The position numbers were made by a program, and so were the translations under genes. The notes below the pieces were generated by a model. The model had not been told where the DNA came from and searched no databases. It worked only from the letters and a program-made list of their open reading frames with translations. A stretch of 64,000 nucleotides of DNA from Bolinopsis microptera (taxonomy: Eukaryota). The stretch covers positions 4,810,797-4,874,796 of the forward strand of contig NC_087080.1 of NCBI RefSeq assembly GCF_026151205.1. The letters run 5' to 3'. This document shows positions 1 through 64,000 of this stretch, piece after piece; position 1 is the stretch's first letter, and every line of letters starts with the position of its first letter.

Positions 1-64
1 TATCTCATACAAATTTGCCAGTTCTGCAATTTATCTTATTCTGACAAGTTTATAGCAGCATAAA

Positions 65-382
65 TTGGAAAAATTTTCATGCTCTCACAGCAGTTCTTGC
101 ATTAACCCGTGCATTAGTAAAATCACAGTTTCATACCATGCCAAAAAGCTTGCAGTGGGACATTGCAACATGCAGGGAGGACTAACAGGTATGCCAAAAT
201 GTCTTGAAATCCAAGATCTAATCTGGAAAGAGAAATTAGATGTTTTATGCCTGAATGAAACAAATCTTAAGTCGGATATTGACTCAGCCAGTCTAAACCC
301 AAGAATTTTACTTTTATCCGCAAAGACCGTCCTAACGACAATGGTCATGGGGGATGTGGCATTCTCATCAGTGAGCACATAA
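65..382 (+). CDS. LINE ORF2 N-terminal APE endonuclease segment, out of frame with the main ORF (frameshift around 300-390)
   Basis: An LNETNL motif. Another frame across 300-390 reads FIRKDRPNDNGHGGCGILISEHIKF and runs on into the 391 ORF. Confidence 0.6.
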   Translation: MEKFSCSHSSSCINPCISKITVSYHAKKLAVGHCNMQGGLTGMPKCLEIQDLIWKEKLDVLCLNETNLKSDIDSASLNPRILLLSAKTVLTTMVMGDVAFSSVST

Positions 383-390
383 AGTTTAAA

Positions 391-3081
391 ATGATTCAAC
401 TAAACTTAGTTTTGCAATATGACCAAATCGAGGCTATTTGGATCCATCTTACAGATTGCAATATTTTCATCTGCTGTTTCTACAGATCTGAGTTGTTTAG
501 TCCTCTTGACAAATTTTTAGATTATATGACAGACTGCATGATGAGTATAGGAAGTAAGAATGTTATTTGGCTGGGTGATGTAAATGTAGACCAAAACAAC
601 ATCAGCAGTATGAACTATAAGAAATTAGACATTACAATGAAAATGTTTGGAATGGTACAGGTAGTTCAGGATATTACCCGCATTGCTAAACTAGGAAACA
701 GAATCACAAAGACCACAATCGATGTTGTCATAACAAACACTTACTCCAAGTTTCTTGACTGCAAAGTCCTTGATGATTGTATAGGAGATCATCAGGTCGT
801 AAAGTTCATTGTCGATTTCAATGTGCATAAGGCCTCAAAATTCAAGAAGTTACTAATAAGAGATCACAGCACAATGAATGTTACTGCTCTTAAAGAATTT
901 TTGGAAACCTGTGATTATAGACCAATAATAGATTCAACTAGTCTGAATGATGCAGTTGATGGTTTAAACGAACATATTGATCACTACTATGATCACTTCT
1001 GTCCAATTAAACAAATTAAGTGCCATAGTGATTACATCCATAAGCCATCTCCAGAATTTTTAGAAAGTAAGAAATTGAAAGGGAAACTTTACCGTAAATT
1101 TTTAACACACAACAAGAACAGACGCATACATCCAAATGGTCTTATACACTGTAATAAATGTGACTCATTATGGATGGCATATAAACGGCAGAGAAACTAT
1201 TCAACCTATTTGTCTAGAATTAATAGGAAGACTAACTTAGCAACAGAACTGAAAGCCAAGTGTGCCATGAATGATCTAAAGGGTGTATGGAAAACGATAA
1301 AGACAGCATCAAATCTGCCTGTTAAAGCTAACAATATCAATAACAATCTTGATGCTGAAACCACCAATAAATATTTTGCTGAAATAGGTCCAAAGATCCA
1401 AGCAGAAGTGCAGCTGGAAAATGAAAATGAATTTCTATCTTATCTACAAAATGAGCAGATTGACAACGAGACCAGCTTGAATAGCTTTACTGAAATAACT
1501 GAGTCCAATATCTTAGACTATGTGGCAAGTATCCCTTGTAGCAAATCCACTAATGATCATATACCATTGAGAGTGTTTAGACAAATTTTACCTGCATTTA
1601 TTGCTCCATTAACACATCTTGTAAATTTGAGTTTATCCAGTGGCATCATGCCAAACAGCTGCAAGGTTGCAAAAATCACCCCAATCCATAAGGATGGTGA
1701 TACTGAGAATCCTAGTAATTATCGACCAATCTCAATTTTACCGATTCTTGGAAAGTGCATCGAATTTTGTGTGAACTCCCAACTGACTCAATATCTTGAT
1801 GAAAAGGGAATACTTTCAGAGCATCAATATGGTTTCCGTAAAGATCACTCTACAACTTATCTCATGTTAGATCTGTTTGATCGTATATTTACTGCTAAGA
1901 ACAGTGCCAAGCATCCTGCAATTATCTTCCTGGACATCAGAAAGGCATTTGATACTGTTAACCATGATATTCTCATTCAAAAGCTGAAGCATTATGGAAT
2001 AAAAGATACTGCATTGAGCTGGTTTAGGAGCTTCCTCACAGATAGATTACAGCAAACTAGAGTTGGGAGTAGGATAAGCAGTTTACATTCATTGAACTCT
2101 GGAGTGCCTCAAGGAAGTATATTAGGACCAATTCTATTCAGCATTTTTATCAATGACCTGCCTAATGCATGCCTATTTTCTAAACCTTATCTATTTGCTG
2201 ATGACGGTGCATTATATTTTGACAATATATCTAGAGGAAACTATGGTAACATCAAACAAGAGTTGAAATTAGTTATCAGATGGCTTCAGGCTAATAAACT
2301 ATCCCTGAATAATGAAAAAACAAAACTAATGATCCTTGACTCTAAGCCTAACCTTGATGCCATCCTTGTTGAAATTTGTGATGACCTTACTTTGGTAATC
2401 TGTGAAACTAAATCCCATAAGTACCTTGGACTTATAGTTGACAGCAGATTGACATTTAATGAACATATTGATAACATTAAGAAAAAGATATCCAAAAGAA
2501 TTGGTGCTATGTATAGATCAAAAAAACTTCTCCCTCTTAAGTTCAGGAAGATGTTTGCTAATGCACTTATGTTGCCACATTTTGACTACTTAGACACCAT
2601 CTGGTTAAGAACATATAAAAAACGACTAGGAGAGTTAGATATCATGTACAAAAAGGTTGCTAAAATAGCCCTAGATGTAAACATCAGAGAGAGGTCGGTT
2701 AATGTATACAAAAATATGGGATGGCTTCCTCTCCATTTGAGACGACAGGTTCATCTTAGCTCATATATGTACCGTATAATCAATGAAACATGTCCAAAGC
2801 ATTTTATCGGGAAATTCTCGTATATTTCTGGTGGATCACGTGAGGCAGAAAACTGCAATCTTTATACTCCTAAATCAAGATCTCACAAGGAGTTTAACTA
2901 TCTAGGAACTAAGGCCTGGAACATATTACCAAAGTCCCTTAGAGAGTGTGACGACGTTAAGAAATTTTCTAAGTTATACAAAGAAACTCTTATGAATATG
3001 TTGCTAACTGATGAGAATTACCAAGGGGATAACTCTTACGATAAATTCATGATCCCACCCAACACTAGCCAATGTATCTAG
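391..3081 (+). CDS. LINE ORF2: endonuclease C-terminal part plus reverse transcriptase
   Basis: An 896-aa ORF. RT blocks YRPISILPILGK, FRKDHSTTYL, FLDIRKAFDTVNHD, GVPQGSILGPILF, LFADDGALY. C-terminal tail LPHFDYLDTIW...CP. Confidence 0.9.
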   Translation: MIQLNLVLQYDQIEAIWIHLTDCNIFICCFYRSELFSPLDKFLDYMTDCMMSIGSKNVIWLGDVNVDQNNISSMNYKKLDITMKMFGMVQVVQDITRIAKLGNRITKTTIDVVITNTYSKFLDCKVLDDCIGDHQVVKFIVDFNVHKASKFKKLLIRDHSTMNVTALKEFLETCDYRPIIDSTSLNDAVDGLNEHIDHYYDHFCPIKQIKCHSDYIHKPSPEFLESKKLKGKLYRKFLTHNKNRRIHPNGLIHCNKCDSLWMAYKRQRNYSTYLSRINRKTNLATELKAKCAMNDLKGVWKTIKTASNLPVKANNINNNLDAETTNKYFAEIGPKIQAEVQLENENEFLSYLQNEQIDNETSLNSFTEITESNILDYVASIPCSKSTNDHIPLRVFRQILPAFIAPLTHLVNLSLSSGIMPNSCKVAKITPIHKDGDTENPSNYRPISILPILGKCIEFCVNSQLTQYLDEKGILSEHQYGFRKDHSTTYLMLDLFDRIFTAKNSAKHPAIIFLDIRKAFDTVNHDILIQKLKHYGIKDTALSWFRSFLTDRLQQTRVGSRISSLHSLNSGVPQGSILGPILFSIFINDLPNACLFSKPYLFADDGALYFDNISRGNYGNIKQELKLVIRWLQANKLSLNNEKTKLMILDSKPNLDAILVEICDDLTLVICETKSHKYLGLIVDSRLTFNEHIDNIKKKISKRIGAMYRSKKLLPLKFRKMFANALMLPHFDYLDTIWLRTYKKRLGELDIMYKKVAKIALDVNIRERSVNVYKNMGWLPLHLRRQVHLSSYMYRIINETCPKHFIGKFSYISGGSREAENCNLYTPKSRSHKEFNYLGTKAWNILPKSLRECDDVKKFSKLYKETLMNMLLTDENYQGDNSYDKFMIPPNTSQCI

Positions 3082-3299
3082 GCAGTTATGTTATTTCGGT
3101 TAAGTTATCTCAGTACATAAGTGAATCCAATCTATCCCCTGCAATCAAAGTATTTCCATGCCTATTAAGCTATTACAGGAAATTAGGAACATCAGTGGAA
3201 AGGTGCACTGTCAATCATTATTGCTCCATACCTCCAGTCCTCCTGTTATGTGCAATTCTCACTGTATGCTCCTCATTTGTATCAATTATATTGATGCTA

Positions 3300-3480
3300 C
3301 ATTGTTATTGAATATGAAATAATTTTCAACCGTATTAATTTATTAACTTATTGTAAATAGCAAGTTTGACAAAGGGATTACGTTTATTTTACCCGGAGTT
3401 CGTTTAAGTTTAGTATTGTAAATAGTTAATTTGACGAAGGGAATACGTCTATTTTACCCTGAGTTATGTTTTAGTTCAAT
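3300..3480 (+). repeat. ~60-bp tandem repeat (2 copies) in the LINE 3' UTR
   Basis: ttgtaaatagcaagtttgacaaagggattacgtttattttacccggagttcg is repeated with a few substitutions. Confidence 0.6.
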
Positions 3481-3673
3481 CTTGACACAATTTTAAAATT
3501 ATAATTTAATTATTTTATATATATGTATTGTCCATAACTAGGGTGGCCTGCTAACAGAACCATGATCTGCCTTGATTCATCCTTCAGCACAGAGAAAAGC
3601 TCCTTTTTTTATACATTATGATTACAGAGGATCTGATATTTAGATATATATTGCTGTGCTGTAAAAATTGACT

Positions 3674-3714
3674 TTATTTATTTATTTATTTATTTATTTA
3701 TTTTATGGAATATA
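3674..3714. repeat. (TTTA)n microsatellite
   Basis: tttatttatttatttatttatttattta. Confidence 0.9.
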
Positions 3715-4124
3715 GGTAATCCAAAGGGATTGACAGTATTAAGGCCAAAAGGTCTAAGAGAATTAAGCAAATGTATGTAGTTATTTTCTTTTACTTCAAG
3801 TGTACTGGGACTGCAATTCTCTAAAATAAAAGTTCTAAAAGTTTCATTAAAATCTGTATGTACTCCTAAACCGTGGTCAATCAAGTGAACCCCTAGGCTA
3901 TACTCATCACTAGTAATATCAAATGCTCTACCATCAACGATTTCATAAAATTTGGACCTGTGTCCGTCCATCCTTTTATGCAAGCTATTAATAGTCCTAC
4001 CCACATAGTTTTTCTTACAAATCGAACACTGTACAAGATAGATGATGTTATAGGTCTTGCAACAACCAGGGGCTGATTTGATCTTTTTGCGGGGCAGACA
4101 GAAGGGGCAGACAGAAGACATCAC
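3690..4124 (-). CDS. GIY-YIG endonuclease domain fragment, Penelope-like element EN module (truncated)
   Basis: A 144-aa ORF with a Cys cluster (CPFC...C) followed by NIIYLVQCSICKKNYVGRTINSLHKRMDGHRS (GIY-YIG). No RT lies upstream on this strand. Confidence 0.55.
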   Translation of the reverse strand: MMSSVCPFCLPRKKIKSAPGCCKTYNIIYLVQCSICKKNYVGRTINSLHKRMDGHRSKFYEIVDGRAFDITSDEYSLGVHLIDHGLGVHTDFNETFRTFILENCSPSTLEVKENNYIHLLNSLRPFGLNTVNPFGLPIFHKINK

Positions 4125-4210
4125 ATCGGCAAAGTTAATGGACGGCTATACAGCAACGTGGCTAGTGACCCGCCTGCACCCCAGCGGATGGGGAGGAACG
4201 GTTAACAGGT

Positions 4211-5893
4211 ATGGTTAATCGTGTTCAAAAGGAAATTTGTTATCACTGTCTGAAGAATATTGGTCTGGGGCTTCCCCACTTTGAATGCTTTAACTGCAAC
4301 AGTATTTTCCATGCCAAATGTTTTAATCCCTCCAAAGCACAAGTTATTAATGACAACTTTTACTGCATCAAATGTAAACATTCTATATCTAAAAAATATA
4401 ATCCTTTTAAAGTAATGACCGATCCTGAAGTTAATGACTGTGACCCATATCTCCAAAAGATGTCTGATGTTTTGGAAAACTGTAGATCCTATACAATTAA
4501 GGACTTTAACACACATATCAAACCGTGTTTTGCAAGCAACTGCTCCATGATTTTCCAGAACATAGATGGCAATAAAACAAATTTTGATGCCTTTAGCATG
4601 GAACTAGACCTAATAGCCGAAAAATTTAAAATTATTGGACTTGCTGAAACCAATATTGGAATAGAGGAAAGCACTGTTTACCATCTAGAGGGATACAATT
4701 GTTTCTACCAAGATAAACATATCAATAAAGCGAAGGGAAGTGGAGTAGCATTGTACTTAAAGGACGAACTTAATGGAGTTGTAAACGAAGAATTATCATG
4801 GGTAACCAAAAATCTTGAAACTCTATTTATTACCATTCAACATGATGAACCTCTACATGTAGGAGTTCTGTACCGTCCTCCTAGTGGGAACGCCTCAGAG
4901 GCACTAAATGAACTTAGAAAAATGATTGAATCATGCTCAAAAAAGAATGTTTACATACTAGGAGACTTCAACATTAATCTCCATGATGAAAACAGTAAAC
5001 TCGTTCAAGACTTTGAAAACCTTATTCTAGGCCTAGGTTTATCACCACTTATTTCTACGTCTACGCATCATAAACCAGGATGTAACCAATCATGCATTGA
5101 CAACATACTCACCACCAACATCGAAAACTCTATCTGCTCTGGAACGATTAGTACCTGCATCAGTCACCATCATGCTGTATTTAACATATTCAACTCACCC
5201 CTAGTCAGTGCTGAGGATCATGAACAAAAGCACTTCCAGTACTATGACTACTGTGCAACTAATGTGAACAAATTTGTCGAAGTACTAGACAATGAATTAA
5301 CAAGTGATCCACAAGAAGATTTCAGTACTTTTTTCACTCTATTCAATCATCAACTAGTGTGGAATCTACCAGCAGAGCACGGAAACTGGAGGACTATTAA
5401 GAAGATAGAAGATGTTCAGAGAGAATTTACACGAATAATCGACGGGATTGGTATCCTACCATACGACGAGAGACTGAGAATCCTCCAGTTAACAACACTA
5501 CTGGAGCGCCGTATGAGGGGTGATCTTATTGAAACCTTTAAAATAACGACGGGTAAAGTGGACTATGGACAAGATCTTTTCAGGATATCACGTAGTGGTA
5601 CCAAGATCCTAAAAGATAAAAGAGGAAATCAGGTCCTCAGTAACCGTGTTGCCAATTACTGGAACAAAGTACCAAGTTCGGTTAAAGAAGCCAGTTCAGT
5701 AGACGCATTCAAAGCTCGACTTCAATGTTATAAAAATGAACTGATAGCGAGTGGAGCATCGTCAAAGGGTCACTTCTGGGATCTCAGCGAAACCTTGATG
5801 TCAAAAATAAATACATGTGAGCATGATTCATATGCATATTTCATGTCTAATAACCCATTGATTGCTAAATACCGAGGAATCAATGTATCTTGA
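4211..5893 (+). CDS. Internally deleted LINE ORF (Cys-rich N-terminus, APE endonuclease, RT C-terminal tail; RT core absent)
   Basis: A 560-aa intact ORF: GLAETNIG, GSGVALYLK, YILGDFNINL, HHAVF (endonuclease). It then jumps to LPYDERLRILQLTTLLERRMRGDLIETFKI, the typical post-RT tail. No RT palm motifs are present. Confidence 0.7.
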   Translation: MVNRVQKEICYHCLKNIGLGLPHFECFNCNSIFHAKCFNPSKAQVINDNFYCIKCKHSISKKYNPFKVMTDPEVNDCDPYLQKMSDVLENCRSYTIKDFNTHIKPCFASNCSMIFQNIDGNKTNFDAFSMELDLIAEKFKIIGLAETNIGIEESTVYHLEGYNCFYQDKHINKAKGSGVALYLKDELNGVVNEELSWVTKNLETLFITIQHDEPLHVGVLYRPPSGNASEALNELRKMIESCSKKNVYILGDFNINLHDENSKLVQDFENLILGLGLSPLISTSTHHKPGCNQSCIDNILTTNIENSICSGTISTCISHHHAVFNIFNSPLVSAEDHEQKHFQYYDYCATNVNKFVEVLDNELTSDPQEDFSTFFTLFNHQLVWNLPAEHGNWRTIKKIEDVQREFTRIIDGIGILPYDERLRILQLTTLLERRMRGDLIETFKITTGKVDYGQDLFRISRSGTKILKDKRGNQVLSNRVANYWNKVPSSVKEASSVDAFKARLQCYKNELIASGASSKGHFWDLSETLMSKINTCEHDSYAYFMSNNPLIAKYRGINVS

Positions 5894-7914
5894 TTGTTAA
5901 ATTCAGAACTACATGTTAACGTCCTAAAAATAATTAATCATTAAATGTTCCGGATAGGAACATTTTTCTTTTTGAAAATATTCGTGTCCTTCCACAACCC
6001 CCTGTTACCTGTGTTTCTGTCGGGGTAGCCTAATTCATCCGTTAGAATCGCAGAGTTAGCGGAGCTCATGATATCTCACGACGTATGCTGCATGAACGGT
6101 GCAAGACTTGCGCCGTTTGTTTCAGCATCCAGTTGCGAGTGCTTGCCCATCGAAAACATGATTAGTGATTGTGGATTTTATTGATATTACTGATTATCCA
6201 TCATATTCAGTATTAATGTTATCCATTATTTATTTATTGACATCCTTCAGTCTCCAAAACGAGGTGTGAAGGTAAATTAACTTTGAGCCTTGTTTTGGCG
6301 ACTGCTTAATCGATGGGCAAGTAGGTATTTGTTTTTTAGCAGTGTTGAACATTGAAACAATTATAAAATGTTTATTTTTATCTTATATAACCAATAACGT
6401 ACAATATGAATGACATATGCTATAGTGACGTAACATATATAGTGCAAAGAATTAGTAACTTGCGAGATGTGATTTAGTGATAATCGACGTTAACATTTTG
6501 CAGTTTACAGTTGCACAATGTTGGCGTCGATTGTTACTAACATTTATCTGAATTTAATACAAGTACATGTCACATATAAATTGGGTAGCTGAATGAAACT
6601 CGTGCCTCAAAATTTTCCGTTATTAGCATTGCAGTGTCCACGCCCTATACTGCGTTAACGACCGAAATTTTCCCAATATGCAATTATTATTTTGCTTCTA
6701 AAATTCTCTGATAATTAATAATATATCGTGACATGTAATTGTAAGATAACAAACCTCGCGCGCGGCGCTTACATCTGCACCTGAGAATCTCTCAGCAATG
6801 TGTGGCTGTCTGCGCGGCGGGCTGTGTATTGTGTCTATAGCTGAATTTAAATTTAGATTTATTTGTAAATGTATAATAATATTAAATATGTATTGATTGT
6901 TTTGTGGTAAATAAAAATTTTGTTTTACTAATTTTGTTTTACTTTCCATTATTGAGACGTTTTAAATATTTGATTTAAGAGGTTTTTATTTTATTTTATA
7001 GGACTGGTTCACAGTGTGAACAGATTCCAGACTTATATATTTTTAAGTGATATTTAATAAATGATTAAAAGAACCAATTTTAAAGTTGCCATAGTAAAGT
7101 TGCCATAGTAAAGCCTTTAGGTCCAAAAATATACCCATTATGCTCACGTAAAAACAACTCTAAATCAGTAGGCTGTCACTCTATTAATGCACCACACCGC
7201 TTCCTCCACTGCACTAAAAGTTATACAATAAATTCTACAATCCTAATTTTGTATCGTGATGGAGACCGGTGTCCATACAAAAATTTTACTAGGTTGCCGT
7301 TTGGTGTGAGCAATAGCGAACAGCACGAACACTCCTTTGCCCCGTCAACCTATATCTAATCTATTTAAAGAGTGACAACCATACTACACATTGAATTAGG
7401 ATTCCTTTAAATATCAAATTGATTTATTGTAAACTTGTTTACTCTGTAATAAATGGCATAAAATTGAATTTTTGTTTAACTGAATTTTTGTTTGATTATG
7501 TTTGCGTTTCATTGCTCAACAGCTGTTCGAAGGATCAAATATAAGAATTTTTGTTTAACTGATTTAACTATAACACCATATATTTCCTCACATTTTGTCA
7601 GAACTTCCCAACTATTCCATGGTCCTAATTTCAATCGAGATGGATCACTTACATTTTCATGATCTGGAAAACAGCATTCCTTTGCCTCTTCTACAATTTA
7701 TCATGTATATCATTAGGTGGCCCATGTGTGTCATTTTTGTAAAATTGCTGTAAAATCTTTATTTAATATTCTAATCGCTATCTTTATCTATTTATATATG
7801 TATTTTAGCCGTATCTCTATTAATTATCTTTAAACTCCTCTCCGCTCGCCTCCCGTGTGAAACGTGCGCGCCTGCACGCTGCAGTGAGTGGCGCGAAAGC
7901 ACATGGTTAGGTTA

Positions 7915-9685
7915 AGGCGCGTGTACTGTTGCTGCACAGGCTAAAATATATGTTAATTGACAATGTCAATTCATCGCAGCTCGGCGAGGCACAGTAGCGC
8001 ATTTCACCGATTTAGCGTTGCAAGAAGCATAATCAATAATTGAATGCGCGGCGCGGCACAGTAACGCATCGTGCTACAAGCTATAATATTTATAAACATA
8101 CTCATTGGAGAATGGAGCTATGGAGGAATTTGTATCACGTTGTGACACCCACGGTCGTCCTGACGATACAGGGGGAGCCGCGCACTTCGTGCGCGGCGGG
8201 TGATACAACGTATGACAAGGAGGAATGAAGCTGCCTACTGCGCGTGCTGTAGAATGACAGGCTGAGCGCTGCCAAGTATTGCATATTGAAGCGTGTACGC
8301 CGACGCACGACAGGCGAGCTCCTGTGTAGTGTGTCCTGGGATTGTGCGCGAAGATCGAAATGCAATTCGTGTATCAAGCCAACTGCCAAGTGCCAACAAT
8401 TTGTTTATCGTTATAAATGATAATGGACTAACCAGTTTCGGGATACTTCGTAGCAACTAGCAAGCTTGCCGCGCATCGATCCAATAATGCTTCTCGTCGT
8501 AAGGCCACCTTACGACGTAAATGTTTGTCGTTAGATGTAGGCAAAATGCACCCGGCACCCCTGCGGACCTCGCTGAGCTGCTATGCAAAGCGAAAAAGCA
8601 AAAACTCAATGGATGGTTAGTGGTTACCCGTACCGTAATGGGTGCCACATGCCTAGCATGAAATATTTACTTACTTACTTGCACTTAATTTGTGTATTAT
8701 ATGTTCATAATCATATAAATTCGGCGGAATGACAGGCTTGAGGCTGAGCGCGGCCCAGTAAACTTCGCATCGAAAAATTTAAACGAGTAACATCCGTCAA
8801 CTAATTAGTAGAGGCTCTTACGGGCAAAAAGACGTGTTTTTTGCTACGAGTTTAGAGACCTAACCGCTAATTGGACACAATAGTATGATGTCTAAGGATC
8901 GATAATATGTTAAGAAGTATAAATTTGGCCTTATTCGTCACGTGCTATACCAATGCGCGTTTTAAACTTTGACAGTCTATTAATCTAAGGCAAATAGATT
9001 AATTATATTCATATTTTGTCAGCAATAAGATCACATTATTTTCTATTTGGTGTGAAAATATGAGCTAGAACGGACATAATCGCGCTGAGTTATAGCTGTT
9101 TGAAATTTATGATGAACGCGCGGGTGCCAATTGATAACAACTAAATGCTTTTGCGCGTAGTGCGCGTCGAAAATTTGGCAAAAACGCTTGCGGAGTGACA
9201 ATATTCAAACTTCGATAAAGTATATGAAGTGGGTACTTCTCGGAAAGGAAAAATTTAGGCAAACACGATGTGACTATTTTTGAGTTGATTTAATACAACT
9301 GCAAAAAATTATTCAAACTTCAAGCAAAAAAGTCAAAATTTTTACCACTTTTTTGGGTTTTTGCCTGCACTAAAATAGAGGGATTTTTAAAATTTTTTAA
9401 CCATCTTGTGTGGCTGTCTTTTAGCTACCTTCATGCAAATTTTGCCGAAATGCCAACAAAATTAACTTGCTCAAATTATCAAAAAACATGCTTTTTTGGC
9501 CTATTTTTGGCCCCAAAATCGGTTTTTTGCAATTTTAACGGTGCTAACTCAGTCCAATCATTTTGAAACTACTTTTAATCGATTCTACGGTCAAAAATAC
9601 GTCTAGTAAGGTGTATCTGGGGTCCCTAGCGTATCGAGCAGACAATGCCCGTAAGAGCCTCTACTAAATAGTTATATGTAATTTG
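7915..9685. repeat. Left arm of outer inverted duplication (pairs with 19637-21385)
   Basis: ORFs at 8040-8228(+), 8135-8389(-), 8235-8456(-) and 8457-8648(-) translate to the same proteins as 21100-21288(-), 20939-21193(+), 20872-21210(+) and 20680-20871(+). The flanks of the included MITE are reverse complements of each other. Confidence 0.85.
8808..9664. mobile_element. MITE-A copy 1 (Tc1/mariner-like nonautonomous element, TA target duplication)
   Basis: Terminal inverted repeats GTAGAGGCTCTTACGGGCA ... TGCCCGTAAGAGCCTCTAC, flanked by TA on both sides; about 857 bp. Confidence 0.75.
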
Positions 9686-10180
9686 ACCAAAACCCATAAT
9701 CATGGGTAGAGTGGACCGCTGCCAGTGTCTCTCTTTCCCAAACAAAAGGAAATGATATTAATTTGATTGACCGTTCTCAAATGCAAAATGATACCGAGAA
9801 TGAAATCGGTCGCTCGCTTTTCCCATTCATTCACGGCTTTCGAATTGTAATAAGTTTCGATTGATTATATCAATCAGATGCTGTAAAAATCTCTTTGGGT
9901 TGCGTTCGGGTCGATACCTAGTATTTCGGGGTAAGGGTGGTAGTTACTACTACTGAAGTTTATTGAATCTTTATTGCCGAGTACAGCTGCTTTTGGGTAG
10001 TTTTTCTTAGTCTATTACAATTGTAAATGAATGGGAAAAGCGAGCGACCGATTTCATTCTCGGTATCATTTTGCATTTGAGAACGGTCAATCAAATTAAT
10101 ATCATTTCCTTTTGTTTGGGAAAGAGAGACACTGGCAGCGGTCCACTCTACCCATGATTATGGGTTTTGGTCAAATATCA
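9683..10180. repeat. Hairpin (foldback) element: ~150-bp inverted arms around a ~190-bp loop
   Basis: 9690-9835 aaaacccataatcatgggtagagtggaccgctgccagtg... is the reverse complement of 10025-10175. Confidence 0.8.
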
Positions 10181-11639
10181 TCTATTTTTGATTATTATAT
10201 AATGTCAGGGTACTTTATAAAGTCGAAATATAAACTGATATCTTCATTAATAAGGAGGAAGTTTCAACGATTTCGAAATTTTTCTTTTAAAAACATTTCC
10301 TTGTGTTTAGGTAAGCATATCGGTCGATCACTGACTGAATATGCCACTTCATACTCATTCAAGTTGGCATTAAATTCATATATAATGACATTAAACTGTC
10401 GTGGCAAAGCAGAATTTGTTGGAAATCACGAATGAGCAAAATTCTCACCTTTCGCGCGTGCAAACTTTGAGCGGACGTTGCGTGCGCATCCAATATTGAA
10501 TCGCCGTAAATTTTTGCATGTAATTGTTTTATATATAGTTTGATAAGCATGCAAAGTTTCAAAGTATTTCAAGAAGAATTGTAATCACAACGGCACTCTA
10601 AAGTTGACAGAAAATGACGAAAACAGCAATTTTCAGTGATTTTAGCGATTTTCTATCAATTTGGGCGTGTCCCCACGTGTGCAACTTTTCGATTTTTAAC
10701 TTTAAAACTAGCCTAATGCACAATTTATACCTATAGGAAGCAGAACTGAGCTCCACAACTCAAGGCATGGCCCAACACCAGAGAATACTAAATCGCAAAA
10801 TTGACGTTTTTATAAAAAAATTCTTCAAAAAAGCACAAACTTCAATGACGAATATCTTTATGAAGGAGCAAGCTAGAAAAACTTTCCGGTAGATTTTCAG
10901 AATGCTTAAACAATTATCTAAGGTAAAAATTTCCTCAGATTTTGAATACAATTACTTTTTAATGGTGTAAAATCATTTTTAAAAGTTATTACTTTGTCAA
11001 AAATCAAGTTTTAAAAACGGTTAACTTGATGACGTCATCAAAGGGTGTTCATGACGTCAAATAATTTGTTTATACAATGTAAACTAAAGTGTAAACAATT
11101 ATTTTCAAGACCTGTGGTCGGAAATGGCTGTATCTTTTATACTTTTGAATCTATGGACAATTAAATACAGGCTACAATTGACTGGCAAAGCGTCTATCCC
11201 TGAATATATGTATATGTATATGTATGTATGTATGTATCACGACAATCTGTCGTAAAACAGGGGTTCTAGAAAACCCACTTCCCGATGGTCCTGAAACCTG
11301 AAACTTTTTTTGCAATCGATTTGGTCAACGTCTAGACGCCCTGAAAAATTTCAGATCTCCAACTCAATTTTAACATGGTTTTTAAAGCACCTGAATATGG
11401 CGAGTTTGGGTTTTTTACCGAATTTCGTATAACAGTGCTGGCGAGTATTTTATGCAAATTTCTTAAAAATCTCAACATAACTATTTTTTATTCCTGTCAT
11501 CTTTGGCATCAAATTAGAATGTTTTGAACTAAAATAAATCTGCTGAACGACTTCCGATGAGTCTTAATGTCTGAAAAACACCTGCCGCCTCCGGCCGGAG
11601 TGCACGCTTCGCGTGCACGAAAGAGGCTTGTAACGTGTA

Positions 11640-11712
11640 CCAAAGAGGGTATAATAGCAAAGGGGGTATAATAGTAAAGGGGGTATAATAGTAAATGGGG
11701 TACATAGTATAC
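11640..11712. repeat. 17-bp tandem repeat x4 (aagggggtataatagta)
   Basis: Direct reading of the sequence. Confidence 0.8.
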
Positions 11713-12030
11713 CCACAATAAATGCAACGGTCGTGCTTGCCAGCACTGTGATAATTAAAAACAAACTTTGCTTGTTTACCTGAAATTAGAATTTTATACA
11801 ATTAATGTAAGATTGAAGTCGTGTTTTTACCAATTTCCCTGCACCATCCGGTAAATTTATTACCCTCAGCCCTTCGTTGTGGGCTGCGCGGTCGTATCGT
11901 GGCTTTCGCCACGGTATAGCGGGGGCGAAATGAAATACAAATGAGGATCGCGACGCGTGACTTGTAGGTTTATAACCTACCAGGACGCGCGCCGAGTTGG
12001 ACTCGTCGACGGAGTATTTTTAAAACTGGT

Positions 12031-12447
12031 AAAGTTATTCCTATTTACAAGAAAGACAATAAGGAATGTGTTGAAAACTATCGGCCTGTATCAATATTAC
12101 CTTTATTTGGAAAAATTTTCGAGAAGATCATTTACAAACGGCTCTATAATTTCTTCACATCTAAAGGTGTATTGACAGACTCACAGTTTGGATTTAGAAA
12201 AGGTCATTCCACCACTCATGCTCTACACAAATCTATAGACTCCGTTACAAAGACTCTAGCTGGCAATAAACATGTCTTAGGAATATTCATTGACTTAAGC
12301 AAAGCCTTCGACACCCTTGACCACAACATTCTTCTAAGCAAGTTAAACTCCTATGGTATTAGGGGCACAGCACTTACCCTACTTAAAAGCTATTTGACTA
12401 ACAGTATGTTATGTATAACGATGTACCATCAGAAACAATGGATGTGA
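12031..12447 (+). CDS. LINE RT N-terminal part (frame 0), start truncated
   Basis: KVIPIYKKDNKECVENYRPVSILPLFGKIFEKIIYKRLYNFFTSKGVLTDSQFGFRKGHSTTHAL...IFIDLSKAFDTLDHNILLSKL. Confidence 0.75.
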   Translation, partial: KVIPIYKKDNKECVENYRPVSILPLFGKIFEKIIYKRLYNFFTSKGVLTDSQFGFRKGHSTTHALHKSIDSVTKTLAGNKHVLGIFIDLSKAFDTLDHNILLSKLNSYGIRGTALTLLKSYLTNSMLCITMYHQKQWM

Positions 12448-13529
12448 AATTTGGGGTACCACAGGGGTCAATTCTAGGGCCATTACTCTTTCTACTGTAT
12501 ATGAACGATATAGTGAACTGTTTTTCAGACAGTGAGGTGAAATTTGTACTTTATGCTGATGACACTAATATCTTTATATCAGGACCATCTAGAGAAGCAA
12601 CATACAAAAAAGCAAACTTAGTTCTTAAACATGTGTCGATTTACATGAAATGTAATCTACTCCATATCAATATGTCTAAATGTTGCTACATCCATTTTAA
12701 ACCTGCCTCTGAATATGATGAGACCTGTGCAAGGACCAGACCATTTGCTAACCTGCTAGATGAGTCTAGGTCAATATTCATCGATGGTAAGGTTATTACT
12801 AAAGTCAAGGATACCAAATTCCTAGGTATTGTTATAGATAGTAAGTTAAACTGGGCTGCCCATATGCACTACATTCGTAAAAAACTTCGGTCCATGACTG
12901 GTGCAATCTGTAGAATTCGACACTCGATACCTGGTGAACTATATTTGAAAATATATAATGCTCTCTTTGAATCACATCTCAGTTATGGTATAAGTGTTTG
13001 GGGCGTTGTCCTTAAAGAACGATCAAATGACAGTATTTTTATCACACAGAAGCACTGTGTAAGGATCCTTTTTGGTGATCTCGACTCATATTTAGATAAA
13101 CAATCAACATGTGCACGTACTAGACCGTATGGTATGCAAAAATTAGACCATAAACACTTTGAAAAGGAGCATACAAAACCCATTTTTAATAGACTAAAAA
13201 TTCTAACGGCTCAAAACTTGTACAAATATCACTGCATTTTAGAATTCTCTAAGATTATCAAGTACCACTGCCCCTACTCCCTTTATGAGGCCATCAACAT
13301 TTCAAACCGTGCAACAAGTCTAAATGTTATTCTTCTAAATAAATCAAATACCTTTTTGTTTAATGCAGCCAAGCTTTGGAACACAGTTCATAAAAAAATT
13401 TTAACTTCAAGCAATTGCCTAGAAACTTCCATTAACTTGATAAAATTGAGAACCAAAGCACTATTAGTACAATCACAGGCAGCCGACTTAAAAGATACCT
13501 GGACTCCAACCAATTTTAAATTGCAGTAA
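12411..13529 (+). CDS. LINE RT C-terminal part (frameshifted relative to the upstream segment)
   Basis: GVPQGSILGPLLFLLYMNDI, YADDTNIFI, LHINMSKC and a C-terminal tail; a 372-aa ORF. Confidence 0.8.
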   Translation: MYNDVPSETMDVKFGVPQGSILGPLLFLLYMNDIVNCFSDSEVKFVLYADDTNIFISGPSREATYKKANLVLKHVSIYMKCNLLHINMSKCCYIHFKPASEYDETCARTRPFANLLDESRSIFIDGKVITKVKDTKFLGIVIDSKLNWAAHMHYIRKKLRSMTGAICRIRHSIPGELYLKIYNALFESHLSYGISVWGVVLKERSNDSIFITQKHCVRILFGDLDSYLDKQSTCARTRPYGMQKLDHKHFEKEHTKPIFNRLKILTAQNLYKYHCILEFSKIIKYHCPYSLYEAINISNRATSLNVILLNKSNTFLFNAAKLWNTVHKKILTSSNCLETSINLIKLRTKALLVQSQAADLKDTWTPTNFKLQ

Positions 13530-14651
13530 TTAAATTGCACATGCAGCGGCACACACCTAATATTACTATCATGATTGAACTATAAGCTGTTAAGCTTTCA
13601 GATCCATTTTTAACCACTTGATGTAATTTTTTTAATAATTAAATATTTTATTTTACAAATTTATATCAGATCGAACCTATATTTGATAATCGAACCTATA
13701 TTCGATAGTTAAATTTATGCGATAAATTGATATTGATATTATTATTGTTGAGTGAAGTTAACTCCTGAGATAAATTTTATTAATTTTTAACAAAGGGACT
13801 TGGAGTATAAACGACCAAGTTCGCATAAATGCCTACCCAACCAAGAATTTAGGAGGCAAGGGTGGGTGCGTAAACTTTACGGTCTGCACTCTCCGATCCT
13901 GTATCACCCTGGATTCTTTTTGACGTATTTTTGTAATAGGTATATACCTTTATCCATTCTCTTGCTACTCCAAGTCCCCTAAGATATCTGGTAAAAAGGT
14001 CCTGCTAGTTATATATAAAATATATTTATGTTTGCTTTAATTGATACTAAATAAAATTGTTGTTTTCTTGAAATTGTTGTTTTCTTGGTCCTGATTAATA
14101 TTTGAAGCAAATATTTTACGACTACAAGTATCACCTGTTAAAGAAAAGATTGGAAATTAAACTCGCCGGTACGTCGACGGATGATGCTTGTCTAAATTTG
14201 TTCGAAGTAACACGCGCAACTTTCTTTTCGAAGCGAAATGTCTGTGTTACTGGGCGGCGCTCAGCCTGTGCCTTTTCAATTTCAATGTCATTCCGCAACC
14301 GTTTATCATTTACGAACGAATAAAAACAACGTCAATATTTTACATGTCACAGTTAGCTGGCAGTACGGCCCAGTTGATAAATTGTGCATCGCGCCGATCT
14401 AGCAAAAAAACATTATTTGATGCGCTGATCAGTCTCCTAAGACTAATAATATAAAACATCGTTTCTTTTGTCCGTAATTGCCTGTACTGCGTGAGAATTA
14501 CAAAATAATTACAGCACATTTACAAAATAAGAATAATGAAAAAGTAAACGTGTTTTCTCGGTTATAATTCATAATTATTTTTATAATAACGCTTTATTGT
14601 TAATGCAATCATAGTGGTCAGCTTGTGACATGGCTATGACGCCTTTTTCTT

Positions 14652-14836
14652 ACATGGTTATGACATGGTTATGACATGGTTATGACATGGTTATGACATG
14701 GTTATGACATGGTTATGACATGGTTATGACATGGTTATGACATGGTTATGACATGGTTATGACATGGTTATGACATGGTTATGACATGGTTATGACATGG
14801 TTATGACATGGTTATGACATGGTTATGACATGGTTA
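14652..14836. repeat. 11-bp tandem array (catggttatga)n, about 17 units
   Basis: Direct reading. The inverted counterpart is at 17898-18213. Confidence 0.9.
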
Positions 14837-17800
14837 CAACCAAAACTCCTTCAGACCAATTTTGAACCATTATGAGCACTTTCAGGATACAATTCATTTC
14901 CGTTCATTTCCGTTCATTCTATGAACCTGGGTCATTTTGTGCGACCTTCGATGACCTCTTATCTAGGCCTAGCTTATGACACTATCTATCATAGAAAACC
15001 GAATTGGGGGTTCCCAGCCCTTACGTAATAAGTCTCAAATTGAAATGACACACATGCGCCACCTATTGATTTACATGATAAACCTGCTAGCGCATGTGTG
15101 TCAAAAAAAATAATGATACACATGCGCTTCCTAGGTAGCGCATGTGTGTCAAAAAAAATAATGATACACATGCGCTAGCAGGTTTATCATGTAAATCAAT
15201 AGGTGGCGCATGTGTGTCATTTCAATTTGAGACTTATTACGTAAGGGCTGGGAACCCCCAATTCGGTTTTCTATGATAGATAGTGTCATAAGCTAGGTCC
15301 AGAGGTCCTCAAAAGTCGCAAAAAATGACCCAGGTTCATAGAATGAACGGAAATGAACGGAAATGAACGGAAATGAACGGAAATGAACGGAAATGAACGG
15401 AAATGAATTGTATCCCAAAATTGCTCATAATGGTTAAAAATTGGTCTGAAGAGTTTGGTTGGTCCTAGGACCACCCTAGCAAATTTTGGGAATTACTATT
15501 TAGATTTTTGGTACCATTTCGAAGACATGAGGACATCGTAGTATTCACTGTATTTGAGTGCTGGGAAGCATTAATTCGGTTTTCTTCCCAGCGCTCAAAT
15601 ACAGCTTATACTTCGATGTCCCGGGTCCCCATGGCCATATATAATGTATAATGAGGCTATTATTATAGCCCCATGGATCCCTTCGTCCCCAAAATTTGCT
15701 GGAGTGGTCGTAGGACCAACCAAAACTCCTTCAGACCAATTTTGAACCATTATGAGCACTTTCAGGATACAATTCATTTCCGTTCATTTCCGTTCATTCT
15801 ATGAACCTGGGTCATTTTGTGCGACTTTCGATGGTCTTTAGGCCTAGCTTATGACACTATCTATCATAGAAAACCGAATTGGGGGTTCCCAGCCCTTACG
15901 TAATAAGTCTCAAATTGAAATGACACACATGCGCCACCTATTGATTTACATGATAAACCTGCTAGCGCATGTGTATCATTATTTTTTTGACACACATGCG
16001 CTAGCAGGTTTATCATGTAAATCAATAGGTGGCGCATGTGTGTCATTTCAATTTGAGACTTATTACGTAAGGGCTGAGAACCCCCAATTCGGTTTTCTAT
16101 GATAGATAGTGTCATAAGCTAGGTGTCATAAGTCCTAGAGGTCATCGAAAGTCGCACAAAATGACCCAGGTTCATAGAATGAACGGAAATGAACGGAAAT
16201 GAATTGTATCCCAAAATTGCTCATAATGGTTAAAAATTGGTCTGAAGAGTTTGGTTGGTCCTAGGACCACCCTAGCAAATTTTGGGAATTACTATTTAGA
16301 TTTTTGGTACCATTTCGAAGACATGATGACATCGTAGTATTCACTGTATTTGAGTGCTGGGAAGCATTAATTCGGTTTTCTTCCCAGCGCTCAAATACAG
16401 CTTATACTTCGATGTCCCGGGTCCCCATGGCCATATATAATGTATAATGAGGCTATTATTATAGCCCCATGGATCCCTTCGTCCCCAAAATTTGCTGGAG
16501 TGGTCGTAGGACCAACCAAAACTCCTTCAGACCAATTTTGAACCATTATGAGCACTTTCAGGATACAATTCATTTCCGTTCATTTCCGTTCATTCTATGA
16601 ACCTGGGTCATTTTGTGCGACTTTCGATGGTCTGTAGGCCTAGCTTATGACACTATCTATCATAGAAAACCGAATTGGGGGTTCCCAGCCCTTACGTAAT
16701 AAGTCTCAAATTGAAATGACACACATGCGCCACCTATTGATTTACATGATAAACCTGCTAGCGCATGTGTATCATTATTTTTTTTGACACACATGCGCTA
16801 GCAGGTTTATCATGTAAATCAATAGGTGGCGCATGTGTGTCATTTCAATTTGAGACTTATTACGTAAGGGCTGAGAACCCCCAATTCGGTTTTCTATGAT
16901 AGATAGTGTCATAAGCTAGGTGTCATAAGGCCTAGAGGTCATCGAAAGTCGCACAAAATGACCCAGGTTCATAGAATGAACGGAAATGAACGGAAATGAA
17001 TTGTATCCCAAAATTGCTCATAATGGTTAAAAATTGGTCTGAAGAGTTTGGTTGGTCCTAGGACCACCCTAGCAAATTTTGGGAATTACTATTTAGATTT
17101 TTGGTACCATTTCGAAGACATGATGACATCGTAGTATTCACTGTATTTGAGTGCTGGGAAGCATTAATTCGGTTTTCTTCCCAGCGCTCAAATACAGCTT
17201 ATACTTCGATGTCCCGGGTCCCCATGGCCATATATAATGTATAATGAGGCTATTATTATAGCCCCATGGATCCCTTCGTCCCCAAAATTTGCTGGAGTGG
17301 TCGTAGGACCAACCAAAACTCCTTCAGACCAATTTTGAACCATTATGAGCACTTTCAGGATACAATTCATTTCCGTTCATTTCCGTTCATTCTATGAACC
17401 TGGGTCATTTTGTGCGACTTTCGATGGTCTGTAGGCCTAGCTTATGACACTATCTATCATAGAAAACCGAATTGGGGGTTCCCAGCCCTTACGTAATAAG
17501 TCTCAAATTGAAATGACACACATGCGCCACCTATTGATTTACATGATAAACCTGCTAGCGCATGTGTATCATTATTTTTTTTGACACACATGCGCTACCT
17601 AGGAAGCGCATGTGTATCATTATTTTTTTTGACACACATGCGCTAGCAGGTTTATCATGTAAATCAATAGGTGGCGCATGTGTGTCATTTCAATTTGAGA
17701 CTTATTACGTAAGGGCTGGGAACCCCCAATTCGGTTTTCTATGATAGATAGTGTCATAAGCTAGGCCTAGATAAGAGGTCATCGAAGGTCGCACAAAATG

Positions 17801-17897
17801 ACCCAGGTTCATAGAATGAACGGAAATGAACGGAAATGAATTGTATCCTGAAAGTGCTCATTATGGTCCAAAATTGGTCTGAAGGAGTTTTGGTTGT
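14837..17897. repeat. About 3.8 tandem copies of a 797-bp unit, each made of nested long palindromes
   Basis: The identical 60-aa ORF MNCILKVL... recurs at 15595, 16391 and 17188, a period of 796-797 bp. Each unit holds ~250-bp inverted arms (aaccgaattgggggttcccagccc...gacacacatgcgc) and a second palindrome centred on ggtcctaggacc. Confidence 0.85.
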
Positions 17898-18213
17898 AAC
17901 CATGTCATAACCATGTCATAACCATGTCATAACCATGTCATAACCATGTCATAACCATGTCATAACCATGTCATAACCATGTCATAACCATGTCATAACC
18001 ATGTCATAACCATGTCATAACCATGTCATAACCATGTCATAACCATGTCATAACCATGTCATAACCATGTCATAACCATGTCATAACCATGTCATAACCA
18101 TGTCATAACCATGTCATAACCATGTCATAACCATGTCATAACCATGTCATAACCATGTCATAACCATGTCATAACCATGTCATAACCATGTCATAACCAT
18201 GTCATAACCATGT
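17898..18213. repeat. 11-bp tandem array (catgtcataac)n, about 29 units; reverse complement of the 14652 array
   Basis: Direct reading. The two arrays differ in length (about 185 vs 316 bp). Confidence 0.9.
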
Positions 18214-18596
18214 AAGAAAAAGGCGTCATAGCCATGTCACAAGCTGACCACTATGATTGCATTAACAATAAAGCGTTATTATAAAAATAATTATGAATTA
18301 TAACCGAGAAAACACGTTTACTTTTTCATTATTCTTATTTTGTAAATGTGCTGTAATTATTTTGTAATTCTCACGCAGTACAGGCAATTACGGACAAAAG
18401 AAACGATGTTTTATATTATTAGTCTTAGGAGACTGATCAGCGCATCAAATAATGTTTTTTTGCTAGATCGGCGCGATGCACAATTTATCAACTGGGCCGT
18501 ATTGCCAGCTAACTCAAACTGTGACATGTAAAATATTGACGTTGTTTTTATTCGTTCGTAAATGATAAACGGTTGCGGAATGACATTGAAAATAGG

Positions 18597-19197
18597 GCGT
18601 GCACCATAAAAATAAACTTGCTCGGATTTTAAAAATTTTTGTACCATTGTTTTCTAGAGACTGTGAGAATTTTCACAATACCAAATTTGTCATACCTTTT
18701 TGGAAAGATCAGTGAGTTTCGCCTAGGTGCCATATTTGATGGTGCGCGGCTTTTGGAGCAAAATTAGCTGTAAAAGTCGCGTAATTTGACCAAATTTGAC
18801 CAAATTCGTTGATTTTTGTCGTATTATTTGGATATATCTTCAGTTCCTTGAATGAGATCATTCTGAAAATTGGCGACGACCTTCCAATAGGGCTTTCACA
18901 ACTGTCCGAAAAATTTGGTGGATATCGGAGTTGATATAGTAATCAAAATGGGGCAAAATACGCTGCTTTTAGCTGTTACATAATGTTTGATGGTTGGATA
19001 TGCTTCAAACTTTTCGGACACTTTCCTTGTAAGTCTATCAGTAAGCTTACCAATTTTTGTTGCAATCGGAGGTCGGGAAGGATACTTAATATCTATTTGT
19101 TTGAAGAAAATTGTGCTGGCCGAAATTAGCGCTAAAAAACCATCCTACAGTCGGTACGCGCGGCTCACTGTCGATGGCGCACTACCTATTGAAAAGG
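18597..19197 (+). mobile_element. R2 nonautonomous element copy 1 (hAT-like: TAGGG terminus, 7-8-bp target duplication), inserted in the right arm only
   Basis: Right arm: cattgaa|aatagggcgtgcacc...ggcgcactacct|attgaaaaggcac. The left arm (reverse complement) reads cattgaaattgaaaaggcac with no insert. Confidence 0.7.
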
Positions 19198-19636
19198 CAC
19201 AGGCTGAGCGCCGCCCAGTAACACAGACATTTCGCTTCGAAAAGAAAGTTGCGCGTGTTACTTCGAACAAATTTAGACAAGCATCATCCGTCGACGTACC
19301 GGCGAGTTTAATTTCCAATCTTTTCTTTAACAGGTGATAATTGTAGTCGTAAAATATTTGCTTCAAATATTAATCAGGACCGTCGACGAGTCCAACTCGG
19401 CGCGCGTCCTGGTAGGTTATAAACCTACAAGTCACGCGTCGCGATCCTCATTTGTATTTCATTTCGCCCCCGCTATACCGTGGCGAAAGCCACGATACGA
19501 CCGCGCAGCCCACAACGAAGGGCTGAGGGTAATAAATTTACCGGATGGTGCAGGGAAATTGGTAAAAACACGACTTCAATCTTACATTAATTGTATAAAA
19601 TTCTAATTTTAGGTAAACAAGCAAAGTTTGTTTTTA

Positions 19637-21385
19637 ATTATTACATATAACTATTTAGTAGAGGCTCTTACGGGCATTGTCTGCTCGATACGCTAGGGAC
19701 CCCAGATACACCTTACTAGACGTATTTTTGACCGTAGAATCGATTAAAAGTAGTTTCAAAATGATTGGACTGAGTTAGCACCGTTAAAATTGCAAAAAAA
19801 CCGATTTTGGGGCCAAAAATAGGCCAAAAAAGCATGTTTTTTGATAATTTGAGCAAGTTAATTTTGTTGGCATTTCGGCAAAATTTGCATGAAGGTAGCT
19901 AAAAGACAGCCACACAAGATGGTTAAAAAATTTTAAAAATCCCTCTATTTTAGTGCAGGCAAAAACCCAAAAAAGTGGTAAAAATTTTGACTTTTTTGCT
20001 TGAAGTTTGAATAATTTTTTGCAGTTGTATTAAATCAACTCAAAAATAGTCACATCGTGTTTGCCTAAATTTTTCCTTTCCGAGAAGTACCCACTTCATA
20101 TACTTTATCGAAGTTTGAATATTGTCACTCCGCAAGCGTTTTTGCCAAATTTTCGACGCGCACTACGCGCAAAAGCATTTAGTTGTTATCAATTGGCACC
20201 CGCGCGTTCATCATAAATTTCAAACAGCTATAACTCAGCGCGATTATGTCCGTTCTAGCTCATATTTTCACACCAAATAGAAAATAATGTGATCTTATTG
20301 CTGACAAAATATGAATATAATTACTCTATTTGCCTTAGATTAATAGACTGTCAAAGTTTAAAACGCGCATTGGTATAGCACGTGACGAATAAGGCCAAAT
20401 TTATACTTCTTAACATATTATCGATCCTTAGACATCATACTATTGTGTCCAATTAGCGGTTAGGTCTCTAAACTCGTAGTATAGCAGAAAACACGTCTTT
20501 TTGCCCGTAAGAGCCTCTACTAATTAGTTGACGGATGTTACTCGTTTAAATTTTTCGATGCGAAGTTTACTGGGCCGCGCTCAGCCTCAAGCCTGTCATT
20601 CCGCCGAATTTATATGATTATGAACATATAATCCACAAATTAAGTGCAAGTAAGTAAGTAAATATTTCATGCTAGGCATGTGGCACCCATTACGGTACGG
20701 GTAACCACTAACCATCCATTGAGTTTTTGCTTTTTCGCTTTGCATAGCAGCTCAGCGAGGTCCGCAGGGGTGCCGGGTGCATTTTGCCTACATCTAACGA
20801 CAAACACTTACGTCGTAAGGTGGCCTTACGACGAGAAGCATTATTGGATCGATGCGCGGCAAGCTTGCTAGTTGCTACGAAGTATCCCGAAACTGGTTAG
20901 TCCATTATCATTTATAACGATAAACAAATTGTTGGCACTTGGCAGTTGGCTTGATACACGAATTGCATTTCGATCTTCGCGCACGATCCCAGGACACACT
21001 ACACAGGAGCTCGCCTGTCATGCGTCGGCGTACACGCTTCAATATGCAATACTTGGCAGCGCTCAGCCTGTCATTCTACAGCACGCGCAGCAGGCAGCTT
21101 CATTCCTCCTTGTCATACGTTGTATCACCCGCCGCGCACGAAGTGAGCGGCTCCCCCTGTATCGTCAGGACGACCGTGGGTGTCACAACGTGATACAAAT
21201 TCCTCCATAGCTCCATTCTCCAATGAGTATGTTTATAAATATTATAGCTTGTAGCACGATGCGTTACTGTGCCGCGCCGCGCATTCAATTATTGATTATG
21301 CTTCTTGCAACGCTAAATCGGTGAAATGCGCTACTGTGCCTCGCCGAGCTGCGATGAATTGACATTGTCAATTAACATATATTAT
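19637..21385. repeat. Right arm of outer inverted duplication
   Basis: Reverse complement of 7915-9685; see the left arm. Confidence 0.85.
19658..20520. mobile_element. MITE-A copy 2 (inverted duplicate of copy 1 within the outer palindrome)
   Basis: Same TIRs and TA flanks. Its flanking sequence is the reverse complement of copy 1's flanks. Confidence 0.75.
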
Positions 21386-21424
21386 CACTCCTGCGCGCAG
21401 TGTTGTGACCTCCCTTCGTCGTAA

Positions 21425-22025
21425 TTAGTAGGTAGTGCGCCATCGACAGTGAGCCGCGCGTGCCGACTGTAGGATGGTTTTTTAGCGCTAATTTCGGCCA
21501 GCACAATTTTCTTCAAACAAATAAATATTGAGTATCCTTCTCGACCTCCAATTGCAACAAAAATTGGTAAGCTTACTCATAGACTTACAAGGAAAGTGTC
21601 CGAAAAATTTAAAGCATATCCAATTAACAAACATTATGTTACAGCTAAAAGCAGCGTATTTTGCCCCATTTTGATCACTATATCAACTCCGATATCCACC
21701 AAATTTTTCGGACAGTTGTAAAAGCCCTATTGGAAGGTCGTCGCCAATTTTCAGAATGATCTCATTTAAGGAACTGAAGATAAATCCGAATAATATGACA
21801 AAAATGGTCAAATTTGGACGAATTTGGTTAAATTACGCGACTTTTACAGCTACTTTTGCTCCAAAAGCCGCGCACCATCAAATATGGCACTTAGGCGAAA
21901 TTCACTGATCTTTCCAAAAAGGTATGACAAATTTGGTATTGTGAAAATTCTCACAGTCTCTAGAAAACACTGGTACAAAAATTTTTTTAAATCCGAGCAA
22001 GTTTATTTTTATCGTGCACCTCCTA
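21425..22025 (-). mobile_element. R2 copy 2 (inverted orientation)
   Basis: Reverse complement of copy 1: ...ggaggtgcacgataaaaataaacttgctcgg...gatggcgcactacct. Flanked by ctaatta on both sides (7-bp target duplication). Confidence 0.65.
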
Positions 22026-22953
22026 TAATTAGCTCGTATTCAGATTGAACAATTTTGAAGTCAAATAAATGTTGTTTCTTTTAGACTTAAATAAACAATA
22101 TGGATGTAGTCCGAAAGTAATTTGTCTACTAAATAACATTTTGAAACTATGAACAAAATTGGCGAAAATTTGCCGTAGATGTGACCAAAAAACTACGCGC
22201 AGAACTAAATATTTCTTCATAGACGCGTGAAAATTTTTGAGTTTAACATTGAATATTTTAGCTTGGTTATTGTAATACTTAATTTTCAAGTCTCTATCCG
22301 ATAACTAAATATTTTATCTTTACGACAGTATAAAATTTGTTTGTATATTTGCTAAATTAAAAAAACAGTAGGAATAGAAACGTCGAAGGTCTTGCGCTTA
22401 TTTCAGTCCCAAAATATACTCTAATCATAAACTTCATAAAACCCACTGAAAATGATGTCTACAGGCATATTAAGCCCTTACACCTTCCCAAATCATTTAG
22501 CAAGGATTCAGAGCCAGTTTTTAAAATTAGCTTTCGAATATCATTGTTAAGACATAAAACTATAAATAAATGAGTGCCCTTTTTCTCTTTCGTCTCGATA
22601 GTTTCTCTTTCATTTTAACATTATACATTAGTAAAAGCAATCAGCGATCTTTATTAATCATTGAAAGAGTAGAGTAATTGGTCCTCGTCAATGTTTAGTG
22701 TCTGATTACAGTTTCGGTCCGACCTCCAAAACTGAAAAGATATTGGGGGTATTATCAGTTATGTAAATGGAAAAATTATATTTGCATCATAAAACTATGA
22801 AAACATTGAAACTAATGTTTTTGAAGGCTCGCCTATTCGTTTAAGCAATCAAATAGTCAGTGCATGCACAGTAAAGAACAGTTGAAGGCACCGGGAATGT
22901 TTCAAATATAACCTCTGTCTACTATCAAGTATCAGACCACACACTCCACTATA

Positions 22954-23811
22954 GTAGAGGCTCTTACGGGCATTGTCTGCTCGATACGTTAGGGACCCCA
23001 GATACACCTTACTAGACGTATTTTTGACCGTAAAATCGATTGAAAGTGGTTTCAAGATGATTGGACTGATTGTTCTGGGGTAAAATCGCAAAAAAACCGA
23101 TTTTTGGGCCAAAAATAGGCCAAAAAACCATGTTTTTTGATATTTTGAGCAAGTTAATTTTGTTGGCATGTCGGCAAAACTTGCATAAAGATAACTAAAA
23201 GACAGCCGCACAAGATTGTATAAAAATAAAACAAATCCCTCTATTTGTTCTGAGGTAAAAATCCAAAAAAGTGGTAAAAATTTTGACTTTTTTGCTTGAA
23301 GTTTGAATAATTTTTTGCAGTTGTATTAAATCAACCCAAAAATAATCACATCGTGTTTGCCTAAATTTTTCCTTTCCGAGAAGTACCCACTTCATATACT
23401 TTATCGAAGTTTGAATATTTTCACTCCGCAAGCGTTTTTGCCAAATTTTCGACGCGCACTACGCGCAAAAGCATTTAGTTGTTATCAATTGGCACCCGCG
23501 CGTTCATCATAAATTTCAAACAGCTATAACTCAGCGAGATTATGTCCGTTCTAGCTCATATTTTCACACTAAATAGAAAATAATGTGATCTTATTGCTGA
23601 CAAAATATGAATATAATTACTCTATTTGCCTTAGAGTAATAGACTGTCAAAGTTTAAAACGCGCATTGGTATAGCACGTGACTAATGAGGCCAAATTTAT
23701 ACTTCTTAACATATTATCGATCCTTAGACATCATACTATTGTGTCCAATTAGCGGTTAGGTCTCTAAACTCGTAGCAGAAAACACGTCTTTTTGCCCGTA
23801 AGAGCCTCTAC
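22954..23811. mobile_element. MITE-A copy 3 (independent insertion)
   Basis: Same 19-bp TIRs, flanked by TA...TA in a different genomic context (ccactaTA|gtagagg ... cctctac|TActatcc). Confidence 0.75.
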
Positions 23812-24019
23812 TACTATCCACTATGTACTATAATGTACAATGGCAATTAAAATGTGTTCCCGCAATTTTAAAATGCGCGCATCTTGCGCCGTGACCATGA
23901 CGGTCACAGCGCATGCTGGTGAACGGAGGTAGGCTGGTGAACGAGTTATTGGGACAAAATTGGAACATTTTGGAACATTGGTTACATCGGTTGTAGACAT
24001 GCAGTGATTCCCAAACTTG

Positions 24020-24170
24020 GTTTGAGTGGTCCTAGGACCAATCTAAACGCTTTCCGGCCAGTTTTAAACCGTTCTGAGCACTTTTAGTTTTAGGAGAATA
24101 TTAATTTTTGTTCATTTTCGTGCATTCCATGAACCTGGGTAATTTTCATGCTCATTGGAATTTAGAAGGT
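24020..24170. repeat. Diverged fragment of the 797-bp palindromic-unit family
   Basis: ggtcctaggaccaatctaaacgctttccggccagttttaaaccgttctgagcactttt...cattccatgaacctgggtaattttc resembles ggtcctaggaccaaccaaaactccttcagaccaattttgaaccattatgagcactttcagg...cattctatgaacctgggtcattttg. Confidence 0.55.
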
Positions 24171-24479
24171 AAAATAACTCACATAACAGTGCTCCCGACA
24201 AGTTTCACGGATATAGTGATTGAGTTTCTAGTCACCTAGCCTCTTGGCCTGAAAGATTTCTTGTTCGGCAGGGTGACTGCTTGAACGTCAACTTCAACCT
24301 TTCCCACTGTGCACTGCATCGAATCGAGGTAGAGTTGTTAACTGAAATATTACATTCAGTCTAGCGACCTTTAAATCTGGGTCAAACTTAGTATTTCTGA
24401 AAGTTTCGCAAAATGTTATTGATTACAGAGGGTGTGTCACGCCACTCTCTCCTTAAGATCTTGCAGATGTTAGCACCAT

Positions 24480-25180
24480 ACCGTACCTGTTCATTATAAT
24501 AGCCCTAGACTATTGCATGAGACAAGCCTTAAGCAAGCACCCTGAAATAGGATTTACCATTAAGCCTTATAGGAGTAGGAGAGTCAAGGTGGAGAAGATA
24601 TCGGTCACTGGTTTTGTGGATGACATTGCTCTGATAGCAGATACTGAAAAGGAGACAGAGACGCTGATGCAAGAGATAGAAAGGGTTGCTGCCACAGTGG
24701 GACTTAGAATGAATGAAGGGAAAAACTAAATTCATTACTCAGAACATCGAGAACCCTGATACCATCAAGTCTCTGGGTAACCATGCTGAAATTTCTTTGA
24801 ACTAGAACACAGTAAACCAATCTGTAACGAGTATAACTTCCTGACTGTCCACAATCGTCATAAGTTGCACTGTTTACTGGAAATGTTTAAAATTAATAAG
24901 TTCCAATCACCAGTCTCAATGTTCTCTTTATTCAACAGGTCACCAAGACGAGACAACTACTTCATCCCACCCACTCCGTCCTCACTATTCATCTACCAAT
25001 CAACCAGTATTTGGAATCACTGCCGTAAGTCAACGAGTGAAATAGACTTCTCCACTCCTATCAGTATATTCAAGAATAATCTTAAGAAAGCTTTGTTAGA
25101 ACTACAATCTAAATATGACAGACAACTATGGTGCAGTTACAACTTTGATGCAAATGAATTATCATTGAAATAGGTTAATT
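24480..25180 (+). mobile_element. Degraded LINE fragment (RT palm and C-terminal region)
   Basis: ORF 24517-24729 reads GFVDDIALIADTEKETETLMQEIERVAATVGLRMNEGKN (xDD motif region). ORF 24865-25173 is the downstream tail. Confidence 0.55.
24517..24729 (+). CDS. RT fragment (FVDD motif region)
   Basis: See the mobile-element entry. Confidence 0.5.
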   Translation: MRQALSKHPEIGFTIKPYRSRRVKVEKISVTGFVDDIALIADTEKETETLMQEIERVAATVGLRMNEGKN

Positions 25181-26504
25181 AACTAAACTTAATCATATGA
25201 GTAAACCACGGTGTTATTGCAAAGAACCATGACAAGGGTATCAGACCTATATATTAATCTAAGAGACGAAACAAAACGAATCATCATACAACAAATTTTA
25301 AAATCCTGCGGCACAGGATCCTGTTGTTTTCCTACTCTGCCTCTCCCAAACCCCTCTCCTTCCCCTTTCTTCAGGTTTATTCTTCAATTTTTTAAATTAG
25401 ATAGCAGATATATTTTCTTTCGAATTAGTAATGGCATTATACATTATTTGGTATCGTATGTATGTTGTGTTTAGTGTTTGCTAACTAGGTATGTGCTGTA
25501 TATTTTGAAGAATTTTGAGGCTCACGACGTCTCGTCCCATGGGTTGAGTTGTAAGCTGAGTATATGTTCAAATCGCCTTACTTCGTATGGTGAAACATCG
25601 ACAGGTTTGCCTTGACCTTTCGGACTAGTGTTTGCCCACCGGGGATCAAAAAATATGATCACCATGAACATTACTTTGACACGTGAACTTATCAAACGAC
25701 TGTAATGATTCCATTAAATTTTCTTAGTATATTTAGCTAGTTTATAGTAGATACACACGATCACAGAATAGAAGAGCACAATTGGGCTCTTTGTTCTGCG
25801 ACCGTGTTTCCTCGGTGGGCCGACAGGTTTTTGTTGTGTAGTAGTGCTGGGGAAAAAACACGCTTTAAATATCAATGAATGTAAATATTGTTAATTGACA
25901 TTAGTGCCACAGTTTATGTGGTAAAAACAAATTTATGGTCAAACATTATATATCGTAGAAGGGCATGATTTACCCACATCACTAAGCATCTGGATGGATA
26001 ATTAGCACACAAGGATAAACTGACCTTTAAACATGACCACCAGCTATACCACGTAATCATAGCTCCAAAATAAATAAATTGCTCTACATAGAAACATCTG
26101 GCCTGATCTTATCACATTGTGGTCCCCTGGGGTTCGGTAAAGCCCTTACAGGCAACTGGGTCCTTTTACCAGCCACAATAAAACTAGTCATGCCAGTACT
26201 GTCATAAACTGTAACCAACTATTTAAAAATAAGATATCTTTTGCTAGAATTTTACATTTTAAGCCATAGAGCAATCTTCTCAATTTTAAAATTTAAAAAT
26301 AACATTTTACCCTAACTATGATGTGGTGGCATTTCATACTTAACTAAAATTCAACTTTGAAAGTCAATAGATTATTAGTCACAATGAAATTATAGTTTAA
26401 GACATCCATTTTGCATTGTGTTTCCAATATTAGAATTTATGATATGTATTGATTGAATAATTGGTAATAAATTTAACTTTTGTTTTATTAACTTTTGTTT
26501 TATT

Positions 26505-26690
26505 AAAGAAAGCCTGTCTCTGAAGAAGGAGAGACGATAAAAACGTGATACGATACGGTATGTTGAAATAAAGCCTGTCTCTGAAGAAGGAGAGACGATA
26601 AAAACGTGATACGATACGGTATGTTGAAATAAAGCCAGTCTCTGAAGAAGGAGAGATGATAAATACGTGATACGAAACGGTATGCGAAAG
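26505..26690. repeat. 61-bp tandem repeat x3
   Basis: aagcctgtctctgaagaaggagagacgataaaaacgtgatacgatacggtatgttgaaata is repeated. Confidence 0.85.
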
Positions 26691-27200
26691 CTATGTAGTT
26701 GATCAGACTTAAAGTTACGTGTTCTTAAGAGGGTGAGAGGTTCTTTAGTAAGGCCGACTGATTAAATGAGGCCCTGAAATGAACAGGAATCTAGCAATAA
26801 TAGCATGGAGAGTGGGGAAAATCAAAACGCGGAATAATAATCTAACTCTAAGTTAACGATAAACTGGTACAGAAATCAAAAGTCCGAACACGGAGTCTAG
26901 GAGTAGGAAATAGCTGTGAACCAAACAAACAGAATGGCACCCGTGCATGATATATTAAAATATGTACCGTTCTAGGATGCCTCCGCAAACTTTTGCTCCT
27001 CTGTAAATGCACGTGTTAGTGCTGTAGCGAAAGCTATGTAGTCGATCAGACTTCAAGTTACGTGTTCTTATTAGGGTGAGAGGTTCTTTAGTAAGGCCGA
27101 CTGATTAAATGAGGCTCTGAAATGAACAGGAATCTAGCAATAAAAGCATGGAGAGTGGGGAAAATCAAAAAGCGGAATAAATAATCTAACTCTAAGTTCT
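26680..27200. repeat. Two ~170-bp direct repeats (26680-26850 and 27020-27200) around a ~170-bp spacer
   Basis: gaaagctatgtagttgatcagacttaaagttacgtgttcttaagagggtgagaggttctttagtaaggccgactgattaaatgagg...aatctaactctaagtt appears twice. Confidence 0.7.
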
Positions 27201-27334
27201 CCACTACCTGAATATTGATCGGGAACAGGTTAGCCGCGTATGTGGAAAGAGTGAGTTAGATTATAGGTAACAACGGGTAGTCTCAAGCTACCCGTCTTTG
27301 CACCGTAACTTAGCCATCTGATCTAGAAGAGGAA

Positions 27335-27470
27335 GGAAGGTTATCATCTACACATACTGTATTAGGAAGTTAATCGTGTCCTAGCTACAGATCATACCTT
27401 ATTAAGAAGTTTATCGTATCCTGAAAAAAATACCTTATTAGGAAGTTTATCGTGTCCTAGAAACAGGCCA
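27335..27470. repeat. ~43-bp tandem repeat x3
   Basis: taccttattaggaagtttatcgtgtcctag variants in tandem. Confidence 0.7.
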
Positions 27471-28619
27471 TATAACAGAATTATCACTTTCTCCTCCTCC
27501 CAATCCACAGTATTCCGGAGTTTCTGCAACGTCACTAAAACTGCAAAACATTGTAAGTTCATATGTAGATTCTATAAAAGGTTTGAATTAAAGCAGAGAG
27601 GTTAATAAGCACTTATCATATTTAGATTATAGTTCAGTCAGTTTTTTTGAGACGCCTCCATGAACCACCACGGGGCGACCTGCCCAGTAGTAAGAGCTGC
27701 CCAGTAGTAAGAGCTGCAGGAAATCACAAAAGCAATGAGGGTTATTGAAATTAAAGGACTTTTGTCATTTATGGGTGCTTGTATAATAATTTTACCGCAA
27801 GATTTTGATAATCTTTGTAATAAACTAGTGCAATGATTGGACAAGTCACAATCAACAATGATAAAAGTGTTTTATATAAAATAACCTAAAGCGAGAATGT
27901 CGTTAGTTAACTATAAAATACAGTACCAAGCGATGTATTAAAGTAACACAATTATACTCGTTCTAATTGATATTAGCTTACTTTGATTCAACGAAAACCT
28001 ACCTTTTATCTGCTTTCGTGAAATTCAAAAGTGATGTTAAAGTAACACGAGCCCTTTAAAGCTTGCAGGGGTTCCTCCTATTATCGTTGATCAATTATGT
28101 ACCAAGTACACTATGTAATACAGCAAAGTCGTCAGTCGATAACTGCTGTTAAACTTAAAGCCATGAAAGTTCAAAGCGAGTGCAGAAACAAGAAATGGCG
28201 CGAAATCATAATGTTCAAGCCACACGTACAACGTATGATCTGCATTATGCTCCTTCATCAACTAATTCTAGTTTTAAACGATTTTGACACGCTAAAATGC
28301 GCGCGTGGATTTGCGCGGCGCGTAGAAAAATTTTAAAGCTGTCGGATAGAGGTTAATAAATTTTTCTACTGTCAACACAGCCCAAGTTATTCATGTTTTA
28401 ATATCAAAAAATGTCCGATTTTTTTGTATTATTTTTAACTAATTTCCTTTTCAAATCGCTGCCACATCAAAATTATTTTACGAAAGTAAAGTATTTTACA
28501 AAAAGCAAGCTCAATCGTTTTAGAACTAAATTAAAAAAGAATTTAATATAAAAATGTTAAAACTTTAAAATTATCGATGGAATAAATTGCCAACGTCCAA
28601 ATGTGTGTAAAATACGACG

Positions 28620-29010
28620 AAGGGAGGTCACAACACTGCGCGCAGGAGTGATTATAGCCTGTGCAGCAACAGTACACGCGCTTTAACCTAACCATGTGCT
28701 TTCGCGCCACTCACTGCAGCGTGCAGGCGCGCTCGTTTCACACGGGAGGCGAGCGGAGAGGAGTTTAAAGATAATTAATAGAGATAAGGCTAAAATACAT
28801 ATATAAATAGATAAAGATAGCGATTAGAATATTAAATAAAGATTTTGGCCCATGTGTGCAATTTTACAAAAATGACACACATGGGCCACCTAATGATATA
28901 CATGATAAACCTGCTAGCGCATGTGTATCAAAAAATTTTTTGACACACATACGCTACCTAGGAAGCGCATGTGTATCATTATTTTTTTTGACACACATGC
29001 GCTTCCATAA
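28620..29010. repeat. Additional inverted copies of repeat segments seen at 7740-7930 and of the gacacacatgcgc hairpin family
   Basis: 28620-28830 is the reverse complement of 7740-7930. 28850-29010 carries cgcatgtgtatcaaaaaattttttgacacacatacgc hairpins like 15040-15180. Confidence 0.7.
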
Positions 29011-29039
29011 TATGGCAGTGATATGTTAACATTGGATAA

Positions 29040-30220
29040 ATTTCAACACCTGAACAGGGTAAAAATTTGTAAATTTCGTCACAAAAAAATTATAACTTTA
29101 TTTGCTCTGTGTTGGCAAAATAACTAATTTATCGACATAGTGATGGTGATAAAGTAACATTATATACTAATTGAGGTATGATTCTTCAAAATAGGGGCAA
29201 GAAATGTAAATTTCGTCACATCAGCCATTGCATTAGTTAGATAGATTCTCTTTCATATCAACTGCCCTTATTATTGTTGGAATGGATTTATACAGGAAAT
29301 ATAGAAACCCATGCCCATTTGTCATCACATTGAAATTATACTGTTGGGGCAGGAAATGTAAATTTCGTCACATTTCGGTAAATTAGTGATATCAAACTCA
29401 GCATTGTTAAACTTGAGTTCTGATTTGCTGAAAAATAACCTACCAATAATTCCTGGAAGAATATTGAATTCTAATCGGGGTATGGTTCTTCAAAATAGGG
29501 TCAAGAAATGTAAATTTCGTCACATACGTCATTGAAAATTTAGATACATTTTATTTCACATCAACAGTCCTAATTATAGTTTGAAATGATTAATTCAGAG
29601 ATAAAGGAAATATAGAAACCCATGCCCATTTTTCATCACATTAAAATTATACTTTTGGGGCAGGAAAAGTGAATTTCGTCACATTTCGGTAACTTAGTAT
29701 AATTAAACTCAGAATTGTCAAACTTGAGTTCTGATGATCTGCTGAATAATAACCTACTAATAATTCCTGGAAGAATATTGAATTCTAATCGGGGTATGGT
29801 TCTTCAAAATAGGGTCAAGAAATGTAAATTTGGCACATACGTCATTGTAAAATTTAGATACACTTTCTTTCACATCAACAGTCCTAATTATAGTTTGAAA
29901 TGATTAATTCAGAGATAAGGAAATATAGAAACCCATGCCCATTTTTCATCACATTGAAATTATACTGTTGGGGCAGGAAAAGTGAATTTCGTCACATTTC
30001 GGTAACTTAGTATAATTAAACTCAGAATTGTCAAACTTGAGTTCTGATGATCTGCTGAATAATAACCTACTAATAATTCCTGGAAGAATATTGAATTCTA
30101 ATCGAGGCATGTTTCTTCAAAATAGGGTCAAGAAATGTAAATTTCGTCACATCAGCCATTGCATTAGTTAGATAGATTTTCTTTCATATCAACTGCCCTT
30201 ATTATTATTGTGACAATTTT
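29040..30220. repeat. Satellite-like tandem repeat, ~305-bp unit (with ~150-bp subrepeat), about 3.5 copies
   Basis: gggcaagaaatgtaaatttcgtcaca...ggaaatatagaaacccatgcccattt recurs at regular intervals. Confidence 0.8.
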
Positions 30221-30231
30221 TTTCTATCCGT

Positions 30232-31478
30232 GCATCGTCCTTATATACAGTTTTCCCGCCTTCCAAACCAAAATCAGATATAAATGATTTCGGCAATTCA
30301 CCCAAAATTTTAAATTCCATATAATGTGACAGAATTTACATCATTTCCCAATAAGTGCATGTATTTGCTAACTTTTCAAAACAACATATTTTAGGGCTAT
30401 GATTGGTAGAAGAACCATCAAATAATGAGTTGAAAGGGTTTTGAGGACACCTCACAGTAGAAAAGAGGTATCGCATTCTGAGTGTGACAAAGTTTACGAA
30501 ATATTGCCATAAAACCGTTCGATCCCTGCCCTTCAGCCAAATGTTGCATCATAATTGTTAGAATGACCTAATCTACTATATTTTAAACCAAAAAATGCTA
30601 ATTGGGCAGCTATGGTTAACACAGTCACAAAAATGTGACATTTTTTACATTATAGTGCCTAAAAACAATAAATTGTATTTCTGAGCCGTGTATATGGAAG
30701 TATGGGTCACGTGGCTACTGGCTAATGTCCAGAACTTCTGAACACGCTATTTTTTTTGGTTTACCAATATCCTTAAACTTCAACATGAACGTGTCCATTT
30801 ACGATTTCGTATCATTTTGTGACGATGTTTACATCAACTGCCCTATACTTCAATCAACTGTATCCGTGTATCGTCCTCATATAATAGAGTTTCCCGCCTT
30901 CCAAACCAAAATCAGATATAAATGATTTCGGAAATTCACCCAGAATTTCAAATTCCAAATAATGTGACAGAATTTACATAATTTCCCAATAGCCAAGTGC
31001 ATGTATTTGTTCACTTTTCAAAACAACATATTTTAGAGCTATGATTGGCAGAAGAACTATCAAATAATGAGTTGAAAGGGTTTTCAGGACATCTCACAGT
31101 AGAAAAGAGGTCTCGTATTCTGAGTGTGACAAAGTTTACGAAATGTTGCCTTAAAGCCGTTCGATCACTGCCCTTTAGGCCTACATTGTATCATAATTGT
31201 TAGATTGACCTAATTTACTATATTTTAGACCAAAAAATGCTAATTGGGCAGCTATGGTAAACAATGTCACAAAAATGTGACATTTTTTACATAATAGTGC
31301 CTAAAAGCAATACATTTTATTTTTGAGCAGTGCATATGGGAGTATGGGTCACGTGGCTAATGTTCAGAACTTATGAACACGCTAGATTAATAAATGTTAA
31401 AATTAAACCACTATCGTCAAAAACGCTGTTTTAGAAATTTACCAATTTCCTCAAACTTCAATGAACGTGTCCATATAA
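30232..31478. repeat. Tandem duplication of a ~650-bp unit
   Basis: ttcccgccttccaaaccaaaatcagatataaatgatttcgg...gggtcacgtggcta appears twice in a row. Confidence 0.85.
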
Positions 31479-31485
31479 TAATATT

Positions 31486-31488
<3 letters not shown>

Positions 31489-31525
<37 letters not shown>
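31489..31525. repeat. Poly-G homopolymer (about 37 G)
   Basis: Direct reading. Confidence 0.9.
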
Positions 31526-31526
<1 letters not shown>

Positions 31527-31667
31527 GTCACGTCCGTCTATGTCCGCTTGTCTCATAGAATCCAAAAAGGACAGGACATAGGCGGACATAGACGGACATA
31601 GGCGGACATAGGCGGACATAGGCGGACATAGACGGACATAGGCGGACATAGGCGGACATTAATGGAC
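31526..31667. repeat. Hairpin (17-bp stem) followed by 10-bp tandem repeat (ggacataggc)n
   Basis: cgtccgtctatgtccgc...gcggacatagacggac forms the stem, then ggacataggcggacatagac... in tandem. Confidence 0.8.
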
Positions 31668-31804
31668 ACCTAAATTGCTAAATAAAATGTTCAATTTTTG
31701 CTGTTATAGGGGGATCATGTTTTTTGTCCGTTCGGTACCCTATATTTTCAAAACGGACAAAAAATAGAGCGGACAAAAACGGACAAAAATGGAAATAACA
31801 TTTA

Positions 31805-34800
31805 GATGCTTCCTCCTCCTACTCTTCCTCCTCCTCCCCCTGGGTCTTCCTGATCTTCCTCAGTCCTCTTCCTCCTCCCCTCGGCCTCCTCAGTCCTCCT
31901 CCTACTCCTCCTCCTCGTCCTCAGTCCTCCTCATCAGTCCTCAACAGTCCTCCTCCTCCCCAGTCCTCCTCCTCCTCCTGAGTCCTCCTCCTGGGTCCTC
32001 CTCCTGGGTCCTCCTCCTCCTCTTCATCCTCCTCCTCTTCCTCCTCAGTCCTCAGTCCTCCTCCTCATCCTTCTCCTCAGTCCTCCATCCTCCTCCTCAG
32101 TCCTCCCCCAGTCCCCCTCCTCCTCCTCCTATTCAGTCCTCCTCCTCCTCCTTCTCAGTCCTCCTCAGTCCTCCTCCTCCTCCTTCTCAGTCCTCCTCAG
32201 TCCTCCTCCTCCTCCTCCTCCTCCTCTTCCCTCTCAGTCATCCTCCTCAGCCATCCTCCTCAGTCCTCCTCCTCCTGGGTCCTCCTCCTCCTCTTCATCC
32301 TCCTCCTCTTCCTCCTCGGTCCTCAGTCCTCCTCCCCCTGGGTCCTCCTCCTTCTCATCAGTCCTCCTCCTCCCCAGTCCTCTCCCAGTCCCCCTCCTCC
32401 TCCTCCTCCTATTCAGTCCTCCTCCTCCTCCTCCTCAGTTCTCCTTAGTCCTCCTTCTCATTTCTCCTAAGTCCTCCTCCTGAGTCCTCCTCCTCTTCCT
32501 TCTGAGTCCTCCTCCTGAGTCCTCCTCCTCCTCCCTCTCAGTCATCCTCCTCAGTCATCCTCCTCAGCCATCCTCCTCAGCCATCCTCCTCAGTACTCCT
32601 CAGTCCTCCTCCTTCTCAGTCATCGTCAGTCCTCCTCCTCAGTCCTCCTCAGTCCTCCTCCTTCTGGGTCCTCCTCCTCCTCCTGGGTCCTCCAGCCTCC
32701 TGGGTCTTCCTGATCCTCCCCAGTCCTCTTCCTCCTCCCCTCCTCAGTCCTCCTCCTACTCTTCCTCCTCGTCCTCAGTCCTCCTCATCAGTCCTCAACA
32801 GTTCTCCTCCTCCCCAGTCCTCCTCCTCCTCCTGGGGCCTTTTCCTGGGTCCTCCTCCTGGGGCCTTTTCCTGGGTCCTCCTCCTGGGTCCTCCTTCTCC
32901 TGCTCAGTCCTTCTCCTCCTCAGTCCTCTTCTTCCTCTTCCTCCTCCTCCTCCCTCTCAGCCATCCTCCTCAGCCATCCTCTTCAGCCATCCTCCTCAGC
33001 CATCCTCCTCAGTCCTCCTCCTTCTCAGTCCTCGTCAGTCCTCCTCCTGAGTCTTCCTCCTCCTCAGTCATCCTCCTGAGTTCTCCTCCTCCTCCTCCTC
33101 CTCCTCCTAGGTCCTCCTTCTGGGTCCTCCTCCTCCTCCTCCTCCTGGGTCTTCCTGATCCTTCTCCTCCCTCTCAGTCATCCTCCTCAGCCATCCTCCT
33201 CAGCCATCCTTCTCAGCCATCCTCCTCAGTCCTCCTCAGTCCTCCTCCTCCTCCTGGGTCCTCCTCCTCCTCCTCCTCCTGGGTCCTCCAGCCTCCTGGG
33301 TCTTCCTGATCCTCCCCAGTCCTCTTCCTCCTCCCCTCCTCAGTCCTCCTCCTACTCTTCCTCCTCGTCCTCAGTCCTCCTCATCAGTCCTCAACAGTTC
33401 TCCTCCTCCCCAGTCCTCCTCCTCCTCCTGGGGCCTTTTCCTGGGTCCTCCTCCTGGGTCCTCCTCCTCCTGGGTCCTCCTCCTCCTGGGTCCTCCTCCT
33501 CCTGGGTCCTCCTTCTCCTGCTCAGTCCTTCTCCTCCTCCTCCTCAGTCCTCTTCTTCCTCTTCCTCCTCCTCCTCCCTCTCAGCCATCCTCCTCAGCCA
33601 TCCTCTTCAGCCATCCTCCTCAGCCATCCTCCTCAGTCCTTTTCCTTCTCAGTCCTCGTCAGTCCTCCTCCTGAGTCCTTTTCCTCCTCCTCCTCCTCCT
33701 CCTCCTCCTAGGTCCTCCTTCTGGGTCCTCCTCCTCCTCCTCCTGGGTTTTCCTGATCCTTCTCCTCCCTCTCAGTCATCCTCCTCAGTCATCCTCCTCA
33801 GCCATCCTCCTCAGCCATCCTTCTCAGCCATCCTCCTCAGTCCTCCTCAGTCCTCCTCCTCCTCCTGGGTCCTCCTCCTCCTCCTCCTCCTGGGTCCTCC
33901 AGCCTCCTGGGTCTTCCTGATCCTCCCCAGTCCTCTTCCTCCTCCCCTCCTCAGTCCTCCTCCTACTCTTCCTCCTCGTCCTCAGTCCTCCTCATCAGTC
34001 CTCAACAGTCCTCCTCCTCCCCAGTCCTCCTTCTCCTCCTGGGGCCTTTTCCTGGGTCCTCCTCCTGGGTCCTCCTCCTCCTGGGTCCTCCTTCTCCTCC
34101 TCAGTCCTTCTCCTCCTCCTCCTCAGTCCTCTTCTTCCTCTTCCTCCTCCTCCTCCCTCTCAGCCATCCTCCTCAGCCATCCTCTTCAGCCATCCTCCTC
34201 AGCCATCCTCCTCAGTCCTCCTCCTTCTCAGTCCTCGTCAGTCCTCCTCCTGAGTCCTCCTCCTCCTCAGTCATCCTCCTGAAATCTCCTCCTCCTCCTC
34301 CTCCTCTTCCTCCTAGGTCCTCCTTCTGGGTCCTCCTCCTCCTCCTCCTCCTGGGTCTTCCTGATCCTTCTCCTCCCTCTCAGTCATCCTCCTCAGTCAT
34401 CCTCCTCAGCCATCCTCCTCAGCCATCCTTCTCAGCCATCCTCCTCAGTCCTCCTCAGTCCTCCTCCTCCTCCTGGGTCCTCCTCCTCCTCCTGGGTCCT
34501 CCAGCCTCCTGGGTCTTCCTGATCCTCCCCAGTCCTCTTCCTCCTCCCCTCCTCAGTCCTCCTCCTACTCTTCCTCCTCGTCCTCAGTCCTCCTCATCAG
34601 TCCTCAACAGTTCTCCTCCTCCCCAGTCCTCCTCCTCCTCCTGGGGCCTTTTCCTGGGTCCTCCTCCTGGGTCCTCCTCCTCCTGGGTCCTCCTTCTCCT
34701 GCTCAGTCCTTCTCCTCCTCCTCCTCAGTCCTCTTCTTCCTCTTCCTCCTCCTCCTCCCTCTCAGCCATCCTCCTCAGCCATCCTCCTCAGCCATCCTCC

Positions 34801-35050
34801 TCAGTCCTCCTCCTTCTCAGTCCTCCTCAGTCCTCCTCCTGAGTCATCCTCCTCCTAGGTCCTCCTTCTGGGTCCTCCTCCTCCTCCTCCTCCTGGGTCT
34901 TCCTGATCCTTCTCCTCCCTCTCAGTCATCCTCCTCAGTCATCCTCCTCAGTCATCCTCCTCAGCCATCCTACTCAGCCATCCTTCTCAGCCATCCTCCT
35001 CAGTACTCTTCAGTACTCTTCAGTACTCTTCAGTACTCTTCAGTCCTCAA
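31805..35050. repeat. CT-rich (CCT/CTC-rich) satellite with about 600-bp higher-order periodicity, about 3.2 kb
   Basis: Pure pyrimidine strand apart from scattered AG. The block gggtcttcctgatcctccccagtcctcttcctcctcccct recurs near 31845, 32700, 33300, 33900 and 34500. ORF 31789-32448 is a low-complexity artefact. Confidence 0.85.
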
Positions 35051-35060
35051 AATGTTTGCC

Positions 35061-35289
35061 TGCTAATGTCCACTAATGTCCGCTAATGTCCATCCAAGTC
35101 CGCCAATGTCCGTCCGGGTCCGCCAATGTCCGTCCGAGTCCGCCAATGTCCGTCCGAGTCCGCCAATGTCCGTCCGAGTCCGCCAATGTCCGTCCGTGTC
35201 CGCCAATGTCCCAAAAAACACGTCCGTTGTCTCATAGAATCCAAAAAGGACAGGACATAGGCGGACATAGACGGACATGACACCCCCCC
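35061..35289. repeat. 20-bp tandem repeat (tccgccaatgtccgtccgag)n plus hairpin plus poly-C; inverted counterpart of 31489-31667
   Basis: The reverse complement of the right end, gggggggtgtcatgtccgtctatgtccgc, matches the left end ggggtgtcacgtccgtctatgtccgc. Confidence 0.75.
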
Positions 35290-35760
35290 ATTATTTTTCT
35301 ATGAATAGATCGGATTAGTAGAGTTCGATCTTAATTTGAGGTCTTATAGCATTATGCATTGGCCAGCATTTGAGTGGAAATCTGGGCTCTTATAGTGGGC
35401 TATAAATTTTTCTTTCACAGAGAGAATCGAATGGATTGCTCTTGCTGTGGCAGTAAATTTTGTATGGTCTAGAGTTTTATCGGATAACAAACCGGCTAGG
35501 TTAGTAATATTTTTGGGATGGAAGTTATATTTTTCTCTAACTGAGGAGTAGAGTAAACAGTCAGTTAAAACATGAATTTCTTCCTCAATAGGCTTAACCC
35601 CCTTGCTGAAAAAGCAGAAAGTGCACCATCGATGTTCTTTTGGTACTAGGGGGGTTTCGTAACGGCCCCTCTCAATGTAAAGGTTGTGGCAGCTAGGTTG
35701 TGTTAAGCTTTTCCGAGCATCAGGGATCTTAAACACTGCTGAGTATGTTTCTGGTTCAAA
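35290..35760 (-). mobile_element. 3' end of a CR1/L2-like LINE (minus strand), severely 5'-truncated
   Basis: ORF 35344-35736(-) has the LINE ORF2 C-terminal tail pattern (CHNLYIERGRY...RWCTFC...EEEIHVLTDC). The element is followed in the 3' direction by a hairpin and a tandem-repeat tail. Confidence 0.65.
35344..35736 (-). CDS. LINE ORF2 C-terminal tail (Cys/His-rich)
   Basis: See the mobile-element entry. Confidence 0.6.
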   Translation of the reverse strand: MFKIPDARKSLTQPSCHNLYIERGRYETPLVPKEHRWCTFCFFSKGVKPIEEEIHVLTDCLLYSSVREKYNFHPKNITNLAGLLSDKTLDHTKFTATARAIHSILSVKEKFIAHYKSPDFHSNAGQCIML

Positions 35761-36805
35761 GTCATGTTTAATTTGATTATAGAATTCTAATTTAGATTTT
35801 GAAAAAATATTTACAATTTAAAAAAATATTTACAATAAATTATCTGAAACAAATTTACAACAACAAAAAAACAACAATTATTCAGGAAACCTCAAAGCTC
35901 GTCGTTTGGGAGATTAAACTTAAATTGTGTTTTGATGCAACGTTTGACCTGACTCTTAGCTTCTTTTTATTTGTTGTTAATTTTCTGACTATGGATTAGA
36001 CTCAATATGTGGTATAGAAGTGTAATTTTTTTTGATAATTCCATACTCATATTTGTCCAAAAATTCTGAACTGATATAGAAGTGCATAGTTATGATATTT
36101 TCATACTAAATCTCACTAAATAGACTTGCACGTACATTTTCGGTGGTAATATTTTAATGTCGATGTTATGATTTGTTCATTATATTATCAGTGACCAAAT
36201 TGTATTCACTGTTCAAATTATTCGACTTTTTTAAGTATAAACACTTTTTAGGGGTTTATTTTCAGATCTATCATGCTATTTCATACTAAATTGCTCATCG
36301 CAGCATTACCTATGATGATTATATTTTCATCATCAGCATGTTCAAATTGACACAAACAATATTTTTCTAACTGTTTGGTTCGACAATACACAGTCAGCTT
36401 AATCCAGGTAGCGGTAGAATGACAGTATTTTGTCACCCACTCGACATGATGGAAATGAAGTTCTGGAGAACAAATCTTTATAGGAGCTAACATTTCTAGA
36501 ACTGTTATAAATGCTTTGTGACTTTTAGAAAGGAGAATGGCCCTAAACAAAGTGGGATTTTTAGTACAACAACGATTTTATTTGATACCCACAATCAATA
36601 TGTCATATTAAGTTCAAATATTCATAGTCAGTATTACCATTTCACCGAAGTGGTTTTATGTACACCCAATAAGTTGCAAAAAAACTCCTTAGCGCTAAAC
36701 TTTTTCTTTTATAAGTAACCAGTTTTGTGTTTGTCATCTACTTTTGAATGTAAAGTGATATATAAGTTTTAAAATATTTAACTAGATCAATGAAGTAAAA
36801 GAAGT

Positions 36806-36857
36806 ATGAGGGCTCCCAAACTTGTTTTTTTACTTCTTGCGATTTTCTACTCATCAG
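36806..36857 (+). CDS. Exon 1 of the ECM gene: start codon and signal peptide (MRAPKLVFLLLAIFYSS), ends phase 1
   Basis: The upstream ATG is followed by a stop. Hydrophobic leader; donor gtaagt at 36858. Confidence 0.6.
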
Positions 36858-37124
36858 GTAAGTTCCATCCAGATGCTGATAATTGGTGGAAAATGACTGT
36901 ACGAAAAAAATTGAAATCCTGAAAAATCTCTGTGCACAACTGCATCAATATCTTATTCTACTGGTCAATTTCTACTAATGAGCACACAGACTTATGTCAA
37001 GACTGTGAAATTTGTTAAATATTCATATGCCTCTTGATTAAACCATGCAATACTGCCATTAAATTTCTAATTTGAAAACAATACAGACCTACGATTATTT
37101 AAATATAATAATGAATTTTTAAAG

Positions 37125-37253
37125 ACGCGTTCTGTGGGCTGGACAAATTCGAATGTAGTGATGATAAAAGTTGCAAGGGAAGAGAAGTGCAGTGTGATGG
37201 ACATAATGACTGTGAAGATGGTAGTGATGAAGCAGAATGTACACAAATACAGC
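37125..37253 (+). CDS. Exon 2: LDL-receptor class A repeat
   Basis: DAFCGLDKFECSDDKSCKGREVQCDGHNDCEDGSDEAECTQIQ; acceptor ttttaaag, donor gtaagt. Confidence 0.7.
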
Positions 37254-37411
37254 GTAAGTTTTTTTCACGTTTAGCTTTCATGTTACTTTTTCTGTCAAAT
37301 TATTAATTTGGATATCGAACAATTCTTGGAATTTCTTTGAAATTTGCAAGAAAATACAAATGTAAAAACATTCCAAAAATGTTGGTACATTTATATACAT
37401 TTTTTTTACAG

Positions 37412-37552
37412 AATGTGAGGTTGAGAAACTATCGTGTGAAGCTACTGTTAATAATGAGGTGATAAATAAATGTTACGATACAAAAAATGACATTTGCAAA
37501 GCTGGTGGCTTCAATGCTCTGTGTGACAATCACGAGGACGTACAGCACTGTC
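37412..37552 (+). CDS. Exon 3: six-Cys module (LDLa-like)
   Basis: QCEVEKLSCEATVNNEVINKCYDTKNDICKAGGFNALCDNHEDVQHC; stays in phase with exon 2. Confidence 0.6.
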
Positions 37553-37683
37553 GTAAGTTGAAACACATCACATGGATTTATATTTGATGTGATAAGTGGC
37601 ACAACGTATGTCAGCCTGCTAATATTATTCTAAGATTGAATCAATCTTTCTTAAAAATCGTATCTAAGAACTAAACCACTTAG

Positions 37684-37797
37684 GTTGCAACCCTAATGAA
37701 GGACAAGACAAGCCGATACGATGCCCTACAACTGGTAAATGTGTCAAAGGAAACACACTAGCGGATTTTTGTGCTCAATGTCCGGATTCTGTTACAT
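37684..37797 (+). CDS. Exon 4: Cys-rich module
   Basis: RCNPNEGQDKPIRCPTTGKCVKGNTLADFCAQCPDSVT; donor gtaagt. Confidence 0.55.
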
Positions 37798-38116
37798 GTA
37801 AGTAAATCGTAAAAAGACACTGCCATGTCATTGTTAATTGTTTTCGAAAGATTGGGGCATTTATCTGACAGGTTAATTAGACAAATTTCAGCTTTTCACA
37901 AATTACAAAACGTTATGAAAGTTGCCAAAATGTGTGCTAATATAGCTGTTTGACACACAGAAATTTCCAGCGGTCATTAGTTGACTTAAAATGATTAAGA
38001 TGGTTGTCGGTGATAATGATCTTTGGATTCTTAAAATGGCTATTCACATCCATATTCATATATTATTGTTATGATATCATAATGATTGAAACAACTATTT
38101 CCCAATTTATTTCCAG

Positions 38117-38298
38117 GTATGTCGAAGGCTGACGCTGCTATTCAGAAAGATTGTAGTAGATACAAAATAGACGGTTACTTCCAATGTATACCCACTGCAG
38201 AGTTTATAGGTAGTGAATCATTCGATAAAGTATGTCTTCCTGAAGCCGCTCAATGTGACTCATTTATACAGTGCCAAGGCTCCTCGGATACCCCCGCA
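38117..38298 (+). CDS. Exon 5: LDLa-like module
   Basis: CMSKADAAIQKDCSRYKIDGYFQCIPTAEFIGSESFDKVCLPEAAQCDSFIQCQGSSDTPA; donor gtgagt. Confidence 0.6.
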
Positions 38299-38554
38299 GT
38301 GAGTTAGCTACTAGTTTAAGTAACATGGTATATTGTGAATCAGTATTCTTGTGACTATATTTTGCACTTGTTTATTAAAATCATGAATGAGTGAATGGGA
38401 AATAAAAAACCATTATTAAAACGGAAATACTGGTACTGATAATTCTTATGGTTGATAGTTAACCAGGGGTTTAGGAAGAGGGGGGGGGGGCAGGGAGGCA
38501 CCCCTGTAGTTAACTGATAATATCACTTAGTTATGTGTAGAAGCTACAATAAAG

Positions 38555-38641
38555 CTAGAAAGCTCTTCCTCGCCCGCTGGAGTATACATTGGAGACGATG
38601 TTGTCAATGCATATGAAGTAAAGGGGAAACCTGAGCCGACC
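38555..38641 (+). CDS. Exon 6: start of the Ig-like region. The acceptor is uncertain; the alternative start is 38531.
   Basis: ...SSSSPAGVYIGDDVVNAYEVKGKPEPT; donor gtgagt. Confidence 0.45.
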
Positions 38642-39049
38642 GTGAGTATGAGAGTCACAAAAAGTTATACAAGTCATAAAGTATGAATTTCTTTGCTGAA
38701 GAAATGTGTCATTAAATCATTACGATATTTACGATAAGTAACAATAATTGTCAATACATTTCCCGATTTCTTCCATCTGGCAAGTGAAATATTAACACCC
38801 ATTTATTTCAGTTTAAAATTTACCATTACAACAAGGAGATACTTTTAAGCAGTGATAACACATACTCATACGAAGGAACTGAGATTAGCGTTAAGAAAGA
38901 GCAAAAAAGTCTTGAATTATACAAATACGAGGTTACCTTACGGCACAATGATATTGATTTACTCATTTATCGTTGGTAGTTTGCAACAATGTATGACACC
39001 ATTATCATTTGCATGTTGTGAGATAACATTGCAAATTTAATAATTTTCA

Positions 39050-39137
39050 GGTCACTATAAAAAATATCAATGAATATTTCTATGGAACATATGACGCCAT
39101 TGCTTGGAATGTAAACAACGAACCTGTTGACCTCGGA
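39050..39137 (+). CDS. Exon 7: Ig-like
   Basis: VTIKNINEYFYGTYDAIAWNVNNEPVDLG; donor gtaaga. Confidence 0.55.
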
Positions 39138-39322
39138 GGTAAGATGATCCTAAACGATATGAAACTTTAACAGCTGTCGTAAATTTGCGAGGTCAATGAA
39201 ATATCATATGATTTTTTATCGCGCTAATTATACAATACACTTCAATATATTTGAATAGAAACGATTGTTTATAATATCAAGTTGTGTGTAAAAATATGTA
39301 TCGACAACTGCGGTAATTTCAG

Positions 39323-39385
39323 ATGGCAACGACGGGTCTTACCACAGGAGAGTTGTTGCGGAACAAGTAAATGTTAAATTCGAGG
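39323..39385 (+). CDS. Exon 8
   Basis: DGNDGSYHRRVVAEQVNVKFE; donor gtatgt. Confidence 0.5.
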
Positions 39386-39900
39386 GTATGTATGCGTTTT
39401 CATTTTTCTCATTTTTATAAACAAAATAAGAAAGGAATGGTGATACAACTGTGAAGCTCTTTTTCAACAAATAAAACACATATTTACATGCTTCTACAAC
39501 ATTCTTATACATTTTTTAATCAATAAACTTTCAAATTGTTACACAAATACATCATTTTATTTCAAAGAAAATTCGCCGAATGACCTTACATGCCTTGACA
39601 AGTGACCGAGTGTAAACAAAATAAGGGACACCGAAACACCAGTTGACCAGTAAACTGGTCATAGCAATTACATTGGGCCCTATATGCACCTATTAGTGAA
39701 GCGGTACTGCAACCAAGGCATGCTAAGTTTATTCCATTCGACTAATAAGGTTACAGCCTAAAATATAGAAAATAATACGATTAAAAACTGTTTCATAAAG
39801 AAAAAAAATTGACTTGGTTTATCTTTTATTATTTTAGATATACAAGTTTTATATCTAAAACTAATCAAATAAAATGACTAATTAATCCTAATCGAGTCAG

Positions 39901-40036
39901 GTGTACCAACTGTGAAGATGTTCGGACCGGACGACGAAGAGTTGAATGGTGATATTGACTACACCTGGGAAACCGATGTATCTCTCAGTCTGAAATGTGT
40001 TGCTACAGGCAAACCTGAACCTGATATTTATTTCAT
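39901..40036 (+). CDS. Exon 9: Ig I-set N-half
   Basis: GVPTVKMFGPDDEELNGDIDYTWETDVSLSLKCVATGKPEPDIYF; donor gtcagt. Confidence 0.6.
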
Positions 40037-40245
40037 GTCAGTTTAACTTCTGTTAAGTTTATCCCCAAGCTAAAGCCTACAATTCAACTTATCTCAGTTA
40101 AATTTCCAAAGTTTAAATCAGTTCAAGGGCTTCCAAATTGCTTAATCTGAAATTTTATTGATAACCGTAATATATAAACGATACTACAGCAACATTGAAC
40201 AACCTTTGTTGAAATGTTATTCTCGTGCTTTACCACCTTACTCAG

Positions 40246-40368
40246 GCTGGACGGGGAAAGTTTGTACATTAATGACGACACAATGGAGGTTCAAACGGAA
40301 GAGTACAATGAGGTTGACATGTTAAAAGTGGTTACTCTGGTTTTGAAATCTGGCGATATCGTGAACAC
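40246..40368 (+). CDS. Exon 10: Ig middle
   Basis: MLDGESLYINDDTMEVQTEEYNEVDMLKVVTLVLKSGDIVN; donor gttagt. Confidence 0.55.
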
Positions 40369-40633
40369 GTTAGTATTGAACTATTCTTTGTGAACAGTTC
40401 TTGTAGCTTTGACAGCGTTTATTTATAAACGCTGCAGGTTATTTATAAATAACCTGCACCCAACACTATAAATCCTATTTAGAACTTAGTCTGCTTCAGC
40501 TACCCCTTTATCTCTTATGAAACTCATAAGTTTACCAACTCCATATCGAGTTCAACAACTCTCATATTTCTATTGAAAGTTTCGAACACTAAGTCCCACC
40601 AGCAATCAGTATCTGAATGTAAACATTTCTTAG

Positions 40634-40707
40634 ACCCGGGAGATACAGTTGTGGTGCAAACAGTGTCATCGGCGAAGTTGTCTCAGTTGGAGGAGTCAAA
40701 GTTGAGC
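40634..40707 (+). CDS. Exon 11: Ig C-half with Y.C.A.N motif
   Basis: TPGRYSCGANSVIGEVVSVGGVKVE; donor gtaagt. Confidence 0.6.
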
Positions 40708-40930
40708 GTAAGTCATTCAGGAACAATAAATTACACAAAAGCAGAAGTAACCAACAATCAACATAGTTGATTTTGTAGGATTCTCAGTTTGCGCGGCTCT
40801 GATTTACGGAGTTTCTGAAATTCCGGGTTGCTGGTGTTCTTTACATTACCAGCTATTATACTGCCTCCAGTCAGTGAAGTATCATGATTTCATAGCTTCG
40901 CCACATCAAGGAACAGCACACATATTTCAG

Positions 40931-41045
40931 TGATAATTCCTCCCGTAATCACGGAGTTCACCGGCATGGAAAACGGGTTCTTCTTCTACAGAAATGATGA
41001 AGAAGTTCAGATCTCATGTATTAGTGAAGGATTCCCACTCATGTG
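40931..41045 (+). CDS. Exon 12: Ig N-half
   Basis: LIIPPVITEFTGMENGFFFYRNDEEVQISCISEGFPLM(W); donor gtatga. The phase matches the analogous exon 9. Confidence 0.55.
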
Positions 41046-41174
41046 GTATGAAAAGCAAAGTATTGTAGATAGATATTTGTTGGTCGTTAAAATCATTTTT
41101 TTAAATGCCCAAAATGGCGGAGAATTGTAAAGGAGCGTCTCACAAACCCGTCCCCAGTTCAGTATCTCTTACAG

Positions 41175-41256
41175 GAACGATCTGTACGTCGATAACGAGA
41201 AGATAGAAGGCGCAGATGTGGAGGTCAAGAGATTAGACGCGGGTGCTACCTTATCG
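41175..41256 (+). CDS. Exon 13: Ig middle
   Basis: WNDLYVDNEKIEGADVEVKRLDAGATLS; donor gtagga. Confidence 0.5.
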
Positions 41257-41427
41257 GTAGGAATGTAGGAATTATGTTTTTTAAATGAGATCCTTGAAGA
41301 GTGAAGATGGTTTCATGCTGAAATCTTTTAAAATGGGTGTCGCACCTAAGAATTAAATATAAAGATAGATAAAACATAAATCGATTATTATCATACTTTG
41401 CCAAAAAGTTTTAATAACCTCATTCAG

Positions 41428-41539
41428 TACACTTACAAAAGCGACCAAAACGGTAAAATCAAGTGTATCGCTAAGAACAGCCCAGAATCAGCAGACAACA
41501 AAGAAACTGATGAAGAAGAAGTGGACATGTACCCAGTCT
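41428..41539 (+). CDS. Exon 14: Ig C-half
   Basis: YTYKSDQNGKIKCIAKNSPESADNKETDEEEVDMYPV; donor gtgagt. Confidence 0.6.
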
Positions 41540-41934
41540 GTGAGTTTGACATGTACCCAGTCTGTGACTTTGAGATGTACTGTACAATAACAGTCTTTTG
41601 TGCCGGTTACCAGTGATTATCAGTTTTGTTCTACTACTTTGTGTTGACTACTGCGTTGATAAGAGGGTATAGGAAATATTCGTATAACGTAGTTCGAGCC
41701 TGAGCATATACCCATAAGCGGGAAAAAAGCAATGTTGTGTTTAAAAGTAATCCAGGTTAACTGGCTTCGACAACTTGGCTTTTTCGCTACAGTCACATCT
41801 TTAAGATGTACTTTTGGCAGATCCAAAAAAACTGATACCAAATATTATCAATATGATCAAGATTAAATTACTTTACATTTTACTACAATTATCTGGTGAA
41901 TCTACCATTATTTTACCCCTATTCCACTTTTCAG

Positions 41935-42058
41935 TCCTGCCAACCATCGCGGTGGAACAGGAATCCTTCATTTTAACTGCTGGAGATAATTTCAAGACCA
42001 CAATCAAAGTAGAGTTCACCGCAGATCTTAAGTTGATTGCCGACCAACTAACAGCGGA
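41935..42058 (+). CDS. Exon 15
   Basis: FLPTIAVEQESFILTAGDNFKTTIKVEFTADLKLIADQLTA; donor gtaaga. Confidence 0.5.
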
Positions 42059-42290
42059 GTAAGACAAAGACATATTTTGAAAATTCAGAAAATCAGAAAA
42101 TCTCATGACCCGTAAAATCATGATTTCAATCTGTATTAAAATTTCAAATCGATCTAAGTTTTTTTCATAGATTTAACCGAGAGTCCCCTTGTACCAAATA
42201 TTATTAAGATAGCAGTCCCACAAAACATAGAGGTGAAATTAGCATACAATGTTGGTTAATTAACAATATCTTATAGAAGTAATGTTTCAG

Positions 42291-42368
42291 AGTGGTATAC
42301 GCAGACGGTAGTGCAGTAAGTGAAGCCTGGACACTGGTTAAAAAGGACGACACCGAAGGAAACATTGT
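42291..42368 (+). CDS. Exon 16
   Basis: EVVYADGSAVSEAWTLVKKDDTEGNIV; donor gtaagt. Confidence 0.5.
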
Positions 42369-42647
42369 GTAAGTCTCGCTGGTTTCAGCTATTTCAGCTG
42401 TTTTAGCTGATGCTATCAGTGGGGTTCTAGTCAGTTACCGTTGGGATTTCTGAGAGAGCTTGACATGTGGTGGGATTGAAATTGAACATATTATTGGTCG
42501 TTATTGAGATACAAATAAGCTTCTTCCCAATCATTTGATGATATCTTGTGTTTGTGAACATCGGGAATTTAAACTTCTTATGAATTGCAATCAGTTAAGA
42601 CTGTCAGATTATTTGTATAACAAATAATGACTAATAATGCATCACAG

Positions 42648-42763
42648 GGAGTTTGACTTATCGGCAGCTGATGTAGTTGGTATCCCTAATATCGGGGATT
42701 TCAAAGTGATGGCTAGTGATACTTTTTACAATGCCGAGACGGGAATAACTATTGATGTTCTAG
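42648..42763 (+). CDS. Exon 17
   Basis: VEFDLSAADVVGIPNIGDFKVMASDTFYNAETGITIDVL; donor gtaaaa. Confidence 0.5.
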
Positions 42764-42990
42764 GTAAAATTGAGGTTCTATTTTCAGATAAACTTAAGTC
42801 TCTTATGTCTATCCGATTATTTTACTTGGCTTGACTGTTGAAATTGTGTGTGGATACTGGATAGTGGATACCGAAAGTGCTTTAGATGTAAACTATGTCT
42901 ATCTCGGCAATTTTAACTTTTTAATGTCCTAACGGGTTCATTGCAGCTGGAACATTTTAAAACTACAAATATAATCCTTCATCCTCTCAG

Positions 42991-43135
42991 TACCAATGTC
43001 ATTTATCAAACCTATTGGAGATAACTTGAAGTTGAACAAAGGTCAAGAACTGACTTTAGAAGTACAAGTAATCGCTAAGCCTGTTCCTGTGAGCTTTGCT
43101 TGGACACTTAATGAAACTGAGCTTGTGGATGATGC
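42991..43135 (+). CDS. Exon 18: Ig-like N-half
   Basis: VPMSFIKPIGDNLKLNKGQELTLEVQVIAKPVPVSFAWTLNETELVDDA; donor gtaagt. Confidence 0.55.
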
Positions 43136-43567
43136 GTAAGTTTAATCCGTAATTAATATTAACGTTGACTTGAATTTTATTGAAAACAAAATTGAACATG
43201 TAATATTCATATTACATGCTCTTATAACAGATCCAGGTAAGGGTTAGGGAAAGCGGTAAGGATTCGGTCCACTATTATAATTGCTGGGCCCAATATCTCT
43301 TAACTTCTCATTTAAGTCTCCGTCACGGTTACCTGTTTATTTAAAGCTTGAACTCTGAGCGTTTTGATCACGTGACTAGTTGTGTGCCACTGGACCACCG
43401 TCCACCACACTTCTCAATATTTAGGTTGGGGTTAGGAGAGTCTGAATGAGGCGATTTTTAGCATCGTTTAAATTCTTAATCCCTTTTTTGTATTCAGACC
43501 ATTTACCTCTATACATACGAAAGTTTATTCAAATAACCTCTGAAGAGCTATAATCCATTTATTTCAG

Positions 43568-43731
43568 GGCCACTATATTCATTGAGGAATCTTTCGACGC
43601 CACAACCTACATCACAACGTACACTCTGAGACTTGTAGATCTAAAAGAGGAACAAACAGGAACCATCTCTGTTGGAATAACTCGAGGAGACGACGAAACT
43701 CTGTCCGGGTCTATGGAGCTAGAAGTGCTAG
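43568..43731 (+). CDS. Exon 19: Ig-like C-half
   Basis: AATIFIEESFDATTYITTYTLRLVDLKEEQTGTISVGITRGDDETLSGSMELEVL; donor gtaata. Confidence 0.55.
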
Positions 43732-43869
43732 GTAATATTTCCGGGCACCTCTGGTGTAACCAGTATAAGTTGTGCAGCTTGTGATACGACTAGCTAACTT
43801 CTTAGCCTCCTTGTATTGAGTATATGTACAGGATATAGGGGGAACCAGGATCAAGCTGCATTTTATCAG

Positions 43870-44275
43870 CGGTTCAAGTTATTAACTCTTTAAGTTATTA
43901 AGTTATTCAAGTTATTAACTCTTTAAGTTATTAAGTTATTGAATATTGAAGTTATTAACTCTTACAGTTATTAAGTTATTCAAGTTATTAACTCTTCAAT
44001 TTATTAAGTTATTGAATATTGAACTCATTAACTCTTACAGTTATTAAGTTATTGAATATTGAAGTTATTAACTCTTTAAGTTATTAAGTTATTGAATATT
44101 GAAGTTATTAACTCTTACAGTTATTAAGTTATTGAATATTGAAGTTATTAACTCTTTAAGTTATTGAGTTATTGAATATTTAAGTTATTAACTCTTTAAG
44201 TTATTAAGTTATTGAATATTGAAGTTATTAACTCTTACAGTTATTAAGTTATTGAATAAGTAAGTTACTAACAGT
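43870..44275. repeat. Intronic minisatellite (gttattaactcttta/cagttattaagttattgaatattgaa, ~60-bp unit)
   Basis: Direct reading. Confidence 0.85.
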
Positions 44276-44303
44276 AACTCTAACTTTTATCTCTCTCCTG
44301 CAG

Positions 44304-44436
44304 CGCATCCTTGCCTGTTTTTCCCTTGCAAGAACAACGCAGAATGTCTTGAAGTAAGCAAGACAGAATACGAGTGTGAGTGTACCGACGATTTCTACAA
44401 CGGCACTAACTGTGAAATAAACAATTACTGTGCTCT
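44304..44436 (+). CDS. Exon 20: EGF-like
   Basis: AHPCLFFPCKNNAECLEVSKTEYECECTDDFYNGTNCEINNYCA; donor gtaagt. Confidence 0.65.
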
Positions 44437-44708
44437 GTAAGTGCCCCCTACTTTATTACAACTGTTAAGCTGCGTAAAATGATTCATGTTTTTATTTTTT
44501 GTAGATTGAGTAAGGTTATTATATTGTTATAATATTGTTTCCGCTGTTACGGTTAAGTTGCAGTGTGTTTCCCAATATCCTCGCCGATTCTAGTGATTCG
44601 ACAAAATGTGAAGAATTTTACCATTTGCGTGGAAATAAGATTAATCGTCAAAATTGAACAGTTTCGACCCTTTGTAAAGTTGAATGATTTATATTTCATA
44701 TATTTAAG

Positions 44709-44823
44709 CCAAGACCCGTGTGAAAATGAGTCCACCTGCGAGTCTGCCGCATGGGATGCTGAGGAGCCAATTTACACATGTCTGTGTCCGTTTGACTACG
44801 AAGGACGAAATTGTTCAGACAAG
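44709..44823 (+). CDS. Exon 21: EGF-like
   Basis: LQDPCENESTCESAAWDAEEPIYTCLCPFDYEGRNCSDK. Confidence 0.6.
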
Positions 44824-45051
44824 GTTTTTAAGTTTCTTTAATTCGTGTTTTTTAATTCGTTTTTTGATATAAACTATAATTAGTTACTTTCTTCTAGTTC
44901 TAAACATCCTGTTCAGTGATCACTGAGCAGGTTTTATAATAAGGATTCCAGTCAGCTCATACGACCATGTTTATAATTATATGTTGACTGACGGAATCTT
45001 AGATTAAATTCTGGGGACTGTGATATATTATCCTGATTAATAAAATCTCAG

Positions 45052-45219
45052 ATCAACTTCTGTGACAGAGATAAAGAAGGAAATGTGGAACTCGGAGGGA
45101 TCGCTAGGTGTGACGAGGCCTCTGGTTTCGGTAAATGTCAAGACACGGGTGTTGAACCCGATGGTTTCGACTGTTTTTGTAAGCACAATAAAGGCGGCAT
45201 GTACTGCGATATTGAACAG
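45052..45219 (+). CDS. Exon 22: EGF-like
   Basis: INFCDRDKEGNVELGGIARCDEASGFGKCQDTGVEPDGFDCFCKHNKGGMYCDIEQ; donor gtttgt. Confidence 0.6.
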
Positions 45220-46408
45220 GTTTGTTCGTGCGTTTGTTCATTTGTTAAATTTATAAAGATGTTTATAATTCCATGAATTAATTGTGGTCCATTAAAACAA
45301 AAATCAGCAATGTATCAGTTTTTGGAATTTCAGCCCACGGTTGTGCAAGAAATTTAGATGGTGCCCTTGTCATATCCATTTATTCCTTTGTAAAGTGCAA
45401 TAATAAGAAACGAGCTCCTTGGTCTGCGAAAATCCAGATTTTTCGAAAGAATTTAAAATGATCTAATACACCAAATATCTTAAATCCATTGTCACAACTA
45501 AATTTTTCTGTTACACCTCGAAAAAAGCAAACATCTCTTCGAGTTAGTCTGGCATCACATAAACGACCTAAATTTAATTTAATAGGCGCCTTTAACCAAT
45601 AACTCAAATGGCATTTGCTAGACCACGAAATCTGATGCTCTAATAAAAATCGCATGATTAGATTTACACCCGTAAAGAGCCCCCTGGATTATCGTCACCT
45701 GACAACGACACTATGCTGTCACGTGTTCTCGTGGGTGCTCTGATCACATGACAACATGGGTGCAAGGCAATCTTTTCCTCTGTCTAGGAACACCGAAAAC
45801 TTGTGGGTCCTCTTGATAACAACTCCAGGGTTGATAATGTAGTGAATTTAATTCCATGACGATTGGAACATTATTATAATCAACATGACGTTATCACATG
45901 ATATGTTGTCCCAGAACCTTATCGCTGAGGACCAATCACTGAGGACCGCGTCTTATTAACTTAAAGCGGAATAAAATGTGTGCCCGAGAAATATAATTTG
46001 CCGGGTGGCATCCCAGGTTCTTAACCCTCGACTAATGGAAGTTGGAATGTTTAACCGTGTTTTATCGCAATTCAAGAATTTAGGGACCCCATGAGTCGGT
46101 ATTACAGCATTTCATTGTAAAGAATCACATACAACAATCAACAATGACTGGGCTGGTGCAGAAATTGTCATTTCTGTGAATGAATACATTCATGGGGAGA
46201 TTTCGTAAATTTTATTCAACAAAATCCAGGTATGAACACTATGAAGTCCGTAGAGGGATTACTGAAGCTTCCAAAATGGTCCTTTTTTATTTTACTCACG
46301 ACTTTTAAAACATCATATGTAATGTTTTGAGATGCTAACTTAAGTGTGGTGGTTTTGAAATTTTGAAATTTTGAAATTTTGAAATTAAACCTAATCCTCC
46401 TTTTTCAG

Positions 46409-46522
46409 CTGTGTACTCCCAACTCCTGTGCTAACGATGCAACTTGCACCGTCCAAGGATACGGTGAGGACCGTGTCCGTGTCTGTAACTGTAACGACGG
46501 GTGGGAGGGTCATCTCTGTGAC
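46409..46522 (+). CDS. Exon 23: EGF-like
   Basis: LCTPNSCANDATCTVQGYGEDRVRVCNCNDGWEGHLCD; donor gtaagt. Confidence 0.65.
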
Positions 46523-46775
46523 GTAAGTGGGACAACTTTTATTTCTGGGACAAGATTTATTTCTCTGTTGTATTGACTGTGGTACGTCGCTATGTTTAGA
46601 AGTCAGGGGTGAAGTTACTCTTTGTTAAAAACAATTCTTTTGAAAACAGATATTATAACATTATTTAGGTATAAAAAATGATATCATTATGTTAAAAATG
46701 TTGTTAAAAACAAATGTTTTGCAAGTAGTTGTTAAAACATTATTTAGCTATTAAATATGTAAAATATAACTTCAG

Positions 46776-46884
46776 GAGAAAACAACAGGGTACTGCTGGA
46801 CAGATTGTAATGACCGTGCTTACTGTGAGGAAGAGGGGGTGTGTCTGTGTGACTACCCTTACTATGGGGACACGTGCGAACTAC
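46776..46884 (+). CDS. Exon 24: EGF-like
   Basis: EKTTGYCWTDCNDRAYCEEEGVCLCDYPYYGDTCEL; donor gtacgt. Confidence 0.55.
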
Positions 46885-47589
46885 GTACGTTAACTCTATT
46901 TCTAGAACATATACCAGCACAAGCTGCTGGTCCAGCAGCTTTATTGTTCTTTTGGAGTTACATTCTTTGGTGAACATAACCATCATGATTCATTCGTATC
47001 ATATGTTTTACAAAATTCTCGTCCCCCGAGCACCATGATGACATCATATCTCCACTCTCCAGATATAAGCGACGTTGCTGTGAACATGAGAATTGCACCC
47101 CGTGCATATCTGATGGCTGAAACCTATCCCCTAATCGCGGAGGAGCGACTACAGAAACACGTTTTACCTCTTAAGATAGAGCCGTCACCAACCGTGTCGT
47201 GCCGTATCGCTAGGATGAGCGCTGATAAGGATGCCACTGGTGATCATCTTGATTTCGGTATCTCGGTTACAGAGTCCGCTATTTCTGAGACAGAGAGTGT
47301 GACTGTTGTTGCGTTTGAAGTTACTGGTCTGATTGGAGAAGTGGCCGTGTCAGAGACTGTTGACAAGGTTATATCATTAAATTATACCTGTGTTTTAGTT
47401 ACATTTTGATTATGATATTTAAAGTATGATTGATTTTAAAAACTTTTATATTTTGAAACCAGCCTTGAAATGCAATTTCAGGTAACCTTTGAAAGGATTT
47501 ATTACTGGACCAGACCTAATGTGTATTTTTATAATGCTACGCTGATTATCTATTTATTCAATCTATTACCCAACAGGTAATGGTGGCAG

Positions 47590-47732
47590 AAATTGTGGCA
47601 ATATCCCTGATGGCTGTCGCGGATAAATACGTAGTGTTCTCAGTTGAACATGCTGGAGATGGAGGAATTGCAGCTAAAGAGATGGAACTAGCCCTGCCAG
47701 AATTAGCATTCCTGAAACTTGGTGATTTCGAG
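47590..47732 (+). CDS. Exon 25: hydrophobic segment
   Basis: QIVAISLMAVADKYVVFSVEHAGDGGIAAKEMELALPELAFLKLGDFE; acceptor gtggcag, donor gtatat. Confidence 0.45.
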
Positions 47733-48034
47733 GTATATTAGATTACATGGGTTGATGTATCAATGCTCCATTAACACATATGCCCTTCCGTTCCTATTAT
47801 AATCACGGAACACAATTGGTCAGTTTAAACTTTAAATTCACAGATGTGTTCGTAATAATTTATGTTAAACAATAACATAATGCCAGTTTCACATCATGGC
47901 AAAGGTTTCTAAAAGATTGGCAGTCTAATATATCTTTACAGATTAAACATAATATTCACCATACTGATTCCTGTAGGTTCTTTAGAGTTATATGATAAGA
48001 AATAATACACTTTTACAATAACAATGTCCGGTAG

Positions 48035-48173
48035 GAGGGAGTTGGGTGTGGTGTGGTGCTGATCGGACATGTTGAGGCAGGTGATTACGCTGTTAACCCA
48101 GCTGCCGGTTACTCTGAGGGACGATCTGTTGAGCAGCTTGATGCCTGTTATCACAATCCCTGTATGAATGGAG
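48035..48173 (+). CDS. Exon 26: LamG-like end and EGF start
   Basis: EGVGCGVVLIGHVEAGDYAVNPAAGYSEGRSVEQLDACYHNPCMNG; donor gtgggt. Confidence 0.5.
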
Positions 48174-48407
48174 GTGGGTTTATTGTGACGTGCTGATTGT
48201 TGTGTTTTATAATGTCACTGTCCCTGATTGGTTAGTTAGAATTTAGCATTTTGGGCAATGTTAACTGCTTGATCTATTGAAGGCGATAATGAGACTTCTA
48301 TTTTGAGTATTTCAAACAATACGTGGTCTGACGACAAAAACCCCAAACCATCTGGTCCTTGAGAAATTCCAATAGCATGTTTGTTAAAATGGTTAAAAAC
48401 GTCTCAG

Positions 48408-48493
48408 GAGAATGTGTTGGTGATGAAAGTACTGGGGCCCAGTCTTGTGACTGTTCTGGCACTGGCTTCACTGGAGCTCTCTGCGAGATTCCA
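48408..48493 (+). CDS. Exon 27: EGF-like
   Basis: GECVGDESTGAQSCDCSGTGFTGALCEIP; donor gtaagt. Confidence 0.6.
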
Positions 48494-48771
48494 GTAAGTT
48501 TCCTAATACCGAGGAATTCTTTTAGAGGTTTTGTTTCATCTATGTAATAAGGCTGAGCACAGTATGGAAGGTCATACAATTCTCGATAAATATTTTCATC
48601 CTAGTTTAAACGGAGTTTAAATCAAAGTTTTGGTAAATTAATTTATATTATGACACCAGCGCAGCCGTCAAAAGACAATCCTTAGCGAGTTTTTTGAGAA
48701 TCTAACATATAACCAATTTTAATTAACTCATTATCCAATTATTTAATTATCTAATTATCTTTACTAATCAG

Positions 48772-48853
48772 GATGACGAATCATGCGATAAGGGCTGTCT
48801 GAACGGTGGCGTCTGTCAATCTGATTTCTGTGTCTGTGCTTTGTCATTCCACG
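48772..48853 (+). CDS. Exon 28: EGF-like
   Basis: DDESCDKGCLNGGVCQSDFCVCALSFH; donor gtacgg. Confidence 0.6.
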
Positions 48854-49156
48854 GTACGGTTGGCTCGCATTCTTACTAAAGTTCAAGCAGTTATATAAAT
48901 TGTCATTTCTATTAGTTAAGATGACAGTTGTGTTTTTAATAAACGTTTGAAGTTAATATAGAGTACTATCAATTGTCATTTAATAGAATTAAGGATTACG
49001 GTTGTGTGTTGTGACTCCGTTAATCACTTCGCTGCTAGGCTAAACTTCAGGTCTTTATCTTATGGTGCCCTTCTCTGTTCACAAGCCAAAACTAGAAGGC
49101 AGGGCATCAAAATGAGCAGATCACCCACAATCCCTGACATTACACTGTAACTTCAG

Positions 49157-49256
49157 GAGTGTTATGTGAAGCTAGTCACGAGGTTACTGGAACCATGAAA
49201 CTGTCCGGTGGTGCTAGCGAGGTTTCTTTCAGTCACTCTAATATCACCGCTGTCGA
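49157..49256 (+). CDS. Exon 29
   Basis: GVLCEASHEVTGTMKLSGGASEVSFSHSNITAV; donor gtaagt. Confidence 0.55.
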
Positions 49257-49402
49257 GTAAGTTTTGGTTTAAAACAGCCTTGATAGTTTTTGATGGAATC
49301 AGTTTTTACGTTATCAAACGATTCATCACTTTTGGGCATCCGATTATTTGTGTGGTTCCCATGAAAATATATCGTTTGATTAATATAAAATTAAACCACC
49401 AG

Positions 49403-49487
49403 AATCCAAGCGACGGGGCTGGCTGACGCTACAGTTGCTAGTGATGTTTACCTGATAACTATCGGAGATCAGGACAACTGTGTCAAG
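49403..49487 (+). CDS. Exon 30
   Basis: EIQATGLADATVASDVYLITIGDQDNCVK; donor gtaaaa. Confidence 0.5.
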
Positions 49488-49907
49488 GTAAAATATCTGT
49501 GCCAAGAGGGAGTATTTGGTAACCGCCACCCTTTATTTGGACGTTTATCTACAATGTGGTCAATGTGCCTGCTAAATCGGGGGCTAAACCATATTTTTAA
49601 CGCTTTTATCTGTTCTTTTAAACTGAGTTCTATTGTAGCATCCTGTATCAACTTTCCAATATTTGAGAAGGGTGAAGAAAAATCAAATGCTCTGAACCTC
49701 TCAATGGAAAACACTCAACCAAAATAAATTATCCCTCCGACCTTATCTCACCTTTAATTTAACTGAGTGGATTTTGGGTCTGTGCTTACTGCTTAGTCGC
49801 TGAGTTTAAGTTTTACAGTCGGGTGAGATTCAATTAGGTTAAGTGAGGTTTAATGAGGTTAAATGAGGTTAAATATAGTGTGTTCTCACCTCAACTGACC
49901 CCACTAG

Positions 49908-50045
49908 ATCCTGGTGTCAGACACAACAGAACTGTATATGATAGTGGAGCGTGGAAAGGAGAGCGGTGCCTACGAGGGACTGGGTTCTCTTGCTGATTAC
50001 CTTGTTGAGGGTACCCTTCAAATGTCCATTTCTCTTGGAGAGGAT
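49908..50045 (+). CDS. Exon 31: LamG-like
   Basis: ILVSDTTELYMIVERGKESGAYEGLGSLADYLVEGTLQMSISLGED; donor gtgagt. Confidence 0.55.
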
Positions 50046-50221
50046 GTGAGTTTTTATGAGCTGTTTTTCTGTTTCATTTCTATTTTCGGAGAGAGATAAC
50101 TTTTCTTACACTATAATTTTTTTAAACGTGCTAACACGTTAATGGTCACAGTTCTTAATTTTCAAGACGTCTTACTTTTAAATAATGCTTCGTGAAAACT
50201 AAAACCGTTCTCAAATTCCAG

Positions 50222-50294
50222 ATTCAGATAACCAATGCCGCTAGAGATCCTGTAGTTTACACTGCAGATGAGCTACCTTGTGCTGACGGTCTAG
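50222..50294 (+). CDS. Exon 32
   Basis: IQITNAARDPVVYTADELPCADGL; donor gttcgt. Confidence 0.5.
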
Positions 50295-50456
50295 GTTCGT
50301 TCTCGATTGGTTACTTAGTTACTGAATACTGACTGTGTTACCAAGTTACCTCGGTCACTAGGCAACACAGTTACCAACCTAATTACTACCTGTCCCTAAT
50401 TGTATCACTGATTATATTATTAAATTACTTCCAACCACTCTGACCCCCTTCATTAG

Positions 50457-50579
50457 GAACTACCGACGGTCTGGCAATTCACGGTCTGGAAGGTATCACC
50501 TCTGACGTCACTGCCACTATCAACGGGGAGGCTGCCACGGCAACCGGTGGCAAGGGGGTCGTCAACTCGGCTGTTTCGA
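50457..50579 (+). CDS. Exon 33
   Basis: GTTDGLAIHGLEGITSDVTATINGEAATATGGKGVVNSAVS; donor gtaagg. Confidence 0.5.
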
Positions 50580-51282
50580 GTAAGGATAGCATCATGCAAT
50601 TAGATCGTATCATGTATTGTGTATAATAATGTATAATAATGTATACTTTGCAAGTAATATGGAAGCGTATTAAGAGTATGTTAATGATTTGATAAGCAGC
50701 TAATCAGTAGGGTGTCTGAACTATCGTGTAAATTGGAGAGAGAGAGAGAGCAAAGGGCCAGCCTTCTTTTGTTACATACCACAGTAAAAATGTTTTACTG
50801 TGTGGTTACATACATACAAGGTATTATACGGCCGAGCATTATGGTTCTTGTTAGAGATGTTAGAAACATGGGAACGATTTATCCTTTTAAGGTCTTACAA
50901 TTGCCACCTTAAGAATAACAAATAACTCTATTTTGTGAATCACCATAATGTAAATTTTATCTTCTCCCCTTAAAATCACTCTGCTAATCCCTCAAAACAT
51001 ATAATAAGGTAAGTTATAGAACTCCTGACCAAACGAGTGCCGAAGGCACGAGTTTTGTCAGGAGTTCTATAAATTGCTTATGGTACGGCACAAGACTACA
51101 GTCTTGGGAACATTTTCCGACCAAAATTTTGAAATTTGGTGCATTTTAACAGTGTCAAATTGGCAAAAACTGTATCTACTTCCGACACAAAGTGTTCATT
51201 GTCCAATGAGCATCCTGCCATGCTGCTACCATCGTGTTACTCTCGTGGTTGCCACATGACAGCTTACCTAACTGCTATTGGA

Positions 51283-52200
51283 CAGCGCACTTTTGTCACG
51301 TGAGTTACATTTATTGAGTACAGTACGGAATAAATGTAAGTGGTAAGTATCGGTGTCAAAGAAGACGCTTGCATTCTAAAAGGAGTAAGATATTATGTTA
51401 CAAAGAATGAAATAGTTTGGCATGCAAATTGATATTTTAATACTTCACAGTGAAATGAACTTCCGCTCTCGCGGGAAAAGACAGCTCTGTTCCTACATTT
51501 TTATCATTGTCTTCAATTTTATGTGGCACCTTTCCGATAGACATATTGTTGCTGTCAAATCTCATACTTATTTCGACGTGTCCTATCTGGTTAGGCAAAG
51601 TAATCAGAGTGTTTGTATCTATTGAAACCGTTTCCGTCCATCTTGATTGTACTTGTTCTACTTCAAAGTCGTCAAAGTCTGTAACTAGTTGGGAGCCTTC
51701 AGATGTTTTTAGCCAAATAAGTGCTTCGGCGAGTTCTTTATTCAATTTAGATTTCTTTGCTTCTTTTGGGGACACTTTGCCACCATATTGTTTATCATTG
51801 AAGGAACACCACAGTCCAGCGGGGCATACCTATGCCCCAAACGGGCGTGCTCCTCTCTCCATGTGTTGTACAAATTGACCGCGAATTGAGTCGATTTTCG
51901 TGTGTTTTCTGGTATTCGGCCTTTCCTGAGAGCTTCAAGTTCATCTTTTTCTATCAAAATAATACGAGACGTCATTATGTAAACAAAACAGTGCGATTTA
52001 ATTTCAAATTTTTGGTCCATTTCCTGTTACAATTTATGAAAGTAGTTCCTTCCGATCTACTCCACTAATTTAAAACGTTTGAGATGATAATTCATTTTTC
52101 AAGTGGCCGCACTTTTGTCACGTGAGTTACATTTATTGAGTACAGTACGGAATAAATGTAAGTGGTGAGTATCGATGTCAAAGAAGGTGCTTGCGTTTGA
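51283..52200 (-). other. Intronic ~0.9-kb segment bounded by ~93-bp direct repeats and carrying a short ORF with a tyrosine-recombinase core-binding-like motif
   Basis: Direct repeats 51287-51380 and 52108-52200 (gcacttttgtcacgtgagttacatttattgagtacagtacggaataaatgtaagtgg...). ORFs 51742-52020(-) and 51437-51775(-) include RIPENTRKSTQFAVNLYNTW. Confidence 0.4.
51742..52020 (-). CDS. ORF with SAM-like/core-binding-like motif (P.NT.K.T.FA..L...W); possible Crypton/DIRS-type tyrosine recombinase N-terminal fragment or a domesticated derivative
   Basis: MDQKFEIKSHCFVYIMTSRIILIEKDELEALRKGRIPENTRKSTQFAVNLYNTWREEHARLG... It is followed out of frame by ORF 51437-51775. Confidence 0.3.
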   Translation of the reverse strand: MDQKFEIKSHCFVYIMTSRIILIEKDELEALRKGRIPENTRKSTQFAVNLYNTWREEHARLGHRYAPLDCGVPSMINNMVAKCPQKKQRNLN

Positions 52201-52567
52201 AATGATATTTCATATTTCAAGCAAATTGTGAGCTGTGAATCTAATTTTGCTTAAGCATGAAATCCAGCCCTTCTCGCTGGCTAATATTGGTCACGTTATC
52301 TATCAGCTGACTATACCTCGTGACTGCGTCACTCGGTGACCACGTGCCCGACTGGCTGGTGCCGTACCATAAGGTTAAAAAGCTCATTTGAAGTATTGGT
52401 TCTTAAATCCAGGATCTTAGGTAAATCGGTATTATCCACTGCTTTAATTTACCATTAATTCAGGAGTCAACTCAACCTCTGTAACCTACATTTGATTTTT
52501 TTAAAGACGTTTCTATAACTTATTTTAGCAGTAGACTAAAATATAATTGTCTGATAAACACATTTCA

Positions 52568-52718
52568 GACTTGTGTGACGGAGCCTGTGGTGCGGGAACG
52601 TGTGAGCAGGCGAACAACCAGATAAAATGTAGTGGATGTGTAGAGGGTACCAACCTGGTCACATGCTCTGATGTAGTTTGTGATGTGGAGTTGTGCGAGG
52701 GAGAATGCACTGATATTG
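52568..52718 (+). CDS. Exon 34: EGF-like
   Basis: NLCDGACGAGTCEQANNQIKCSGCVEGTNLVTCSDVVCDVELCEGECTDI; donor gtgagc. Confidence 0.55.
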
Positions 52719-53552
52719 GGTGAGCTTTCTGGTTTTGGATTTTGAAACTGCTTTTGATTAACGAGTTACGAGACTAGCGTTTTGTGATACAAGCAACAAA
52801 TATTGTAGACAGTTTTTGGGTTTTCCAAATAGTTTCTGATTATTCTGATTTGCGACAAATGATATTGCACTGTTAGGATAAACGACGTTTCAAAGTAACA
52901 ACTTCTTATTCATGCTGACAAAATTGGTAAATATGTGAGAAAACTGTCTCATAAAATTTATTAATCAAAAATGGCTAAACGACAACAAATTGTTCAAATA
53001 CTCGACTAAAATTAGGATCAAAATCTATATATATACACCACTACTCGATCTGCTATTCAATAAACTTAAAACATCCACTAAACAGCAAGTACGTGATTGT
53101 GATCGTGTGATGGAATGACATGTACAGTGATAACAGATGATAAGATGTAAGTGATAACAGATGATAAGGTAAAAGATACAATACATGTGAGATGGTGTAT
53201 ACACAATGTGAGTGAAATTATAGTGAGTGGTTACTGATTGTGAGCGAGATGTGAAAAAACATTAAAAATTACTACTGCTAGAAAACTGAAACTGTATGCA
53301 ATAAAAAGGGAATGAAACTAAAATATCTAAAATTCTTCAGTACTAGCTATGATAAAACGTTTAATAGTATCCAGTTCTTCTCTCTTGTTAATATAATAAA
53401 TATTGTGTTCACTCTCAAACACATAAATTTTAATGTGCATGATTTTAAATCCGTATAGTATTCTTGTGACTTAAATTGGCTGTCAAGCATCTGCACAACA
53501 TGAAACTATTACCTAGAGAATACCAAGTTCTGATTTAATTACAAAAGTCACG

Positions 53553-53625
53553 CGACCCCGGAGGGATTCGAACCCCCAATCTTCTGATTCGAAGTCAGAC
53601 GCCTTAGCCATTAGGCCACGAGGCC
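53553..53625 (-). tRNA. tRNA-Arg (anticodon TCG)
   Basis: The reverse complement GGCCTCGTGGCCTAATGGCTAAGGCGTCTGACTTCGAATCAGAAGATTGGGGGTTCGAATCCCTCCGGGGTCG folds as a cloverleaf. The anticodon loop is CTTCGAA and the T-loop is TTCGAAT. A TTTT terminator follows on the minus strand. It lies in an intron of the ECM gene, 36 bp upstream of the exon 35 acceptor. Confidence 0.85.
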
Positions 53626-53660
53626 GCTGGAAGATTTGCTAAAATTGTTATCCAACCCAG

Positions 53661-53707
53661 GGAGTGCGTATGCGAATTGGGACAGGAAGGAGTGAATTGT
53701 GAAACAG
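53661..53707 (+). CDS. Exon 35: EGF end
   Basis: GECVCELGQEGVNCET; donor gttaaa. Confidence 0.5.
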
Positions 53708-53858
53708 GTTAAATTAACTTTTTTACAACTACTGAAGAAGTTTGTCGATTTGTTCAAAATATAATATGAATTCCATATCCTTTCATCCGAAAACTCAAAA
53801 TTGCTAACCTGTATGCTTAATCTATTTATTTTTTTATCGCTAACTTATTTGTTCTCAG

Positions 53859-53941
53859 CCGTTACACTTGGACCTCTATCTCTTCCTGTAACTACTTCTT
53901 CATACTACTCGTATGCTGAATATGAAACCGAAGCTTTCGAA
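53859..53941 (+). CDS. Exon 36: LamG start
   Basis: AVTLGPLSLPVTTSSYYSYAEYETEAFE; donor gtgagt. Confidence 0.5.
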
Positions 53942-54290
53942 GTGAGTAAAATCAAATTAAATCATTAGTACAAGCCATTAGAATTTAGAATTCGTTCTGA
54001 AACTTTTACAACGAACCAGCGGTAGAATTTTCATCGACAATTCACATTTTCACAATGAACCATCGCTTTGGTCGCTGAATATTTTGAGGAAATTAAACGA
54101 TTTTCCTGTGGGATTGTTTGTAAAGATAAGCCGCCATTATTTTTTGTAAGACGCACTTTAGATTTCAATAAGAAAAAAAGTTTGAAGAAGGCATATATTA
54201 CGCCGCGCAATAATGCTTTGCACATGTTTGACATGTGGTTATACATGCCTTCGTATTACCCGATAGTTGATAATTGATCTCTACTTTCAG

Positions 54291-54396
54291 GGCGATGCTG
54301 CTCAACTAGAGTTCTTTGCTCATTTGGATGGATCTGAGCAAATGGGACTGTTAGCAATGGCCGGAAACGAACGCCAATACATTGCTGTAAAACTTG
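54291..54396 (+). CDS. Exon 37: LamG
   Basis: GDAAQLEFFAHLDGSEQMGLLAMAGNERQYIAVKL; donor gtgagt. Confidence 0.55.
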
Positions 54397-54545
54397 GTGA
54401 GTGCCGATTATCACAGTGAGGCCCTGATCAAAACATGTAATCAATTTCTCAACCGCAGACGGGCCTGAAAGGAAGGAAAGAAAAATTTTTTTCCTCGGCT
54501 CTTTTCAACTTCTCCTCAATAATTTAACCCTCCCACTTTTCTCAG

Positions 54546-54700
54546 CTAAAGACGTGATGACGGTTGTGGCGCACTGTTCTGACCTTGTGCACGTGGAAGC
54601 AAGTGTTAGCGGAGTTGGGTATGGTGAGTGGTTGGAGATTTCTGTGACGTGGGCTGATAACTTCCTCACCCTCGCTGTTAATGGGGATAACGACGTACAG
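54546..54700 (+). CDS. Exon 38: LamG
   Basis: AKDVMTVVAHCSDLVHVEASVSGVGYGEWLEISVTWADNFLTLAVNGDNDVQ; donor gttagc. Confidence 0.55.
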
Positions 54701-54859
54701 GTTAGCTGTGATTATCTCGTTTGGGTTGTTGTGTTCTTGCTATGTTTTGGTTATTTAATGGAATTATCAATAGTCCAACGGTTTCAACATTAGAATGACA
54801 TATTTTAACATGTTCTAGTTTTTCATAACATCCTCTTTAACAAACAAAATATTTCTCAG

Positions 54860-54968
54860 GAAGAAGCTGGATTATGTATATTTGACATGGGTACAACTAT
54901 ATATCTTGGAGGTATGCCAGATGGCAGCGTGCCAAGTGTAAAAGCCACATTTGCTCCAGCAACCAATA
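54860..54968 (+). CDS. Exon 39: LamG
   Basis: EEAGLCIFDMGTTIYLGGMPDGSVPSVKATFAPATN; donor gtaagt. Confidence 0.55.
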
Positions 54969-55046
54969 GTAAGTAATTAGAGACATTTATCTTTTGAGTA
55001 AACATTAACCAGTAAATAAAGCTGGTTCCCAATCAATCAATCATAG

Positions 55047-55322
55047 TGTTTACACCCTTGGAAGCTCTATCTGCTGAATTAGAACAAGATCTTCTGAAAA
55101 TTTTATCTTCAGGGAAAGAAGATTTTGGTGTAAAATTAATCCAGATTTTGAAGGCTAATAATGTTACAACCACTGTTACTTTAACGCCGTCTTCACGCCA
55201 ATATCTTAACACAGTTAAACCCCCAGTGATGCCCCTTAACTCTAGACTTGCGGGTGGACAGAGTCTTGCAGTCTCTGAGATCCACATTTGTGACACACAA
55301 TTCGACCCATGCAGTGTCTTAG
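55047..55322 (+). CDS. Exon 40: LamG C-terminal part
   Basis: MFTPLEALSAELEQDLLKILSSGKEDFGVKLIQILKANNVTTTVTLTPSSRQYLNTVKPPVMPLNSRLAGGQSLAVSEIHICDTQFDPCSVL; donor gttagt. Confidence 0.5.
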
Positions 55323-55569
55323 GTTAGTTATACTCAAAGTATTGCTTTTCTCCTCGATACTGTTTTATAATTGCAACCATTTATTCGATTCTGTGAGTAT
55401 GGTTACTATAACTTGGTCAACTGCTTTCTTTATAATTAACTATTACTAATTAACTATAATTAACAACTGCTTTCTTTATAATCAATTGTTAATATCTTAA
55501 AGCTCCAGATTGTTAAGCAGACAAGAAATAGATTTTTAAGTTTATGCAGTCTCAATTATTGTCAACCAG

Positions 55570-55670
55570 GAACGGACACGTGTGAAAAGGATGATGAAGG
55601 ATACAGCTGTATGTGCAAGGACGGATTCAAAGGAGTACATTGCGAAGCGCCCAAAACGCCCTGTGACACA
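55570..55670 (+). CDS. Exon 41: EGF-like
   Basis: GTDTCEKDDEGYSCMCKDGFKGVHCEAPKTPCDT; donor gttagt. Confidence 0.6.
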
Positions 55671-55774
55671 GTTAGTACAAACTCTGCTGTAATTTCTCAT
55701 CTGACAGAGAATTCTCTCACCAACCAATCCATAAACCCCTTTCGATTTGGCCTCACTAAATCTGTCTCCCCCAG

Positions 55775-55944
55775 ACAGTGTGCCAAGATAACGAGGTATG
55801 TGTTGAAGCTGACGGTTCCTGTCTTTGTGAGTTCCCCTCCACTCGATCAGCAGATGAAGTGTGTCAAGGTGAACTGGGTAGTTCCACTGGTTTTATTATG
55901 GAGGGAGCTATGAGTTATGGTCACATCGACACTGATAAGGCTGA
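55775..55944 (+). CDS. Exon 42: EGF-like
   Basis: TVCQDNEVCVEADGSCLCEFPSTRSADEVCQGELGSSTGFIMEGAMSYGHIDTDKA; donor gtaagt. Confidence 0.55.
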
Positions 55945-56224
55945 GTAAGTGACGGGTGGTTTTTTGATGATTTATCTTGCTCTGCTGGAATCTTTGTCCG
56001 TATTTCGTCAATTTCTTTCGTCTTTTAAATATTTTCCCATTGTATAAAAAAAAAATCGTGTCTCGTGATGTAACACCGATTTTGTTCGATAAAATTGGTC
56101 ACACAATGAAAATTAAGCAAATCGTTAAACACGTAAACCGTCAAAACATATTATCATTATATTTACCACAAACAAAATTCCAATGATAAACATAAAATGC
56201 CTCCTCACAAACTCGTTCTCACAG

Positions 56225-56374
56225 AGTCGCCAACAACTTTGACCTGGTGTTCCGGTTCTACCTATCAGACTCAGCAACAGTAAACGCCACCTACGACCTT
56301 GCTACTCTATTATACCCGGGCGAAGACGGAACTGAGTCGCAAATTGGTTTACATCTTGTTGTTGGGGAGGAAGA
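56225..56374 (+). CDS. Exon 43
   Basis: EVANNFDLVFRFYLSDSATVNATYDLATLLYPGEDGTESQIGLHLVVGEE; donor gtaaga. Confidence 0.5.
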
Positions 56375-56536
56375 GTAAGAAACAATATTTTTACTTACCT
56401 CATTTGATGCGTTAGGTTTATTAATACTTCTTTGTTTTGATATTTTAAATTAGACTGCGACTAATCGTTTTGTTTCATCAGAGAAGTACGTAATTATTTA
56501 GATATTGCCGATATTAACCACACATTCTTTATAAAG

Positions 56537-56614
56537 GCAAGTAAATGAAGCCAATGAACCTATAACCGTGACGATCTATGTGTTGGTTATACCGTTCGAC
56601 GAGAGTGTGTCCCT
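56537..56614 (+). CDS. Exon 44
   Basis: EQVNEANEPITVTIYVLVIPFDESVS; donor gtaagt. Confidence 0.5.
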
Positions 56615-56674
56615 GTAAGTACATACCTTTCTAAAAGTATATTGTGCTATATATTTTAATTTGTGATCTTTCAG

Positions 56675-57565
56675 AGTTATTTTGCCAGTTGACGATGAGG
56701 ATGCTGCTGAGGAAACAGATGGAGATGCTGAAGAGGAAACAGATGGGGATGCTGAAGAGGAAACAGATGGGGATGCCGAAGAGGTAACAGATGGTGATGC
56801 CGAAGAGGAAACAGATGGGGATGCCGAAGAGGAAACAGATGGGGATGCTGAAGAGGAAACAGATGGGGATGCTGAAGAGGAGAAAGATGAGGATGCTGAA
56901 GAGGAAACAGATGGGGATGCTGAAGAGGAAACAGATGGGGATGCTGAAGAGGAAACAGATGGTGATGCCGAAGATGAAACAGATGGTGATGCCGAAAAGG
57001 AAACAGATGATGATGCTGCAGAGAAAACAGATGTGGATGCTGAAGAGGATCCAGCTGTGGAGAATACAGATGGAGAAGACAACGGCATAACAAAAAGAGA
57101 TGCCGAAGAGCCCGCTGGTCCGCCAGCTGGGAATGTCGAAGAGGAAACAAATGGCGATGCCGAATTGGAAACAGATGATAATGCCGAAGTGGAAACAAAT
57201 GAAGATGCCGAAGAGGTAATAGATGGGGATGCCGAAGAGGAAACAGGCGGGAATACCGAAGAAGAAACAGATGAGGATGGCGAAGAGGAAACAAATGGAG
57301 ATGCCGAAGAGGAAACAGATAGAGATGCCGAAGAGGAAACTGAGGGGGATGCCGAAGAGGAAACAGGCGGGGATACCGAAGAAGAAACAGATGAGGATGC
57401 TGAAGAGGAAACAGATGGAGATGCCGAAGAGGAAACAGATGGAGATTCCGAAGAGGAAACTGAGGGGGATACCGAAGAAGAAACAGATGAGGATGCCGAA
57501 GAGGAAACAGTCACCCGTAAAACATTCCAGATTTCTTCTCAATTTCTTGAAGAGGTGGTTTTACT
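56675..57565 (+). CDS. Exon 45: long acidic tandem-repeat exon (TDGDAEEE x about 35; 24-nt period)
   Basis: ORF 56682-57569 reads VILPVDDEDAAEETDGDAEEETDGDAEEE... It stays in phase with the flanking exons, with acceptor ctttcag and donor gtaagt. The long S-rich minus-strand ORFs here are antisense artefacts of the repeat. Confidence 0.6.
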
Positions 57566-57855
57566 GTAAGTTAGCACAATATCATCGAGCCATGAAGGTC
57601 GTTTCTTCAAACTTCAAACTTTAGCATCGGGATCATCTTGGTTTTGCTTCCATGTAAATTGTAACGAATGCATGATACTTGGAAACCTTTTTTGCATTAT
57701 TTGTCATGAAAATTTCCTTTATTCGTATTTAATTTCTAAAGATTTTTAGCACTAGTTTTAGCATGTGATAGATACCTTCAGTATTAATTTCAATAGAAAG
57801 AACAAGCCCTGTTCTAGTTCCAAGAGGGCGAATAGTTTGCCTTTGAATGGTATTA

Positions 57856-58020
57856 GGGGTCGTTCACATATTACGTAATCAGCTGAGGGGGGGGGGGGGT
57901 TTCCGAATGATTACGCTAGTGTAATTTTGACACAATAGCTATGTGTAAAACTGATTACGGAGGGGGGGGGGGGTGGTAAAAATGTTCCAAAAAATGATTA
58001 CGTAATATGTGAACGACCCC
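57856..58020. mobile_element. Tourist-like hairpin MITE (26-bp perfect TIRs, TTA target duplication, internal poly-G tracts)
   Basis: GGGGTCGTTCACATATTACGTAATCA ... TGATTACGTAATATGTGAACGACCCC, flanked by tta|...|tta. Confidence 0.65.
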
Positions 58021-58427
58021 TTAACAGACGGAACATTGTTTTTGTGCGCCAAACACTGCACGTGACATATGAGAAATGGGGGAGTCGCATTGTGTAACCA
58101 TTTGCGACAAGCTTTATCAGGGTGCCTGTTTCTTGTTCGAAAATTGAAGATTTTTTAATGACTGACGATCTTTCCTTCCTAGCATTTATTCATGCGTTAT
58201 ATTCTTCAGCAGCATTTACATAGGAAATCCGATAGCATATTTTAAAGTTTTTCCTCCTTTCAGCACATTTTAAGATTACATATCTCTCAAAATATTTACG
58301 TCTTTTGTCGAATTATCATTCCAGGAATGTTTTTCTTCATTTTAAAGCAAAGCACAGTTTACACTGCTAATTAGTGAAACTATTTGAGTATACTAGTTTT
58401 CCAGACTAACACTTTTGTCATTTGCAG

Positions 58428-58463
58428 GGAGCCCAATCAGTGGCACGTCATCAGAATTCAAAC
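58428..58463 (+). CDS. Exon 46
   Basis: LEPNQWHVIRIQ; acceptor tttgcag, donor gtaggt. Confidence 0.45.
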
Positions 58464-58785
58464 GTAGGTTCTTTTTGATAGAATTCCACACATATTTGTA
58501 CTCAAATTCCCAAACTCAACAGTATGATTGCACTATTTCAACATTAAAACCGAGTAATTTCGTAAGAAAACACAGATCAGCTTCACATTCAATTGTAATA
58601 AGATAATAAAACCTCACAAGCCACCTGCTGGTCTGACGCTTCACAACTACCAGTAAATCACGAGTCATCACGTTTTTCACTCCCCAGCAATAGCGACACA
58701 AGCCACCCCACCAGCAGGGGATCATTGATCACTGTTCACTGTTTTAAATGTTGAATAACAAGGGAATAACGGGAGGTACGCCCAG

Positions 58786-58874
58786 GTCTGGATTGGGAAC
58801 AACTCTTGAGGTTAACGATAAGGTTTACTCAACAACGGAGCTCGGTATCCCTCTTGTCAATGCTATTCATCTAG
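58786..58874 (+). CDS. Exon 47: LamG
   Basis: TSGLGTTLEVNDKVYSTTELGIPLVNAIHL; donor gtaacg. Confidence 0.45.
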
Positions 58875-59109
58875 GTAACGTTCATTAGTTGCAGTTGAAA
58901 TAGTTACAGAATTTTCGGGAATTCATACTAAAGATCATTCTTGTTCCTAAAGTTCTTGATCGTTCTTGTTCCTAAAATTGCAGCATTCCAAAAATTTGGT
59001 AAACCTTACAAGCATTCTTAAATCGATCGCATCTAGTATTCTCCTTCATAAAATAGAAAAATTATAATTTCAAATTTGGACACGAGTCTTGGAACACCCT
59101 GTACTTTAG

Positions 59110-59196
59110 GTGTGGCTGGTAACCAAGCTTACATGAGCTGTATCGGAGACATCACACTCAACGGACAACCAATCACGGAGTTAGACGACGGTCTAG
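59110..59196 (+). CDS. Exon 48: LamG C-terminal motif
   Basis: GVAGNQAYMSCIGDITLNGQPITELDDGL; donor gtttgt. Confidence 0.55.
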
Positions 59197-59349
59197 GTTT
59201 GTTAGAATGACAGTTGATGTTTGGTGATTTTAGCTATAATATAAAACTAGCAGCACCTTGGTGTAACTCAAACTGATGACCGTAAAGACTACCGAAAATA
59301 AAATTTATGTTTTAAGGACTCTGAAAAATTTACAACTTCCCCATCTCAG

Positions 59350-59435
59350 GTGTCAAATCCTGTTCTGACGAAGTCAACACTGAGTACGAGAACAGGCTGG
59401 GAGTTGAGGTTTGGGCTAAGCTTGGCCTCTTGTAA
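59350..59435 (+). CDS. Exon 49: putative terminal exon with stop TAA at 59433-59435. A gtaaga donor overlapping the stop means continuation cannot be excluded.
   Basis: GVKSCSDEVNTEYENRLGVEVWAKLGLL*. Confidence 0.4.
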
Positions 59436-60721
59436 GACGATCTACCTACTTGTTAAAACTGGGACTGCTCCAACTGTAAATTAGTCCCTCTTCAATTTAT
59501 CTTGCATTGGGAACCACTAGCTTTACAATGCCTAAGGGAATTATTGTCCGTGTAACAGCGAAATGAGATAAATTTTATGACTGTTAAGGTGACCCTTTGT
59601 GCGGTTGTACGCATTTTTAGATTAATTGACTTTAATAATTCGCCAGAATGAGAAAGGGAATATTAATTCATTTTAAAAATACTTGACCTTTGATTCTCTT
59701 TTGCATGGATGATTAATTTATTAACTTGCAGGCACCACAATTGATTTTGACTATTATATATATATTTTTATTCTATGATTAATCCAATTAATTCTATTTC
59801 TAGCATACTTTTTCTACGCTTTTATTTTTAGTAACCGGTTTAGCTTAAATTTTTCTGACGAATATAATGTAAATATTTTAAATCTATTTTCAAGCTTTTT
59901 GATTAACTTACATTTTCTGGCTGTTCGACCTTCGGCTACTCTGCTGGAACTATTCACTATTACACATTGTCGTTCTGCCAATTAAAGATCGTTTCTGAAC
60001 GTGTAAAGTGTTTGCGACATACTTAAATAGTAAATACATATTATTATTTTATGCTATTTGCTCTGAGAATTCAAGCCCTTTATGAACGAACTGTTTCAGT
60101 TTTTATGATTTTATGCTTTTTAGTTTTTGTACAATTTTTAAGTAAAACTTTAAAGTAGACTCTAAGATTAATTTTTTCAATATGCATATTTGTTGCTGTT
60201 ACCATACCAGTGGTACCGGTAGTTTATTTACTACGGATATTCTGGCACTAGTTTTTAAACTCAGAACTGATTCGCCGTTTTATTGTTTATGAATATTATT
60301 TCAAAGCAATGTAACAAAAGTCAAAAGGTCAGCATGTTTGTATTACAGGGATGAATTTTAATGCAATATCGATTCAACGTATTGGAATTGAAAGATGACT
60401 GTTCTAGTTCATAGTTCTCATACAATTCAACAGTTCGATTATATCGTAAATCCATGTAACTGTAAGAAGTATTATCTTAAACAAATTATTTCGGGATCAC
60501 CCGTGAGTACATCGCCGCATTAAAACGTGCCCTTTGACCTGGATTCTGAAATATATGTTATATAGTCAGTATAGTGATGTTAATGCTATTGTTTAACTTT
60601 TGTTTTGACACGGAAGAATACATGTTTCATGCTTGTGTATGTTTAATTAGTAATTGCAGCGAGCGACTGATCAATAATTAACGGATGATACTCGTAAAAT
60701 ATCTGTTCCATATATATATAC

Positions 60722-62500
60722 AGGACCGTCGACGAGTCCAACTCGGCGCGCGTCCTGGTAGGTTGTAAACCTACAAATCAATAATTACATTTTGGTTGTA
60801 ATATTGAATATGGTACATTTCTACAATCTGATACTGATAGGAGCATTTAAATTTTAAGTAAATTGACTGACTTAGGTCAGCTTCAAAGTCTGAACAGCTA
60901 GCTATGTACCCCTCCATGACACTTGTCGGTCAAGCATTACTGATTACTGTCTGGATCATATTTGACGAATGTTACTAGTCTAAATTTCTTCGAAGTAGCG
61001 CGCGCCGCTTTCTTCTCGAGATGGCGCGCCGGGCCAGACCATCAACAATGGTCAATCCACAATCTGGATCATCACTGTTGGTTTGGGGATGGTGCCAAAC
61101 ACTATTAGTACTGCATTGCTAACCTTGTCTCACGTCGTGATAGCATTTATTTTTGGAAACAAGGAAAGACTTTTTTATTTTTAAACGGCTGTCCGTAACA
61201 CAATAACATACACAATTTTTTATAATTATATTATATTATACAATTTTTGAGGATATATCATATTATATGCGAAATAAAAATTATAGTTTGCGCCCGGTGC
61301 GTTAAACATTACTGAGCCGCGCTGAGCGATCAGCCTTTCATTCCGATGAATCTCTATGTTTATGAACATAATAGCCTGAGGTCCCCTTGTCATACGTTGT
61401 ATGACCCGCCGCGCACGAGTGCGCGGCTCCCCCTGCATCGTCGAAACTCTACAGTTCACTATAGTGAAGCGACCGTGGGGGTCACCACGTGATACAAAGG
61501 TCCCCAGGTAAGTCGAACATCGAAACGGCAACGTTGAACGTGATCCTCCGATCGCGATCCAATATATATTTTAAAAATCGTGTATGATATTGTAGCTTTA
61601 TAACCTACCTGGACGGGCGCCGTTATCACCCGTTAACGTGTATCAAAGACCGGCTCAGCGCGTGTTATTTGGTAAAACTTTGCCTTGGACATTGGAGTAG
61701 GGGGTGCACGATAAAAATAAACTTTCTCGGATTTAAAAAATTTTTGTATCACTGTTTTCTAGAGACTGTGAGAATTTTCACAATACCAAATTTGTTATAC
61801 CTTTTTGGAAAGATCAGTGAGTTTCGCCTAGGTGCCATATTTGATGGTGCGCTGCTTTTGGAGCAAAAGTAGCTGTAAAAGTTGCGTATTAATTTGACCA
61901 TTCACATAGCCATGTGCGCTACTGCAAGCGAGAGGGCTTTTATCTGGTTAGAGCAAATTTGACCAAATTCGTCCAAATTTGACCATTTTTGTCGTCAGTA
62001 GTATTATTCGGATTTATTTTCAGTATATTCCTTAAATGAGATCATTCTGGAAATTGGCGACGACCTTCCAATAGAGCTTTCACAACTGTCCGAAAAATAT
62101 CGGAGTTGATATAGTGATCAAAATGGGGCAAAATACGCTGTTTTTAGCTGTAACATAATGTCTGATGGTTGGACATGCTTTAAATTTTTGTTGCAATTGG
62201 AGGTCGGGAAGGATACTCAATATCTATTTGTTTGAAGGAAATTGTGCTGGCCGAAATTAGCGCTTAAAAACCATCCTACAGTCGGCACGCGCGGCTCACT
62301 GTCGATGGCGCACTACATAATTGGAGGACTTCGATGCACCGCATAAACCATTATTTTTACTTCGCATCAAAGTAATTTATACGAGTAACATCCGTCAAAT
62401 GCTAAAACCCCGACCCTAACGAGAAATTATACCAACTTCCTTATATGGCCAGTCATATCACGTGATCGCGAGACAGTTTTTCGCCAATATCTCGTCATGT
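60722..62500. repeat. Mosaic of repeat families also present in the 7.9-22 kb region (junction motif, R1-like fragment, R2 copy 3)
   Basis: 60722-60775 ggaccgtcgacgagtccaactcggcgcgcgtcctggtaggtt matches 19368-19425. 61380-61500 resembles 21100-21200. 61692-62330 is the R2 family. Confidence 0.65.
61692..62330 (+). mobile_element. R2 copy 3
   Basis: gggggtgcacgataaaaataaactttctcgg...gatggcgcactacat, flanked by ATTGGAG on both sides (7-bp target duplication). Confidence 0.65.
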
Positions 62501-62755
62501 TCACCTAACCATGTGCTTTCGCACCGCTAATTTGAAATTCGATAAAAGAAATATCAGAAAAATTAAATACATTCGTACGGAGCAGTTATGATTCAGTGAT
62601 TAAGAAATAAGCCGGAATATTTTACAATGTACAATTTACACTGATTTGTAGTCACCTGTATTAAAGAAAATAGCTGATTCATGAGCAAAGTCCTTTAACA
62701 AATTCCGTATTTTGAATGGCAAATATTGAAATGTGGTCAATAAGTTTGAAGGTTT

Positions 62756-63040
62756 TTTTTTTTTTTTTTTTGGTGCAACACTCACTGACTTGACTCTTGC
62801 GAGCAAGCGACCTATAAGAACGATGGGTCCTACTGAAGCCCAGCTGGTTTGCATCGAGTCCACTATTCCAGGACGAACCTGCTGGTACCATTTCTGAGCA
62901 ATGGCAGTTGGGTCGGGGGCGCCCCTCCTAAGAATGACTGCCGTAGATCCCGGGGATTGCATACTTATATTTGATATGCGTTTATACTCACTCCTTGCTA
63001 AGCCATTAATCTTACACACAACCACAAGTCGATGCCGAGG
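62756..63040 (-). mobile_element. Possible SINE-like retroposon with a 20-nt poly(A) tail (minus strand)
   Basis: A T20 run at 62756-62775 is poly(A) on the minus strand, closing a ~265-bp body that includes a B-box-like ggttcgtcc. ORF 62636-63025(-) is probably spurious (its K-run is the poly(A)). Confidence 0.3.
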
Positions 63041-64000
63041 AGTTAATGTTTGGTGTAATTCTAGAAAAGTTAATATATAAGCGGCTCTATAGTTTCCTTA
63101 CTTCCAAGGGTATAATACATGAAAACCAGTTCGGCTTTAGAAAAGGACACTCCACCAGCCATGCACTGAACTACTCTGTAGAACATATAGAATCGTTAAT
63201 TAGTAAAAAGCAACATGTCCTAGGGGTCTTTATCGATATGATCTCTCAAAAGCCTTTGACACTCTAGACCACTGTAAACTAACTGACTGACTTAGGAAAC
63301 AATTTGTGACAATTTGCTGCCGATTCGAGAAATAAAGCATATGAATTAGCTAATGAAGTACTACAGGCCGTAAACAAGTATATGGGAGTTAACCTACTGC
63401 ACATTAATGTAAAGAAGTGTTGTTACATGTATTTTTCTCCCTCTAAACGTAATAATAACGAATTAGATGCCGATATAGATAGCCAAAACTTGTCCATTAA
63501 TAACAAAATAATTAAACGTGTAAGTCAGACAAAATTTCTTGGAGTAATCATGGATGATAAACTGAGCTGGAAACCACATATATCATCCCTCAACAAGAAA
63601 CTAAGAAGTGCTTGTGGACGTATCTACCGTATTAAGAAATGCTTACCAGAATCACTGTATAAGCAAATATATCATTCTCTCTTTGAATCACACCTAGGTT
63701 ATGCTATTTCTGTCTGGGGAGGTATTCCCAATAATCAGTTAAAACCGCTATTTATTACTCAAAAGAAGTGTATCAGGATTCTATTTGGAGACTATGAAGC
63801 TTATGTAGACAAGTTCAAGACATGTGCTAGAGCAAGACCAATTAATTCTCAACGTCTAGGATCTGAATTCTATGTTAAAGAGTCCACTAAGCCTCTATTC
63901 ACAAAACATGAATTACTTGTTACAGAGAACCTGTACAGATACCGTTGTTTAATGGAACTTTTTAAGATCATTAAGTCACGAGTACCAATTTCGTTATACT
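63040..64000 (+). mobile_element. 5'-truncated LINE copy, same family as 12011-14086, with an internal deletion; runs off the window end
   Basis: ORF 63046-63267 reads FGVILEKLIYKRLYSFLTSKGIIHENQFGFRKGHSTSHAL...VFIDM. After 63300, NLLHINVKKCCYMYFSPS...LSWKPHISSLNKKLRSACGRIYRIKKCLPESLYKQIYHSLFESHLGYAISVWGG parallels 12600-13000. Confidence 0.75.
63046..63267 (+). CDS. LINE RT N-terminal fragment
   Basis: See the mobile-element entry. Confidence 0.7.
   Translation: MFGVILEKLIYKRLYSFLTSKGIIHENQFGFRKGHSTSHALNYSVEHIESLISKKQHVLGVFIDMISQKPLTL

Follow-up and report, generated by a model that had tools for sequence, protein, structure and literature searches.

Layout of the palindrome

The region from 7948 to 21379 of the window (the whole 64-kb stretch of DNA that was analyzed) is occupied by a 13.4-kb palindrome, in which two long arms enclose inverted arrays of an 11-bp satellite and a tandemly repeated centre. 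When three insertions present in one arm only (9683-11750, a LINE, and a 596-bp MITE at 18593-19188) were removed, a single palindrome remained over 7948-21379. All of the large inverted repeats of the window fell in this region. Ten shuffled versions of the window gave exact inverted matches of at most 14 to 20 nt, as against arms of kilobase scale here. The presence of the inverted repeats, of the 11-bp arrays, and of the 797-bp tandem units was confirmed, in each case far above chance.

The left arm (forward strand) consists of an outer segment (7948-9682), a second segment (11751-12012), and an inner unique segment (14087-14651). The right arm (reverse strand) consists of the first part of the inner unique segment (18214-18592) and a stretch that is unbroken from there to the terminus (19189-21379). 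In the outer portion, 7945-9682 and 19640-21383 form a 1,744-bp inverted repeat of 99.2% identity; 11747-12012 pairs with 19380-19645 (266 bp, 99%), and the left inner segment pairs with 18214-18592 plus 19189-19381 (14087-14280 versus 19188-19381 and 14280-14836 versus 18029-18591). With the insertions removed, the arms, or flanking domains, are 2.57 kb net each before the satellite, hold an 860-bp MITE apiece, and are 99.5% identical end to end (2,551 matches, 14 mismatches, and a few small indels), three of the 14 mismatches being flank positions (7941-7944) that were included in the aligned segments. Both ends carry identical terminal sequence, which reads (A)TATGTTAATTGACAATGTC... at the left arm, so that the termini have the form (A)TATG...CATA(T). 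Subterminal direct repeats, GGCACAGTARCGCAT, are located at 7988-8002 and 8055-8069.

The sequence-only reading had described an inner foldback element, with unique termini of its own at 14087 and 19381, lying inside a separate outer palindrome. Because the pairing of 11747-12012 with 19380-19645 bridges them, the "outer" and "inner" palindromes are one, and the nested description was a mis-parse. The supposed inner termini are only the place where the LINE (12013-14086) cuts the left arm, the right arm being unbroken there; they were also rejected by a diverged copy at 60689-60780, which spans that point. The outer arms, previously placed at 7915-9685 and 19637-21385, do form an inverted repeat (99.2%), but their left start lies about 30 bp too far out. 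The MITE ascribed to each outer arm was found at 8807-9666 and 19656-20522, and the pairing of the inner segments was reproduced at the positions given above. The bridging arm segment, the three one-arm insertions, and the empty-site paralog at 28610-28909 had been overlooked.

The satellite arrays form the outer repeat domain. The left array contains 16.8 units of ACATGGTTATG at 14652-14836 on the forward strand, and the right array contains 28.8 units of its reverse complement at 17897-18213; both were 100% perfect in TRF, in agreement with the earlier count of about 17 versus 29 units in unequal inverted arrays. Inside them lies a mirrored module of about 530 bp per side, P1 at 14837-15367 and P4 at 17366-17896, each in the long-core form. 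The identity of 14626-15367 to 18105-17366 was 97.5% in the mirror orientation and only 92.4% in the direct orientation. The middle domain (15368-17365, forward strand) was resolved by self-alignment and folding into 796/797-bp units, repeated directly in tandem and containing short (TTCATTTCCG)n runs. This period spans 15382-17597 with 99.7% identity between units (15382-16800 versus 16178-17597, direct), and the unit link centres were in the + orientation in three of three cases. The approximately 3.8 tandem units of 797 bp reported earlier were recovered over 14837-17896 if the first unit, which is more diverged, and the partial last unit are counted. Each unit folds as two adjacent long hairpins (DNA fold −361 kcal/mol, z = −63). 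The centre of the palindrome, which had been put at about 16.36 kb, holds approximately, but the repeats of the middle 2 kb are direct and do not form a mirror image, and the units are only about 91% self-complementary. Except for the intruding LINE, no ORF longer than 120 aa and no Pfam match was found in the arms or the centre.

Elements nested in the arms

The 860-bp MITE of the left arm (8807-9666) has the TIR TAGTAGAGGCTCTTACGGGCA and a 3-bp TSD, AAT. Its mirrored copy in the right arm (19656-20522) has the same 3-bp flanks, and a solo copy of 94% identity with the TSD CTA lies at 22952-23813. The insertion at 9683-11750 is specific to the left arm; it is 2,068 bp long with AT/AT flanks and starts with a 492-bp palindromic MITE (9683-10174; 162-bp arms, 98%), and the right arm is continuous at this site (...TATATGTAATAATTAAAAAC...). 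Also specific to the left arm is a 5'-truncated non-LTR retrotransposon (LINE) of 2,074 bp on the forward strand (12013-14086), recognized by RVT_1 matches on the ORFs at 11968-12444 and 12402-13526 and by comparison with the unbroken right arm. It ends in two copies of the tandem 17-mer AAATTGTTGTTTTCTTG, and GG microhomology was observed at both junctions. Comparison of the arms further revealed the 596-bp MITE, with the TIR TAGGG... and the 7-bp TSD TTGAAAA, in the right arm only (18593-19188). Further copies are located at 21429-22025 (TSD TAATTAG) and 61698-62319 (TSD ATTGGAG), and all three are flanked by 7-bp TSDs.

At 14273-14285 in the left arm, TTTTCAA+TTTCAA was found, which corresponds to both copies of the 7-bp TSD of the 596-bp MITE minus 1 nt. 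When the same site is compared, the left arm reads TTGAAA+TTGAAAA and the right arm reads TTGAAAA, the 596-bp MITE, and TTGAAAA. Because a 7-bp TSD accompanies all three copies and the sites match, the left arm bears the excision footprint of this MITE. The same nested 860-bp MITE and flanks in both arms, and the left footprint at the site of the right-arm 596-bp MITE, indicate that one arm served as the template for the other. Both the growth and the homogenization of the arms may have proceeded by such arm-to-arm copying.

Insertion site and origin of the palindrome

A paralogous "empty site", which is a copy of the host repeat that does not contain the 13.4-kb element, is located at 28610-28909 on the reverse strand. 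It aligns in the same order with both flanks, 7697-7947 and 21380-21426, at 95% over 259 bp and at 96% over 47 bp, and the two matches share 6 bp (28651-28656). Since this copy joins both flanks directly, the whole structure is a discrete insertion, and a mobile element is therefore favored over the palindromic amplification hotspot that had been offered as an alternative. Comparison with the empty site yielded the candidate target-site duplications TAAAAT on the left (7942-7947) and TATTAT on the right (21380-21385). The empty paralog reads GGC-TATAAT-CACTCC, and the filled left site reads GGC-TAAAAT followed by ATATGTTAATTG.... The putative TSD is imperfect, TAAAAT and TATTAT each matching the TATAAT of the paralog at five of six positions. 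The junctions probably reflect a degenerate 6-bp target duplication, and, being AT-rich and self-complementary, they would fit any length from 0 to 6 bp, including a 0-2-bp model.

A second copy with the termini of the element was not found in the 64-kb window. Diverged fragments related to the arm motifs or the central module occur in the window at 24003-24146, 28870-29003, and 60689-61442; therefore, the components of the element belong to dispersed repeat families. In exact-match scans of metagenome contigs, nothing related was obtained with the terminus, and only two unrelated contigs were obtained with the satellite. Likewise, exact-match scans of prokaryotic genome contigs with the P-core and with the conserved GC hairpin yielded nothing related.

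It is likely that 7948-21379 represents one class II DNA transposon, non-autonomous and of the foldback type (very long TIRs). The 13.4-kb palindrome is a real structure, and the preferred reading is a single non-coding foldback DNA transposon that inserted into an older repeat and was later struck by other mobile elements. A local origin is unlikely. By that account, an inverted duplication in situ, through fold-back priming, template switching, or hairpin-capped break repair, would have produced a rearrangement or hotspot that is not mobile. The single copy of the termini seen in the 64-kb window and the imperfect TSD agree with it, and the nested MITEs common to both arms indicate an arm copied from an arm, as fold-back duplication predicts. 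However, both outer boundaries consist of the same terminal sequence, and the flanks are otherwise contiguous in the empty paralog, whereas a clean two-sided junction is not normally restored by local inverted duplication; the fragments of arm motifs and central module elsewhere in the window point instead to dispersed repeat families.

The defined outer termini with subterminal repeats on the arms, and a middle that is a direct tandem array with no mirror image, could also be produced by a composite or macro-transposon, in which two inverted MITE-bearing copies of about 2.6 kb around a satellite/tandem block moved together or were inserted head to head. We consider this improbable: the mirror symmetry extends unbroken from the unique arm through the 11-bp arrays into the 530-bp modules at both ends of the centre, an independent element of about 2.6 kb should have an inner terminus but none is visible, and no solo element of that kind occurs in the window. 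In practice, a composite is hard to distinguish from a foldback element. Long-read assembly is known to fail at palindromes this large, but a false palindrome arising from a mis-join or from a read that is chimeric or a hairpin is very improbable here. A fold-back error yields a perfect mirror, whereas insertions of 2,068, 2,074, and 596 bp are present in one arm only, the satellite arrays contain 17 versus 29 units, and the arms differ by 11 substitutions and several small indels. In addition, the units at the centre are arrayed directly in tandem, and the repeat to which both flanks belong is uninterrupted in the paralog. To the extent that the assembled sequence can tell, the asymmetries of the arms speak strongly against an artefact.

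As a foldback transposon, the element would have inserted as a unit into the older dispersed repeat, presumably by transposase-mediated cut-and-paste, and probably duplicated about 6 bp. Mobilization may have occurred in trans by a transposase not encoded here that recognized the common termini, (A)TATGTTAATTGAC..., possibly together with the subterminal repeats. Before or after arrival, arm-to-arm copying by gene conversion or hairpin-templated synthesis could have given both arms a common nested MITE and a common site for the 596-bp MITE. The short arrays may next have changed in length by slippage or unequal exchange, and the individual arms would then have gained the 2,068-bp insertion, the truncated LINE, and the 596-bp MITE (retention versus excision). 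Hairpin or cruciform formation and a proneness to recombination are expected of the palindrome. Its own history is unusually legible at one locus, through the empty site, the common nested MITEs, the footprint, the one-arm insertions, and the unequal arrays; the locus therefore illustrates the growth and the near-identity of very long inverted arms. It also cautions annotators and assemblers that a genuine 13-kb palindrome is present here.

Comparison with known foldback-like elements

Foldback elements have already been described in flies, nematodes, sea urchins, and plants. They give rise to inversions, deletions, and fragile sites, and can seed satellite DNA. With respect to the long TIRs that characterize the foldback-like class and account for the greater part of an element (Casals 2005 and the Tetris paper), the 2.57-kb net arms, the satellite, and the 530-bp module flank a 2-kb middle here and are 97.5-99.5% identical, and variable-copy tandem repeats are present inside the TIRs as the inverted 11-bp arrays. 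The foldback architecture recognized in the sequence-only reading (long inverted arms, inverted short-satellite arrays unequal in copy number, and a repetitive middle) was borne out. The word "novel" was an overstatement, closely similar Tetris, long-TIR Galileo copies, and Tm1 having already been published. The element is foldback-like, an additional example of an already described kind, without autonomy, and the locus alone raises no new biological question.

Tetris of Drosophila virilis has TIRs composed of flanking, tandem-repeat, and inner domains, and a non-coding middle (Dias et al. 2014, PMC4079207). The present element is likewise non-autonomous, with very long TIRs, a tandem domain of variable copy number, and a non-coding middle, and the few structurally complete copies and the lack of a transposase partner found for Tetris are a further likeness (PMC4079207). 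In contrast, the repeats of Tetris are about 220 bp, versus 11 bp plus the 797-bp middle array here, and its TSD is 8-10 bp, versus about 6 bp or less (PMC4079207). The arms are also longer than those of Tetris (2.57 kb net before the satellite); the likeness is structural, and sequence similarity is not expected.

Galileo copy 112 of D. willistoni, which belongs to the P superfamily, is a 9-kb, TIR-only copy whose TIRs, of 4.2 and 4.7 kb, differ in their number of tandem repeats and each contain fragments of TEs, and Galileo TIRs grow by repeat expansion and recruitment of internal sequence (PMC4168063). The unequal numbers of tandem repeats between the arms and the pieces of other TEs in both TIRs are shared with the palindrome (PMC4168063). 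The likeness is one of structure. The Galileo TSD is 7-8 bp with the consensus GTATTAC (also GTANTAC) (PMC4168063), whereas the best reading here is 6 bp and TATAAT-like. No GTANTAC was found at the junctions, which speaks against the Galileo/P superfamily, and for the THAP-domain, P-like transposase of that superfamily the element has no ORF. Drosophila FB and Tm1 have composite TIRs that vary in length and contain short repeats, include non-autonomous members of MITE-like form, and harbor nested insertions of other inverted-repeat elements, as observed here (PMC3169594). Tm1, a Mutator/Foldback element of root-knot nematodes, has a TSD of 8-10 bp, usually 9 (PMC3169594), which is longer than that of the palindrome. 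The flank overlap at the empty site is 6 bp or less, which does not fit the TSD of 8-10 bp (typically 9) of the Mutator/Foldback superfamily (FB, Tm1, and probably Tetris). Autonomous members of that superfamily encode a MULE-type transposase, and the present copy has no coding capacity. FB arms are reportedly almost wholly tandem repeats, whereas the arms here are mostly unique sequence.

A TSD of about 6 bp would fit neither Mutator/Foldback (9 bp) nor Galileo/P (7-8 bp). It is doubtful that the element is the first seen member of an unclassified long-TIR lineage, in a cosmopolitan marine eukaryote and with a TSD of about 6 bp, whose arms may be actively homogenized by arm-to-arm copying and whose 797-bp units and 11-bp arrays may seed satellite DNA or yield hairpin RNAs for small-RNA pathways. 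Polinton/Maverick was considered for the 6-bp TSD, the long TIRs, and the 13-kb size. These elements are said to carry genes for a protein-primed polymerase B, an integrase, and a capsid, and to end in 5'-AG...CT-3'; no such ORFs or Pfam matches were found here, and the termini are those described above. The TU elements of sea urchins are reportedly a marine-invertebrate foldback family with long inverted repeats, said to comprise an outer unique domain, inner tandem repeats of about 15 bp, and a variable middle segment. By description, this layout of a unique outer domain, a short-repeat inner domain, and a variable middle is like that of the palindrome.

Insertion site and extent of the element

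The sequences flanking the palindrome, 7697-7947 on the left and 21380-21426 on the right, were found to be copies of one repeat that is contiguous at 28610-28909 on the reverse strand (259 bp at 95% identity and 47 bp at 96%, respectively, with a 6-bp overlap between the matches). At the empty site the sequence is GGC-TATAAT-CACTCC; at the filled site, GGC-TAAAAT is followed by the element, ATATGTTAATTGAC...GTCAATTAACATA, and then by TATTAT-CACTCC. This comparison defines an element of 13,432 bp at 7948-21379, which measures approximately 8.7 kb when three late insertions are left out. The contiguous empty-site paralog shows that the element came in as a discrete insertion. The most parsimonious reading is a 6-bp target duplication in which each copy differs from the paralog by one substitution. 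Given an AT-rich junction that is complementary to itself, models in which the 13.4-kb element has a target duplication of 0-2 bp also have to be considered, but these agree less well with the empty site and the symmetry of the termini.

Within its first 130 bp, the arm contains GGCACAGTARCGCAT twice in direct orientation. Subterminal repeats of this type often act as transposase binding sites, and by analogy these copies are putative transposase binding sites.

Arms, one-arm insertions and the centre

Inverted-repeat analysis and self-BLAST demonstrated that 7945-9682 and 19640-21383 form an inverted repeat of 1,744 bp with 99.2% identity, and that 14087-14280 and 14280-14836 are paired in inverted orientation with 19188-19381 and 18029-18591, respectively. 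The palindrome region contains every large inverted repeat of the window, and the longest exact inverted matches in window shuffles were 14-20 nt. The palindrome, inverted arrays and tandem units described in the sequence-only reading were thus all present, with coordinates correct to within about 30 bp. That reading had also proposed a nested inner element with its own termini. An additional inverted pair, 11747-12012 and 19380-19645 (266 bp, 99%), adjoins both the right end of the supposed inner part (19381) and the right outer arm (19640). This pair bridges the outer and inner parts, so the right arm is unbroken from the satellite to the terminus except for one MITE. Since a LINE splits the left arm and the right arm is unbroken there, positions 14087 and 19381 mark the LINE split point rather than the ends of an inner element. 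The point is also spanned by a diverged fragment (60689-60780).

The structure is therefore a single palindrome with three insertions, each confined to one arm. The left arm carries a 2,068-bp insertion with AT/AT flanks (9683-11750), at whose left edge lies a 492-bp palindromic MITE (9683-10174; 162-bp arms, 98% identity) that is also AT-flanked. The left arm is further interrupted by a 5'-truncated non-LTR retrotransposon (LINE) at 12013-14086, which has RVT_1 matches in two frames, ends in two copies of AAATTGTTGTTTTCTTG, and has GG microhomology at each junction. A 596-bp MITE at 18593-19188, flanked by the 7-bp target site duplication (TSD) TTGAAAA, is private to the right arm. When the three insertions were removed, the unique arms of approximately 2.57 kb each aligned with 2,551 matches, a few small indels and 14 mismatches, three of which are flank positions (7941-7944) taken into the aligned segments (99.5% identity).

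Tandem Repeats Finder identified perfect arrays of the 11-mer ACATGGTTATG, with 16.8 units at 14652-14836 and 28.8 units in reverse complement at 17897-18213. The centre has a period of 796/797 bp (15382-16800 versus 16178-17597 in direct orientation, 99.7% identity). Mirror symmetry includes both satellites and the module of approximately 530 bp at either end of the centre; 14626-15367 matches 18105-17366 at 97.5% as a mirror image and at 92.4% as a direct repeat. The intervening 1,998 bp (15368-17365) are a direct tandem array, whose three "link" centres share one orientation. The centre is thus not a mirror image. In the predicted DNA fold, each 797-bp unit consists of two adjacent long hairpins (−361 kcal/mol versus −79 kcal/mol for shuffles, z = −63), although the arms within each unit are only about 91% complementary. 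The units also contain short (TTCATTTCCG)n runs, which have expanded to 6.6 copies at 15342-15407.

Pieces of the central unit were found elsewhere in the window, namely its long-form core at 28870-29003 (94%) and a fragment at 24003-24146 (approximately 78%); these matches place the module in an older dispersed repeat. The host repeat (28870-29003 and 7697-7750) and the central module have in common a hairpin-rich core of approximately 50-130 bp (TGACACACATGCGC...), which hints at common ancestry or a shared building block.

Probable copying between the arms and excision of a MITE

An 860-bp MITE with the terminal inverted repeat (TIR) TAGTAGAGGCTCTTACGGGCA occurs in both arms, at 8807-9666 and 19656-20522, with the same 3-bp flank in each, and a solo copy is located at 22952-23813 (94% identity, TSD CTA). 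At 14273-14285, the left-arm mirror of right-arm 18586-19195, the 596-bp MITE is absent and the opposite strand reads TTGAAA+TTGAAAA. This site, which retains both TSD copies minus one base, is a typical cut-and-paste excision footprint of the 596-bp MITE. A Helitron-style insertion with an apparent zero TSD was considered for this MITE and rejected, because 7-bp TSDs flank all three copies of the family, including those at 21429-22025 (TAATTAG) and 61698-62319 (ATTGGAG). The left-arm footprint implies recent cut-and-paste activity by a transposase with a 7-bp TSD in this genome. It is implausible that the MITEs inserted independently at sites that mirror each other exactly; we strongly infer that one arm was copied onto the other after the MITEs had inserted, and that the 596-bp MITE was excised from the left arm later.

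Classification of the element and other features of the window

Apart from the intruding LINE, no ORF longer than 120 aa was found in the arms and centre, a Pfam scan of every ORF in these parts gave no credible match, and Rfam detected nothing in the element region. With no coding capacity other than that of the LINE, the element is non-autonomous. Its layout agrees with the published foldback scheme. In Tetris, the TIR comprises flanking, tandem-repeat and inner domains and the middle is non-coding; complete copies are few, and the transposase is not known (PMC4079207). D. willistoni carries a 9-kb Galileo element, copy 112, whose TIRs of 4.2 and 4.7 kb have unequal tandem repeats and both include fragments of TEs; for Galileo, TIRs are documented to grow as repeats expand and internal sequence is recruited (PMC4168063). 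Tm1 of root-knot nematodes has composite TIRs, nested inverted-repeat elements and 9-bp TSDs (PMC3169594). The target duplication of approximately 6 bp does not support placing the element in the Mutator/Foldback lineage (8-10-bp TSD) or the Galileo/P lineage (7-8-bp TSD, GTANTAC). Its termini and the absence of genes ruled out a Polinton.

Taken as a whole, the structure is likely to be a real foldback-type, non-autonomous DNA transposon of a known kind, with a clear history of insertion and decay. A nested pair of elements was rejected, since the arms join as one palindrome once the insertions are removed, and amplification in situ at the locus is probably not the explanation. In a fold-back assembly artefact the mirror image would be perfect, whereas three large insertions, 12 satellite units, 11 substitutions and several small indels distinguish the two arms seen here; moreover, the units of the centre are directly repeated, and the two flanks together correspond to a paralogous repeat that is contiguous. 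We therefore regard such an artefact as very improbable.

No second copy of the termini was found within the 64-kb window. Exact-match scans gave no hits for a 23-mer of the terminus (the outer arm end) in metagenome contigs, the sole collection scanned for it, which argues weakly against a high-copy family; in prokaryotic genome contigs, a 23-mer of the P-core (a palindromic part of the central units) and a 28-mer of the conserved GC-hairpin were likewise without hits. A two-unit 11-mer scan of metagenome contigs matched two contigs (L003 and L004), which were judged unrelated because the match went no further than a short 11-mer run. Colinear arm-motif matches of 30-92 bp, including an identical 43-nt GC-rich hairpin (GGACCGTCGACGAGTCCAACTCGGCGCGCGTCCTGGTAGGTT), lie at 60689-61442 and 62359-62398 beside the third 596-bp MITE copy. 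Being short and without inverted structure, they do not make 60689-62398 a second full arm copy; they may represent a decayed relative or a shared sequence module.

Several other features were observed in the window. A LINE at 1-3154 has close relatives (92% nucleotide identity) in many marine metagenome contigs from the North Sea, TARA and SOLA (L001 and L005-L014), and these carry an upstream ORF with an AlkB-like 2OG-Fe(II) oxygenase domain (PF13532), which is unusual in LINE ORF1. A 313-bp tandem repeat at 29151-31078 (TRF array 29167-30205; at least 3.3 units, 90%) also recurs in numerous marine metagenome contigs, including those from North Sea, TARA and SOLA samples; in the ENA metagenome contig L005, a copy with 76-82% identity adjoins a member of this LINE family. 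The recurrence of the LINE and of this repeat suggests a marine eukaryote with a wide distribution. Exact look-ups of three ORFs from the window gave no recorded entry, and cluster names yielded only a mislabelled 'Tenacibaculum' MAG protein. An ORF of 144 aa on the minus strand (3690-4124) has a GIY-YIG-like motif (YLVQC...KNYVGRT); it gave no Pfam match and, by eye, resembles a Penelope-like retroelement endonuclease. The tract at 31489-35211 consists of a G37 homopolymer, (GGACATAGGC)n and a pyrimidine-rich, low-complexity block of approximately 3.2 kb of TCC/CCTCAG type (GC 60%, GC skew −0.67) that ends in 10/20/40-bp repeats, and this strongly strand-asymmetric tract could form a triplex (H-DNA). 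A tRNA-Arg(TCG) gene on the minus strand (53552-53625), far from the element, was the sole Rfam or ARAGORN match in the window. A 24-bp repeat at 56694-57510 (34 copies) is open on the plus strand as an acidic (DGDAEEET)n ORF and may be a repetitive exon of a multi-exon plus-strand gene whose EGF-like exons lie at 44.6-45.3 and 55.5-55.9 kb; a search with the concatenated candidate host exons (40-56 kb) returned no homologue. A 40-bp minisatellite (43890-44272, 9.7 units) and a 61-bp tandem repeat (26505-26684, 3 units) are also present.

Follow-up and report, generated by a model that had tools for sequence, protein, structure and literature searches.

A 5′-truncated LINE lies in the left arm of an inverted duplication, and the right arm carries the same target site without it. 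The exact filled and empty sites, the LINE identity of the insert, its canonical 3′ end, its 5′ truncation point and a near-absent TSD can all be read directly from the DNA. The insert was very probably generated by TPRT of a transcript from an autonomous LINE of the CR1/L2 group, which entered the left arm after the arms had separated. The CR1/L2 group corresponds to the Jockey superfamily in the sense of PMC4120745. The coordinates of all features are collected in Table 1, where the window is the whole 64,000-nucleotide stretch of DNA that was analysed.

Table 1. Features of the inverted duplication and of the LINE insertion, in window coordinates
Feature	Position	Strand	Remarks
Left arm of inverted duplication	7945..15367	+	Contains two segments absent from the right arm, 9683-11752 and the LINE
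Right arm of inverted duplication	17366..21383	-	Contains the right-only MITE at 18593-19188
Left-arm flank, 5′ side of insertion	11753..12012	+	99.2% identity to 19645-19380
LINE-derived insert, 2075 bp, 5′-truncated	12013..14087	+	5′ end at codon 628 of ORF2 (1134 aa in the family)
ORF2 remnant, RT domain and C-terminal region	12013..13529	+	Stop codon 13527-13529; RVT_1
3′ UTR	13530..14053	+	Conserved block and candidate hairpin 13861-13894 (GGUGGGUGCG...UGCACUCUCC)
3′ tail, two exact copies of AAATTGTTGTTTTCTTG, no poly(A)	14054..14087	+	TRF: period 17, 2.0 copies, 100% match
Extra G	14088..14088	+	Second copy of a 1-bp TSD, or of a 2-bp GG together with 14087
Left-arm flank, 3′ side of insertion	14089..14280	+	99.5% identity to 19381-19188
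Empty target site, right arm	19188..19645	-	Junction between 19380 and 19379
Third, older paralogue of target region, empty	60689..60780	+	...ACAGGA/CCGTCGACGAG contiguous; 89% identity

The Inverted Duplication

When segments 9683-11752 and 12013-14088 were left out, the two arms aligned in one HSP (2196 columns, 99.27% identity, 10 mismatches), and further blocks of the arms aligned over 563 columns at 98.8% and over 745 columns at 97.5%. Chance would not account for an alignment of this kind. The arms are collinear, highly similar and opposite in orientation and, as assembled, form an inverted duplication (palindrome). The ∼2-kb spacer that separates them is built of 797-bp tandem or inverted modules, and the centre (15382-17597) comprises 797-bp repeats at 99.7% identity together with 10-11-bp microsatellites.

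A palindrome with such a centre might be a mis-join, either of two haplotypes or through a fold-back chimera, in which case the filled and empty states would not be paralogous but allelic or artefactual; long-read assemblies are known to fail in this way, producing inverted duplications around tandem-repeat cores. A fold-back chimera, however, predicts identical arms, and those observed here show 10 substitutions per 2.2 kb and three large indels, with microsatellites of unequal copy number (16.8 versus 28.8 units). Diverged partial copies of the arm nearby, at 22952-23813 (94%) and 28651-28909 (95%), also fit a real region of segmental duplication. We consider an assembly artefact quite improbable, and with allelic arms the call of a LINE insertion would still stand.

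The right arm alone contains a 596-bp MITE (18593-19188) with a 7-bp TSD, the excision footprint of which is borne by the left arm. Given that the left arm lost this MITE by excision, presence in one arm and absence from the other do not always signify insertion after duplication. Segment 9683-11752, found in the left arm only, is 2070 bp long; when insertion and deletion were compared for this segment, the arm paralogue at 22952-23813 was seen to depart 11-16 bp short of its junction. The order of events at the locus is MITE insertion, arm duplication, and then LINE insertion and MITE excision.

Filled and Empty Sites

Self-BLAST matched 11747-12012 to 19645-19380 (99.2%) and 14087-14280 to 19381-19188 (99.5%), and the two flank matches adjoin in the right arm with an overlap of 2 bp. 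The junctions of the left arm read ...gactcgtcgacgg(12012)/agtatttttaaaactgg...gaaattgttgttttcttgaaattgttgttttcttg(14087)g(14088)/tcctgattaat, the filled sequence being ...ctcgtcgacGG/agtattt...ttttcttg/G/tcctgattaat. The reverse complement of the right arm reads ...gactcgtcgacgg(19380)/(19379)tcctgattaat with no gap, which gives ctcgtcgacggtcctgattaat across the junction 19380/19379. An earlier note on this DNA had placed the LINE exactly between ctcgtcgacgg and tcctgattaat and had stated that the right arm joins these two sequences directly; both observations held when the junctions were read and aligned base by base.

The same note gave the insert as 12011-14086 (2076 bp). This is one of three equivalent placements of the 2076-bp segment, since gg is present at both ends of the insert. 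Longer family members (...TTCCCA/AGTATTTTT) and independent 3′ ends fix the LINE-derived part at 12013-14087, leaving 14088 as an extra G. At the 5′ boundary the family reads TTCCCA/AGTATT and the window reads CGACGG/AGTATT. Microhomology at this junction was ruled out, the family having A where the target has G.

Expressed in its simplest form, the filled site is cgacGG-LINE-G-tcctg versus cgacGGtcctg for the empty site. No target bases were lost, and the TSD at the LINE is only 1-2 bp, consisting of G, or of GG if reverse transcription began at ...CTT, as in the family member L022. The target site that the earlier note described as clean is therefore an exact empty site, but it is not perfectly clean, owing to this 1-2-bp duplication or ambiguity. 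Given that one insertion only is available, no target preference can be derived from it.

It could be argued that the LINE was already in place when the arms were duplicated and that it was later precisely deleted from the right arm or gene-converted away. Arm-specific loss does occur at this locus, as the MITE excised from the left arm demonstrates, and the 2070-bp left-only segment could reflect a microhomology-mediated deletion in the right arm. Against this, every base of the right-arm site is in place, and the site shows no footprint, filler or loss; any deletion would have had to begin and end precisely at the 5′ truncation point and at the family's canonical 3′ terminus. The older third paralogue (60689-60780), which aligns with 19344-19434 at 89% identity over 92 bp, is also empty. 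LINEs are without an excision mechanism and, to our knowledge, do not excise; in addition, the copy looks young, as described below. Precise loss from the right arm is regarded as highly improbable, and insertion after the arm duplication, as the earlier note proposed, is the parsimonious reading of a footprint-free right-arm site and an empty third paralogue.

The Coding Remnant and Its Family

The ORF2 remnant encodes a LINE-type RT, matched strongly by Pfam RVT_1 with E = 7.1e-37 and 127.5 bits (cut-off 29.6). This match, the terminus shared with the family and a 5′ end inside ORF2 confirm that the insert is a 5′-truncated LINE made up of RT, 3′ UTR and tandem tail, as first noticed from the letters alone. 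The closest solved structures to the RT are human L1 ORF2p (the best PDB match, E = 6e-17) and the RTs of R2. More than 7900 homologues were identified; the one relative that carries a name is a hypothetical protein from Mnemiopsis leidyi (49% identity), the other cluster labels being those of mislabelled “Gammaproteobacteria MAG” fragments. Exact-protein look-ups with three window ORFs matched no record.

A marine-metagenome relative, L021, contains an intact 1134-aa ORF2, and together with L022 it aligns to 12013-14084 at 88.3% nucleotide identity. Family members share a common 3′ end, have no terminal repeats and are variably truncated at the 5′ end, the window copy starting at codon 628 and L021 having the whole ORF2. 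The remnant in the window is without stop codons across 504 codons. Its sole ORF lesion is a frameshifting 7-bp deletion (TAGAAAG, ∼12404/12405), which was seen against L021, L022 and L001. At the amino acid level the remnant is 95% identical to L021 ORF2; the differences are distributed over first, second and third codon positions as 24/10/82, with 81 synonymous versus 24 non-synonymous codon differences. Their concentration at third codon positions implies that they arose in active lineages and not through decay in place, and the copy looks young.

An APE-like endonuclease is suggested for L021 ORF2 by matches to Exo_endo_phos (E = 2.1e-3) and Exo_endo_phos_2 (E = 6e-3), both below the Pfam cut-offs, and the ORF 5′ of the RT in L003 gave a comparable APE-like match (E = 1.2e-3), which was also below the cut-off. 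The window copy is truncated 3′ of the position of this domain. ORF2 of L021 opens with an ATGA overlap, and a C4HC3 spacing comes next, at residues 7-55. Pfam PHD was sub-threshold on L021 (E = 0.15) and fell just under its cut-off of 24 on a related window ORF at 4211 (E = 9e-5, 22.9 bits), for which C1_1 gave a similar score. A TSD was sought for the L021 copy, but its 3′ flank had no k-mer in common with the initial 400 bp.

Further copies of the LINE had been listed by the earlier note at 63040-64000 and, more diverged, at 1-3520. These proved to be other LINE families with protein-level similarity only and no blastn match: 63046-63999 is 46-57% identical to the insert in amino acid sequence and 1327-2625 is 32-35% identical, with no usable DNA similarity in either case. 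Given that these window relatives belong to different LINE families, the divergence between them cannot date the insertion. Searches elsewhere in the window by self-blastn, with the tail motif (up to 3 mismatches) and with the 3′ UTR block revealed no DNA-level copies of the insert's family.

The 3′ UTR and Tail

The 3′ UTR measures 558 bp with the 2 × 17-bp tail included. The block at 13861-13894 is kept in L021-L024 and in L003, a relative with 72% amino acid identity. RNAalifold on 4 distinct sequences predicted a stem at this conserved block with 2 compensatory pairs, and the fold of the whole UTR was not better than shuffles (z = -1.37). An Rfam search of the whole window returned one tRNA only, and the LINE 3′ UTR matched none of the known RNA families. 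Viral contigs were also scanned with a conserved 16-mer from the 3′ UTR; the 17 loci recovered had no LINE similarity and were set aside as chance matches.

Both L021 and L022 carry two 17-bp units identical to those in the window, and the tail of L003 consists of two related units. L021 ends ...TTTTCCTG/AACACC and L022, which is without the final G, ends ...TTTTCCT/ATTAATG, so that the terminus is the same and the flanks are unrelated. A short tandem repeat end with no poly(A), as expected for the CR1/L2 group, is present at 14054-14087 and in L021, L022 and L003. By contrast, the poly(A) and 7-20-bp TSD of L1-type insertions are not seen here, where the tail is AAATTGTTGTTTTCTTG × 2 and the TSD is 1-2 bp. 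Taken from these alignments and profile matches, the source family appears to comprise an upstream ORF, an ORF2 with an N-terminal zinc finger, APE-like endonuclease and RT, a structured 3′ UTR and a fixed 2 × 17-nt tail with no poly(A).

Proposed Mechanism of Insertion

The filled site can be explained by the following TPRT model. The bottom strand would be nicked by the element endonuclease at approximately 5′-GGAC(C)^(C)GTCGAC-3′, and the freed 3′-OH would prime cDNA synthesis no more than 1 nt from the RNA 3′ end (...UUCUUG). Reverse transcription would then halt midway through the RT-coding region, with 2075 nt copied, to yield a dead-on-arrival copy. A second-strand cut only 1-2 nt away would produce the 1-2-bp duplication (G or GG) with no loss of target. 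These steps, the positions of the nicks and the notion of an RT that is “stringent” in recognising the 3′ UTR and tail are inferred from established knowledge of such elements.

Against the TPRT account, the staggered-cut signature is essentially missing, the TSD being only 1-2 bp, and the APE matches of the family lie below the Pfam cut-offs. A virtually absent TSD and the lack of 5′ microhomology are also what might be anticipated had a fragment of LINE cDNA or DNA been patched into an existing double-strand break by endonuclease-independent capture. Insertions of that kind, however, usually have an incomplete 3′ end and delete part of the target; in the present case the canonical tail is complete and zero target bases were lost. 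In addition, CR1/L2-type elements normally produce short TSDs or none. Endonuclease-independent capture is accordingly viewed as exceedingly improbable, and TPRT remains the preferred mechanism.

Significance of the Locus

The insertion is a clear-cut but unexceptional case of retrotransposition, and known LINE biology is unchanged by it. The locus documents unambiguously one site of a CR1/L2-type LINE family as it was before integration, with essentially no TSD or target loss in this insertion, and should be of use in annotating the repeats of this genome and in judging whether its transposons are still active. A wider interpretation is offered tentatively and with reservation: transposons may have been moving here very recently, the locus preserving a dated series of events within ∼0.5% arm divergence. 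These would be a near-blunt insertion (1-2-bp TSD) by a LINE family that still has intact 1134-aa ORF2 copies in marine metagenomes, cut-and-paste excision of a MITE with a 7-bp TSD, and a 2-kb indel. If this is the case, the family, which combines PHD finger, APE and RT with a fixed 2 × 17-nt tail and a conserved 3′ hairpin, would be Daphne/Crack-like, of the stringent type and active at present, and would as a rule integrate with no TSD; it might then serve as a new experimental model of L2/CR1-type retrotransposition.

Comparison with Known Systems

In CR1-type LINEs, 5′ truncation is typical and TSDs are described as occurring “if present” (PMC4316615). The family resembles CR1 in its ORF2 with an RT and a putative APE, heavy 5′ truncation (“dead on arrival”) and lack of poly(A), and in having a conserved 3′ UTR hairpin (a candidate here) followed by a short tandem tail, with a short or absent TSD (PMC4316615); this likeness is drawn from shared features. 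It differs from CR1 in that the tail consists of two copies of a 17-mer rather than an octamer microsatellite, and in that the putative zinc finger opens ORF2, whereas that of CR1 is in ORF1.

Stringent-type LINEs end in short tandem repeat tails and possess conserved 3′ hairpins (PMC3747384; PMC4316615), and the tail of UnaL2 is (TGTAA)n (PMC3747384). The present tail is a tandem repeat as in UnaL2, although its unit is 17 nt and is fixed at two copies. Within the L2 lineage, subgroups 5 and 4 (Daphne/Crack; Metcalfe & Casane 2014) have a PHD-type finger just past the stop/start junction, at the start of ORF2, and their hosts are marine invertebrates, namely Nematostella, Saccoglossus, Ciona and Hydra (PMC4120745). 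The ATGA overlap of L021 followed by the C4HC3 motif matches this description (PMC4120745), with PHD sub-threshold in Pfam, and marine invertebrate hosts fit the marine-metagenome relatives found here. From these features the element is possibly Daphne/Crack-like.

Mammalian L1 shares with the present element the RT fold and sequence, the logic of TPRT and 5′ truncation. The two differ in that there is here no poly(A) and no 7-20-bp TSD, and in that a specific, putatively structured 3′ end is common to the copies.

Finally, the use of retroposon presence/absence markers requires the same target, orientation and subtype, together with a clear empty site (PMC4316615). The same logic applies here, with the difference that two paralogous arms and a third paralogue are compared in place of orthologous loci between species.

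A filled and an empty site in the palindrome arms

In the left arm of the palindrome (7945-15367, + strand), direct reading gave gactcgtcgacgg up to 12012, followed by agtatttttaaaactgg. The second junction, 2.07 kb farther on, read gaaattgttgttttcttgaaattgttgttttcttg up to 14087, g at 14088 and then tcctgattaat. In the reverse complement of the right arm (17366-21383), gactcgtcgacgg|tcctgattaat was contiguous, with the junction between 19380 and 19379. Self-BLAST matched 11747-12012 to 19645-19380 (99.2%) and 14087-14280 to 19381-19188 (99.5%), the two matches overlapping by 2 bp where they meet in the right arm. The proposal of the earlier note, that a LINE separates these flanks on the left and that they are joined directly on the right, was thus borne out base by base and by self-BLAST.

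Without 9683-11752 and 12013-14088, the left arm gave a single HSP against the right arm (2196 columns, 99.27% identity, 10 mismatches). Mis-assembly of the palindrome is unlikely: substitutions, three large indels and unequal microsatellite copy numbers distinguish the arms, and more diverged copies of arm sequence lie nearby. Even with a mis-assembly, the insertion call would stand. The site is likewise uninterrupted in a third paralogue of the target region, at 60689-60780, which is older and shares 89% identity with 19344-19434. Precise loss of the LINE from the right arm is very improbable, since such a deletion would have had to end exactly at the family 3′ terminus on one side and at the truncation point on the other, and the site in the older paralogue is empty too.

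Boundaries of the insert and proposed mechanism

At the 5′ junction, the family sequence TTCCCA|AGTATTTTT diverges from the window sequence CGACGG|AGTATTTTT, so that LINE-derived sequence starts exactly at 12013, codon 628 of 1134 in ORF2. No microhomology was present at this junction. The 3′ end of the window copy, TTTTCTTG|GTCCTG, was compared with those of relatives on metagenome contigs, L021 (AAATTGTTGTTTTCCTG AAATTGTTGTTTTCCTG|AACACC) and L022 (TTTTCCT|ATTAATG). All three have a common terminus and two common 17-nt units, with unrelated flanks; the tail of L003, a relative at 72% amino acid identity, likewise consists of two units, related in sequence, with an unrelated microsatellite after it. 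The common terminus, together with the 5′ start, sets the LINE part at 12013-14087 (2075 bp). Because gg stands at both ends, the insert has three equivalent placements, of which the previously proposed 12011-14086 is one, although the LINE part itself is 12013-14087. The extra G at 14088 is a putative 1-bp target-site duplication (TSD), or one of 2 bp (GG) if, as in L022, the start of reverse transcription was at ...CTT. No target bases were lost at insertion.

Target-primed reverse transcription is the best-supported explanation of the insert. Its steps are drawn from established LINE biology, the sequence preserving only the outcome: the bottom strand would have been nicked at about 5′-GGAC(C)^(C)GTCGAC-3′, cDNA primed at the RNA 3′ end, reverse transcription stopped prematurely within the RT-coding region and the top strand cut 1-2 nt away. 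Endonuclease-independent capture of the LINE at a break is disfavored by the intact tail and intact target and is scarcely credible. For a conserved 3′ UTR block (13861-13894), a hairpin is predicted in which two pairs are compensatory between the studied family and L003 (n = 4 sequences); the whole 3′ UTR folded no better than shuffles. “Stringent” 3′ recognition, described for CR1 and UnaL2 (PMC4316615; PMC3747384), is a plausible prediction for this family.

Coding capacity, relatives and age

Translation from 12013 onward gave a single frame, SIFKTGKVIPIYKKDNKECVENYRPVSILP...YADDTNIF..., with one frameshift near 12404, a stop at 13527-13529 and a Pfam RVT_1 match (E = 7.1e-37). A protein search returned >7900 relatives, most of them from marine-metagenome contigs; Mnemiopsis leidyi, a ctenophore, was the sole organism named (49% identity). 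A metagenome-contig scan with the C-terminal 207 residues found L021 and L022, which belong to the same family (88.3% nucleotide identity over 12013-14084). Two more metagenome contigs matched at 83%, and L001 and L002 at 91%. The intact 1134-aa ORF2 of L021 carries RVT_1, an N-terminal C4HC3 zinc finger (Pfam PHD/C1 matches sub-threshold only) and weak APE-endonuclease matches under Pfam cut-offs. The stop codon of an upstream reading frame, which is open to the locus edge, overlaps the ORF2 start codon as ATGA. A 727-aa RT ORF of another LINE family (L021 4261-6444; RVT_1 E = 6e-32) lies 97 bp downstream of this full-length copy, so LINEs are clustered in that contig's source genome too.

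Compared with L021, L022 and L001, the insert has lost 7 bp (TAGAAAG), its single ORF lesion, and its 504 codons contain no stop codons. Differences from L021 at codon positions 1/2/3 numbered 24/10/82 (81 synonymous and 24 non-synonymous codon changes), and this bias indicates that the divergence built up in active lineages subject to selection and not at the present site. The insert was dead on arrival because its first 627 codons are missing. The copy looks young, in agreement with insertion after separation of the arms, which differ by ∼0.5%. The earlier suggestion that the insertion postdates the palindrome fits both this appearance and the empty older paralogue.

The “further copies” once assigned to this LINE proved to be different families. 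Protein identity to the studied element was 46-57% for 63046-63999, which has an internal deletion, and 32-35% for 1327-2625; neither gave a usable blastn match to 12013-14087. Dating the insertion from LINE copies in the window accordingly fails, the divergence of those families being uninformative on its age. The LINE that includes 1327-2625 may be active; its 744-3157 portion is 92% identical in nucleotides to metagenome contig L025, and a ∼64-bp tandem duplication (3349-3476) lies 3′ of its ORF. The first 403 residues of L021 ORF2 have 37% identity to the ORF at 4211-5893, whose unrelated C-terminal remainder contains no RT; this ORF probably represents a chimera or a LINE with an internal deletion.

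Other features of the palindrome and window

Features of the window
Feature	Position	Strand	Details
Separate LINE	391-3081	+	intact 896-aa ORF; 3′ region to about 3480
560-aa ORF	4211-5893	+	N-terminal PHD/C1-like finger (Pfam PHD E = 9e-5, just below cut-off); APE-like region
Second left-arm-only segment	9683-11752		2070 bp; 260 bp upstream of LINE
Palindrome centre	15382-17597		797-bp tandem modules, 99.7% identical
MITE	18593-19188 (right arm), 21429-22025, 61698-62319		about 600 bp; termini TAGGTAGTGCGCC...GTGCACSYCCTA
Pyrimidine-rich satellite	31811-35048		3.2 kb; GC about 0.6, GC skew -0.67, AT skew -0.65; degenerate TCC / CCTCCTCAGTCCT units
tRNA-Arg(TCG) gene, single	53552-53625	-	sole Rfam match in window
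Repeat array	56576-57569		about 24-bp and 48-bp periods; long ORFs in several frames (SSSASPSV-like, EETDGDAE-like); probably minisatellite, not gene

Each of the three MITE copies is flanked by a 7-bp TSD (TTTTCAA, TAATTAG and ATTGGAG). The element is missing from the left arm, where 14273-14285 reads TTTTCAA-TTTCAA: both TSD copies less one base. This is a footprint of cut-and-paste excision, so the MITE is older than the arm duplication and left the left arm by excision later. The MITE termini are hAT-like in appearance; the TSD is 7 bp, not 8.

At the place of the second left-arm-only segment, the right-arm sequence is simply gtaat|aattaaaa, its junction ambiguous by no more than 2 bp (“at”). 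The segment starts with a hairpin element of 496 bp whose 154-bp inverted arms (9681-9834 and 10023-10176) are 99% identical; a 17-bp tandem repeat (11642-11702) lies near the other end. The rest of the window contains no homologue of this segment, and either a left-arm insertion or a right-arm microhomology deletion would account for its presence in one arm. Within the central modules, sub-repeats of alternating orientation are delimited by the 10-bp repeat AATGAACGGA, and an 11-bp microsatellite (ACATGGTTATG) has 16.8 copies in the left arm (14652-14836) and 28.8 in the right (17897-18213). Partial, more diverged arm copies outside the palindrome (22952-23813 and 28651-28909, 94-95%; 60689-62398, 82-93%) identify the arm sequence as a member of a locally amplified repeat or segmental-duplication family.

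Comparison with known LINE families

The finding is a LINE caught with its empty site kept in a paralogous arm. The family is apparently uncharacterised; the kind of element is well known and its biology ordinary. L1-type membership was rejected, the insert having neither a poly(A) tail nor a long TSD. Its tandem-repeat tail without poly(A), conserved 3′ UTR, heavy 5′ truncation and minimal TSD resemble those of CR1/L2-type LINEs; the family may belong to either CR1 or L2/Daphne/Crack. The finger right after the stop/start junction at the head of ORF2 resembles L2 subgroup 5, whose members are the Daphne/Crack elements of Nematostella, Saccoglossus and Ciona (Metcalfe & Casane; PMC4120745); kinship with this subgroup is a lead.

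Follow-up and report, generated by a model that had tools for sequence, protein, structure and literature searches.

R2, a family of MITE-like non-autonomous cut-and-paste transposons with a 7-bp target duplication, and its probable excision from one arm of a palindrome in Bolinopsis microptera

Introduction

The two inner arms of a palindrome in the genome of Bolinopsis microptera are nearly identical, except that one of them harbors an insertion of ~600 bp, here called R2, which the other lacks. This raises the question of what kind of element R2 is, and whether the arm without it represents a target that was never occupied or a site that the element has left. The palindrome lies in a stretch of 64,000 nucleotides, referred to as the window, for which an original prediction made from the letters alone had described R2 as a hAT-like non-autonomous element with three copies, a 7-8-bp target site duplication (TSD) and a documented empty site. 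The follow-up analysis described here makes it highly probable, taken as a whole, that R2 is a ~600-bp non-autonomous cut-and-paste family in a marine animal genome and that the left arm is the product of an excision.

Results and Discussion

Copies of R2 and their boundaries

BLAST of positions 18501-19300 against the window, a three-way alignment and terminus searches consistently yield three copies of R2, labeled A, B and C (see Table 1 for all coordinates). The number of copies is that of the original prediction, while the limits needed correction by 4-11 bp. Likewise, the presence of a ~600-bp element in the right inner arm and its lack in the left one, where the flanks run on uninterrupted, is corroborated, as are the two further copies with their 7-bp duplications, CTAATTA for B, in inverse orientation, and ATTGGAG for C, both of which are perfect. 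Copy C is more diverged than A and B: in the BLAST comparison with A its identity is 92.5 % in the 5' 214 bp and drops to about 79 % in the remainder. A search of the window with an nhmmer profile built from six R2 copies found no further fragments.

Table 1. Location of R2 copies, target site duplications, palindrome arms and associated repeats. Positions refer to the window unless a contig is named; TIR, terminal inverted repeat.
Feature	Position	Strand	Description
R2 copy A	18593..19188	+	596 bp, in right arm of inner palindrome
R2 copy B	21429..22025	-	597 bp, inverted with respect to A, 94.3 % identical to A
R2 copy C	61698..62319	+	622 bp, rearranged: 68-bp insertion, 9- and 44-bp deletions
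5' TIR, copy A	18593..18607	+	TAGGGCGTGCACCAT; 12/15 match to reverse complement of 3' end
3' TIR, copy A	19174..19188	+	ATGGCGCACTACCTA
Left TSD, copy A	18586..18592	+	TTGAAAA
Right TSD, copy A	19189..19195	+	TTGAAAA
TSD, 3' side of copy B	21422..21428	-	CTAATTA on minus strand
TSD, 5' side of copy B	22026..22032	-	CTAATTA on minus strand
Left TSD, copy C	61691..61697	+	ATTGGAG
Right TSD, copy C	62320..62326	+	ATTGGAG
Putative excision footprint, left palindrome arm	14273..14285	-	TTGAAATTGAAAA, two TSD copies minus one A, element absent
Left inner palindrome arm	14087..14836	-	Pairs with 18029-18591 and 19188-19381; 98.8-99.5 % identity
Right inner palindrome arm	18029..19381	+	Carries copy A
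Short repeat with TTCACTATAGTGAA core	61387-61498, 8129-8218, 21110-21199; L004 1137-1236; L005 401-440; L001 1145-1351		

All three copies have common termini, TAGGNNGTGCNC...GCGCACTAC(C/A)TA, with a 5' terminus TAGG(G/A)(C/G)GTGCAC and a 3' terminus ...GGCGCACTAC(C/A)TA in A, B and C; the bounds of the element can also be written as TAGGNNGTGCNC...GNGCACNNCCTA, with a conserved 3' end ...GCGCACTACCTA. The ends originally proposed are indeed conserved, although the 3' end extends a few nucleotides past the one then given (...GGCGCACTACCTA), and the alignment of the three copies, which had been suggested as a check, displays consistent ends and a perfect 7-bp TSD in each. The TAGGNNGTGCNC pattern occurs 5 times in the window, exclusively at element ends, against a mean of 0.1 in shuffled sequence. 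The two ends form an imperfect 12-15-bp inverted repeat, the first 15 nt matching the reverse complement of the last 15 at 12/15 positions in A, 11/15 in B and 10/15 in C. Concerning internal structure, k-mer and repeat analysis revealed a single TIR-like ATGGTGCGC in the interior, at element position 147, besides weak dispersed 7-10-mers that are not diagnostic; clustered subterminal repeats of the kind bound by transposases were not apparent.

As had been predicted, none of the three copies has a coding sequence. The longest stop-to-stop frame overlapping R2 has 117 aa and extends into the flank, the wholly internal maximum being 82 aa, and the Pfam scan of the R2 frames gave no credible match (best E-value 0.049, below the curated cut-off). 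No Rfam family was matched by R2 at its gathering score, and ten concatenated six-frame R2 peptides found nothing among 5.8 billion proteins. The terminal 12-mer and 13-mer are absent from the searchable literature, in which a shorter 10-mer matched unrelated papers only.

R2 is hence a non-autonomous, MITE-like class II transposon with discrete conserved ends. It shares with MITEs a length below 800 bp, the combination of TIRs and TSDs, the non-coding interior, multiple diverged copies and the occurrence of subfamilies with common ends (of the type represented by L001 and L006, see below). There is no difference in kind between the two, MITE being a structural label that names no superfamily. 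R2 is thus an ordinary kind of element, an apparently new MITE-like family of the non-autonomous cut-and-paste type, and the value of its description is mostly one of annotation: for a marine invertebrate genome that is poorly characterised, it defines where a transposable element family precisely ends, how long its TSD is and which target pattern it uses.

Target site duplication and target pattern

Four complete copies are available for the analysis of the TSD, the three from the window and one, L010, from a contig filed under a bacterial MAG (see below). All four (4/4) are flanked by a perfect 7-bp duplication, TTGAAAA, CTAATTA, ATTGGAG and ATTTTAT for A, B, C and L010, respectively, while the chance of a 7-nt flank match is ~9e-5 per copy. 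The "7-8-bp" duplication first put forward is therefore to be narrowed to strictly 7 bp. Key for this assignment is the last base of the element, which is an A (...C[C/A]TA) in every copy with a 3' end, that is in A, B, C, L010 and the metagenome copy L001; being conserved in all of them, this A belongs to the element, and the TSD is of 7 bp and not of 8. An 8-bp TSD fits copy A only and fails in B, C and L010; it works in A because the 3'-terminal A of the element happens to equal the base before the left TSD. Assigning the terminal TA to the target is also ruled out on copies B, C and L010.

The targets are AT-rich and fit the pattern nTnnnAn. Among 10 ends, composed of the four TSDs and six half-sites, position 2 is a T in 7/10 (p=0.014) and position 6 an A in 9/10 (p=1.6e-4). 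In this small sample of 10 ends the R2 pattern appears as a one-shorter analogue of the hAT target pattern nTnnnnAn (PMC10368747). The consistency of the 7-bp TSD cautions against an assignment to hAT on a "7-8 bp" basis.

The left arm of the palindrome

The left-arm sequence CATTGAAATTGAAAAGGCAC has a single occurrence, at 14268-14287 on the minus strand. BLAST aligns 18517-18591 with 14354-14280 and 19188-19300 with 14280-14168, in both cases at 100 % identity. Base by base, the left arm shows gaca-TTGAAATTGAAAA-ggcac, against gaca-TTGAAAA-[R2]-TTGAAAA-ggcac in the right arm, while an unoccupied target would read gaca-TTGAAAA-ggcac. The left-arm junction is TTGAAA+TTGAAAA, i.e. the TSD pair minus 1 nt. 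When R2 is deleted in silico from the right arm and both TSDs are kept, the arms differ at the junction by one A only. The arms agree at all of the 60 nt on either side of the junction, and the other 546 aligned arm positions show 2 substitutions and one 6-bp indel.

The description of this position as a "documented empty site", in the sense of an unoccupied target, hence does not stand, since both TSD copies minus 1 nt are present, as in a footprint. As the left arm keeps both copies of the TSD except for one A, R2 would once have been present in both arms and later have been excised from one of them, and we read the left-arm site as an excision footprint, not as a virgin target; this excision is a single event, deduced from one site.

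A different account would have the left arm as a virgin target, with R2 inserted in the right arm after the palindrome was formed and the extra TTGAAA being a 6-bp duplication by slippage that has nothing to do with R2. In favour of this account, small indels are found in the arms, which differ by another one of 6 bp, and the insertions at 9683-11746 and 12013-14086 are also confined to one arm. However, the position of the extra 6 nt is precisely that at which R2 is inserted, and their sequence is that of a second TSD short of 1 nt. A chance tandem duplication of 6 bp in an unoccupied target would have a probability of roughly 1 %, judged from the indel density of the arms, about one per 550 bp, and from the need for the indel to hit and duplicate the 7-bp target. 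Moreover, an insertion with a 7-bp TSD into the left arm as observed would give gacaTTGAAA-TTGAAAA[element], from which the right arm differs. We thus regard this account as distinctly unlikely. It is conceivable that the palindrome results from an erroneous assembly of two haplotypes into one sequence, in which case the difference between the arms would be allelic and the footprint reading unchanged.

Under the excision reading, the process may be outlined as follows. A DDE transposase encoded elsewhere would bind the R2 terminal repeats and, upon insertion, cut the target with a 7-nt stagger; upon excision it would cut at the exact R2 ends, and repair of the donor break by end joining would leave the 13-nt footprint. 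The order of events would be the insertion of R2, the duplication or homogenisation of the arms (now 98.8-99.5 % identical) and the excision of R2 from the left arm, since the footprint implies that copy A was probably already there when the arms were duplicated or last homogenised. The footprint would in this way supply a relative timeline, from insertion through palindrome formation or homogenisation to excision. By the same reasoning the R2 family would have been mobile after the ~99 % identical arms arose, and the footprint points to recent activity of a matching transposase. Copy A diverges from its closest relatives by 3-6 %, which is more than the arm divergence of about 1 %; this difference agrees, if weakly, with an insertion that preceded the duplication of the arms.

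Superfamily assignment

An autonomous hAT partner of R2 would be expected to share its termini and to encode a BED zinc finger, a DDE domain and the C-terminal hAT dimerisation domain (PF05699). The comparison of the 64 stop-to-stop ORFs of at least 80 aa in the window with Pfam gave no DDE or hAT domain, the matches being of RT, endonuclease, GIY-YIG and EGF type only. Neither an autonomous partner nor a transposase was found in the window or the fetched loci, so the partner with a hAT transposase that the original prediction proposed to look for was not encountered there, and the superfamily has to be deduced from DNA features only.

These features lean towards hAT: one terminus reads TAGGG, the TIR is short, the targets sampled fit nTnnnAn and the footprint is free of remnants of the element. 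Non-autonomous hAT elements (of the Ds/dTph1 type, or hAT-N in Repbase) likewise have a short imperfect TIR, are non-coding and measure a few hundred bp. The ends of hAT elements carry a YARNG motif, as seen for example in the Ac ends CAGGGATGAAA/TAGGGATGAAA, the second of which resembles the TAGGG terminus of R2. The R2 5' end, TAGGG or TAGGA, fits YARNG in most copies, whereas the reverse complement of the 3' end, TAGGT or TATGT, fails at the last position. In hAT and, as far as the small sample of ends suggests, in R2, the target has a T second from one end and an A second from the other, and the footprint keeps both TSD copies with a loss of 1 nt; excision of the hAT type followed by end joining often leaves footprints (PMC5499845).

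R2 is unlike hAT in its 7-bp TSD, in the 3' TAGGT that departs from YARNG, in having no evident clustered subterminal repeats and in having no linked hAT transposase. The predominant TSD of hAT elements is of 8 bp (PMC5499845), a length that R2 shows in none of its four complete copies. Repbase annotates some hAT families with 7-bp TSDs (PMC4455052), and the TSD of R2 is therefore atypical for hAT but not exclusive of it. The hAT behaviour originally claimed for R2 is thus favoured by the TAGGG end, the short TIR, the target pattern of the small sample and the type of footprint, whereas an 8-bp TSD and a hAT transposase are not seen. Altogether, hAT is the best single guess, a membership that is plausible rather than demonstrated, and we put the likelihood of a hAT-related transposase somewhat short of even. 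A much smaller weight goes to MULEs together with other or new lineages, a still smaller one to the P superfamily, and the rest to no group.

Next in weight, then, is the reading of R2 as a non-autonomous Mutator-like element, or as a member of an undescribed superfamily of the hAT/MULE/P/Kolobok/Dada group, which we consider unlikely, if far from negligible. MULEs are close relatives of hAT elements, with long TSDs and an excision through flank hairpins (PMC5499845), and a 7-bp TSD fits no classical superfamily perfectly. Against it, MULE TSDs are of 8-10 bp and their typical TIRs exceed 100 bp (PMC5499845), neither of which is found in R2, with its 7 bp and about 15 bp, respectively. In addition, >90 % of the excisions of Muta1 in yeast, the only MULE tested, are precise (PMC5499845), unlike the R2 footprint.

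More doubtful is a place for R2 among the non-autonomous members of the P superfamily, similar to Galileo or 1360. Elements of the P type have TSDs of 7-8 bp and ends that begin with CA, and their excision produces long 3' overhangs from the element ends, with footprints that usually retain TIR bases. R2 and Galileo/1360 are alike in being cut-and-paste class II elements within surroundings that are rich in inverted repeats and rearranged, and also in the TSD length, which is 7 bp in Galileo (PMC2775673) as in the 4/4 complete R2 copies. The remaining features differ: the palindromic Galileo TSD consensus GTAGTAC (PMC2775673) is not seen among TTGAAAA, CTAATTA, ATTGGAG and ATTTTAT, and the Galileo copies tabulated in the same work have TIRs mostly of hundreds of bp, compared with 12-15 bp in R2. 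The R2 ends start with TAGG and not with CA, and at most one element nucleotide could remain in the left-arm footprint, where TIR remnants would be expected from a P-type excision.

Dada elements were considered as well, which have 6-7-bp TSDs and no TIRs and insert in small-RNA genes (PMC3706591, PMC8869645). The length of the TSD fits, but R2 has TIRs and no small-RNA target genes, as Rfam and tRNA scans gave no tRNA, snRNA or 5S gene at the R2 insertion sites, and we reject a membership in Dada.

A more far-reaching proposal, which seems rather unlikely to us, is that R2 and its partner make up a distinct lineage, either a branch of hAT or a sister superfamily, with an obligate 7-nt staggered cut at nTnnnAn and recently active enough to excise after the ~99 %-identical palindrome was formed. 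Were this so, the lineage would fix a target-cut spacing one bp shorter than that of the canonical hAT dimer. Should a hAT transposase turn out to be the partner, it would provide a natural variant useful for studying how the target-cut spacing is set.

R2 outside the window

Members of the R2 family were also retrieved from marine metagenomes and from a contig assigned to a bacterial MAG. A metagenome scan with an invariant internal 24-mer retrieved six marine contigs (L001-L006), of which L005 contains a copy that is 97 % identical. When contigs of prokaryotic genomes were scanned with the R2 5' terminus, one match was obtained, L010 (CBDDBR010000011.1), from a 2.36-Mb contig in a "Candidatus Endobugula sp." MAG. 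At L010 3039-3624 there is a complete R2 copy of 586 bp that is 86 % identical to A and has the perfect ATTTTAT TSD mentioned above. Viral contigs, scanned with an internal 24-mer as well as with the 5' terminus, yielded 0 matches.

The boundaries are well conserved in these copies. TAGG(N)GGTGCAC is identical at the six intact, readable 5' ends (L002 twice, L003, L005, L006 and L010), and the 3' boundary of L001, ...CACTGCCTA, is the same as in the window copies, as is that of L010. L001, L004 and L006 compose a subfamily that has ~296 bp at the start and ~90 bp at the end in common with other R2 copies and differs from them in between. The original prediction held that additional copies with inconsistent ends and no target duplication would argue against a discrete transposon; the readable ends in L010 and L001-L006 agree with those in the window, and the TSD of L010 is perfect. 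Duplications and palindromes do abound in the window, but the chance that R2 is a piece of segmental duplication or a dispersed satellite, and no mobile element, is negligible given the sharp and identical boundaries of the copies, their unrelated flanks, a different perfect 7-bp direct repeat for each copy and the occurrence of R2 in independent metagenome and MAG contigs.

At 1769-2218 of L002, two outward-facing R2 5' ends (element positions 1-141 and 258-1) flank a 64-bp unrelated repeat. The flanks of this pair differ (ATATGAG vs CTACATT), and the arrangement is a rearranged or chimeric derivative of R2 and no simple insertion.

Regarding the origin of L010, the 8 kb examined show two ORFs of at least 100 aa only and 39 % GC, and therefore look eukaryotic; the contig is probably bryozoan host DNA misbinned into a bacterial MAG. 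Another case, L009 (P0002), is a contig of a "Tenacibaculum sp." MAG that encodes a 972-aa non-LTR reverse transcriptase 80 % identical to that of the window, and both L009 and L010 would seem to be host or eukaryotic DNA that was wrongly binned in public MAGs of bacteria. The search of the RT-linked loci L007, L008, L009, L012 and L013 with the R2 profile found no copy. Directly upstream of the RT, three of these loci (L007 8070-9815, L008 752-2341 and L012 8021-9814) have an ORF that matches the 2OG-Fe(II) oxygenase/AlkB-like family PF13532, an unusual ORF1 for a LINE-like element. The RT ORFs of these three non-LTR loci are related to window positions 391-3081, and the equivalent of the PF13532 ORF would fall beyond the left edge of the window.

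Genomic surroundings and other repeats

The inner arms belong to a compound palindrome that spans positions 7945-21383 of the window. Its outer arms, 7945-9682 and 21383-19640, are 99.2 % identical, and within it 11747-12012 pairs with 19645-19380. Of the two insertions found in the left arm alone (9683-11746 and 12013-14086), the second contains an RT fragment. The centre of the palindrome (14837-18028) is made up of inverted repeats nested in one another, where each inner arm terminates in an array of 11-bp tandem repeats, with 16.8 copies in one and 28.8 in the other.

A second family of short repeats, whose core is the palindromic TTCACTATAGTGAA and which also has a GGGGGTCAC motif, adjoins R2 copies or lies within ~200-600 bp of them (Table 1). 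In L005, R2 abuts the short repeat directly, inside its palindromic core. The proximity of R2 and the TTCACTATAGTGAA repeat suggests nesting or a shared insertion hotspot.

Three further features of the window deserve mention. A tRNA-Arg(TCG) gene at 53552-53625 on the minus strand is the sole Rfam/ARAGORN match in the window. The block at 31800-35050, of ~3.2 kb and with 50-60 % GC, shows an extreme asymmetry of the strands, with a GC skew down to -0.67 and an AT skew of -0.65, and is composed of diverged tandem repeats whose translation is Ser/Pro/Leu-rich and of low complexity. At 56580-57620 there is a ~1-kb array of short diverged tandem repeats with self-match offsets at multiples of 24 bp. 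Several of its frames are open (SSSASPSV... on the minus and DGDAEEET... on the plus strand), and it could be a repetitive exon or a minisatellite.

Follow-up and report, generated by a model that had tools for sequence, protein, structure and literature searches.

Gene structure, transcript and conservation of LOC134821320

The 64,000-nt stretch of DNA analysed here (the window) is from Bolinopsis microptera and matches RefSeq at 100% over LOC134821320, a gene annotated as encoding an "uncharacterized protein". The gene lies on the + strand, as do all features described below, and extends from an ATG at position 36806 of the window to a stop codon ending at 59435; both positions were reproduced by blind de novo exon-chaining, and an earlier reading of the letters (the sequence-only reading) had placed both exactly. 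The LOC134821320 annotation is an automated (Gnomon) model. Isoform X2 (XP_063688119.1, P0001; 1912 aa) was placed on the window with 100% identity in 50 exons. Every intron in this mapping is GT-AG and the phases are consistent, as had been proposed, but the 49 exons and ~1.6 kb of coding sequence of that proposal become 50 constitutive coding exons plus one alternative exon, and a CDS of 5,739 nt in the 50-exon form. The encoded protein is ~205 kDa, acidic (pI ~4.1) and contains 102 Cys residues.

Spliced RNA, named in the sequence-only reading as the test of its proposed junctions, is provided by a metatranscriptome contig (JGI, 6,973 nt; L001) from an independent environmental sample. This contig aligned to the window in 50 blocks at 94–100% identity, with the boundaries of XP_063688119.1; all 49 junctions coincide, and the 1912-codon ORF is intact. 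It represents a single assembled mRNA that starts with a spliced leader, passes through all 50 exons and the stop codon, and continues for 1.2 kb into the 3' UTR. Its 5' end, CTACTATATAACAAATAATTTGAG, is not present in the window and is very similar to the spliced leader of Hormiphora, ...CACTACTTTAAACAAATTAATTTGAG (PMC8527503). Colinearity with the genome starts at an AG at 36784, placing the trans-splice acceptor at 36784-36785; the LOC134821320 mRNA is spliced-leader trans-spliced. The short 5' UTR (36786-36805, from the L001 alignment) contains a three-codon uORF (ATG AAG TAA, 36790-36798), and the 3' UTR is at least 1.18 kb (59436..60614), the last L001 block spanning 59348-60614.

A related ctenophore locus (L002) retains exons 11-50 in the same order with 87% amino acid identity and a dN/dS of 0.285 over 1,491 codons, and remoter ctenophore fragments and transcripts exhibit 41–66% identity. 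As judged from these alignments, LOC134821320 is conserved in other ctenophores. It is a genuine, expressed gene under purifying selection.

Domain architecture of the encoded protein

From its N-terminus, the protein consists of a signal-like peptide, one LDL-receptor class A (LDLa) module, three Cys modules that could not be classified, five Ig-sized units and five EGF-like modules, followed by the order module A-EGF2-module B-EGF2-LamG-EGF2-LamG, for about 11 EGF-like modules in the whole protein. LDLa, Ig_3/I-set, EGF and Laminin_G were all recovered above their Pfam cut-offs and in the predicted N-to-C order. The whole-protein Pfam search found no Laminin_B, SEA, Kazal or NtA domain, confirming the earlier observation that laminin-B and SEA are missing, and nothing above threshold for laminin-EGF.

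Exon 1 (36806..36857, by exact P0001 mapping) carries the start codon and the signal-like peptide MRAPKLVFLLLAIFYSS; its ATG is the first long-ORF ATG past the spliced-leader acceptor in L001. Hydrophobicity peaks at aa 5-24, and the signal peptide was judged by inspection. The sole other strong hydrophobic stretch, at aa ~1068-1092, is not a credible membrane span because it is embedded in module A, with EGF modules on either side, and the hydrophobicity scan revealed no credible span in the protein. The polypeptide terminates directly past the last LamG domain, with no tail. The proposal of a secreted LDLa-Ig-EGF-LamG protein is borne out by this signal-like N-terminus, the lack of a credible membrane span and the position of the C-terminus.

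Exon 2 (37125..37253, phase 1-1) encodes a canonical LDLa module (aa 21-56; PF00057, 35.3 bits; cut-off 24.1), with PDB matches to VLDLR, LRP2 and LDLR repeats. Each of exons 3-5 (37412..38298) encodes one more six-Cys module (together aa 61-206), and none of the three matches any Pfam family at E<=1, so that only one of the four LDLa-type modules originally proposed is recognisable as such. The C-terminal half of module 4 (exon 5) is LDLa-like as read by eye (C-x6-C-D-x4-C-x-G-S-S-D-x4-C). Modules 1-3 (exons 2-4) each occupy a single phase 1-1 exon; exon 5 is entered in phase 1 and left in phase 0.

The five Ig-sized units (aa ~207-757) are encoded by exons 6-20 (38531..43731), and the region has a dN/dS of 0.53 relative to the related ctenophore locus. 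Whole-protein Pfam gave 54 bits for Ig_3 and 40 bits for I-set, and the PDB matches are to Ig domains of DSCAM, Robo and RPTP-delta. Searched unit by unit, units 1, 2, 3 and 5 gave weak Ig_3/I-set matches and unit 4 (aa 548-654) gave none; the count of about five Ig domains therefore stands as a count of Ig-sized units, but an Ig signal is present in only four. A division of each over 2-3 exons with recurring phase had also been described, and this applies to units 2-5, which open with phase-1 exons (10, 13, 16 and 19), but not to unit 1, which opens in phase 0 and spans four exons (6-9).

EGF-like modules 1-5 (aa 757-970) are encoded one per exon by exons 21-25 (44304..46884). The first matches Pfam EGF at 24.4 bits and the rest give sub-threshold matches to EGF_2, EGF_TEN and EGF_laminin; in the PDB, the matches are to DLL1 and Notch EGF repeats. 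EGF pair 6-7 (aa ~1161-1230; parts of exons 28-31, 48035..49256) matches Pfam EGF at 25.4 bits in two stretches, with PDB matches to Notch and neurexin EGF modules, and pair 10-11 (aa ~1640-1713; parts of exons 42-44, 55227..55944) matches EGF at 22.3 bits and EGF_2 at 20 bits. Pair 8-9 (aa 1399-1465; exons 36-37, 52569..53707) is an atypical 14-Cys EGF-like pair, assigned by its Cys pattern, in which no Pfam family exceeds threshold.

Four Cys-poor modules are set apart by these EGF pairs, and two are demonstrable LamG domains. The first, LG-C (aa ~1465-1640; exons 38-42, 53859..55322), matches Laminin_G_2 (37.6 bits) and Laminin_G_1 (24.1 bits) in Pfam and a 66-domain LamG profile in hhalign (95.9%, E 6e-9; global z=28 against shuffles), with a dN/dS of 0.18. 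The second, LG-D (aa ~1714-1912; exons 44-50, 55775..59435, including the stop codon), has no match in Pfam but was detected with the same profile (93.4%, E 2.6e-7, 148 columns; global z=18), and its C-terminal ...LGLL end is also found in a distant ctenophore transcript. With identities of just 15–20% to any reference LamG domain, orthology of LG-C and LG-D is not decidable. In LG-C, aa 1520-1522 read R-Q-Y, and the Asp of the D-F/Y motif, present in each of the three perlecan and three eyes-shut LamG references aligned, is missing; the Ca-dependent glycan binding of perlecan- or agrin-like LamG domains may not apply to it.

The other two positions are occupied by module A (aa 970-1160; exons 26-28, 47063..48173, the end of exon 28 opening EGF6) and module B (aa ~1231-1399; exons 31-35, 49157..50579). 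Neither has a match in Pfam or in a PDB profile search, and against the 66-domain LamG profile both are at shuffle level (global z=1.1 for A; z=1.0 for B), and thus without LamG signal. Of the alternating EGF/LamG series previously described, the final LG-EGF-EGF-LG unit is verifiable but no other. At ~170–190 aa each, modules A and B make up about 20% of the protein and are its most constrained parts (dN/dS 0.14 and 0.22, respectively); ctenophore fragments of module A are 57–89% identical. Assignment of their folds could alter the overall reading of the protein.

Relationship to perlecan, agrin, eyes shut and crumbs

LOC134821320 is a real, expressed gene that most likely encodes a lineage-specific mosaic matrix or adhesion protein and not a perlecan or agrin orthologue, a reading to which we assign a probability of about 0.6. 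Its layout is perlecan-like, and the perlecan/agrin module grammar proposed earlier is a resemblance; on domain content, membership in either family could not be shown, as laminin-B/laminin-EGF, a long Ig array, Kazal/follistatin, NtA and SEA are missing. Such a mosaic would have been put together from phase-1 modules common among metazoans. By analogy with other LamG/EGF proteins, its C-terminal LamG domains would dock to a partner on the cell surface or in the matrix, with the EGF pairs and Ig units serving as an extended spacer, and the LDLa module would provide a Ca-dependent site for basic ligands.

Among 1.84 billion representative proteins, non-ctenophore matches to a query covering the protein downstream of its LDLa/Ig half involve EGF and LamG modules only; a distant orthologue that shares the N-terminal layout may exist. 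Of the LamG-bearing matches whose names were checked, most are eyes-shut or crumbs-like, along with sponge EGF-LamG proteins, and the sequence-only reading was right to leave the family open. The best-scoring named LamG-containing match is a Nematostella "eyes shut homolog" (E 4.7e-20); others are crumbs-like proteins (Saccoglossus, Diadema, Panulirus, Ornithodoros), fish eyes-shut and Oscarella EGF-LamG proteins. It is possible, though we consider it unlikely, that the gene encodes a member of this eyes-shut/crumbs group which gained an N-terminal LDLa/Ig extension through exon shuffling among ctenophores. It resembles eyes shut (EYS/spacemaker) in being secreted and in placing a run of EGF modules ahead of interleaved LamG and EGF modules; with crumbs it shares EGF/LamG alternation, and the R-Q-Y of LG-C replaces G-D-F as do S-Q-Y and N-E-Y in crumbs-like LamG domains. 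A crumbs-like LamG domain is also the best pairwise match of LG-C (22 bits). However, the ranking of LamG-bearing matches is set by the number of EGF repeats and not by LamG similarity, the likeness to eyes shut being mainly through those repeats, and all LamG pairwise scores are weak (<=22 bits). LDLa and Ig modules occur in neither family, EYS typically has five LamG domains, and crumbs is a type-I membrane protein whose transmembrane segment and short conserved cytoplasmic tail are missing here, where the protein stops at LG-D.

Somewhat more doubtful is a perlecan (HSPG2/UNC-52/Trol) orthologue or surviving early form, in which domains II (LDLa+Ig), IV (Ig array) and V (LamG/EGF) would already stand joined in canonical order and region III (laminin-B/laminin-EGF) was lost or not yet inserted. 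Both proteins are secreted and share the order LDLa, Ig, EGF/LamG, with C-terminal LamG domains set apart by EGF pairs and a modular gene with module boundaries in phase 1. The terminal LG-EGF-EGF-LG corresponds to the perlecan domain V repeat, modules A and B occupy the exact places of further LamG domains, a Bulinus perlecan fragment (P0124) has the order Ig3-LG-EGF2-LG-EGF2-LG, and perlecan LG1 ranks third among the pairwise matches of LG-D. Against this, Laminin_B and laminin-EGF are both below threshold and SEA is missing; perlecan has 3-4 LDLa modules and a long Ig array, whereas here a single LDLa is recognisable and the Ig-sized units number five; and the five-EGF run between the Ig and LamG regions, the two conserved modules of no assigned fold and the restriction to two demonstrable LamG domains are unlike perlecan. 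The LamG domains are not nearest to those of perlecan: LG-C scores 18 bits with sponge LamG and 3 bits with perlecan, and lacks the Asp found in each aligned perlecan domain. In the search of representative proteins, eyes-shut and crumbs-like sequences come ahead of a perlecan fragment, which stands at rank 121 with an EGF-driven match (E 4.9e-10). Published surveys based on tBLASTn detected no gene resembling perlecan in ctenophores (PMC4398486, PMC5395295).

Agrin is likewise a secreted protein of the matrix, a location presumed here, with C-terminal EGF/LamG alternation. It differs in having follistatin/Kazal repeats, NtA, laminin-EGF and SEA, in lacking LDLa and Ig modules, and in its EGF-LG-EGF-EGF-LG-EGF-LG spacing, as opposed to EGF pairs throughout.

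An artefact of annotation, with two or more adjacent genes fused or intronic ORFs chained by the predictor into one long model, is highly improbable: although the model is automated, its product uncharacterized and its isoform X1 equipped with a tandem-repeat exon of a kind sometimes wrongly included by predictors, L001 runs from spliced leader to 3' UTR and its ORF has no interruption, a second species keeps the exon order and boundaries, dN/dS is 0.29, and for isoform X2 the 50-block alignment refutes it.

An alternative polyacidic exon in LG-D

Exon 46 (56537..56614; 78 nt, phase 2-2), used in isoform X2 and in L001, encodes the LG-D strand immediately ahead of a conserved W-H position and is fast-evolving (52% amino acid identity, dN/dS ~1.6 over 25 codons). 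In RefSeq isoform X1 it is replaced by an 891-nt exon, also phase 2-2 (56675..57565; junctions 56374->56675 and 57565->58428), and the reconstructed X1 CDS corresponds to XP_063688118.1. This exon encodes 297 aa, of which 156 are D or E, and contains a tandem repeat of 24 nt that translates as TDGDAEEE. The exon is missing from L001, the single mRNA contig examined, and its basis is the Gnomon model together with conservation: its acceptor (ttcag|AG) and donor (ACT|gtaagt) are conserved in the related ctenophore locus, where the flanking peptides and acidic frame are kept with a different repeat unit. The choice between the two exons would reshape one edge of LG-D or provide the domain with a polyanionic arm. 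The LamG domains of agrin bear alternatively spliced inserts (the y and z sites) that alter binding, to which the alternative exon within LG-D is analogous.

Gene model, transcript and conservation in ctenophores

Bolinopsis is a lobate ctenophore, and the DNA of the window is AT-rich and eukaryotic. A search with the draft model returned one protein, [quoted passage not shown] (XP_063688119.1, 1912 aa). The gene model is already in RefSeq as "uncharacterized"; what is new here is a domain map with its limits, support from RNA and from other species, and a conserved alternative polyacidic exon within a laminin-G (LamG) domain. Exact spliced mapping placed isoform X2 in the window at 100% identity in 50 coding exons, with all introns of the GT...AG type, a coding sequence of 5,739 nt, a median exon of 113 nt and a median intron of 234 nt. 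The sequence-only reading had proposed a 49-exon gene with about 1.6 kb of coding sequence between an ATG at 36806 and position 59435 of the plus strand. Both ends were recovered by a blind exon-chaining script that relied on open frames, scores for GT/AG and self-trained codon usage; the exon count proved one short, and the coding length was off by a factor of 3.6. No paralogue of LOC134821320 was found elsewhere within the window.

On the plus strand, the mapping of isoform X2 places exons 1–10 at 36806-36857, 37125-37253, 37412-37552, 37684-37797, 38117-38298, 38531-38641, 38812-38931, 39051-39138, 39323-39385 and 39901-40036; exons 11–20 at 40246-40368, 40634-40707, 40931-41045, 41175-41256, 41428-41539, 41935-42058, 42291-42368, 42648-42763, 42991-43135 and 43568-43731; exons 21–30 at 44304-44436, 44709-44823, 45052-45219, 46409-46522, 46776-46884, 47063-47367, 47577-47732, 48035-48173, 48408-48493 and 48772-48853; exons 31–40 at 49157-49256, 49403-49487, 49908-50045, 50222-50294, 50457-50579, 52569-52719, 53661-53707, 53859-53941, 54291-54396 and 54546-54700; and exons 41–50 at 54860-54968, 55227-55322, 55570-55670, 55775-55944, 56225-56374, 56537-56614, 58428-58463, 58786-58874, 59110-59196 and 59350-59435.

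A JGI protein (P0003) that shares a 90% cluster with isoform X2 derives from a metatranscriptome contig of 6,973 nt, L001 (sample 3300009608), which aligns to the window in exactly 50 blocks at 94–100% identity, with the boundaries of the protein-mapped exons. The spliced-RNA check suggested in the sequence-only reading is accordingly passed by 49 of 49 introns. L001 carries the full ORF, starting at the same ATG, and reaches ~1.18 kb beyond the stop codon, ending at window position 60614. Its first 22–24 nt, CTACTATATAACAAATAATTTGAG, are absent from the window and resemble the trans-spliced leader of the ctenophore Hormiphora (...CACTACTTTAAACAAATTAATTTGAG, with the conserved end AATTTGAG; PMC8527503). 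Because this leader-like start is missing from the window and the match to the genome starts at an AG (36784-36785), the LOC134821320 mRNA looks to be spliced-leader trans-spliced at that AG, ~20 nt ahead of the start codon. The 20-nt 5' UTR contains a plus-strand uORF of three codons, ATG AAG TAA (36790-36798).

An exhaustive representative protein search with the C-terminal part of the protein (aa 757-1912) returned short ORF fragments of 57–91% identity that are exon pieces in other ctenophore assemblies. One such fragment led to L002, 20 kb out of a 47-kb ENA contig from a related ctenophore, in which exons 11–50 are present in unchanged order at 87% amino-acid identity. Between the two loci dS is 0.23 and dN 0.067, giving a dN/dS of 0.285 over 1,491 codons. 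The C-terminus is also encoded by two Logan RNA contigs of a distant ctenophore transcript, L004 (ERR6349701) and L005 (ERR3586692), at 41% identity and likewise with a stop after ...LGLL.

Several introns hold features of their own. Intron 20 contains an AT-rich tandem repeat with a 40-nt unit (43890-44272, 9.7 copies, 86% identity). Intron 35 is the longest owing to a stretch of ~1.4 kb (51003-52429) that has no counterpart in L002, where its flanks abut, and that on this comparison was probably inserted in one lineage; two ORFs on its minus strand, of 112 and 92 aa, have no Pfam match. In intron 36 a tRNA-Arg(TCG) gene lies on the opposite, minus strand (53552-53625; Rfam 69 bits, ARAGORN), 35 nt upstream of exon 37, and the 180-nt stretch that includes it is 90% identical to L002 positions 11781-11960.

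Domain composition of the protein

The product of LOC134821320 is an acidic mosaic protein of secreted type, rich in disulfide bonds, that is under purifying selection and is expressed from a seemingly trans-spliced mRNA. The combined data support a layout of signal-like peptide, LDLa module, three Cys modules, five Ig-sized units, five EGF modules, Cys-poor module A, two EGF modules, Cys-poor module B, two EGF-like modules, a LamG domain (LG-C), two EGF modules, a second LamG domain (LG-D) and stop. Outside the signal-like peptide, strong hydrophobicity is confined to aa ~1068-1092, a stretch not regarded as a membrane span since it falls within module A, between EGF modules. No C-terminal hydrophobic stretch was found in the protein, and both it and the mRNA ORF terminate ...VEVWAKLGLL* straight after LG-D.

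The four N-terminal Cys modules (exons 2–5) had all been read as LDLa-type. Module 1 (aa 21-56) is a clear LDLa (PF00057, 35.3 bits in a module-wise Pfam scan and 26.3 bits in the whole protein, curated cut-off 24.1), with the motif CDGHNDCEDGSDEAEC of the six-Cys type with a C-D-x4-C-x-D-x-S-D-E acidic cluster, whereas modules 2, 3 and 4 gave no Pfam match in the module-wise scan and are not classed as LDLa; the C-terminal half of module 4 is LDLa-like by eye (C-x6-C-D-x4-C-x-G-S-S-D-x4-C). Directly after the Cys modules, four of the five Ig-sized units (exons 6–20) have weak Ig_3/I-set matches module by module, the exception being unit 4 (aa 548-654), which has neither; an Ig reference profile from five sequences was too weak to class units 1 and 4. 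In the whole protein the best Ig stretches are aa 668-734 for Ig_3 (54 bits, curated cut-off 30) and aa 658-740 for I-set (40.2 bits, curated cut-off 23.7). EGF modules exceed the Pfam cut-off at aa 757-801, 1160-1230 and 1640-1715, and about 11 EGF-like modules can be counted by Cys pattern; EGF_laminin stays below cut-off (E 0.017–0.15, protein parts). The whole-protein scan shows no Laminin_B (PF00052), SEA, Kazal or further family, in keeping with the initial impression that laminin-B and SEA were missing; follistatin-like/Kazal, NtA and SEA are absent at E<=0.1 in the whole protein and E<=1 in its parts.

LamG domains had been described as alternating with EGF along the C-terminal half. 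Four Cys-poor modules lie between EGF pairs, and only LG-C (aa 1465-1640) has a LamG match in Pfam: in the whole protein Laminin_G_2 covers aa 1509-1601 (37.6 bits, curated cut-off 22.9) and Laminin_G_1 aa 1509-1603 (24.1 bits, curated cut-off 24). All four were aligned to a profile of 66 LamG domains from 22 search matches, and each comparison was controlled by 40 column shuffles. LG-C (aa 1465-1641) reached an hhalign probability of 95.9% (E 6e-9, global z 28) and LG-D (aa 1714-1912) one of 93.4% over 148 columns (E 2.6e-7, global z 18), while module A (aa 970-1162) and module B (aa 1229-1400) were at hhalign noise with global z of 1.1 and 1.0, and Ig controls were at noise with z about 0. 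By these profile scores LG-C and LG-D qualify as LamG domains (PF02210/PF00054) and modules A and B do not, so that the proposed alternation is demonstrable for the former pair only. Searches against PDB sequences matched EGF, LDLa and Ig only, with no LamG.

Modules A (47063-48173) and B (49157-50579), both on the plus strand, are ~170–190 aa each and have the lowest dN/dS in the gene at the codon level (0.14 and 0.22, respectively). They have no Pfam match at E<=1 and nothing in profile searches against PDB sequences, and scanning JGI metagenomes with an alignment of module A turned up no relatives, although L001 itself comes from JGI. An AlphaFold2 model of aa 970-1912 from the single sequence had a mean pLDDT of 35.6, with even the Pfam-positive LamG not folded, and is hence uninformative; with an 8-row alignment of ctenophore fragments, module A-EGF2-module B gave a pLDDT of 35.9. 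As they match neither Pfam, PDB sequence profiles nor the LamG profile, A and B may be unrecognised extracellular domains.

A probable alternative polyacidic exon in LG-D

Isoform X1 (XP_063688118.1, 2183 aa), which was reconstructed exactly from the window, carries an 891-nt exon (56675-57565) in place of the 78-nt exon 46 (56537-56614). The 891-nt exon is a 24-nt tandem repeat encoding (TDGDAEEE)n, with D or E at 156 of its 297 aa. Each of the two exons is phase 2-2 and has a length divisible by three, so that either, both or neither would preserve the frame. In the LamG alignment the site of the polyacidic exon lies just ahead of the conserved W-H strand of LG-D. The related locus L002 keeps the acceptor (ttcag|AG), the donor (ACT|gtaagt) and the flanking peptides (VILP.DDEDA... 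and ...RKTF.ISSQFLEEVVLL), and its acidic frame is uninterrupted, with the repeat unit altered and stops in the other frames. The polyacidic exon is probably real, judging from the RefSeq X1 model and this conservation; the one Bolinopsis-like mRNA contig, L001, uses exon 46. At the equivalent place in L004, just ahead of the same strand, there is a different repeat, (MVNGT)n; in L004/L005 (positions 1-470) it falls exactly at the Bolinopsis polyacidic-exon site. Since a distant transcript has a repeat at this site, a fast-evolving repeat insert at this LG-D loop may be a conserved feature.

Relation to known LamG proteins and possible function

Outside ctenophores, the C-terminal half (aa 757-1912) matched only EGF and LamG in the representative search. 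The best of these matches are EGF-rich (a fibrillin-like protein, Notch). Those that contain LamG as well are eyes-shut from Nematostella and from fish, crumbs-like proteins from several phyla, two EGF-LamG proteins of Oscarella and a partial perlecan of Bulinus (Ig3-LG-EGF2-LG-EGF2-LG), which ranked 121 overall. Eyes shut is secreted and contains only EGF and LamG domains, about five of the latter, a pattern that the C-terminal half fits; unlike eyes shut, the Bolinopsis protein also has LDLa, Cys and Ig modules, and no more than two LamG domains can be demonstrated in it.

Perlecan, to which, with agrin, the gene had been likened, is identified by homologies to LDLa, Ig, laminin-B, laminin-G and EGF that are ordered as domains II–V (PMC4398486). 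Where perlecan domain II has 3–4 LDLa repeats followed by Ig, the present protein has one LDLa and three unmatched Cys modules before its Ig units; nothing corresponds to domain III, with laminin-B in laminin-type EGF repeats (no PF00052), and the long I-set array of domain IV is replaced by five Ig-sized units only. Against the LG-EGF-EGF-LG-EGF-EGF-LG of domain V, the terminal LG-EGF2-LG is verified, but the would-be third LamG (module B) is at noise. The LamG domains themselves score higher to families other than perlecan, all weakly: LG-C has 22 bits pairwise to a crumbs-like LamG, its closest, versus 3 bits to perlecan, and LG-D 11 bits to an Oscarella (sponge) LamG, its closest, versus 8.6 bits to perlecan LG1. 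In the profile alignment a D-F motif is present in 3/3 perlecan and 3/3 eyes-shut LGs, and LG-C has R-Q-Y at this position, as in crumbs-type LGs. In LNS/LG structures the Asp of the D-F motif coordinates calcium; given the divergence, its absence from LG-C is put forward tentatively from the alignment. Crumbs has a single transmembrane segment and a conserved cytoplasmic tail, both absent from a protein that ends after LG-D, and the follistatin-like/Kazal repeats, NtA (or TM) N-terminus and SEA of agrin are all lacking by Pfam. The protein therefore has a layout in common with perlecan but does not pass the tests for membership of that family, and it is filed among the LamG/EGF mosaic matrix proteins.

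By analogy with what these modules are known to do, it could be an elongated protein of the matrix or of adhesion, with the LamG pair at its C-terminus docking onto a partner in the matrix or on the cell surface. The EGF pairs and Ig units would act as spacers, the LDLa module might offer a Ca-dependent site for basic ligands, and the choice between exon 46 and the polyacidic exon would alter the binding edge of LG-D or add a polyanionic arm. Being conserved, expressed and secreted, with LDLa, Ig, EGF and LamG in perlecan order, it is a candidate matrix-to-cell linker of ctenophores. Published surveys limit the ctenophore basement-membrane toolkit to collagen IV and laminin, and one of them reports that no single gene encodes a perlecan-like protein (PMC4398486, PMC5395295). 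The gene may provide a test case for whether matrix linkers are ancestral or were independently assembled through exon shuffling. Most likely it is only a lineage-specific mosaic, and as such an ordinary instance of modular matrix-protein evolution. It is improbable, at roughly one chance in seven, that the last common ancestor of animals already had an LDLa-Ig-EGF-LamG matrix linker, with laminin-B inserted later or lost in ctenophores, A and B being new domains and the polyacidic exon a polyanion. Were this so, it would contradict the published absence of a perlecan-like gene from ctenophores, modules A and B would represent extracellular domains under strong constraint that had so far escaped recognition, and a genomically encoded polyacidic exon would take the polyanion role of perlecan's glycosaminoglycan chains.

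The remaining features of the window lie upstream of the gene. A degenerate pyrimidine-rich satellite of ~3.2 kb (31811-35211; TCC / CCTCCTCAGTCCT units, GC up to 60%, strong C and T skew) lies ~1.6 kb upstream of the LOC134821320 start and is followed by 20/40-nt repeats; its 219-aa ORF is low-complexity and probably non-coding. Non-LTR retrotransposon remnants at 391-5893 and 12411-13529 contain ORFs with domains of reverse transcriptase (PF00078, 128 and 55 bits) and of AP-endonuclease, and GIY-YIG is matched weakly by an ORF on the minus strand at 3690-4124.

Follow-up and report, generated by a model that had tools for sequence, protein, structure and literature searches.

The forward strand of the window, a 64,000-nucleotide stretch of the Bolinopsis microptera genome, carries a gene of 50 mRNA-confirmed exons (Table 1) whose product is, judging by its sequence, a large secreted protein with a signal peptide and LDLa, Ig, EGF and LamG domains, arranged in that order. 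The gene model derives from L010, a 6,973-nt metatranscriptome mRNA of the same species (96-100% identical) and the sole full-length mRNA found for it, which aligns to the gene in 50 blocks of 94-100% identity, with a single block below 95.5%. The open reading frame of this short isoform spans 1911 amino acids, including the signal peptide MRAPKLVFLLLAIFYSS; Pfam matches comprise LDLa (E=1e-6), Ig_3 (E=9e-10), I-set (E=5e-6), EGF and Laminin_G_2 (E=3-5e-7). Two domains located between EGF modules have no Pfam match, and an Rfam scan returned only one tRNA. The 49 confirmed introns of the gene have a minimum length of 104 nt, and its longest confirmed internal exon measures 305 nt.

Table 1. 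Coordinates of the gene, of the two alternative exons and of their surroundings within the window.
Feature	Position	Strand	Remarks
Host gene	36784..60614	+	50 mRNA-confirmed exons (L010 alignment)
Exons of the preceding LamG domain	53859-53942, 54293-54396, 54546-54700, 54860-54968, 55227-55322	+	L010
Exon with EGF-like module and first strand of the last LamG-like domain, GELGSSTGFIMEGAMSYGHIDTDKA	55775..55944	+	L010, 100%
Exon G, VANNFDLVFRFYLSD...IGLHLVVGEE	56225..56374	+	L010; 2 bases left for the next codon
Short alternative exon QVNEANEPITVTIYVLVIPFDESVS, 78 nt	56537..56614	+	L010 positions 5405-5483, 100% identical
Spacer between the alternative exons, 60 nt (gtaagt...tttcag)	56615..56674	+	Retention gives an immediate in-frame stop (CTg taa)
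Acidic-repeat exon H	56675..57565	+	891 nt, 297 codons; skipped in L010
Non-repeat head of exon H, VILPVDDEDAAEE (strand and loop start)	56675..56714	+	Similar heads in L009, L003, P0003
Repeat block A, 14 units of 24 nt (TDGDAEEE)	56715..57050	+	Mean pairwise unit identity 89%
Degenerate middle PAVENTDGEDNGITKRDAEEPAGPPAGNVEEE, 96 nt (4 x 24, in register)	57051..57146	+	
Repeat block B, 15 units	57147..57506	+	Mean unit identity 81%
Non-repeat tail of exon H, TVTRKTFQISSQFLEEVVL (second hairpin strand)	57507..57565	+	Matches in L009, L004
EPNQWHVIRIQ exon, 36 nt	58428..58463	+	L010, 100%; carries the LamG-typical 'W-H' strand
Exon SGLGTTLEVNDKVYSTTELGIPLVNAIHL	58786..58874	+	L010, 100%; weak polypyrimidine tract at acceptor
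Exon VAGNQAYMSCIGDITLNGQPITELDDGL	59110..59196	+	L010; donor precedes in-frame TGA at 59208
Last exon, (G)VKSCSDEVNTEYENRLGVEVWAKLGLL	59350..60614	+	L010; TAA stop 59433-59435, then 3' UTR

Exon H reads, in order, VILPVDDEDAAEE, then (TDGDAEEE)n, then ETVTRKTFQISSQFLEEVVL, with TFQISSQFLEEVVLLEPNQWHVIR as an example peptide of its head or tail. Its frame, offset by one base from 56675, is open over 300 codons (56667-57566), and the 64 non-repeat codons are free of stops. At its borders, tttcag is followed by AG at 56675 and ACT by gtaagt after 57565. A comparison with the mRNA-confirmed splice sites of the gene puts the acceptor in 4th place (against 46 acceptors) and the donor in 19th (of 47), and the phase fits both 56225-56374 upstream and 58428-58463 downstream. 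These data bear out the preliminary description in that the exon is of coding type, keeps the phase and has canonical splice sites, and in that it encodes a low-complexity polyanionic stretch within the LamG portion of an extracellular multidomain protein. D+E make up 53% of the exon product and K+R 3%, for a net charge of -148. The repeat had also been called near-perfect, with about 35 copies. Its 24-nt period is real, and TRF reports one array (56694-57510, period 24, 34.0 copies, 79% matches, 1% indels), but only 29 units are recognisable, split over two blocks by a degenerate middle. Block B has an additional higher-order period of 120 nt (57243-57362 and 57363-57482 are 93% identical). 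A match of exon H alone to the bacterial repeat family Fibrinogen_BP (PF08017; 51.4 bits against a cutoff of 50) is spread over the whole low-complexity array and falls to 48.9 bits, under the cutoff, when the exon is placed in its domain context; the match was set aside as a repeat or composition artefact, the gene being eukaryotic and spliced.

The array itself says little about which frame is translated. All three minus-strand frames are open across it, all six frames being largely open, so that the length of an open reading frame alone tells little. Variation within the array falls on the three codon positions in 13, 18 and 34 cells, corresponding to 8, 9 and 11 distinct variant types, and 8 of 28 changes are synonymous, compared with 14 of 72 possible ones. 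The third-position excess is a count of cells, which are non-independent events, and it is uninformative for the acidic frame, because the antisense Ser-rich frame has identical third positions and, by the within-array variant table, third-position variation is equally synonymous there. Such variation is no proof that the acidic frame is under selection, and it is instead the splice sites and the flanks that settle the plus strand. The antisense alternative, a Ser-rich (SSSASPSV)n exon of a gene on the minus strand, can draw on a 320-aa minus-strand open reading frame (56579-57538) and on the coincidence of the variable third positions with those of the Ser frame; yet no minus frame has a Met upstream of the array, the sole minus-strand acceptors score about -5, the flanking conserved exons are all on the plus strand and the conserved head and tail make sense on that strand only, which leaves this alternative a negligible probability.

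Contrary to the preliminary description, the mRNA reveals that exon H is not constitutive. In L010, exon 56225-56374 is followed by the 78-nt exon 56537-56614, which is itself joined to 58428-58463, so that 56675-57565 is absent and the 78-nt exon is used in its place, a skipping transcript of just the kind that had been named as contradicting the description. That 78-nt exon had been proposed by a dynamic-programming (DP) gene finder and was at first dismissed, since the LamG fit was better without it; the same program's donor at 57554 was wrong and its exon at 57920 spurious. Each of the two alternative exons starts with one codon-completing base and ends with two spare bases. A global alignment of the short exon with the combined head and tail of exon H gives no significant similarity (z=0.6 against shuffles).

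A comparison with related loci places the pair in a wider context. L009 is an orthologous locus, collinear exon by exon at 45-75% amino acid identity and with identical intron positions; it has a homologue of the 55775..55944 exon at 9663-9844, and exon G has homologues in P0001/L003 (65%) and P0004/L009 (53%). All 11 residues of EPNQWHVIRIQ are identical in L009, L004 and L006. The short exon is likewise kept in L009 (78 nt, 10329-10406) and in a second relative, L003 (69 nt, 708-776), and in both a long acidic-repeat open reading frame follows 58-64 nt downstream in the same splice phase. The counterpart of exon H in L009 (10471-11366, 896 nt) has the head VVVPDEEDEG and an E/G-rich repeat of about 262 aa (D+E 0.52, net charge about -136), and ends in NEKTVTRKTFAISLEFLEEPVL, followed by a gtgagt donor. 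Its tail (11302-11364) matches that of exon H at 16 of 21 residues (76%; tblastn E=3e-6). As assembled, the head and tail in L009 are one base out of frame, with the switch near a GGGG run at about 11250-11260, a break that may reflect either misassembly or genuine decay. In L003, exon G', the 69-nt short exon and a 58-nt spacer are followed by VVIDEDSTDGEDGG...(DDTT)n, and L004 (about 85% DNA identity) reads ...(TDADEDAEEE)n AATRKTFRISSQFLEEVVL and then the conserved downstream exons, its tail matching that of exon H at 15 of 16 residues. Heads of the same type recur in L009, in L003 (VVIDEDSTDG) and in P0003 (VPIDDND); when the window is aligned with L009, the ends of exon H prove far better conserved (z=11) than the short exon (z=2.7).

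What is kept across these taxa is thus not the repeat unit. The units TDGDAEEE, TDADEDAEEE, E/G-rich and DDTT are unrelated, D+E stays at 50-56%, and the acidic exon has a near-equal length in the two complete cases (891 and 896 nt). The orthologues keep the acidic block, so the possibility raised earlier of orthologues lacking it was not borne out. The repeat turns over rapidly, as shown by the array of L004, which ends in 10-aa units. Recent expansion, the earlier explanation, fails to explain the acidic block itself, because the distant orthologue L009 has, at the corresponding position, a block of nearly equal length and similar charge built on an unrelated unit. Since position, splice phase, flanking strands and an acidity of 50-56% are retained while the units are unrelated, the comparison would provide a natural example in which selection acts on composition and not on the sequence itself. 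The purine content is 76-97% in three of the four arrays compared, and replication slippage or splicing-enhancer content, rather than protein charge, could have shaped the composition of these purine-rich arrays.

The preceding LamG domain (53859-55322), once spliced, passes the Laminin_G_2 cutoff of 22.9 with 30.6-32.5 bits (E 1.4e-7 to 5e-7); Pfam searches of unspliced concatenates of open reading frames had missed LamG, which was recovered only with spliced models. The last domain, judged against the laminin G families of Pfam (PF02210, PF00054), stays under that Laminin_G_2 cutoff, whether modelled with the ends of exon H (13.3 bits, E 0.12) or with the short exon (13.7 bits, E 0.089). Weak Laminin_G_2 matches occur in three of six orthologous pieces of this domain (best E 0.047), and the sub-threshold alignment is continuous over profile positions 10-98 only if the tail of exon H is included. 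A profile of the six pieces places neurexin-1alpha in the top three positions among PDB entries (E 0.002-0.004, summed over several LNS domains), compared with E 0.62 for a single neurexin LNS domain and 1.3 for laminin alpha1 LG4-5; the neurexin-1alpha alignment covers the EPNQWHVIRIQ strand and the ...CI..(I/V)NG...GVK-SC end. Alignment with the neighbouring true LamG domain by hhalign was not significant. Single-sequence AlphaFold2 models of the last domain are all-beta at a pLDDT of only 40 and 43, and a Foldseek search of the second of these low-pLDDT models against the PDB gave a best, non-significant E of 0.28 (beta-neurexin LNS). The hallmark strands of LamG domains are x-W-H-x-V/I, ...L-G-G... 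and C-I-x-x-(I/V)-x-(I/L)-N-G, with a closing Cys after the last strand and a position directly after EGF modules; the spliced last domain has EPNQWHVIRIQ, AIHLGVAG, SCIGDITLNG and GVKSCSD, and two EGF-like modules precede it. By these sequence features, the head and tail of exon H appear to be strands inside the C-terminal LamG-like domain, which would place the repeat within that domain and not, as a linker, between LamG modules. The earlier view of a constitutive exon encoding an acidic linker between modules, while in keeping with the intact phase and good splice sites, is therefore highly improbable: the full-length mRNA lacks the exon, and its head and tail belong to the LamG-like domain itself.

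The available data are compatible with a model in which exon H and the 78-nt exon are alternatives. The spacer that separates them measures 60 nt here, 64 nt in L009 and 58 nt in L003; because it is far shorter than the smallest confirmed intron and the spacing is conserved, the two exons are probably not spliced together, and in this organism the spacer would be unspliceable. Most likely, then, they are mutually exclusive. P0003, a sequence from another species, runs without introns across the F-G-H junctions, which makes it transcript-like, and reads ...TIDVAEEE directly followed by VPIDDND, a junction of exon G with an H-type head and no short exon between. A rival reading, which treats exon H as a cassette exon, either co-included with the 78-nt exon or skippable along with it, is unlikely. 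It would accommodate the facts that both exons are multiples of 3 nt with a common phase, so that any combination stays in frame, that they share no detectable homology and that the DP gene finder chained them; it conflicts, however, with a spacer of 60 nt against the 104-nt minimum of 49 introns and its conserved 58-64-nt spacing, with the joining of G straight to an H-type head in P0003 and of the short exon straight to 58428 in L010, and with the fact that both exons would supply one identical structural segment of a single domain.

An even less likely reading takes the array for an intronic GA-rich minisatellite, or for a decayed pseudo-exon, that never enters mature mRNA of this species, its open reading frame being a by-product of a stop-free 24-nt unit. 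The skipping of exon H in L010, the six largely open frames, the lack of a clear excess of synonymous variant types, the frame inconsistency in L009 and a length three times that of the longest confirmed internal exon would all fit such a sequence, whereas the conservation pattern would not: the non-repeat tail is 76% identical in amino acids to that of L009, where confirmed exons reach only 45-75%, the 64 non-repeat codons are stop-free, and splice sites, phase, head motif, acidity and length (891 and 896 nt) are kept despite unrelated units. Exon H looks like a real, conserved and optional coding exon, which this species presumably includes in certain cells or at certain stages. A scan of metagenomes and metatranscriptomes, including the H-tail pattern KTFQISSQ, yielded no H-containing contig; the contigs L001, L003 and L004 start or end inside repeats, short-read assemblies breaking at such sequences. 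L001 and L002 had been considered as proof of expression of an H-type exon and were dropped, since realignment showed the strand segment in question to be about as close to the short exon as to the H tail.

Taken together, we consider it reasonably probable that exon H is a conserved alternative coding exon, probably mutually exclusive with the 78-nt exon, and that the choice between them switches a hairpin from a compact form to a polyanionic loop. Specifically, exon H would encode one beta-hairpin of the C-terminal LamG-like domain, composed of a VILPV strand, a loop and an RKTFQISS...VVL strand, in which an acidic tandem repeat (D+E 53-56%, net charge about -148), presumably disordered, has expanded the loop to about 265 residues, and the 78-nt exon would provide the compact version of the same segment. 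The predicted products are the short isoform of 1911 aa seen in the mRNA and a long isoform of about 2182 aa. The switch would thereby give the terminal LamG domain a long, polyanionic, cation-binding and strongly hydrated loop, which we assume, from known LNS/LG structures, to project from the ligand-binding and Ca-site edge of the fold, and by analogy with the short inserts that splicing adds to LG domains in neurexin and agrin it may change or mask binding by the domain. A low-affinity, high-capacity role in binding Ca2+ or other cations, or a glycosaminoglycan-like one, would be a secondary possibility. More tentatively, we suggest that swapping the hairpin for a polyanion of about 265 residues, whose length and charge rather than sequence are kept constant across distant species, could provide a genetically encoded equivalent of a glycosaminoglycan chain, or a reservoir of cations, and so control what the LamG domain binds; we know of no description of such LamG regulation for neurexin, agrin, laminin or perlecan. 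Any role in a mineral matrix or in calcium binding is speculation.

Alternative splicing of LG/LNS loops is the classic route by which neurexin and agrin tune ligand binding. The agrin insert adjoins the Ca2+ site and alters binding to alpha-dystroglycan and heparin (PMC6450144), and neurexin inserts gate the binding of dystroglycan, neuroligin and neurexophilin (PMC4183798, PMC2150755). As with the neurexin (SS2-SS4) and agrin inserts, splicing at the present locus alters a surface loop of a LamG-type domain in an EGF/LG array. Those inserts, however, are non-repetitive, comprise 4-30 residues (in agrin, KSRK at site A/y in LG2 and 8, 11 or 19 aa at site B/z) and arise from cassette or alternative-donor events, whereas here a whole hairpin exon is apparently swapped and its long version carries about 265 polyacidic residues. 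The likeness concerns the principle of LG-loop splicing and implies neither orthology nor a known ligand. If the proposed switch is correct, it would extend that principle to the exchange of an entire hairpin exon and to a very large disordered polyanionic insert.

The geometry of the locus has its own precedents. Exons 2 and 3 of alpha-tropomyosin are a sterically enforced mutually exclusive pair. Exons 4a and 4b of OGDH are adjacent and of the same phase; the intron between them is too short for joint splicing, or its branch point lies too near, and this restricted length is conserved (PMC7969005). The present pair resembles both in combining two adjacent same-phase exons with a conserved, too-short spacer, but while the exons of those pairs are homologous and similar in length, the ones described here measure 78 and 891 nt and share no detectable similarity, and their mutual exclusion is deduced from geometry, one mRNA and one transcript-like fragment. 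In collagens V and XI, an acidic, disordered and alternatively spliced 'variable region' adjoins the LamG-like TSPN domain. There, too, a spliced acidic disordered segment is tied to a LamG-fold domain of an extracellular matrix protein, but it lies after the domain rather than in a loop and is not a tandem repeat.

Polyanionic repetitive sequences in secreted proteins are also found in Aspein, Asprich, coral SAARPs and acidic SOMPs, and EGF+LamG proteins occur in coral skeleton proteomes (PMC4890752). The likeness to these biomineral matrix proteins is one of composition only (D+E 53%), without a sequence relationship, and in them the acidic part forms the bulk of the protein, whereas here it would be an optional loop in a folded domain. 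The sequence of LDLa, Ig and then alternating EGF and LG modules ending in LG is shared with perlecan domain V and the agrin C-terminus. Perlecan is defined by SEA, laminin IV (LamB), laminin-EGF and a long Ig array ahead of the LG-EGF domain V, and agrin by an NtA or transmembrane start, Kazal/follistatin repeats, SEA and three C-terminal LG domains. In Pfam searches of the full 1911-aa product in overlapping pieces, neither SEA, laminin IV/LE nor Kazal/follistatin or NtA matches were obtained, only LDLa, Ig, EGF and Laminin_G; on present evidence, the protein would belong to neither family.

These findings also carry a practical warning, namely that short-read assemblies and gene predictors systematically miss such repeat exons or wrongly force them in. 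The 3' end of the gene had initially been placed at the TGA of 59110-59210, an assignment that P0002/L001 and then L010 ruled out by showing a donor at 59196 that leads to another exon, starting at 59350; the C-terminus encoded by this last exon recurs in L009 and in P0002/L001. While word-indexed protein searches with the flanks and the C-terminal region as queries gave no matches, an exhaustive HMMER protein search returned exon-sized fragments only, and it was these that pointed to all of the useful loci.

Exon H, the acidic-repeat exon at 56675-57565, is probably an alternatively spliced exon that encodes a loop of a LamG-like domain. A pattern scan of the JGI metagenome/metatranscriptome collection found L010, an intron-less sequence of 6,973 nt and a same-species mRNA; it matches the window in 50 blocks, each 94-100% identical (at least 95.5% in 49/50). 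Its 1911-aa ORF opens with a signal peptide and closes with ...VKSCSDEVNTEYENRLGVEVWAKLGLL before the stop codon. Specifically, the splice path of L010 leads from exon G (56225-56374) to a 78-nt short exon (56537-56614, QVNEANEPITVTIYVLVIPFDESVS), which the gene finder also predicts, and from there directly to 58428-58463, with exon H missing. Judged by the criterion set in the preliminary description, transcripts that skip the exon, this refutes a reading of exon H as constitutive. No exon H transcript of the window's species was found, the JGI scan having included a pattern for the exon H tail. Three independent contigs, L001 (a distant-homologue transcript) and L003 and L004 (contigs of relatives), each begin or break off inside repeats at the exon H site, and short-read assembly therefore fails there.

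Hand-splicing of the neighbourhood yields an in-phase exon chain that includes a 36-nt exon with the LamG hallmark strand EPNQWHVIRIQ. A Pfam scan of the host product detects no SEA, laminin-IV, Kazal or NtA domains, and the protein resembles perlecan and agrin in layout only. Two inter-EGF domains (47063-48173 and 49157-50579) are ~60% identical in the orthologous locus L009, have no Pfam match whatever and occupy places expected for LG domains in an EGF/LG array.

Features of the host gene, exon H and the orthologous locus L009 (window positions unless marked L009)
Feature	Position	Strand	Description
Host gene	36784-60614	+	L010 alignment
LDLa	host product		Pfam E 1e-6
Ig_3 / I-set	host product		Pfam E 9e-10 and 5e-6
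EGF modules	host product		several (Pfam)
Laminin_G_2, one clear domain	53859-55322		Pfam E 1.4e-7 to 5e-7
Two EGF-like modules	after clear Laminin_G_2 domain
Last domain	host product C-terminus		Laminin_G_2 E about 0.1 only
Exon H part 1			non-repeat head, VILPVDDEDAAEE
Exon H part 2	56715-57050		14 TDGDAEEE units, mean unit identity 89%
Exon H part 3	57051-57146		96 nt degenerate, 24-nt register retained
Exon H part 4	57147-57506		15 further, more diverged units, mean unit identity 81%
Exon H part 5			non-repeat tail, TVTRKTFQISSQFLEEVVL
L009 short exon	L009 10329-10406		78 nt, after exon G counterpart
L009 spacer			64 nt, between short exon and acidic ORF
L009 acidic ORF	L009 10471-11366		896 nt, starts VVVPDEEDEG
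tRNA-Arg(TCG) gene	53552-53625	-	host-gene intron between exons 52569-52719 and 53661-53707 (Rfam 69 bits; ARAGORN)
Minisatellite	43890-44272		40 nt x 9.7, AT-rich, intron between exons 43568-43731 and 44304-44436
Satellite	29167-30205		313 nt x 3.3, upstream of host gene
LINE-type retroelements	283-3078, 4169-5890, 11968-13526, 63010-63999		long reverse-transcriptase/endonuclease-like ORFs flanking host gene

The window is eukaryotic DNA with a GC content of ~37% and holds LINE-type reverse-transcriptase ORFs and spliced genes. The repeat of exon H is real and non-random: Tandem Repeats Finder places a single array at 56694-57510 (period 24, 34 copies, 79% matches, 1% indels), and a 300-codon frame is open from 56675, with one base leading. 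The first description is thus confirmed in part: "near-perfect" and "about 35" units overstated the array, which has 29 units in two blocks at 89% and 81% identity. The second block carries a higher-order period of 120 nt, with 93% identity between two of the copies, and the predicted product of exon H has an Asp+Glu content of 53% and a net charge of -148. Val-variant units at 56781-56789 (GAG/GTAACA) and 57213-57221 (GAG/GTAATA) make donor-like sites within the array that score 6.7, equal to the real donor; their use would lose frame with the next exon.

An open frame by itself is no evidence of coding, because all three antisense frames across the array are open as well. Departures from the consensus unit fall on codon positions 1/2/3 as 13/18/34 (cells counted, not independent events) and distinct variant types as 8/9/11, with synonymous types at 8/28 versus 14/72 possible changes. 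Third positions coincide in the acidic frame and the antisense (SSSASPSV)n frame, and the codon-position statistic is therefore unable to pick a strand. The coding strand is settled as plus by the splice sites, together with a minus strand on which no Met lies upstream of the array and the acceptors are all very poor. Ranked by the same crude matrix against mRNA-confirmed sites of the gene, the acceptor of exon H (tttcag/AG) comes 4th of 46 and its donor (ACT/gtaagt) 19th of 47.

Sequence comparison indicates that exon H is conserved. An exhaustive HMMER search of public assemblies with the repeat-trimmed domain returned exon-sized ORF fragments only, whose contigs were then retrieved; host-gene mRNA and relatives' DNA occur in marine metatranscriptomes and metagenomes. 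L009, 20 kb taken from a 956-kb contig of another assembly, is collinear with the window from 46778 on, each exon having its counterpart (45-75% aa identity, same intron positions). Its acidic ORF contains a Glu/Gly-rich repeat of ~262 residues, whose periods are 12, 42, 132 and 267 nt, and terminates in NEKTVTRKTFAISLEFLEEPVL, followed by a gtgagt donor; the tail is identical to that of exon H at 16/21 residues. As assembled, its head and tail are 1 base out of frame, with the switch near a GGGG run (~11250-11260), which reflects either an assembly error or real decay. In L003, from a third taxon, exon G' (65% identical) precedes a short exon of 69 nt, a spacer of 58 nt and VVIDEDSTDGEDGGDEGSDGADDTTDDTTDD... 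to the contig end. The genomic contig L004, ~85% identical to the window in DNA, starts within an acidic array of 10-residue units (TDADEDAEEE)n, which leads into AATRKTFRISSQFLEEVVL and then downstream exons. P0003, a fragment from another species, is transcript-like, because it runs uninterrupted across two intron positions, and its junction (...TIDVAEEE/VPIDDND) reads as exon G to an H-type exon.

This pattern is not what an intronic minisatellite would show: between taxa the repeat units have no relationship, yet head, tail, phase and position stay constant and acidity is kept (50-56% for the three longer arrays and 71% for the L004 fragment of 38 residues). The two complete cases, window and L009, measure 891 versus 896 nt with net charges of -148 versus about -136, and conservation is much stronger in the non-repeat ends of exon H than in the short exon (z 11 versus 2.7). 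The initial reading is borne out in part, namely as to an in-phase acidic coding-type exon in a LamG context. The suggested recent origin of the acidic block does not hold, as L009 has an acidic ORF of like length and charge at the same position, built from other units. In the distant-homologue transcripts L001 and L002, an in-frame repeat with a 15-nt unit, (TMVNG/TMVDG)n, immediately precedes the equivalent strand (1-100 in each), and both contigs begin within this repeat; the strand aligns about equally to the exon H tail and the short exon, and the two are therefore not counted for exon H inclusion. The alternative hairpin seems to be a repeat-expansion hot spot in several lineages, with repeats that are not always acidic. 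A second, quite different expansion within the host gene's family lies at L009 2199-4338, where an 87-nt unit (x 24.6, 98% identity, in frame at 29 aa per unit, 564-aa ORF) combines an acceptor-like ttcag with the 5' portion of the exon that corresponds to 49157-49256 in the window (VLCEA(S/T)HEVTGTM...).

Exon H probably codes for a hairpin within the last LamG-like domain and not for a linker between modules, as had been proposed, because its ends complete the Laminin_G_2 alignment and profile matches point to neurexin-1alpha. It contributes ...VILPV, the loop and then RKTFQISSQFLEEVVL, flanked by IGLHLVVGEE (exon G) and LEPNQWHVIRIQ (next exon). With the exon H ends, the alignment is unbroken over profile positions 10-98 and sub-threshold (13.3 bits, E 0.12); with the short exon it begins only at position 47, and with neither exon it disappears. 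The top three PDB matches of a profile of orthologous pieces are all neurexin-1alpha (E 0.002-0.004), aligned over the W-H strand and the ...CI..(I/V)NG...GVK-SC end. The hairpin ("l-x-l-x-y-d-l-G-s-G" turn) would lie at the LNS/LG edge that bears the Ca2+ site and splice-insert loops. Two single-sequence AlphaFold2 models are of low confidence (pLDDT 40 and 43), and a fold search with the second gave no significant match.

The short exon and exon H share the same phase, and sequence alignment detects no homology between them. The spacer between them has gtaagt at its start and tttcag at its end, and its retention leads to an immediate stop. Its length is conserved (60 nt in the window, 64 nt in L009, 58 nt in L003), and the 49 L010-confirmed introns measure 104-1989 nt. 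Mutually exclusive splicing is classically enforced by an intron between the two exons that is unusually short and conserved, as in alpha-tropomyosin. OGDH exons 4a/4b, likewise separated by a short intron and mutually exclusive, show constraint on intron length itself (PMC7969005). Two junctions fit mutual exclusion, namely short exon to 58428 (L010) and G to H (P0003); co-inclusion of both exons in one mRNA is a less probable alternative.

These data suggest that splicing switches the C-terminal LamG-like domain between two forms: a compact one, in the 1911-aa isoform seen in L010, and a long one, in a predicted protein of ~2182 aa, whose polyanionic loop would be extended and disordered. 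In function, the closest parallels are short inserts that alternative splicing places in the LG/LNS domains of agrin and neurexin, which adjoin the Ca2+ site and alter dystroglycan, heparin and neuroligin binding (PMC6450144, PMC4183798, PMC2150755). By analogy, the exon H loop would hide the ligand-binding surface or change its specificity via charge and bulk, and its composition makes a high-capacity cation-binding role, in line with the preliminary description, or a glycosaminoglycan-like one possible. Most notable are the conservation of charge and length without that of sequence, and the conserved 60-nt spacer.

L009 contains, on the minus strand at 12660-13748, an intron-less gene for a 362-aa 7tm_1 protein (rhodopsin-type GPCR). 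It is nested in the intron that separates the equivalents of 58786-58874 and 59110-59196; the corresponding window intron has only 235 nt and no 7tm_1 gene. A ~3.2-kb CT-rich repeat of TCC/CCTCCTCAGTCCT type (31811-35048, with 31489-31659 and 35062-35211; GC 0.60, strong strand skew), bordered by a 37-nt poly-G run and GGACATAGGC / GTCCGCCAATGTCCGTCCGA short-unit arrays, stops ~1.7 kb upstream of the host gene's first exon. A large inverted structure spans ~8000-21300 (core 14652-18213), with (ACATGGTTATG)x17 at 14652-14836, its reverse complement (TAACCATGTCA)x29 at 17897-18213 and, between them, AATGAACGGA and TTCATTTCCG arrays that alternate at intervals of about 400 bp. Translated ORFs of ~8000-11800 recur on the opposite strand at ~19300-21300, and the whole resembles either a palindromic duplication or an element of the foldback type.
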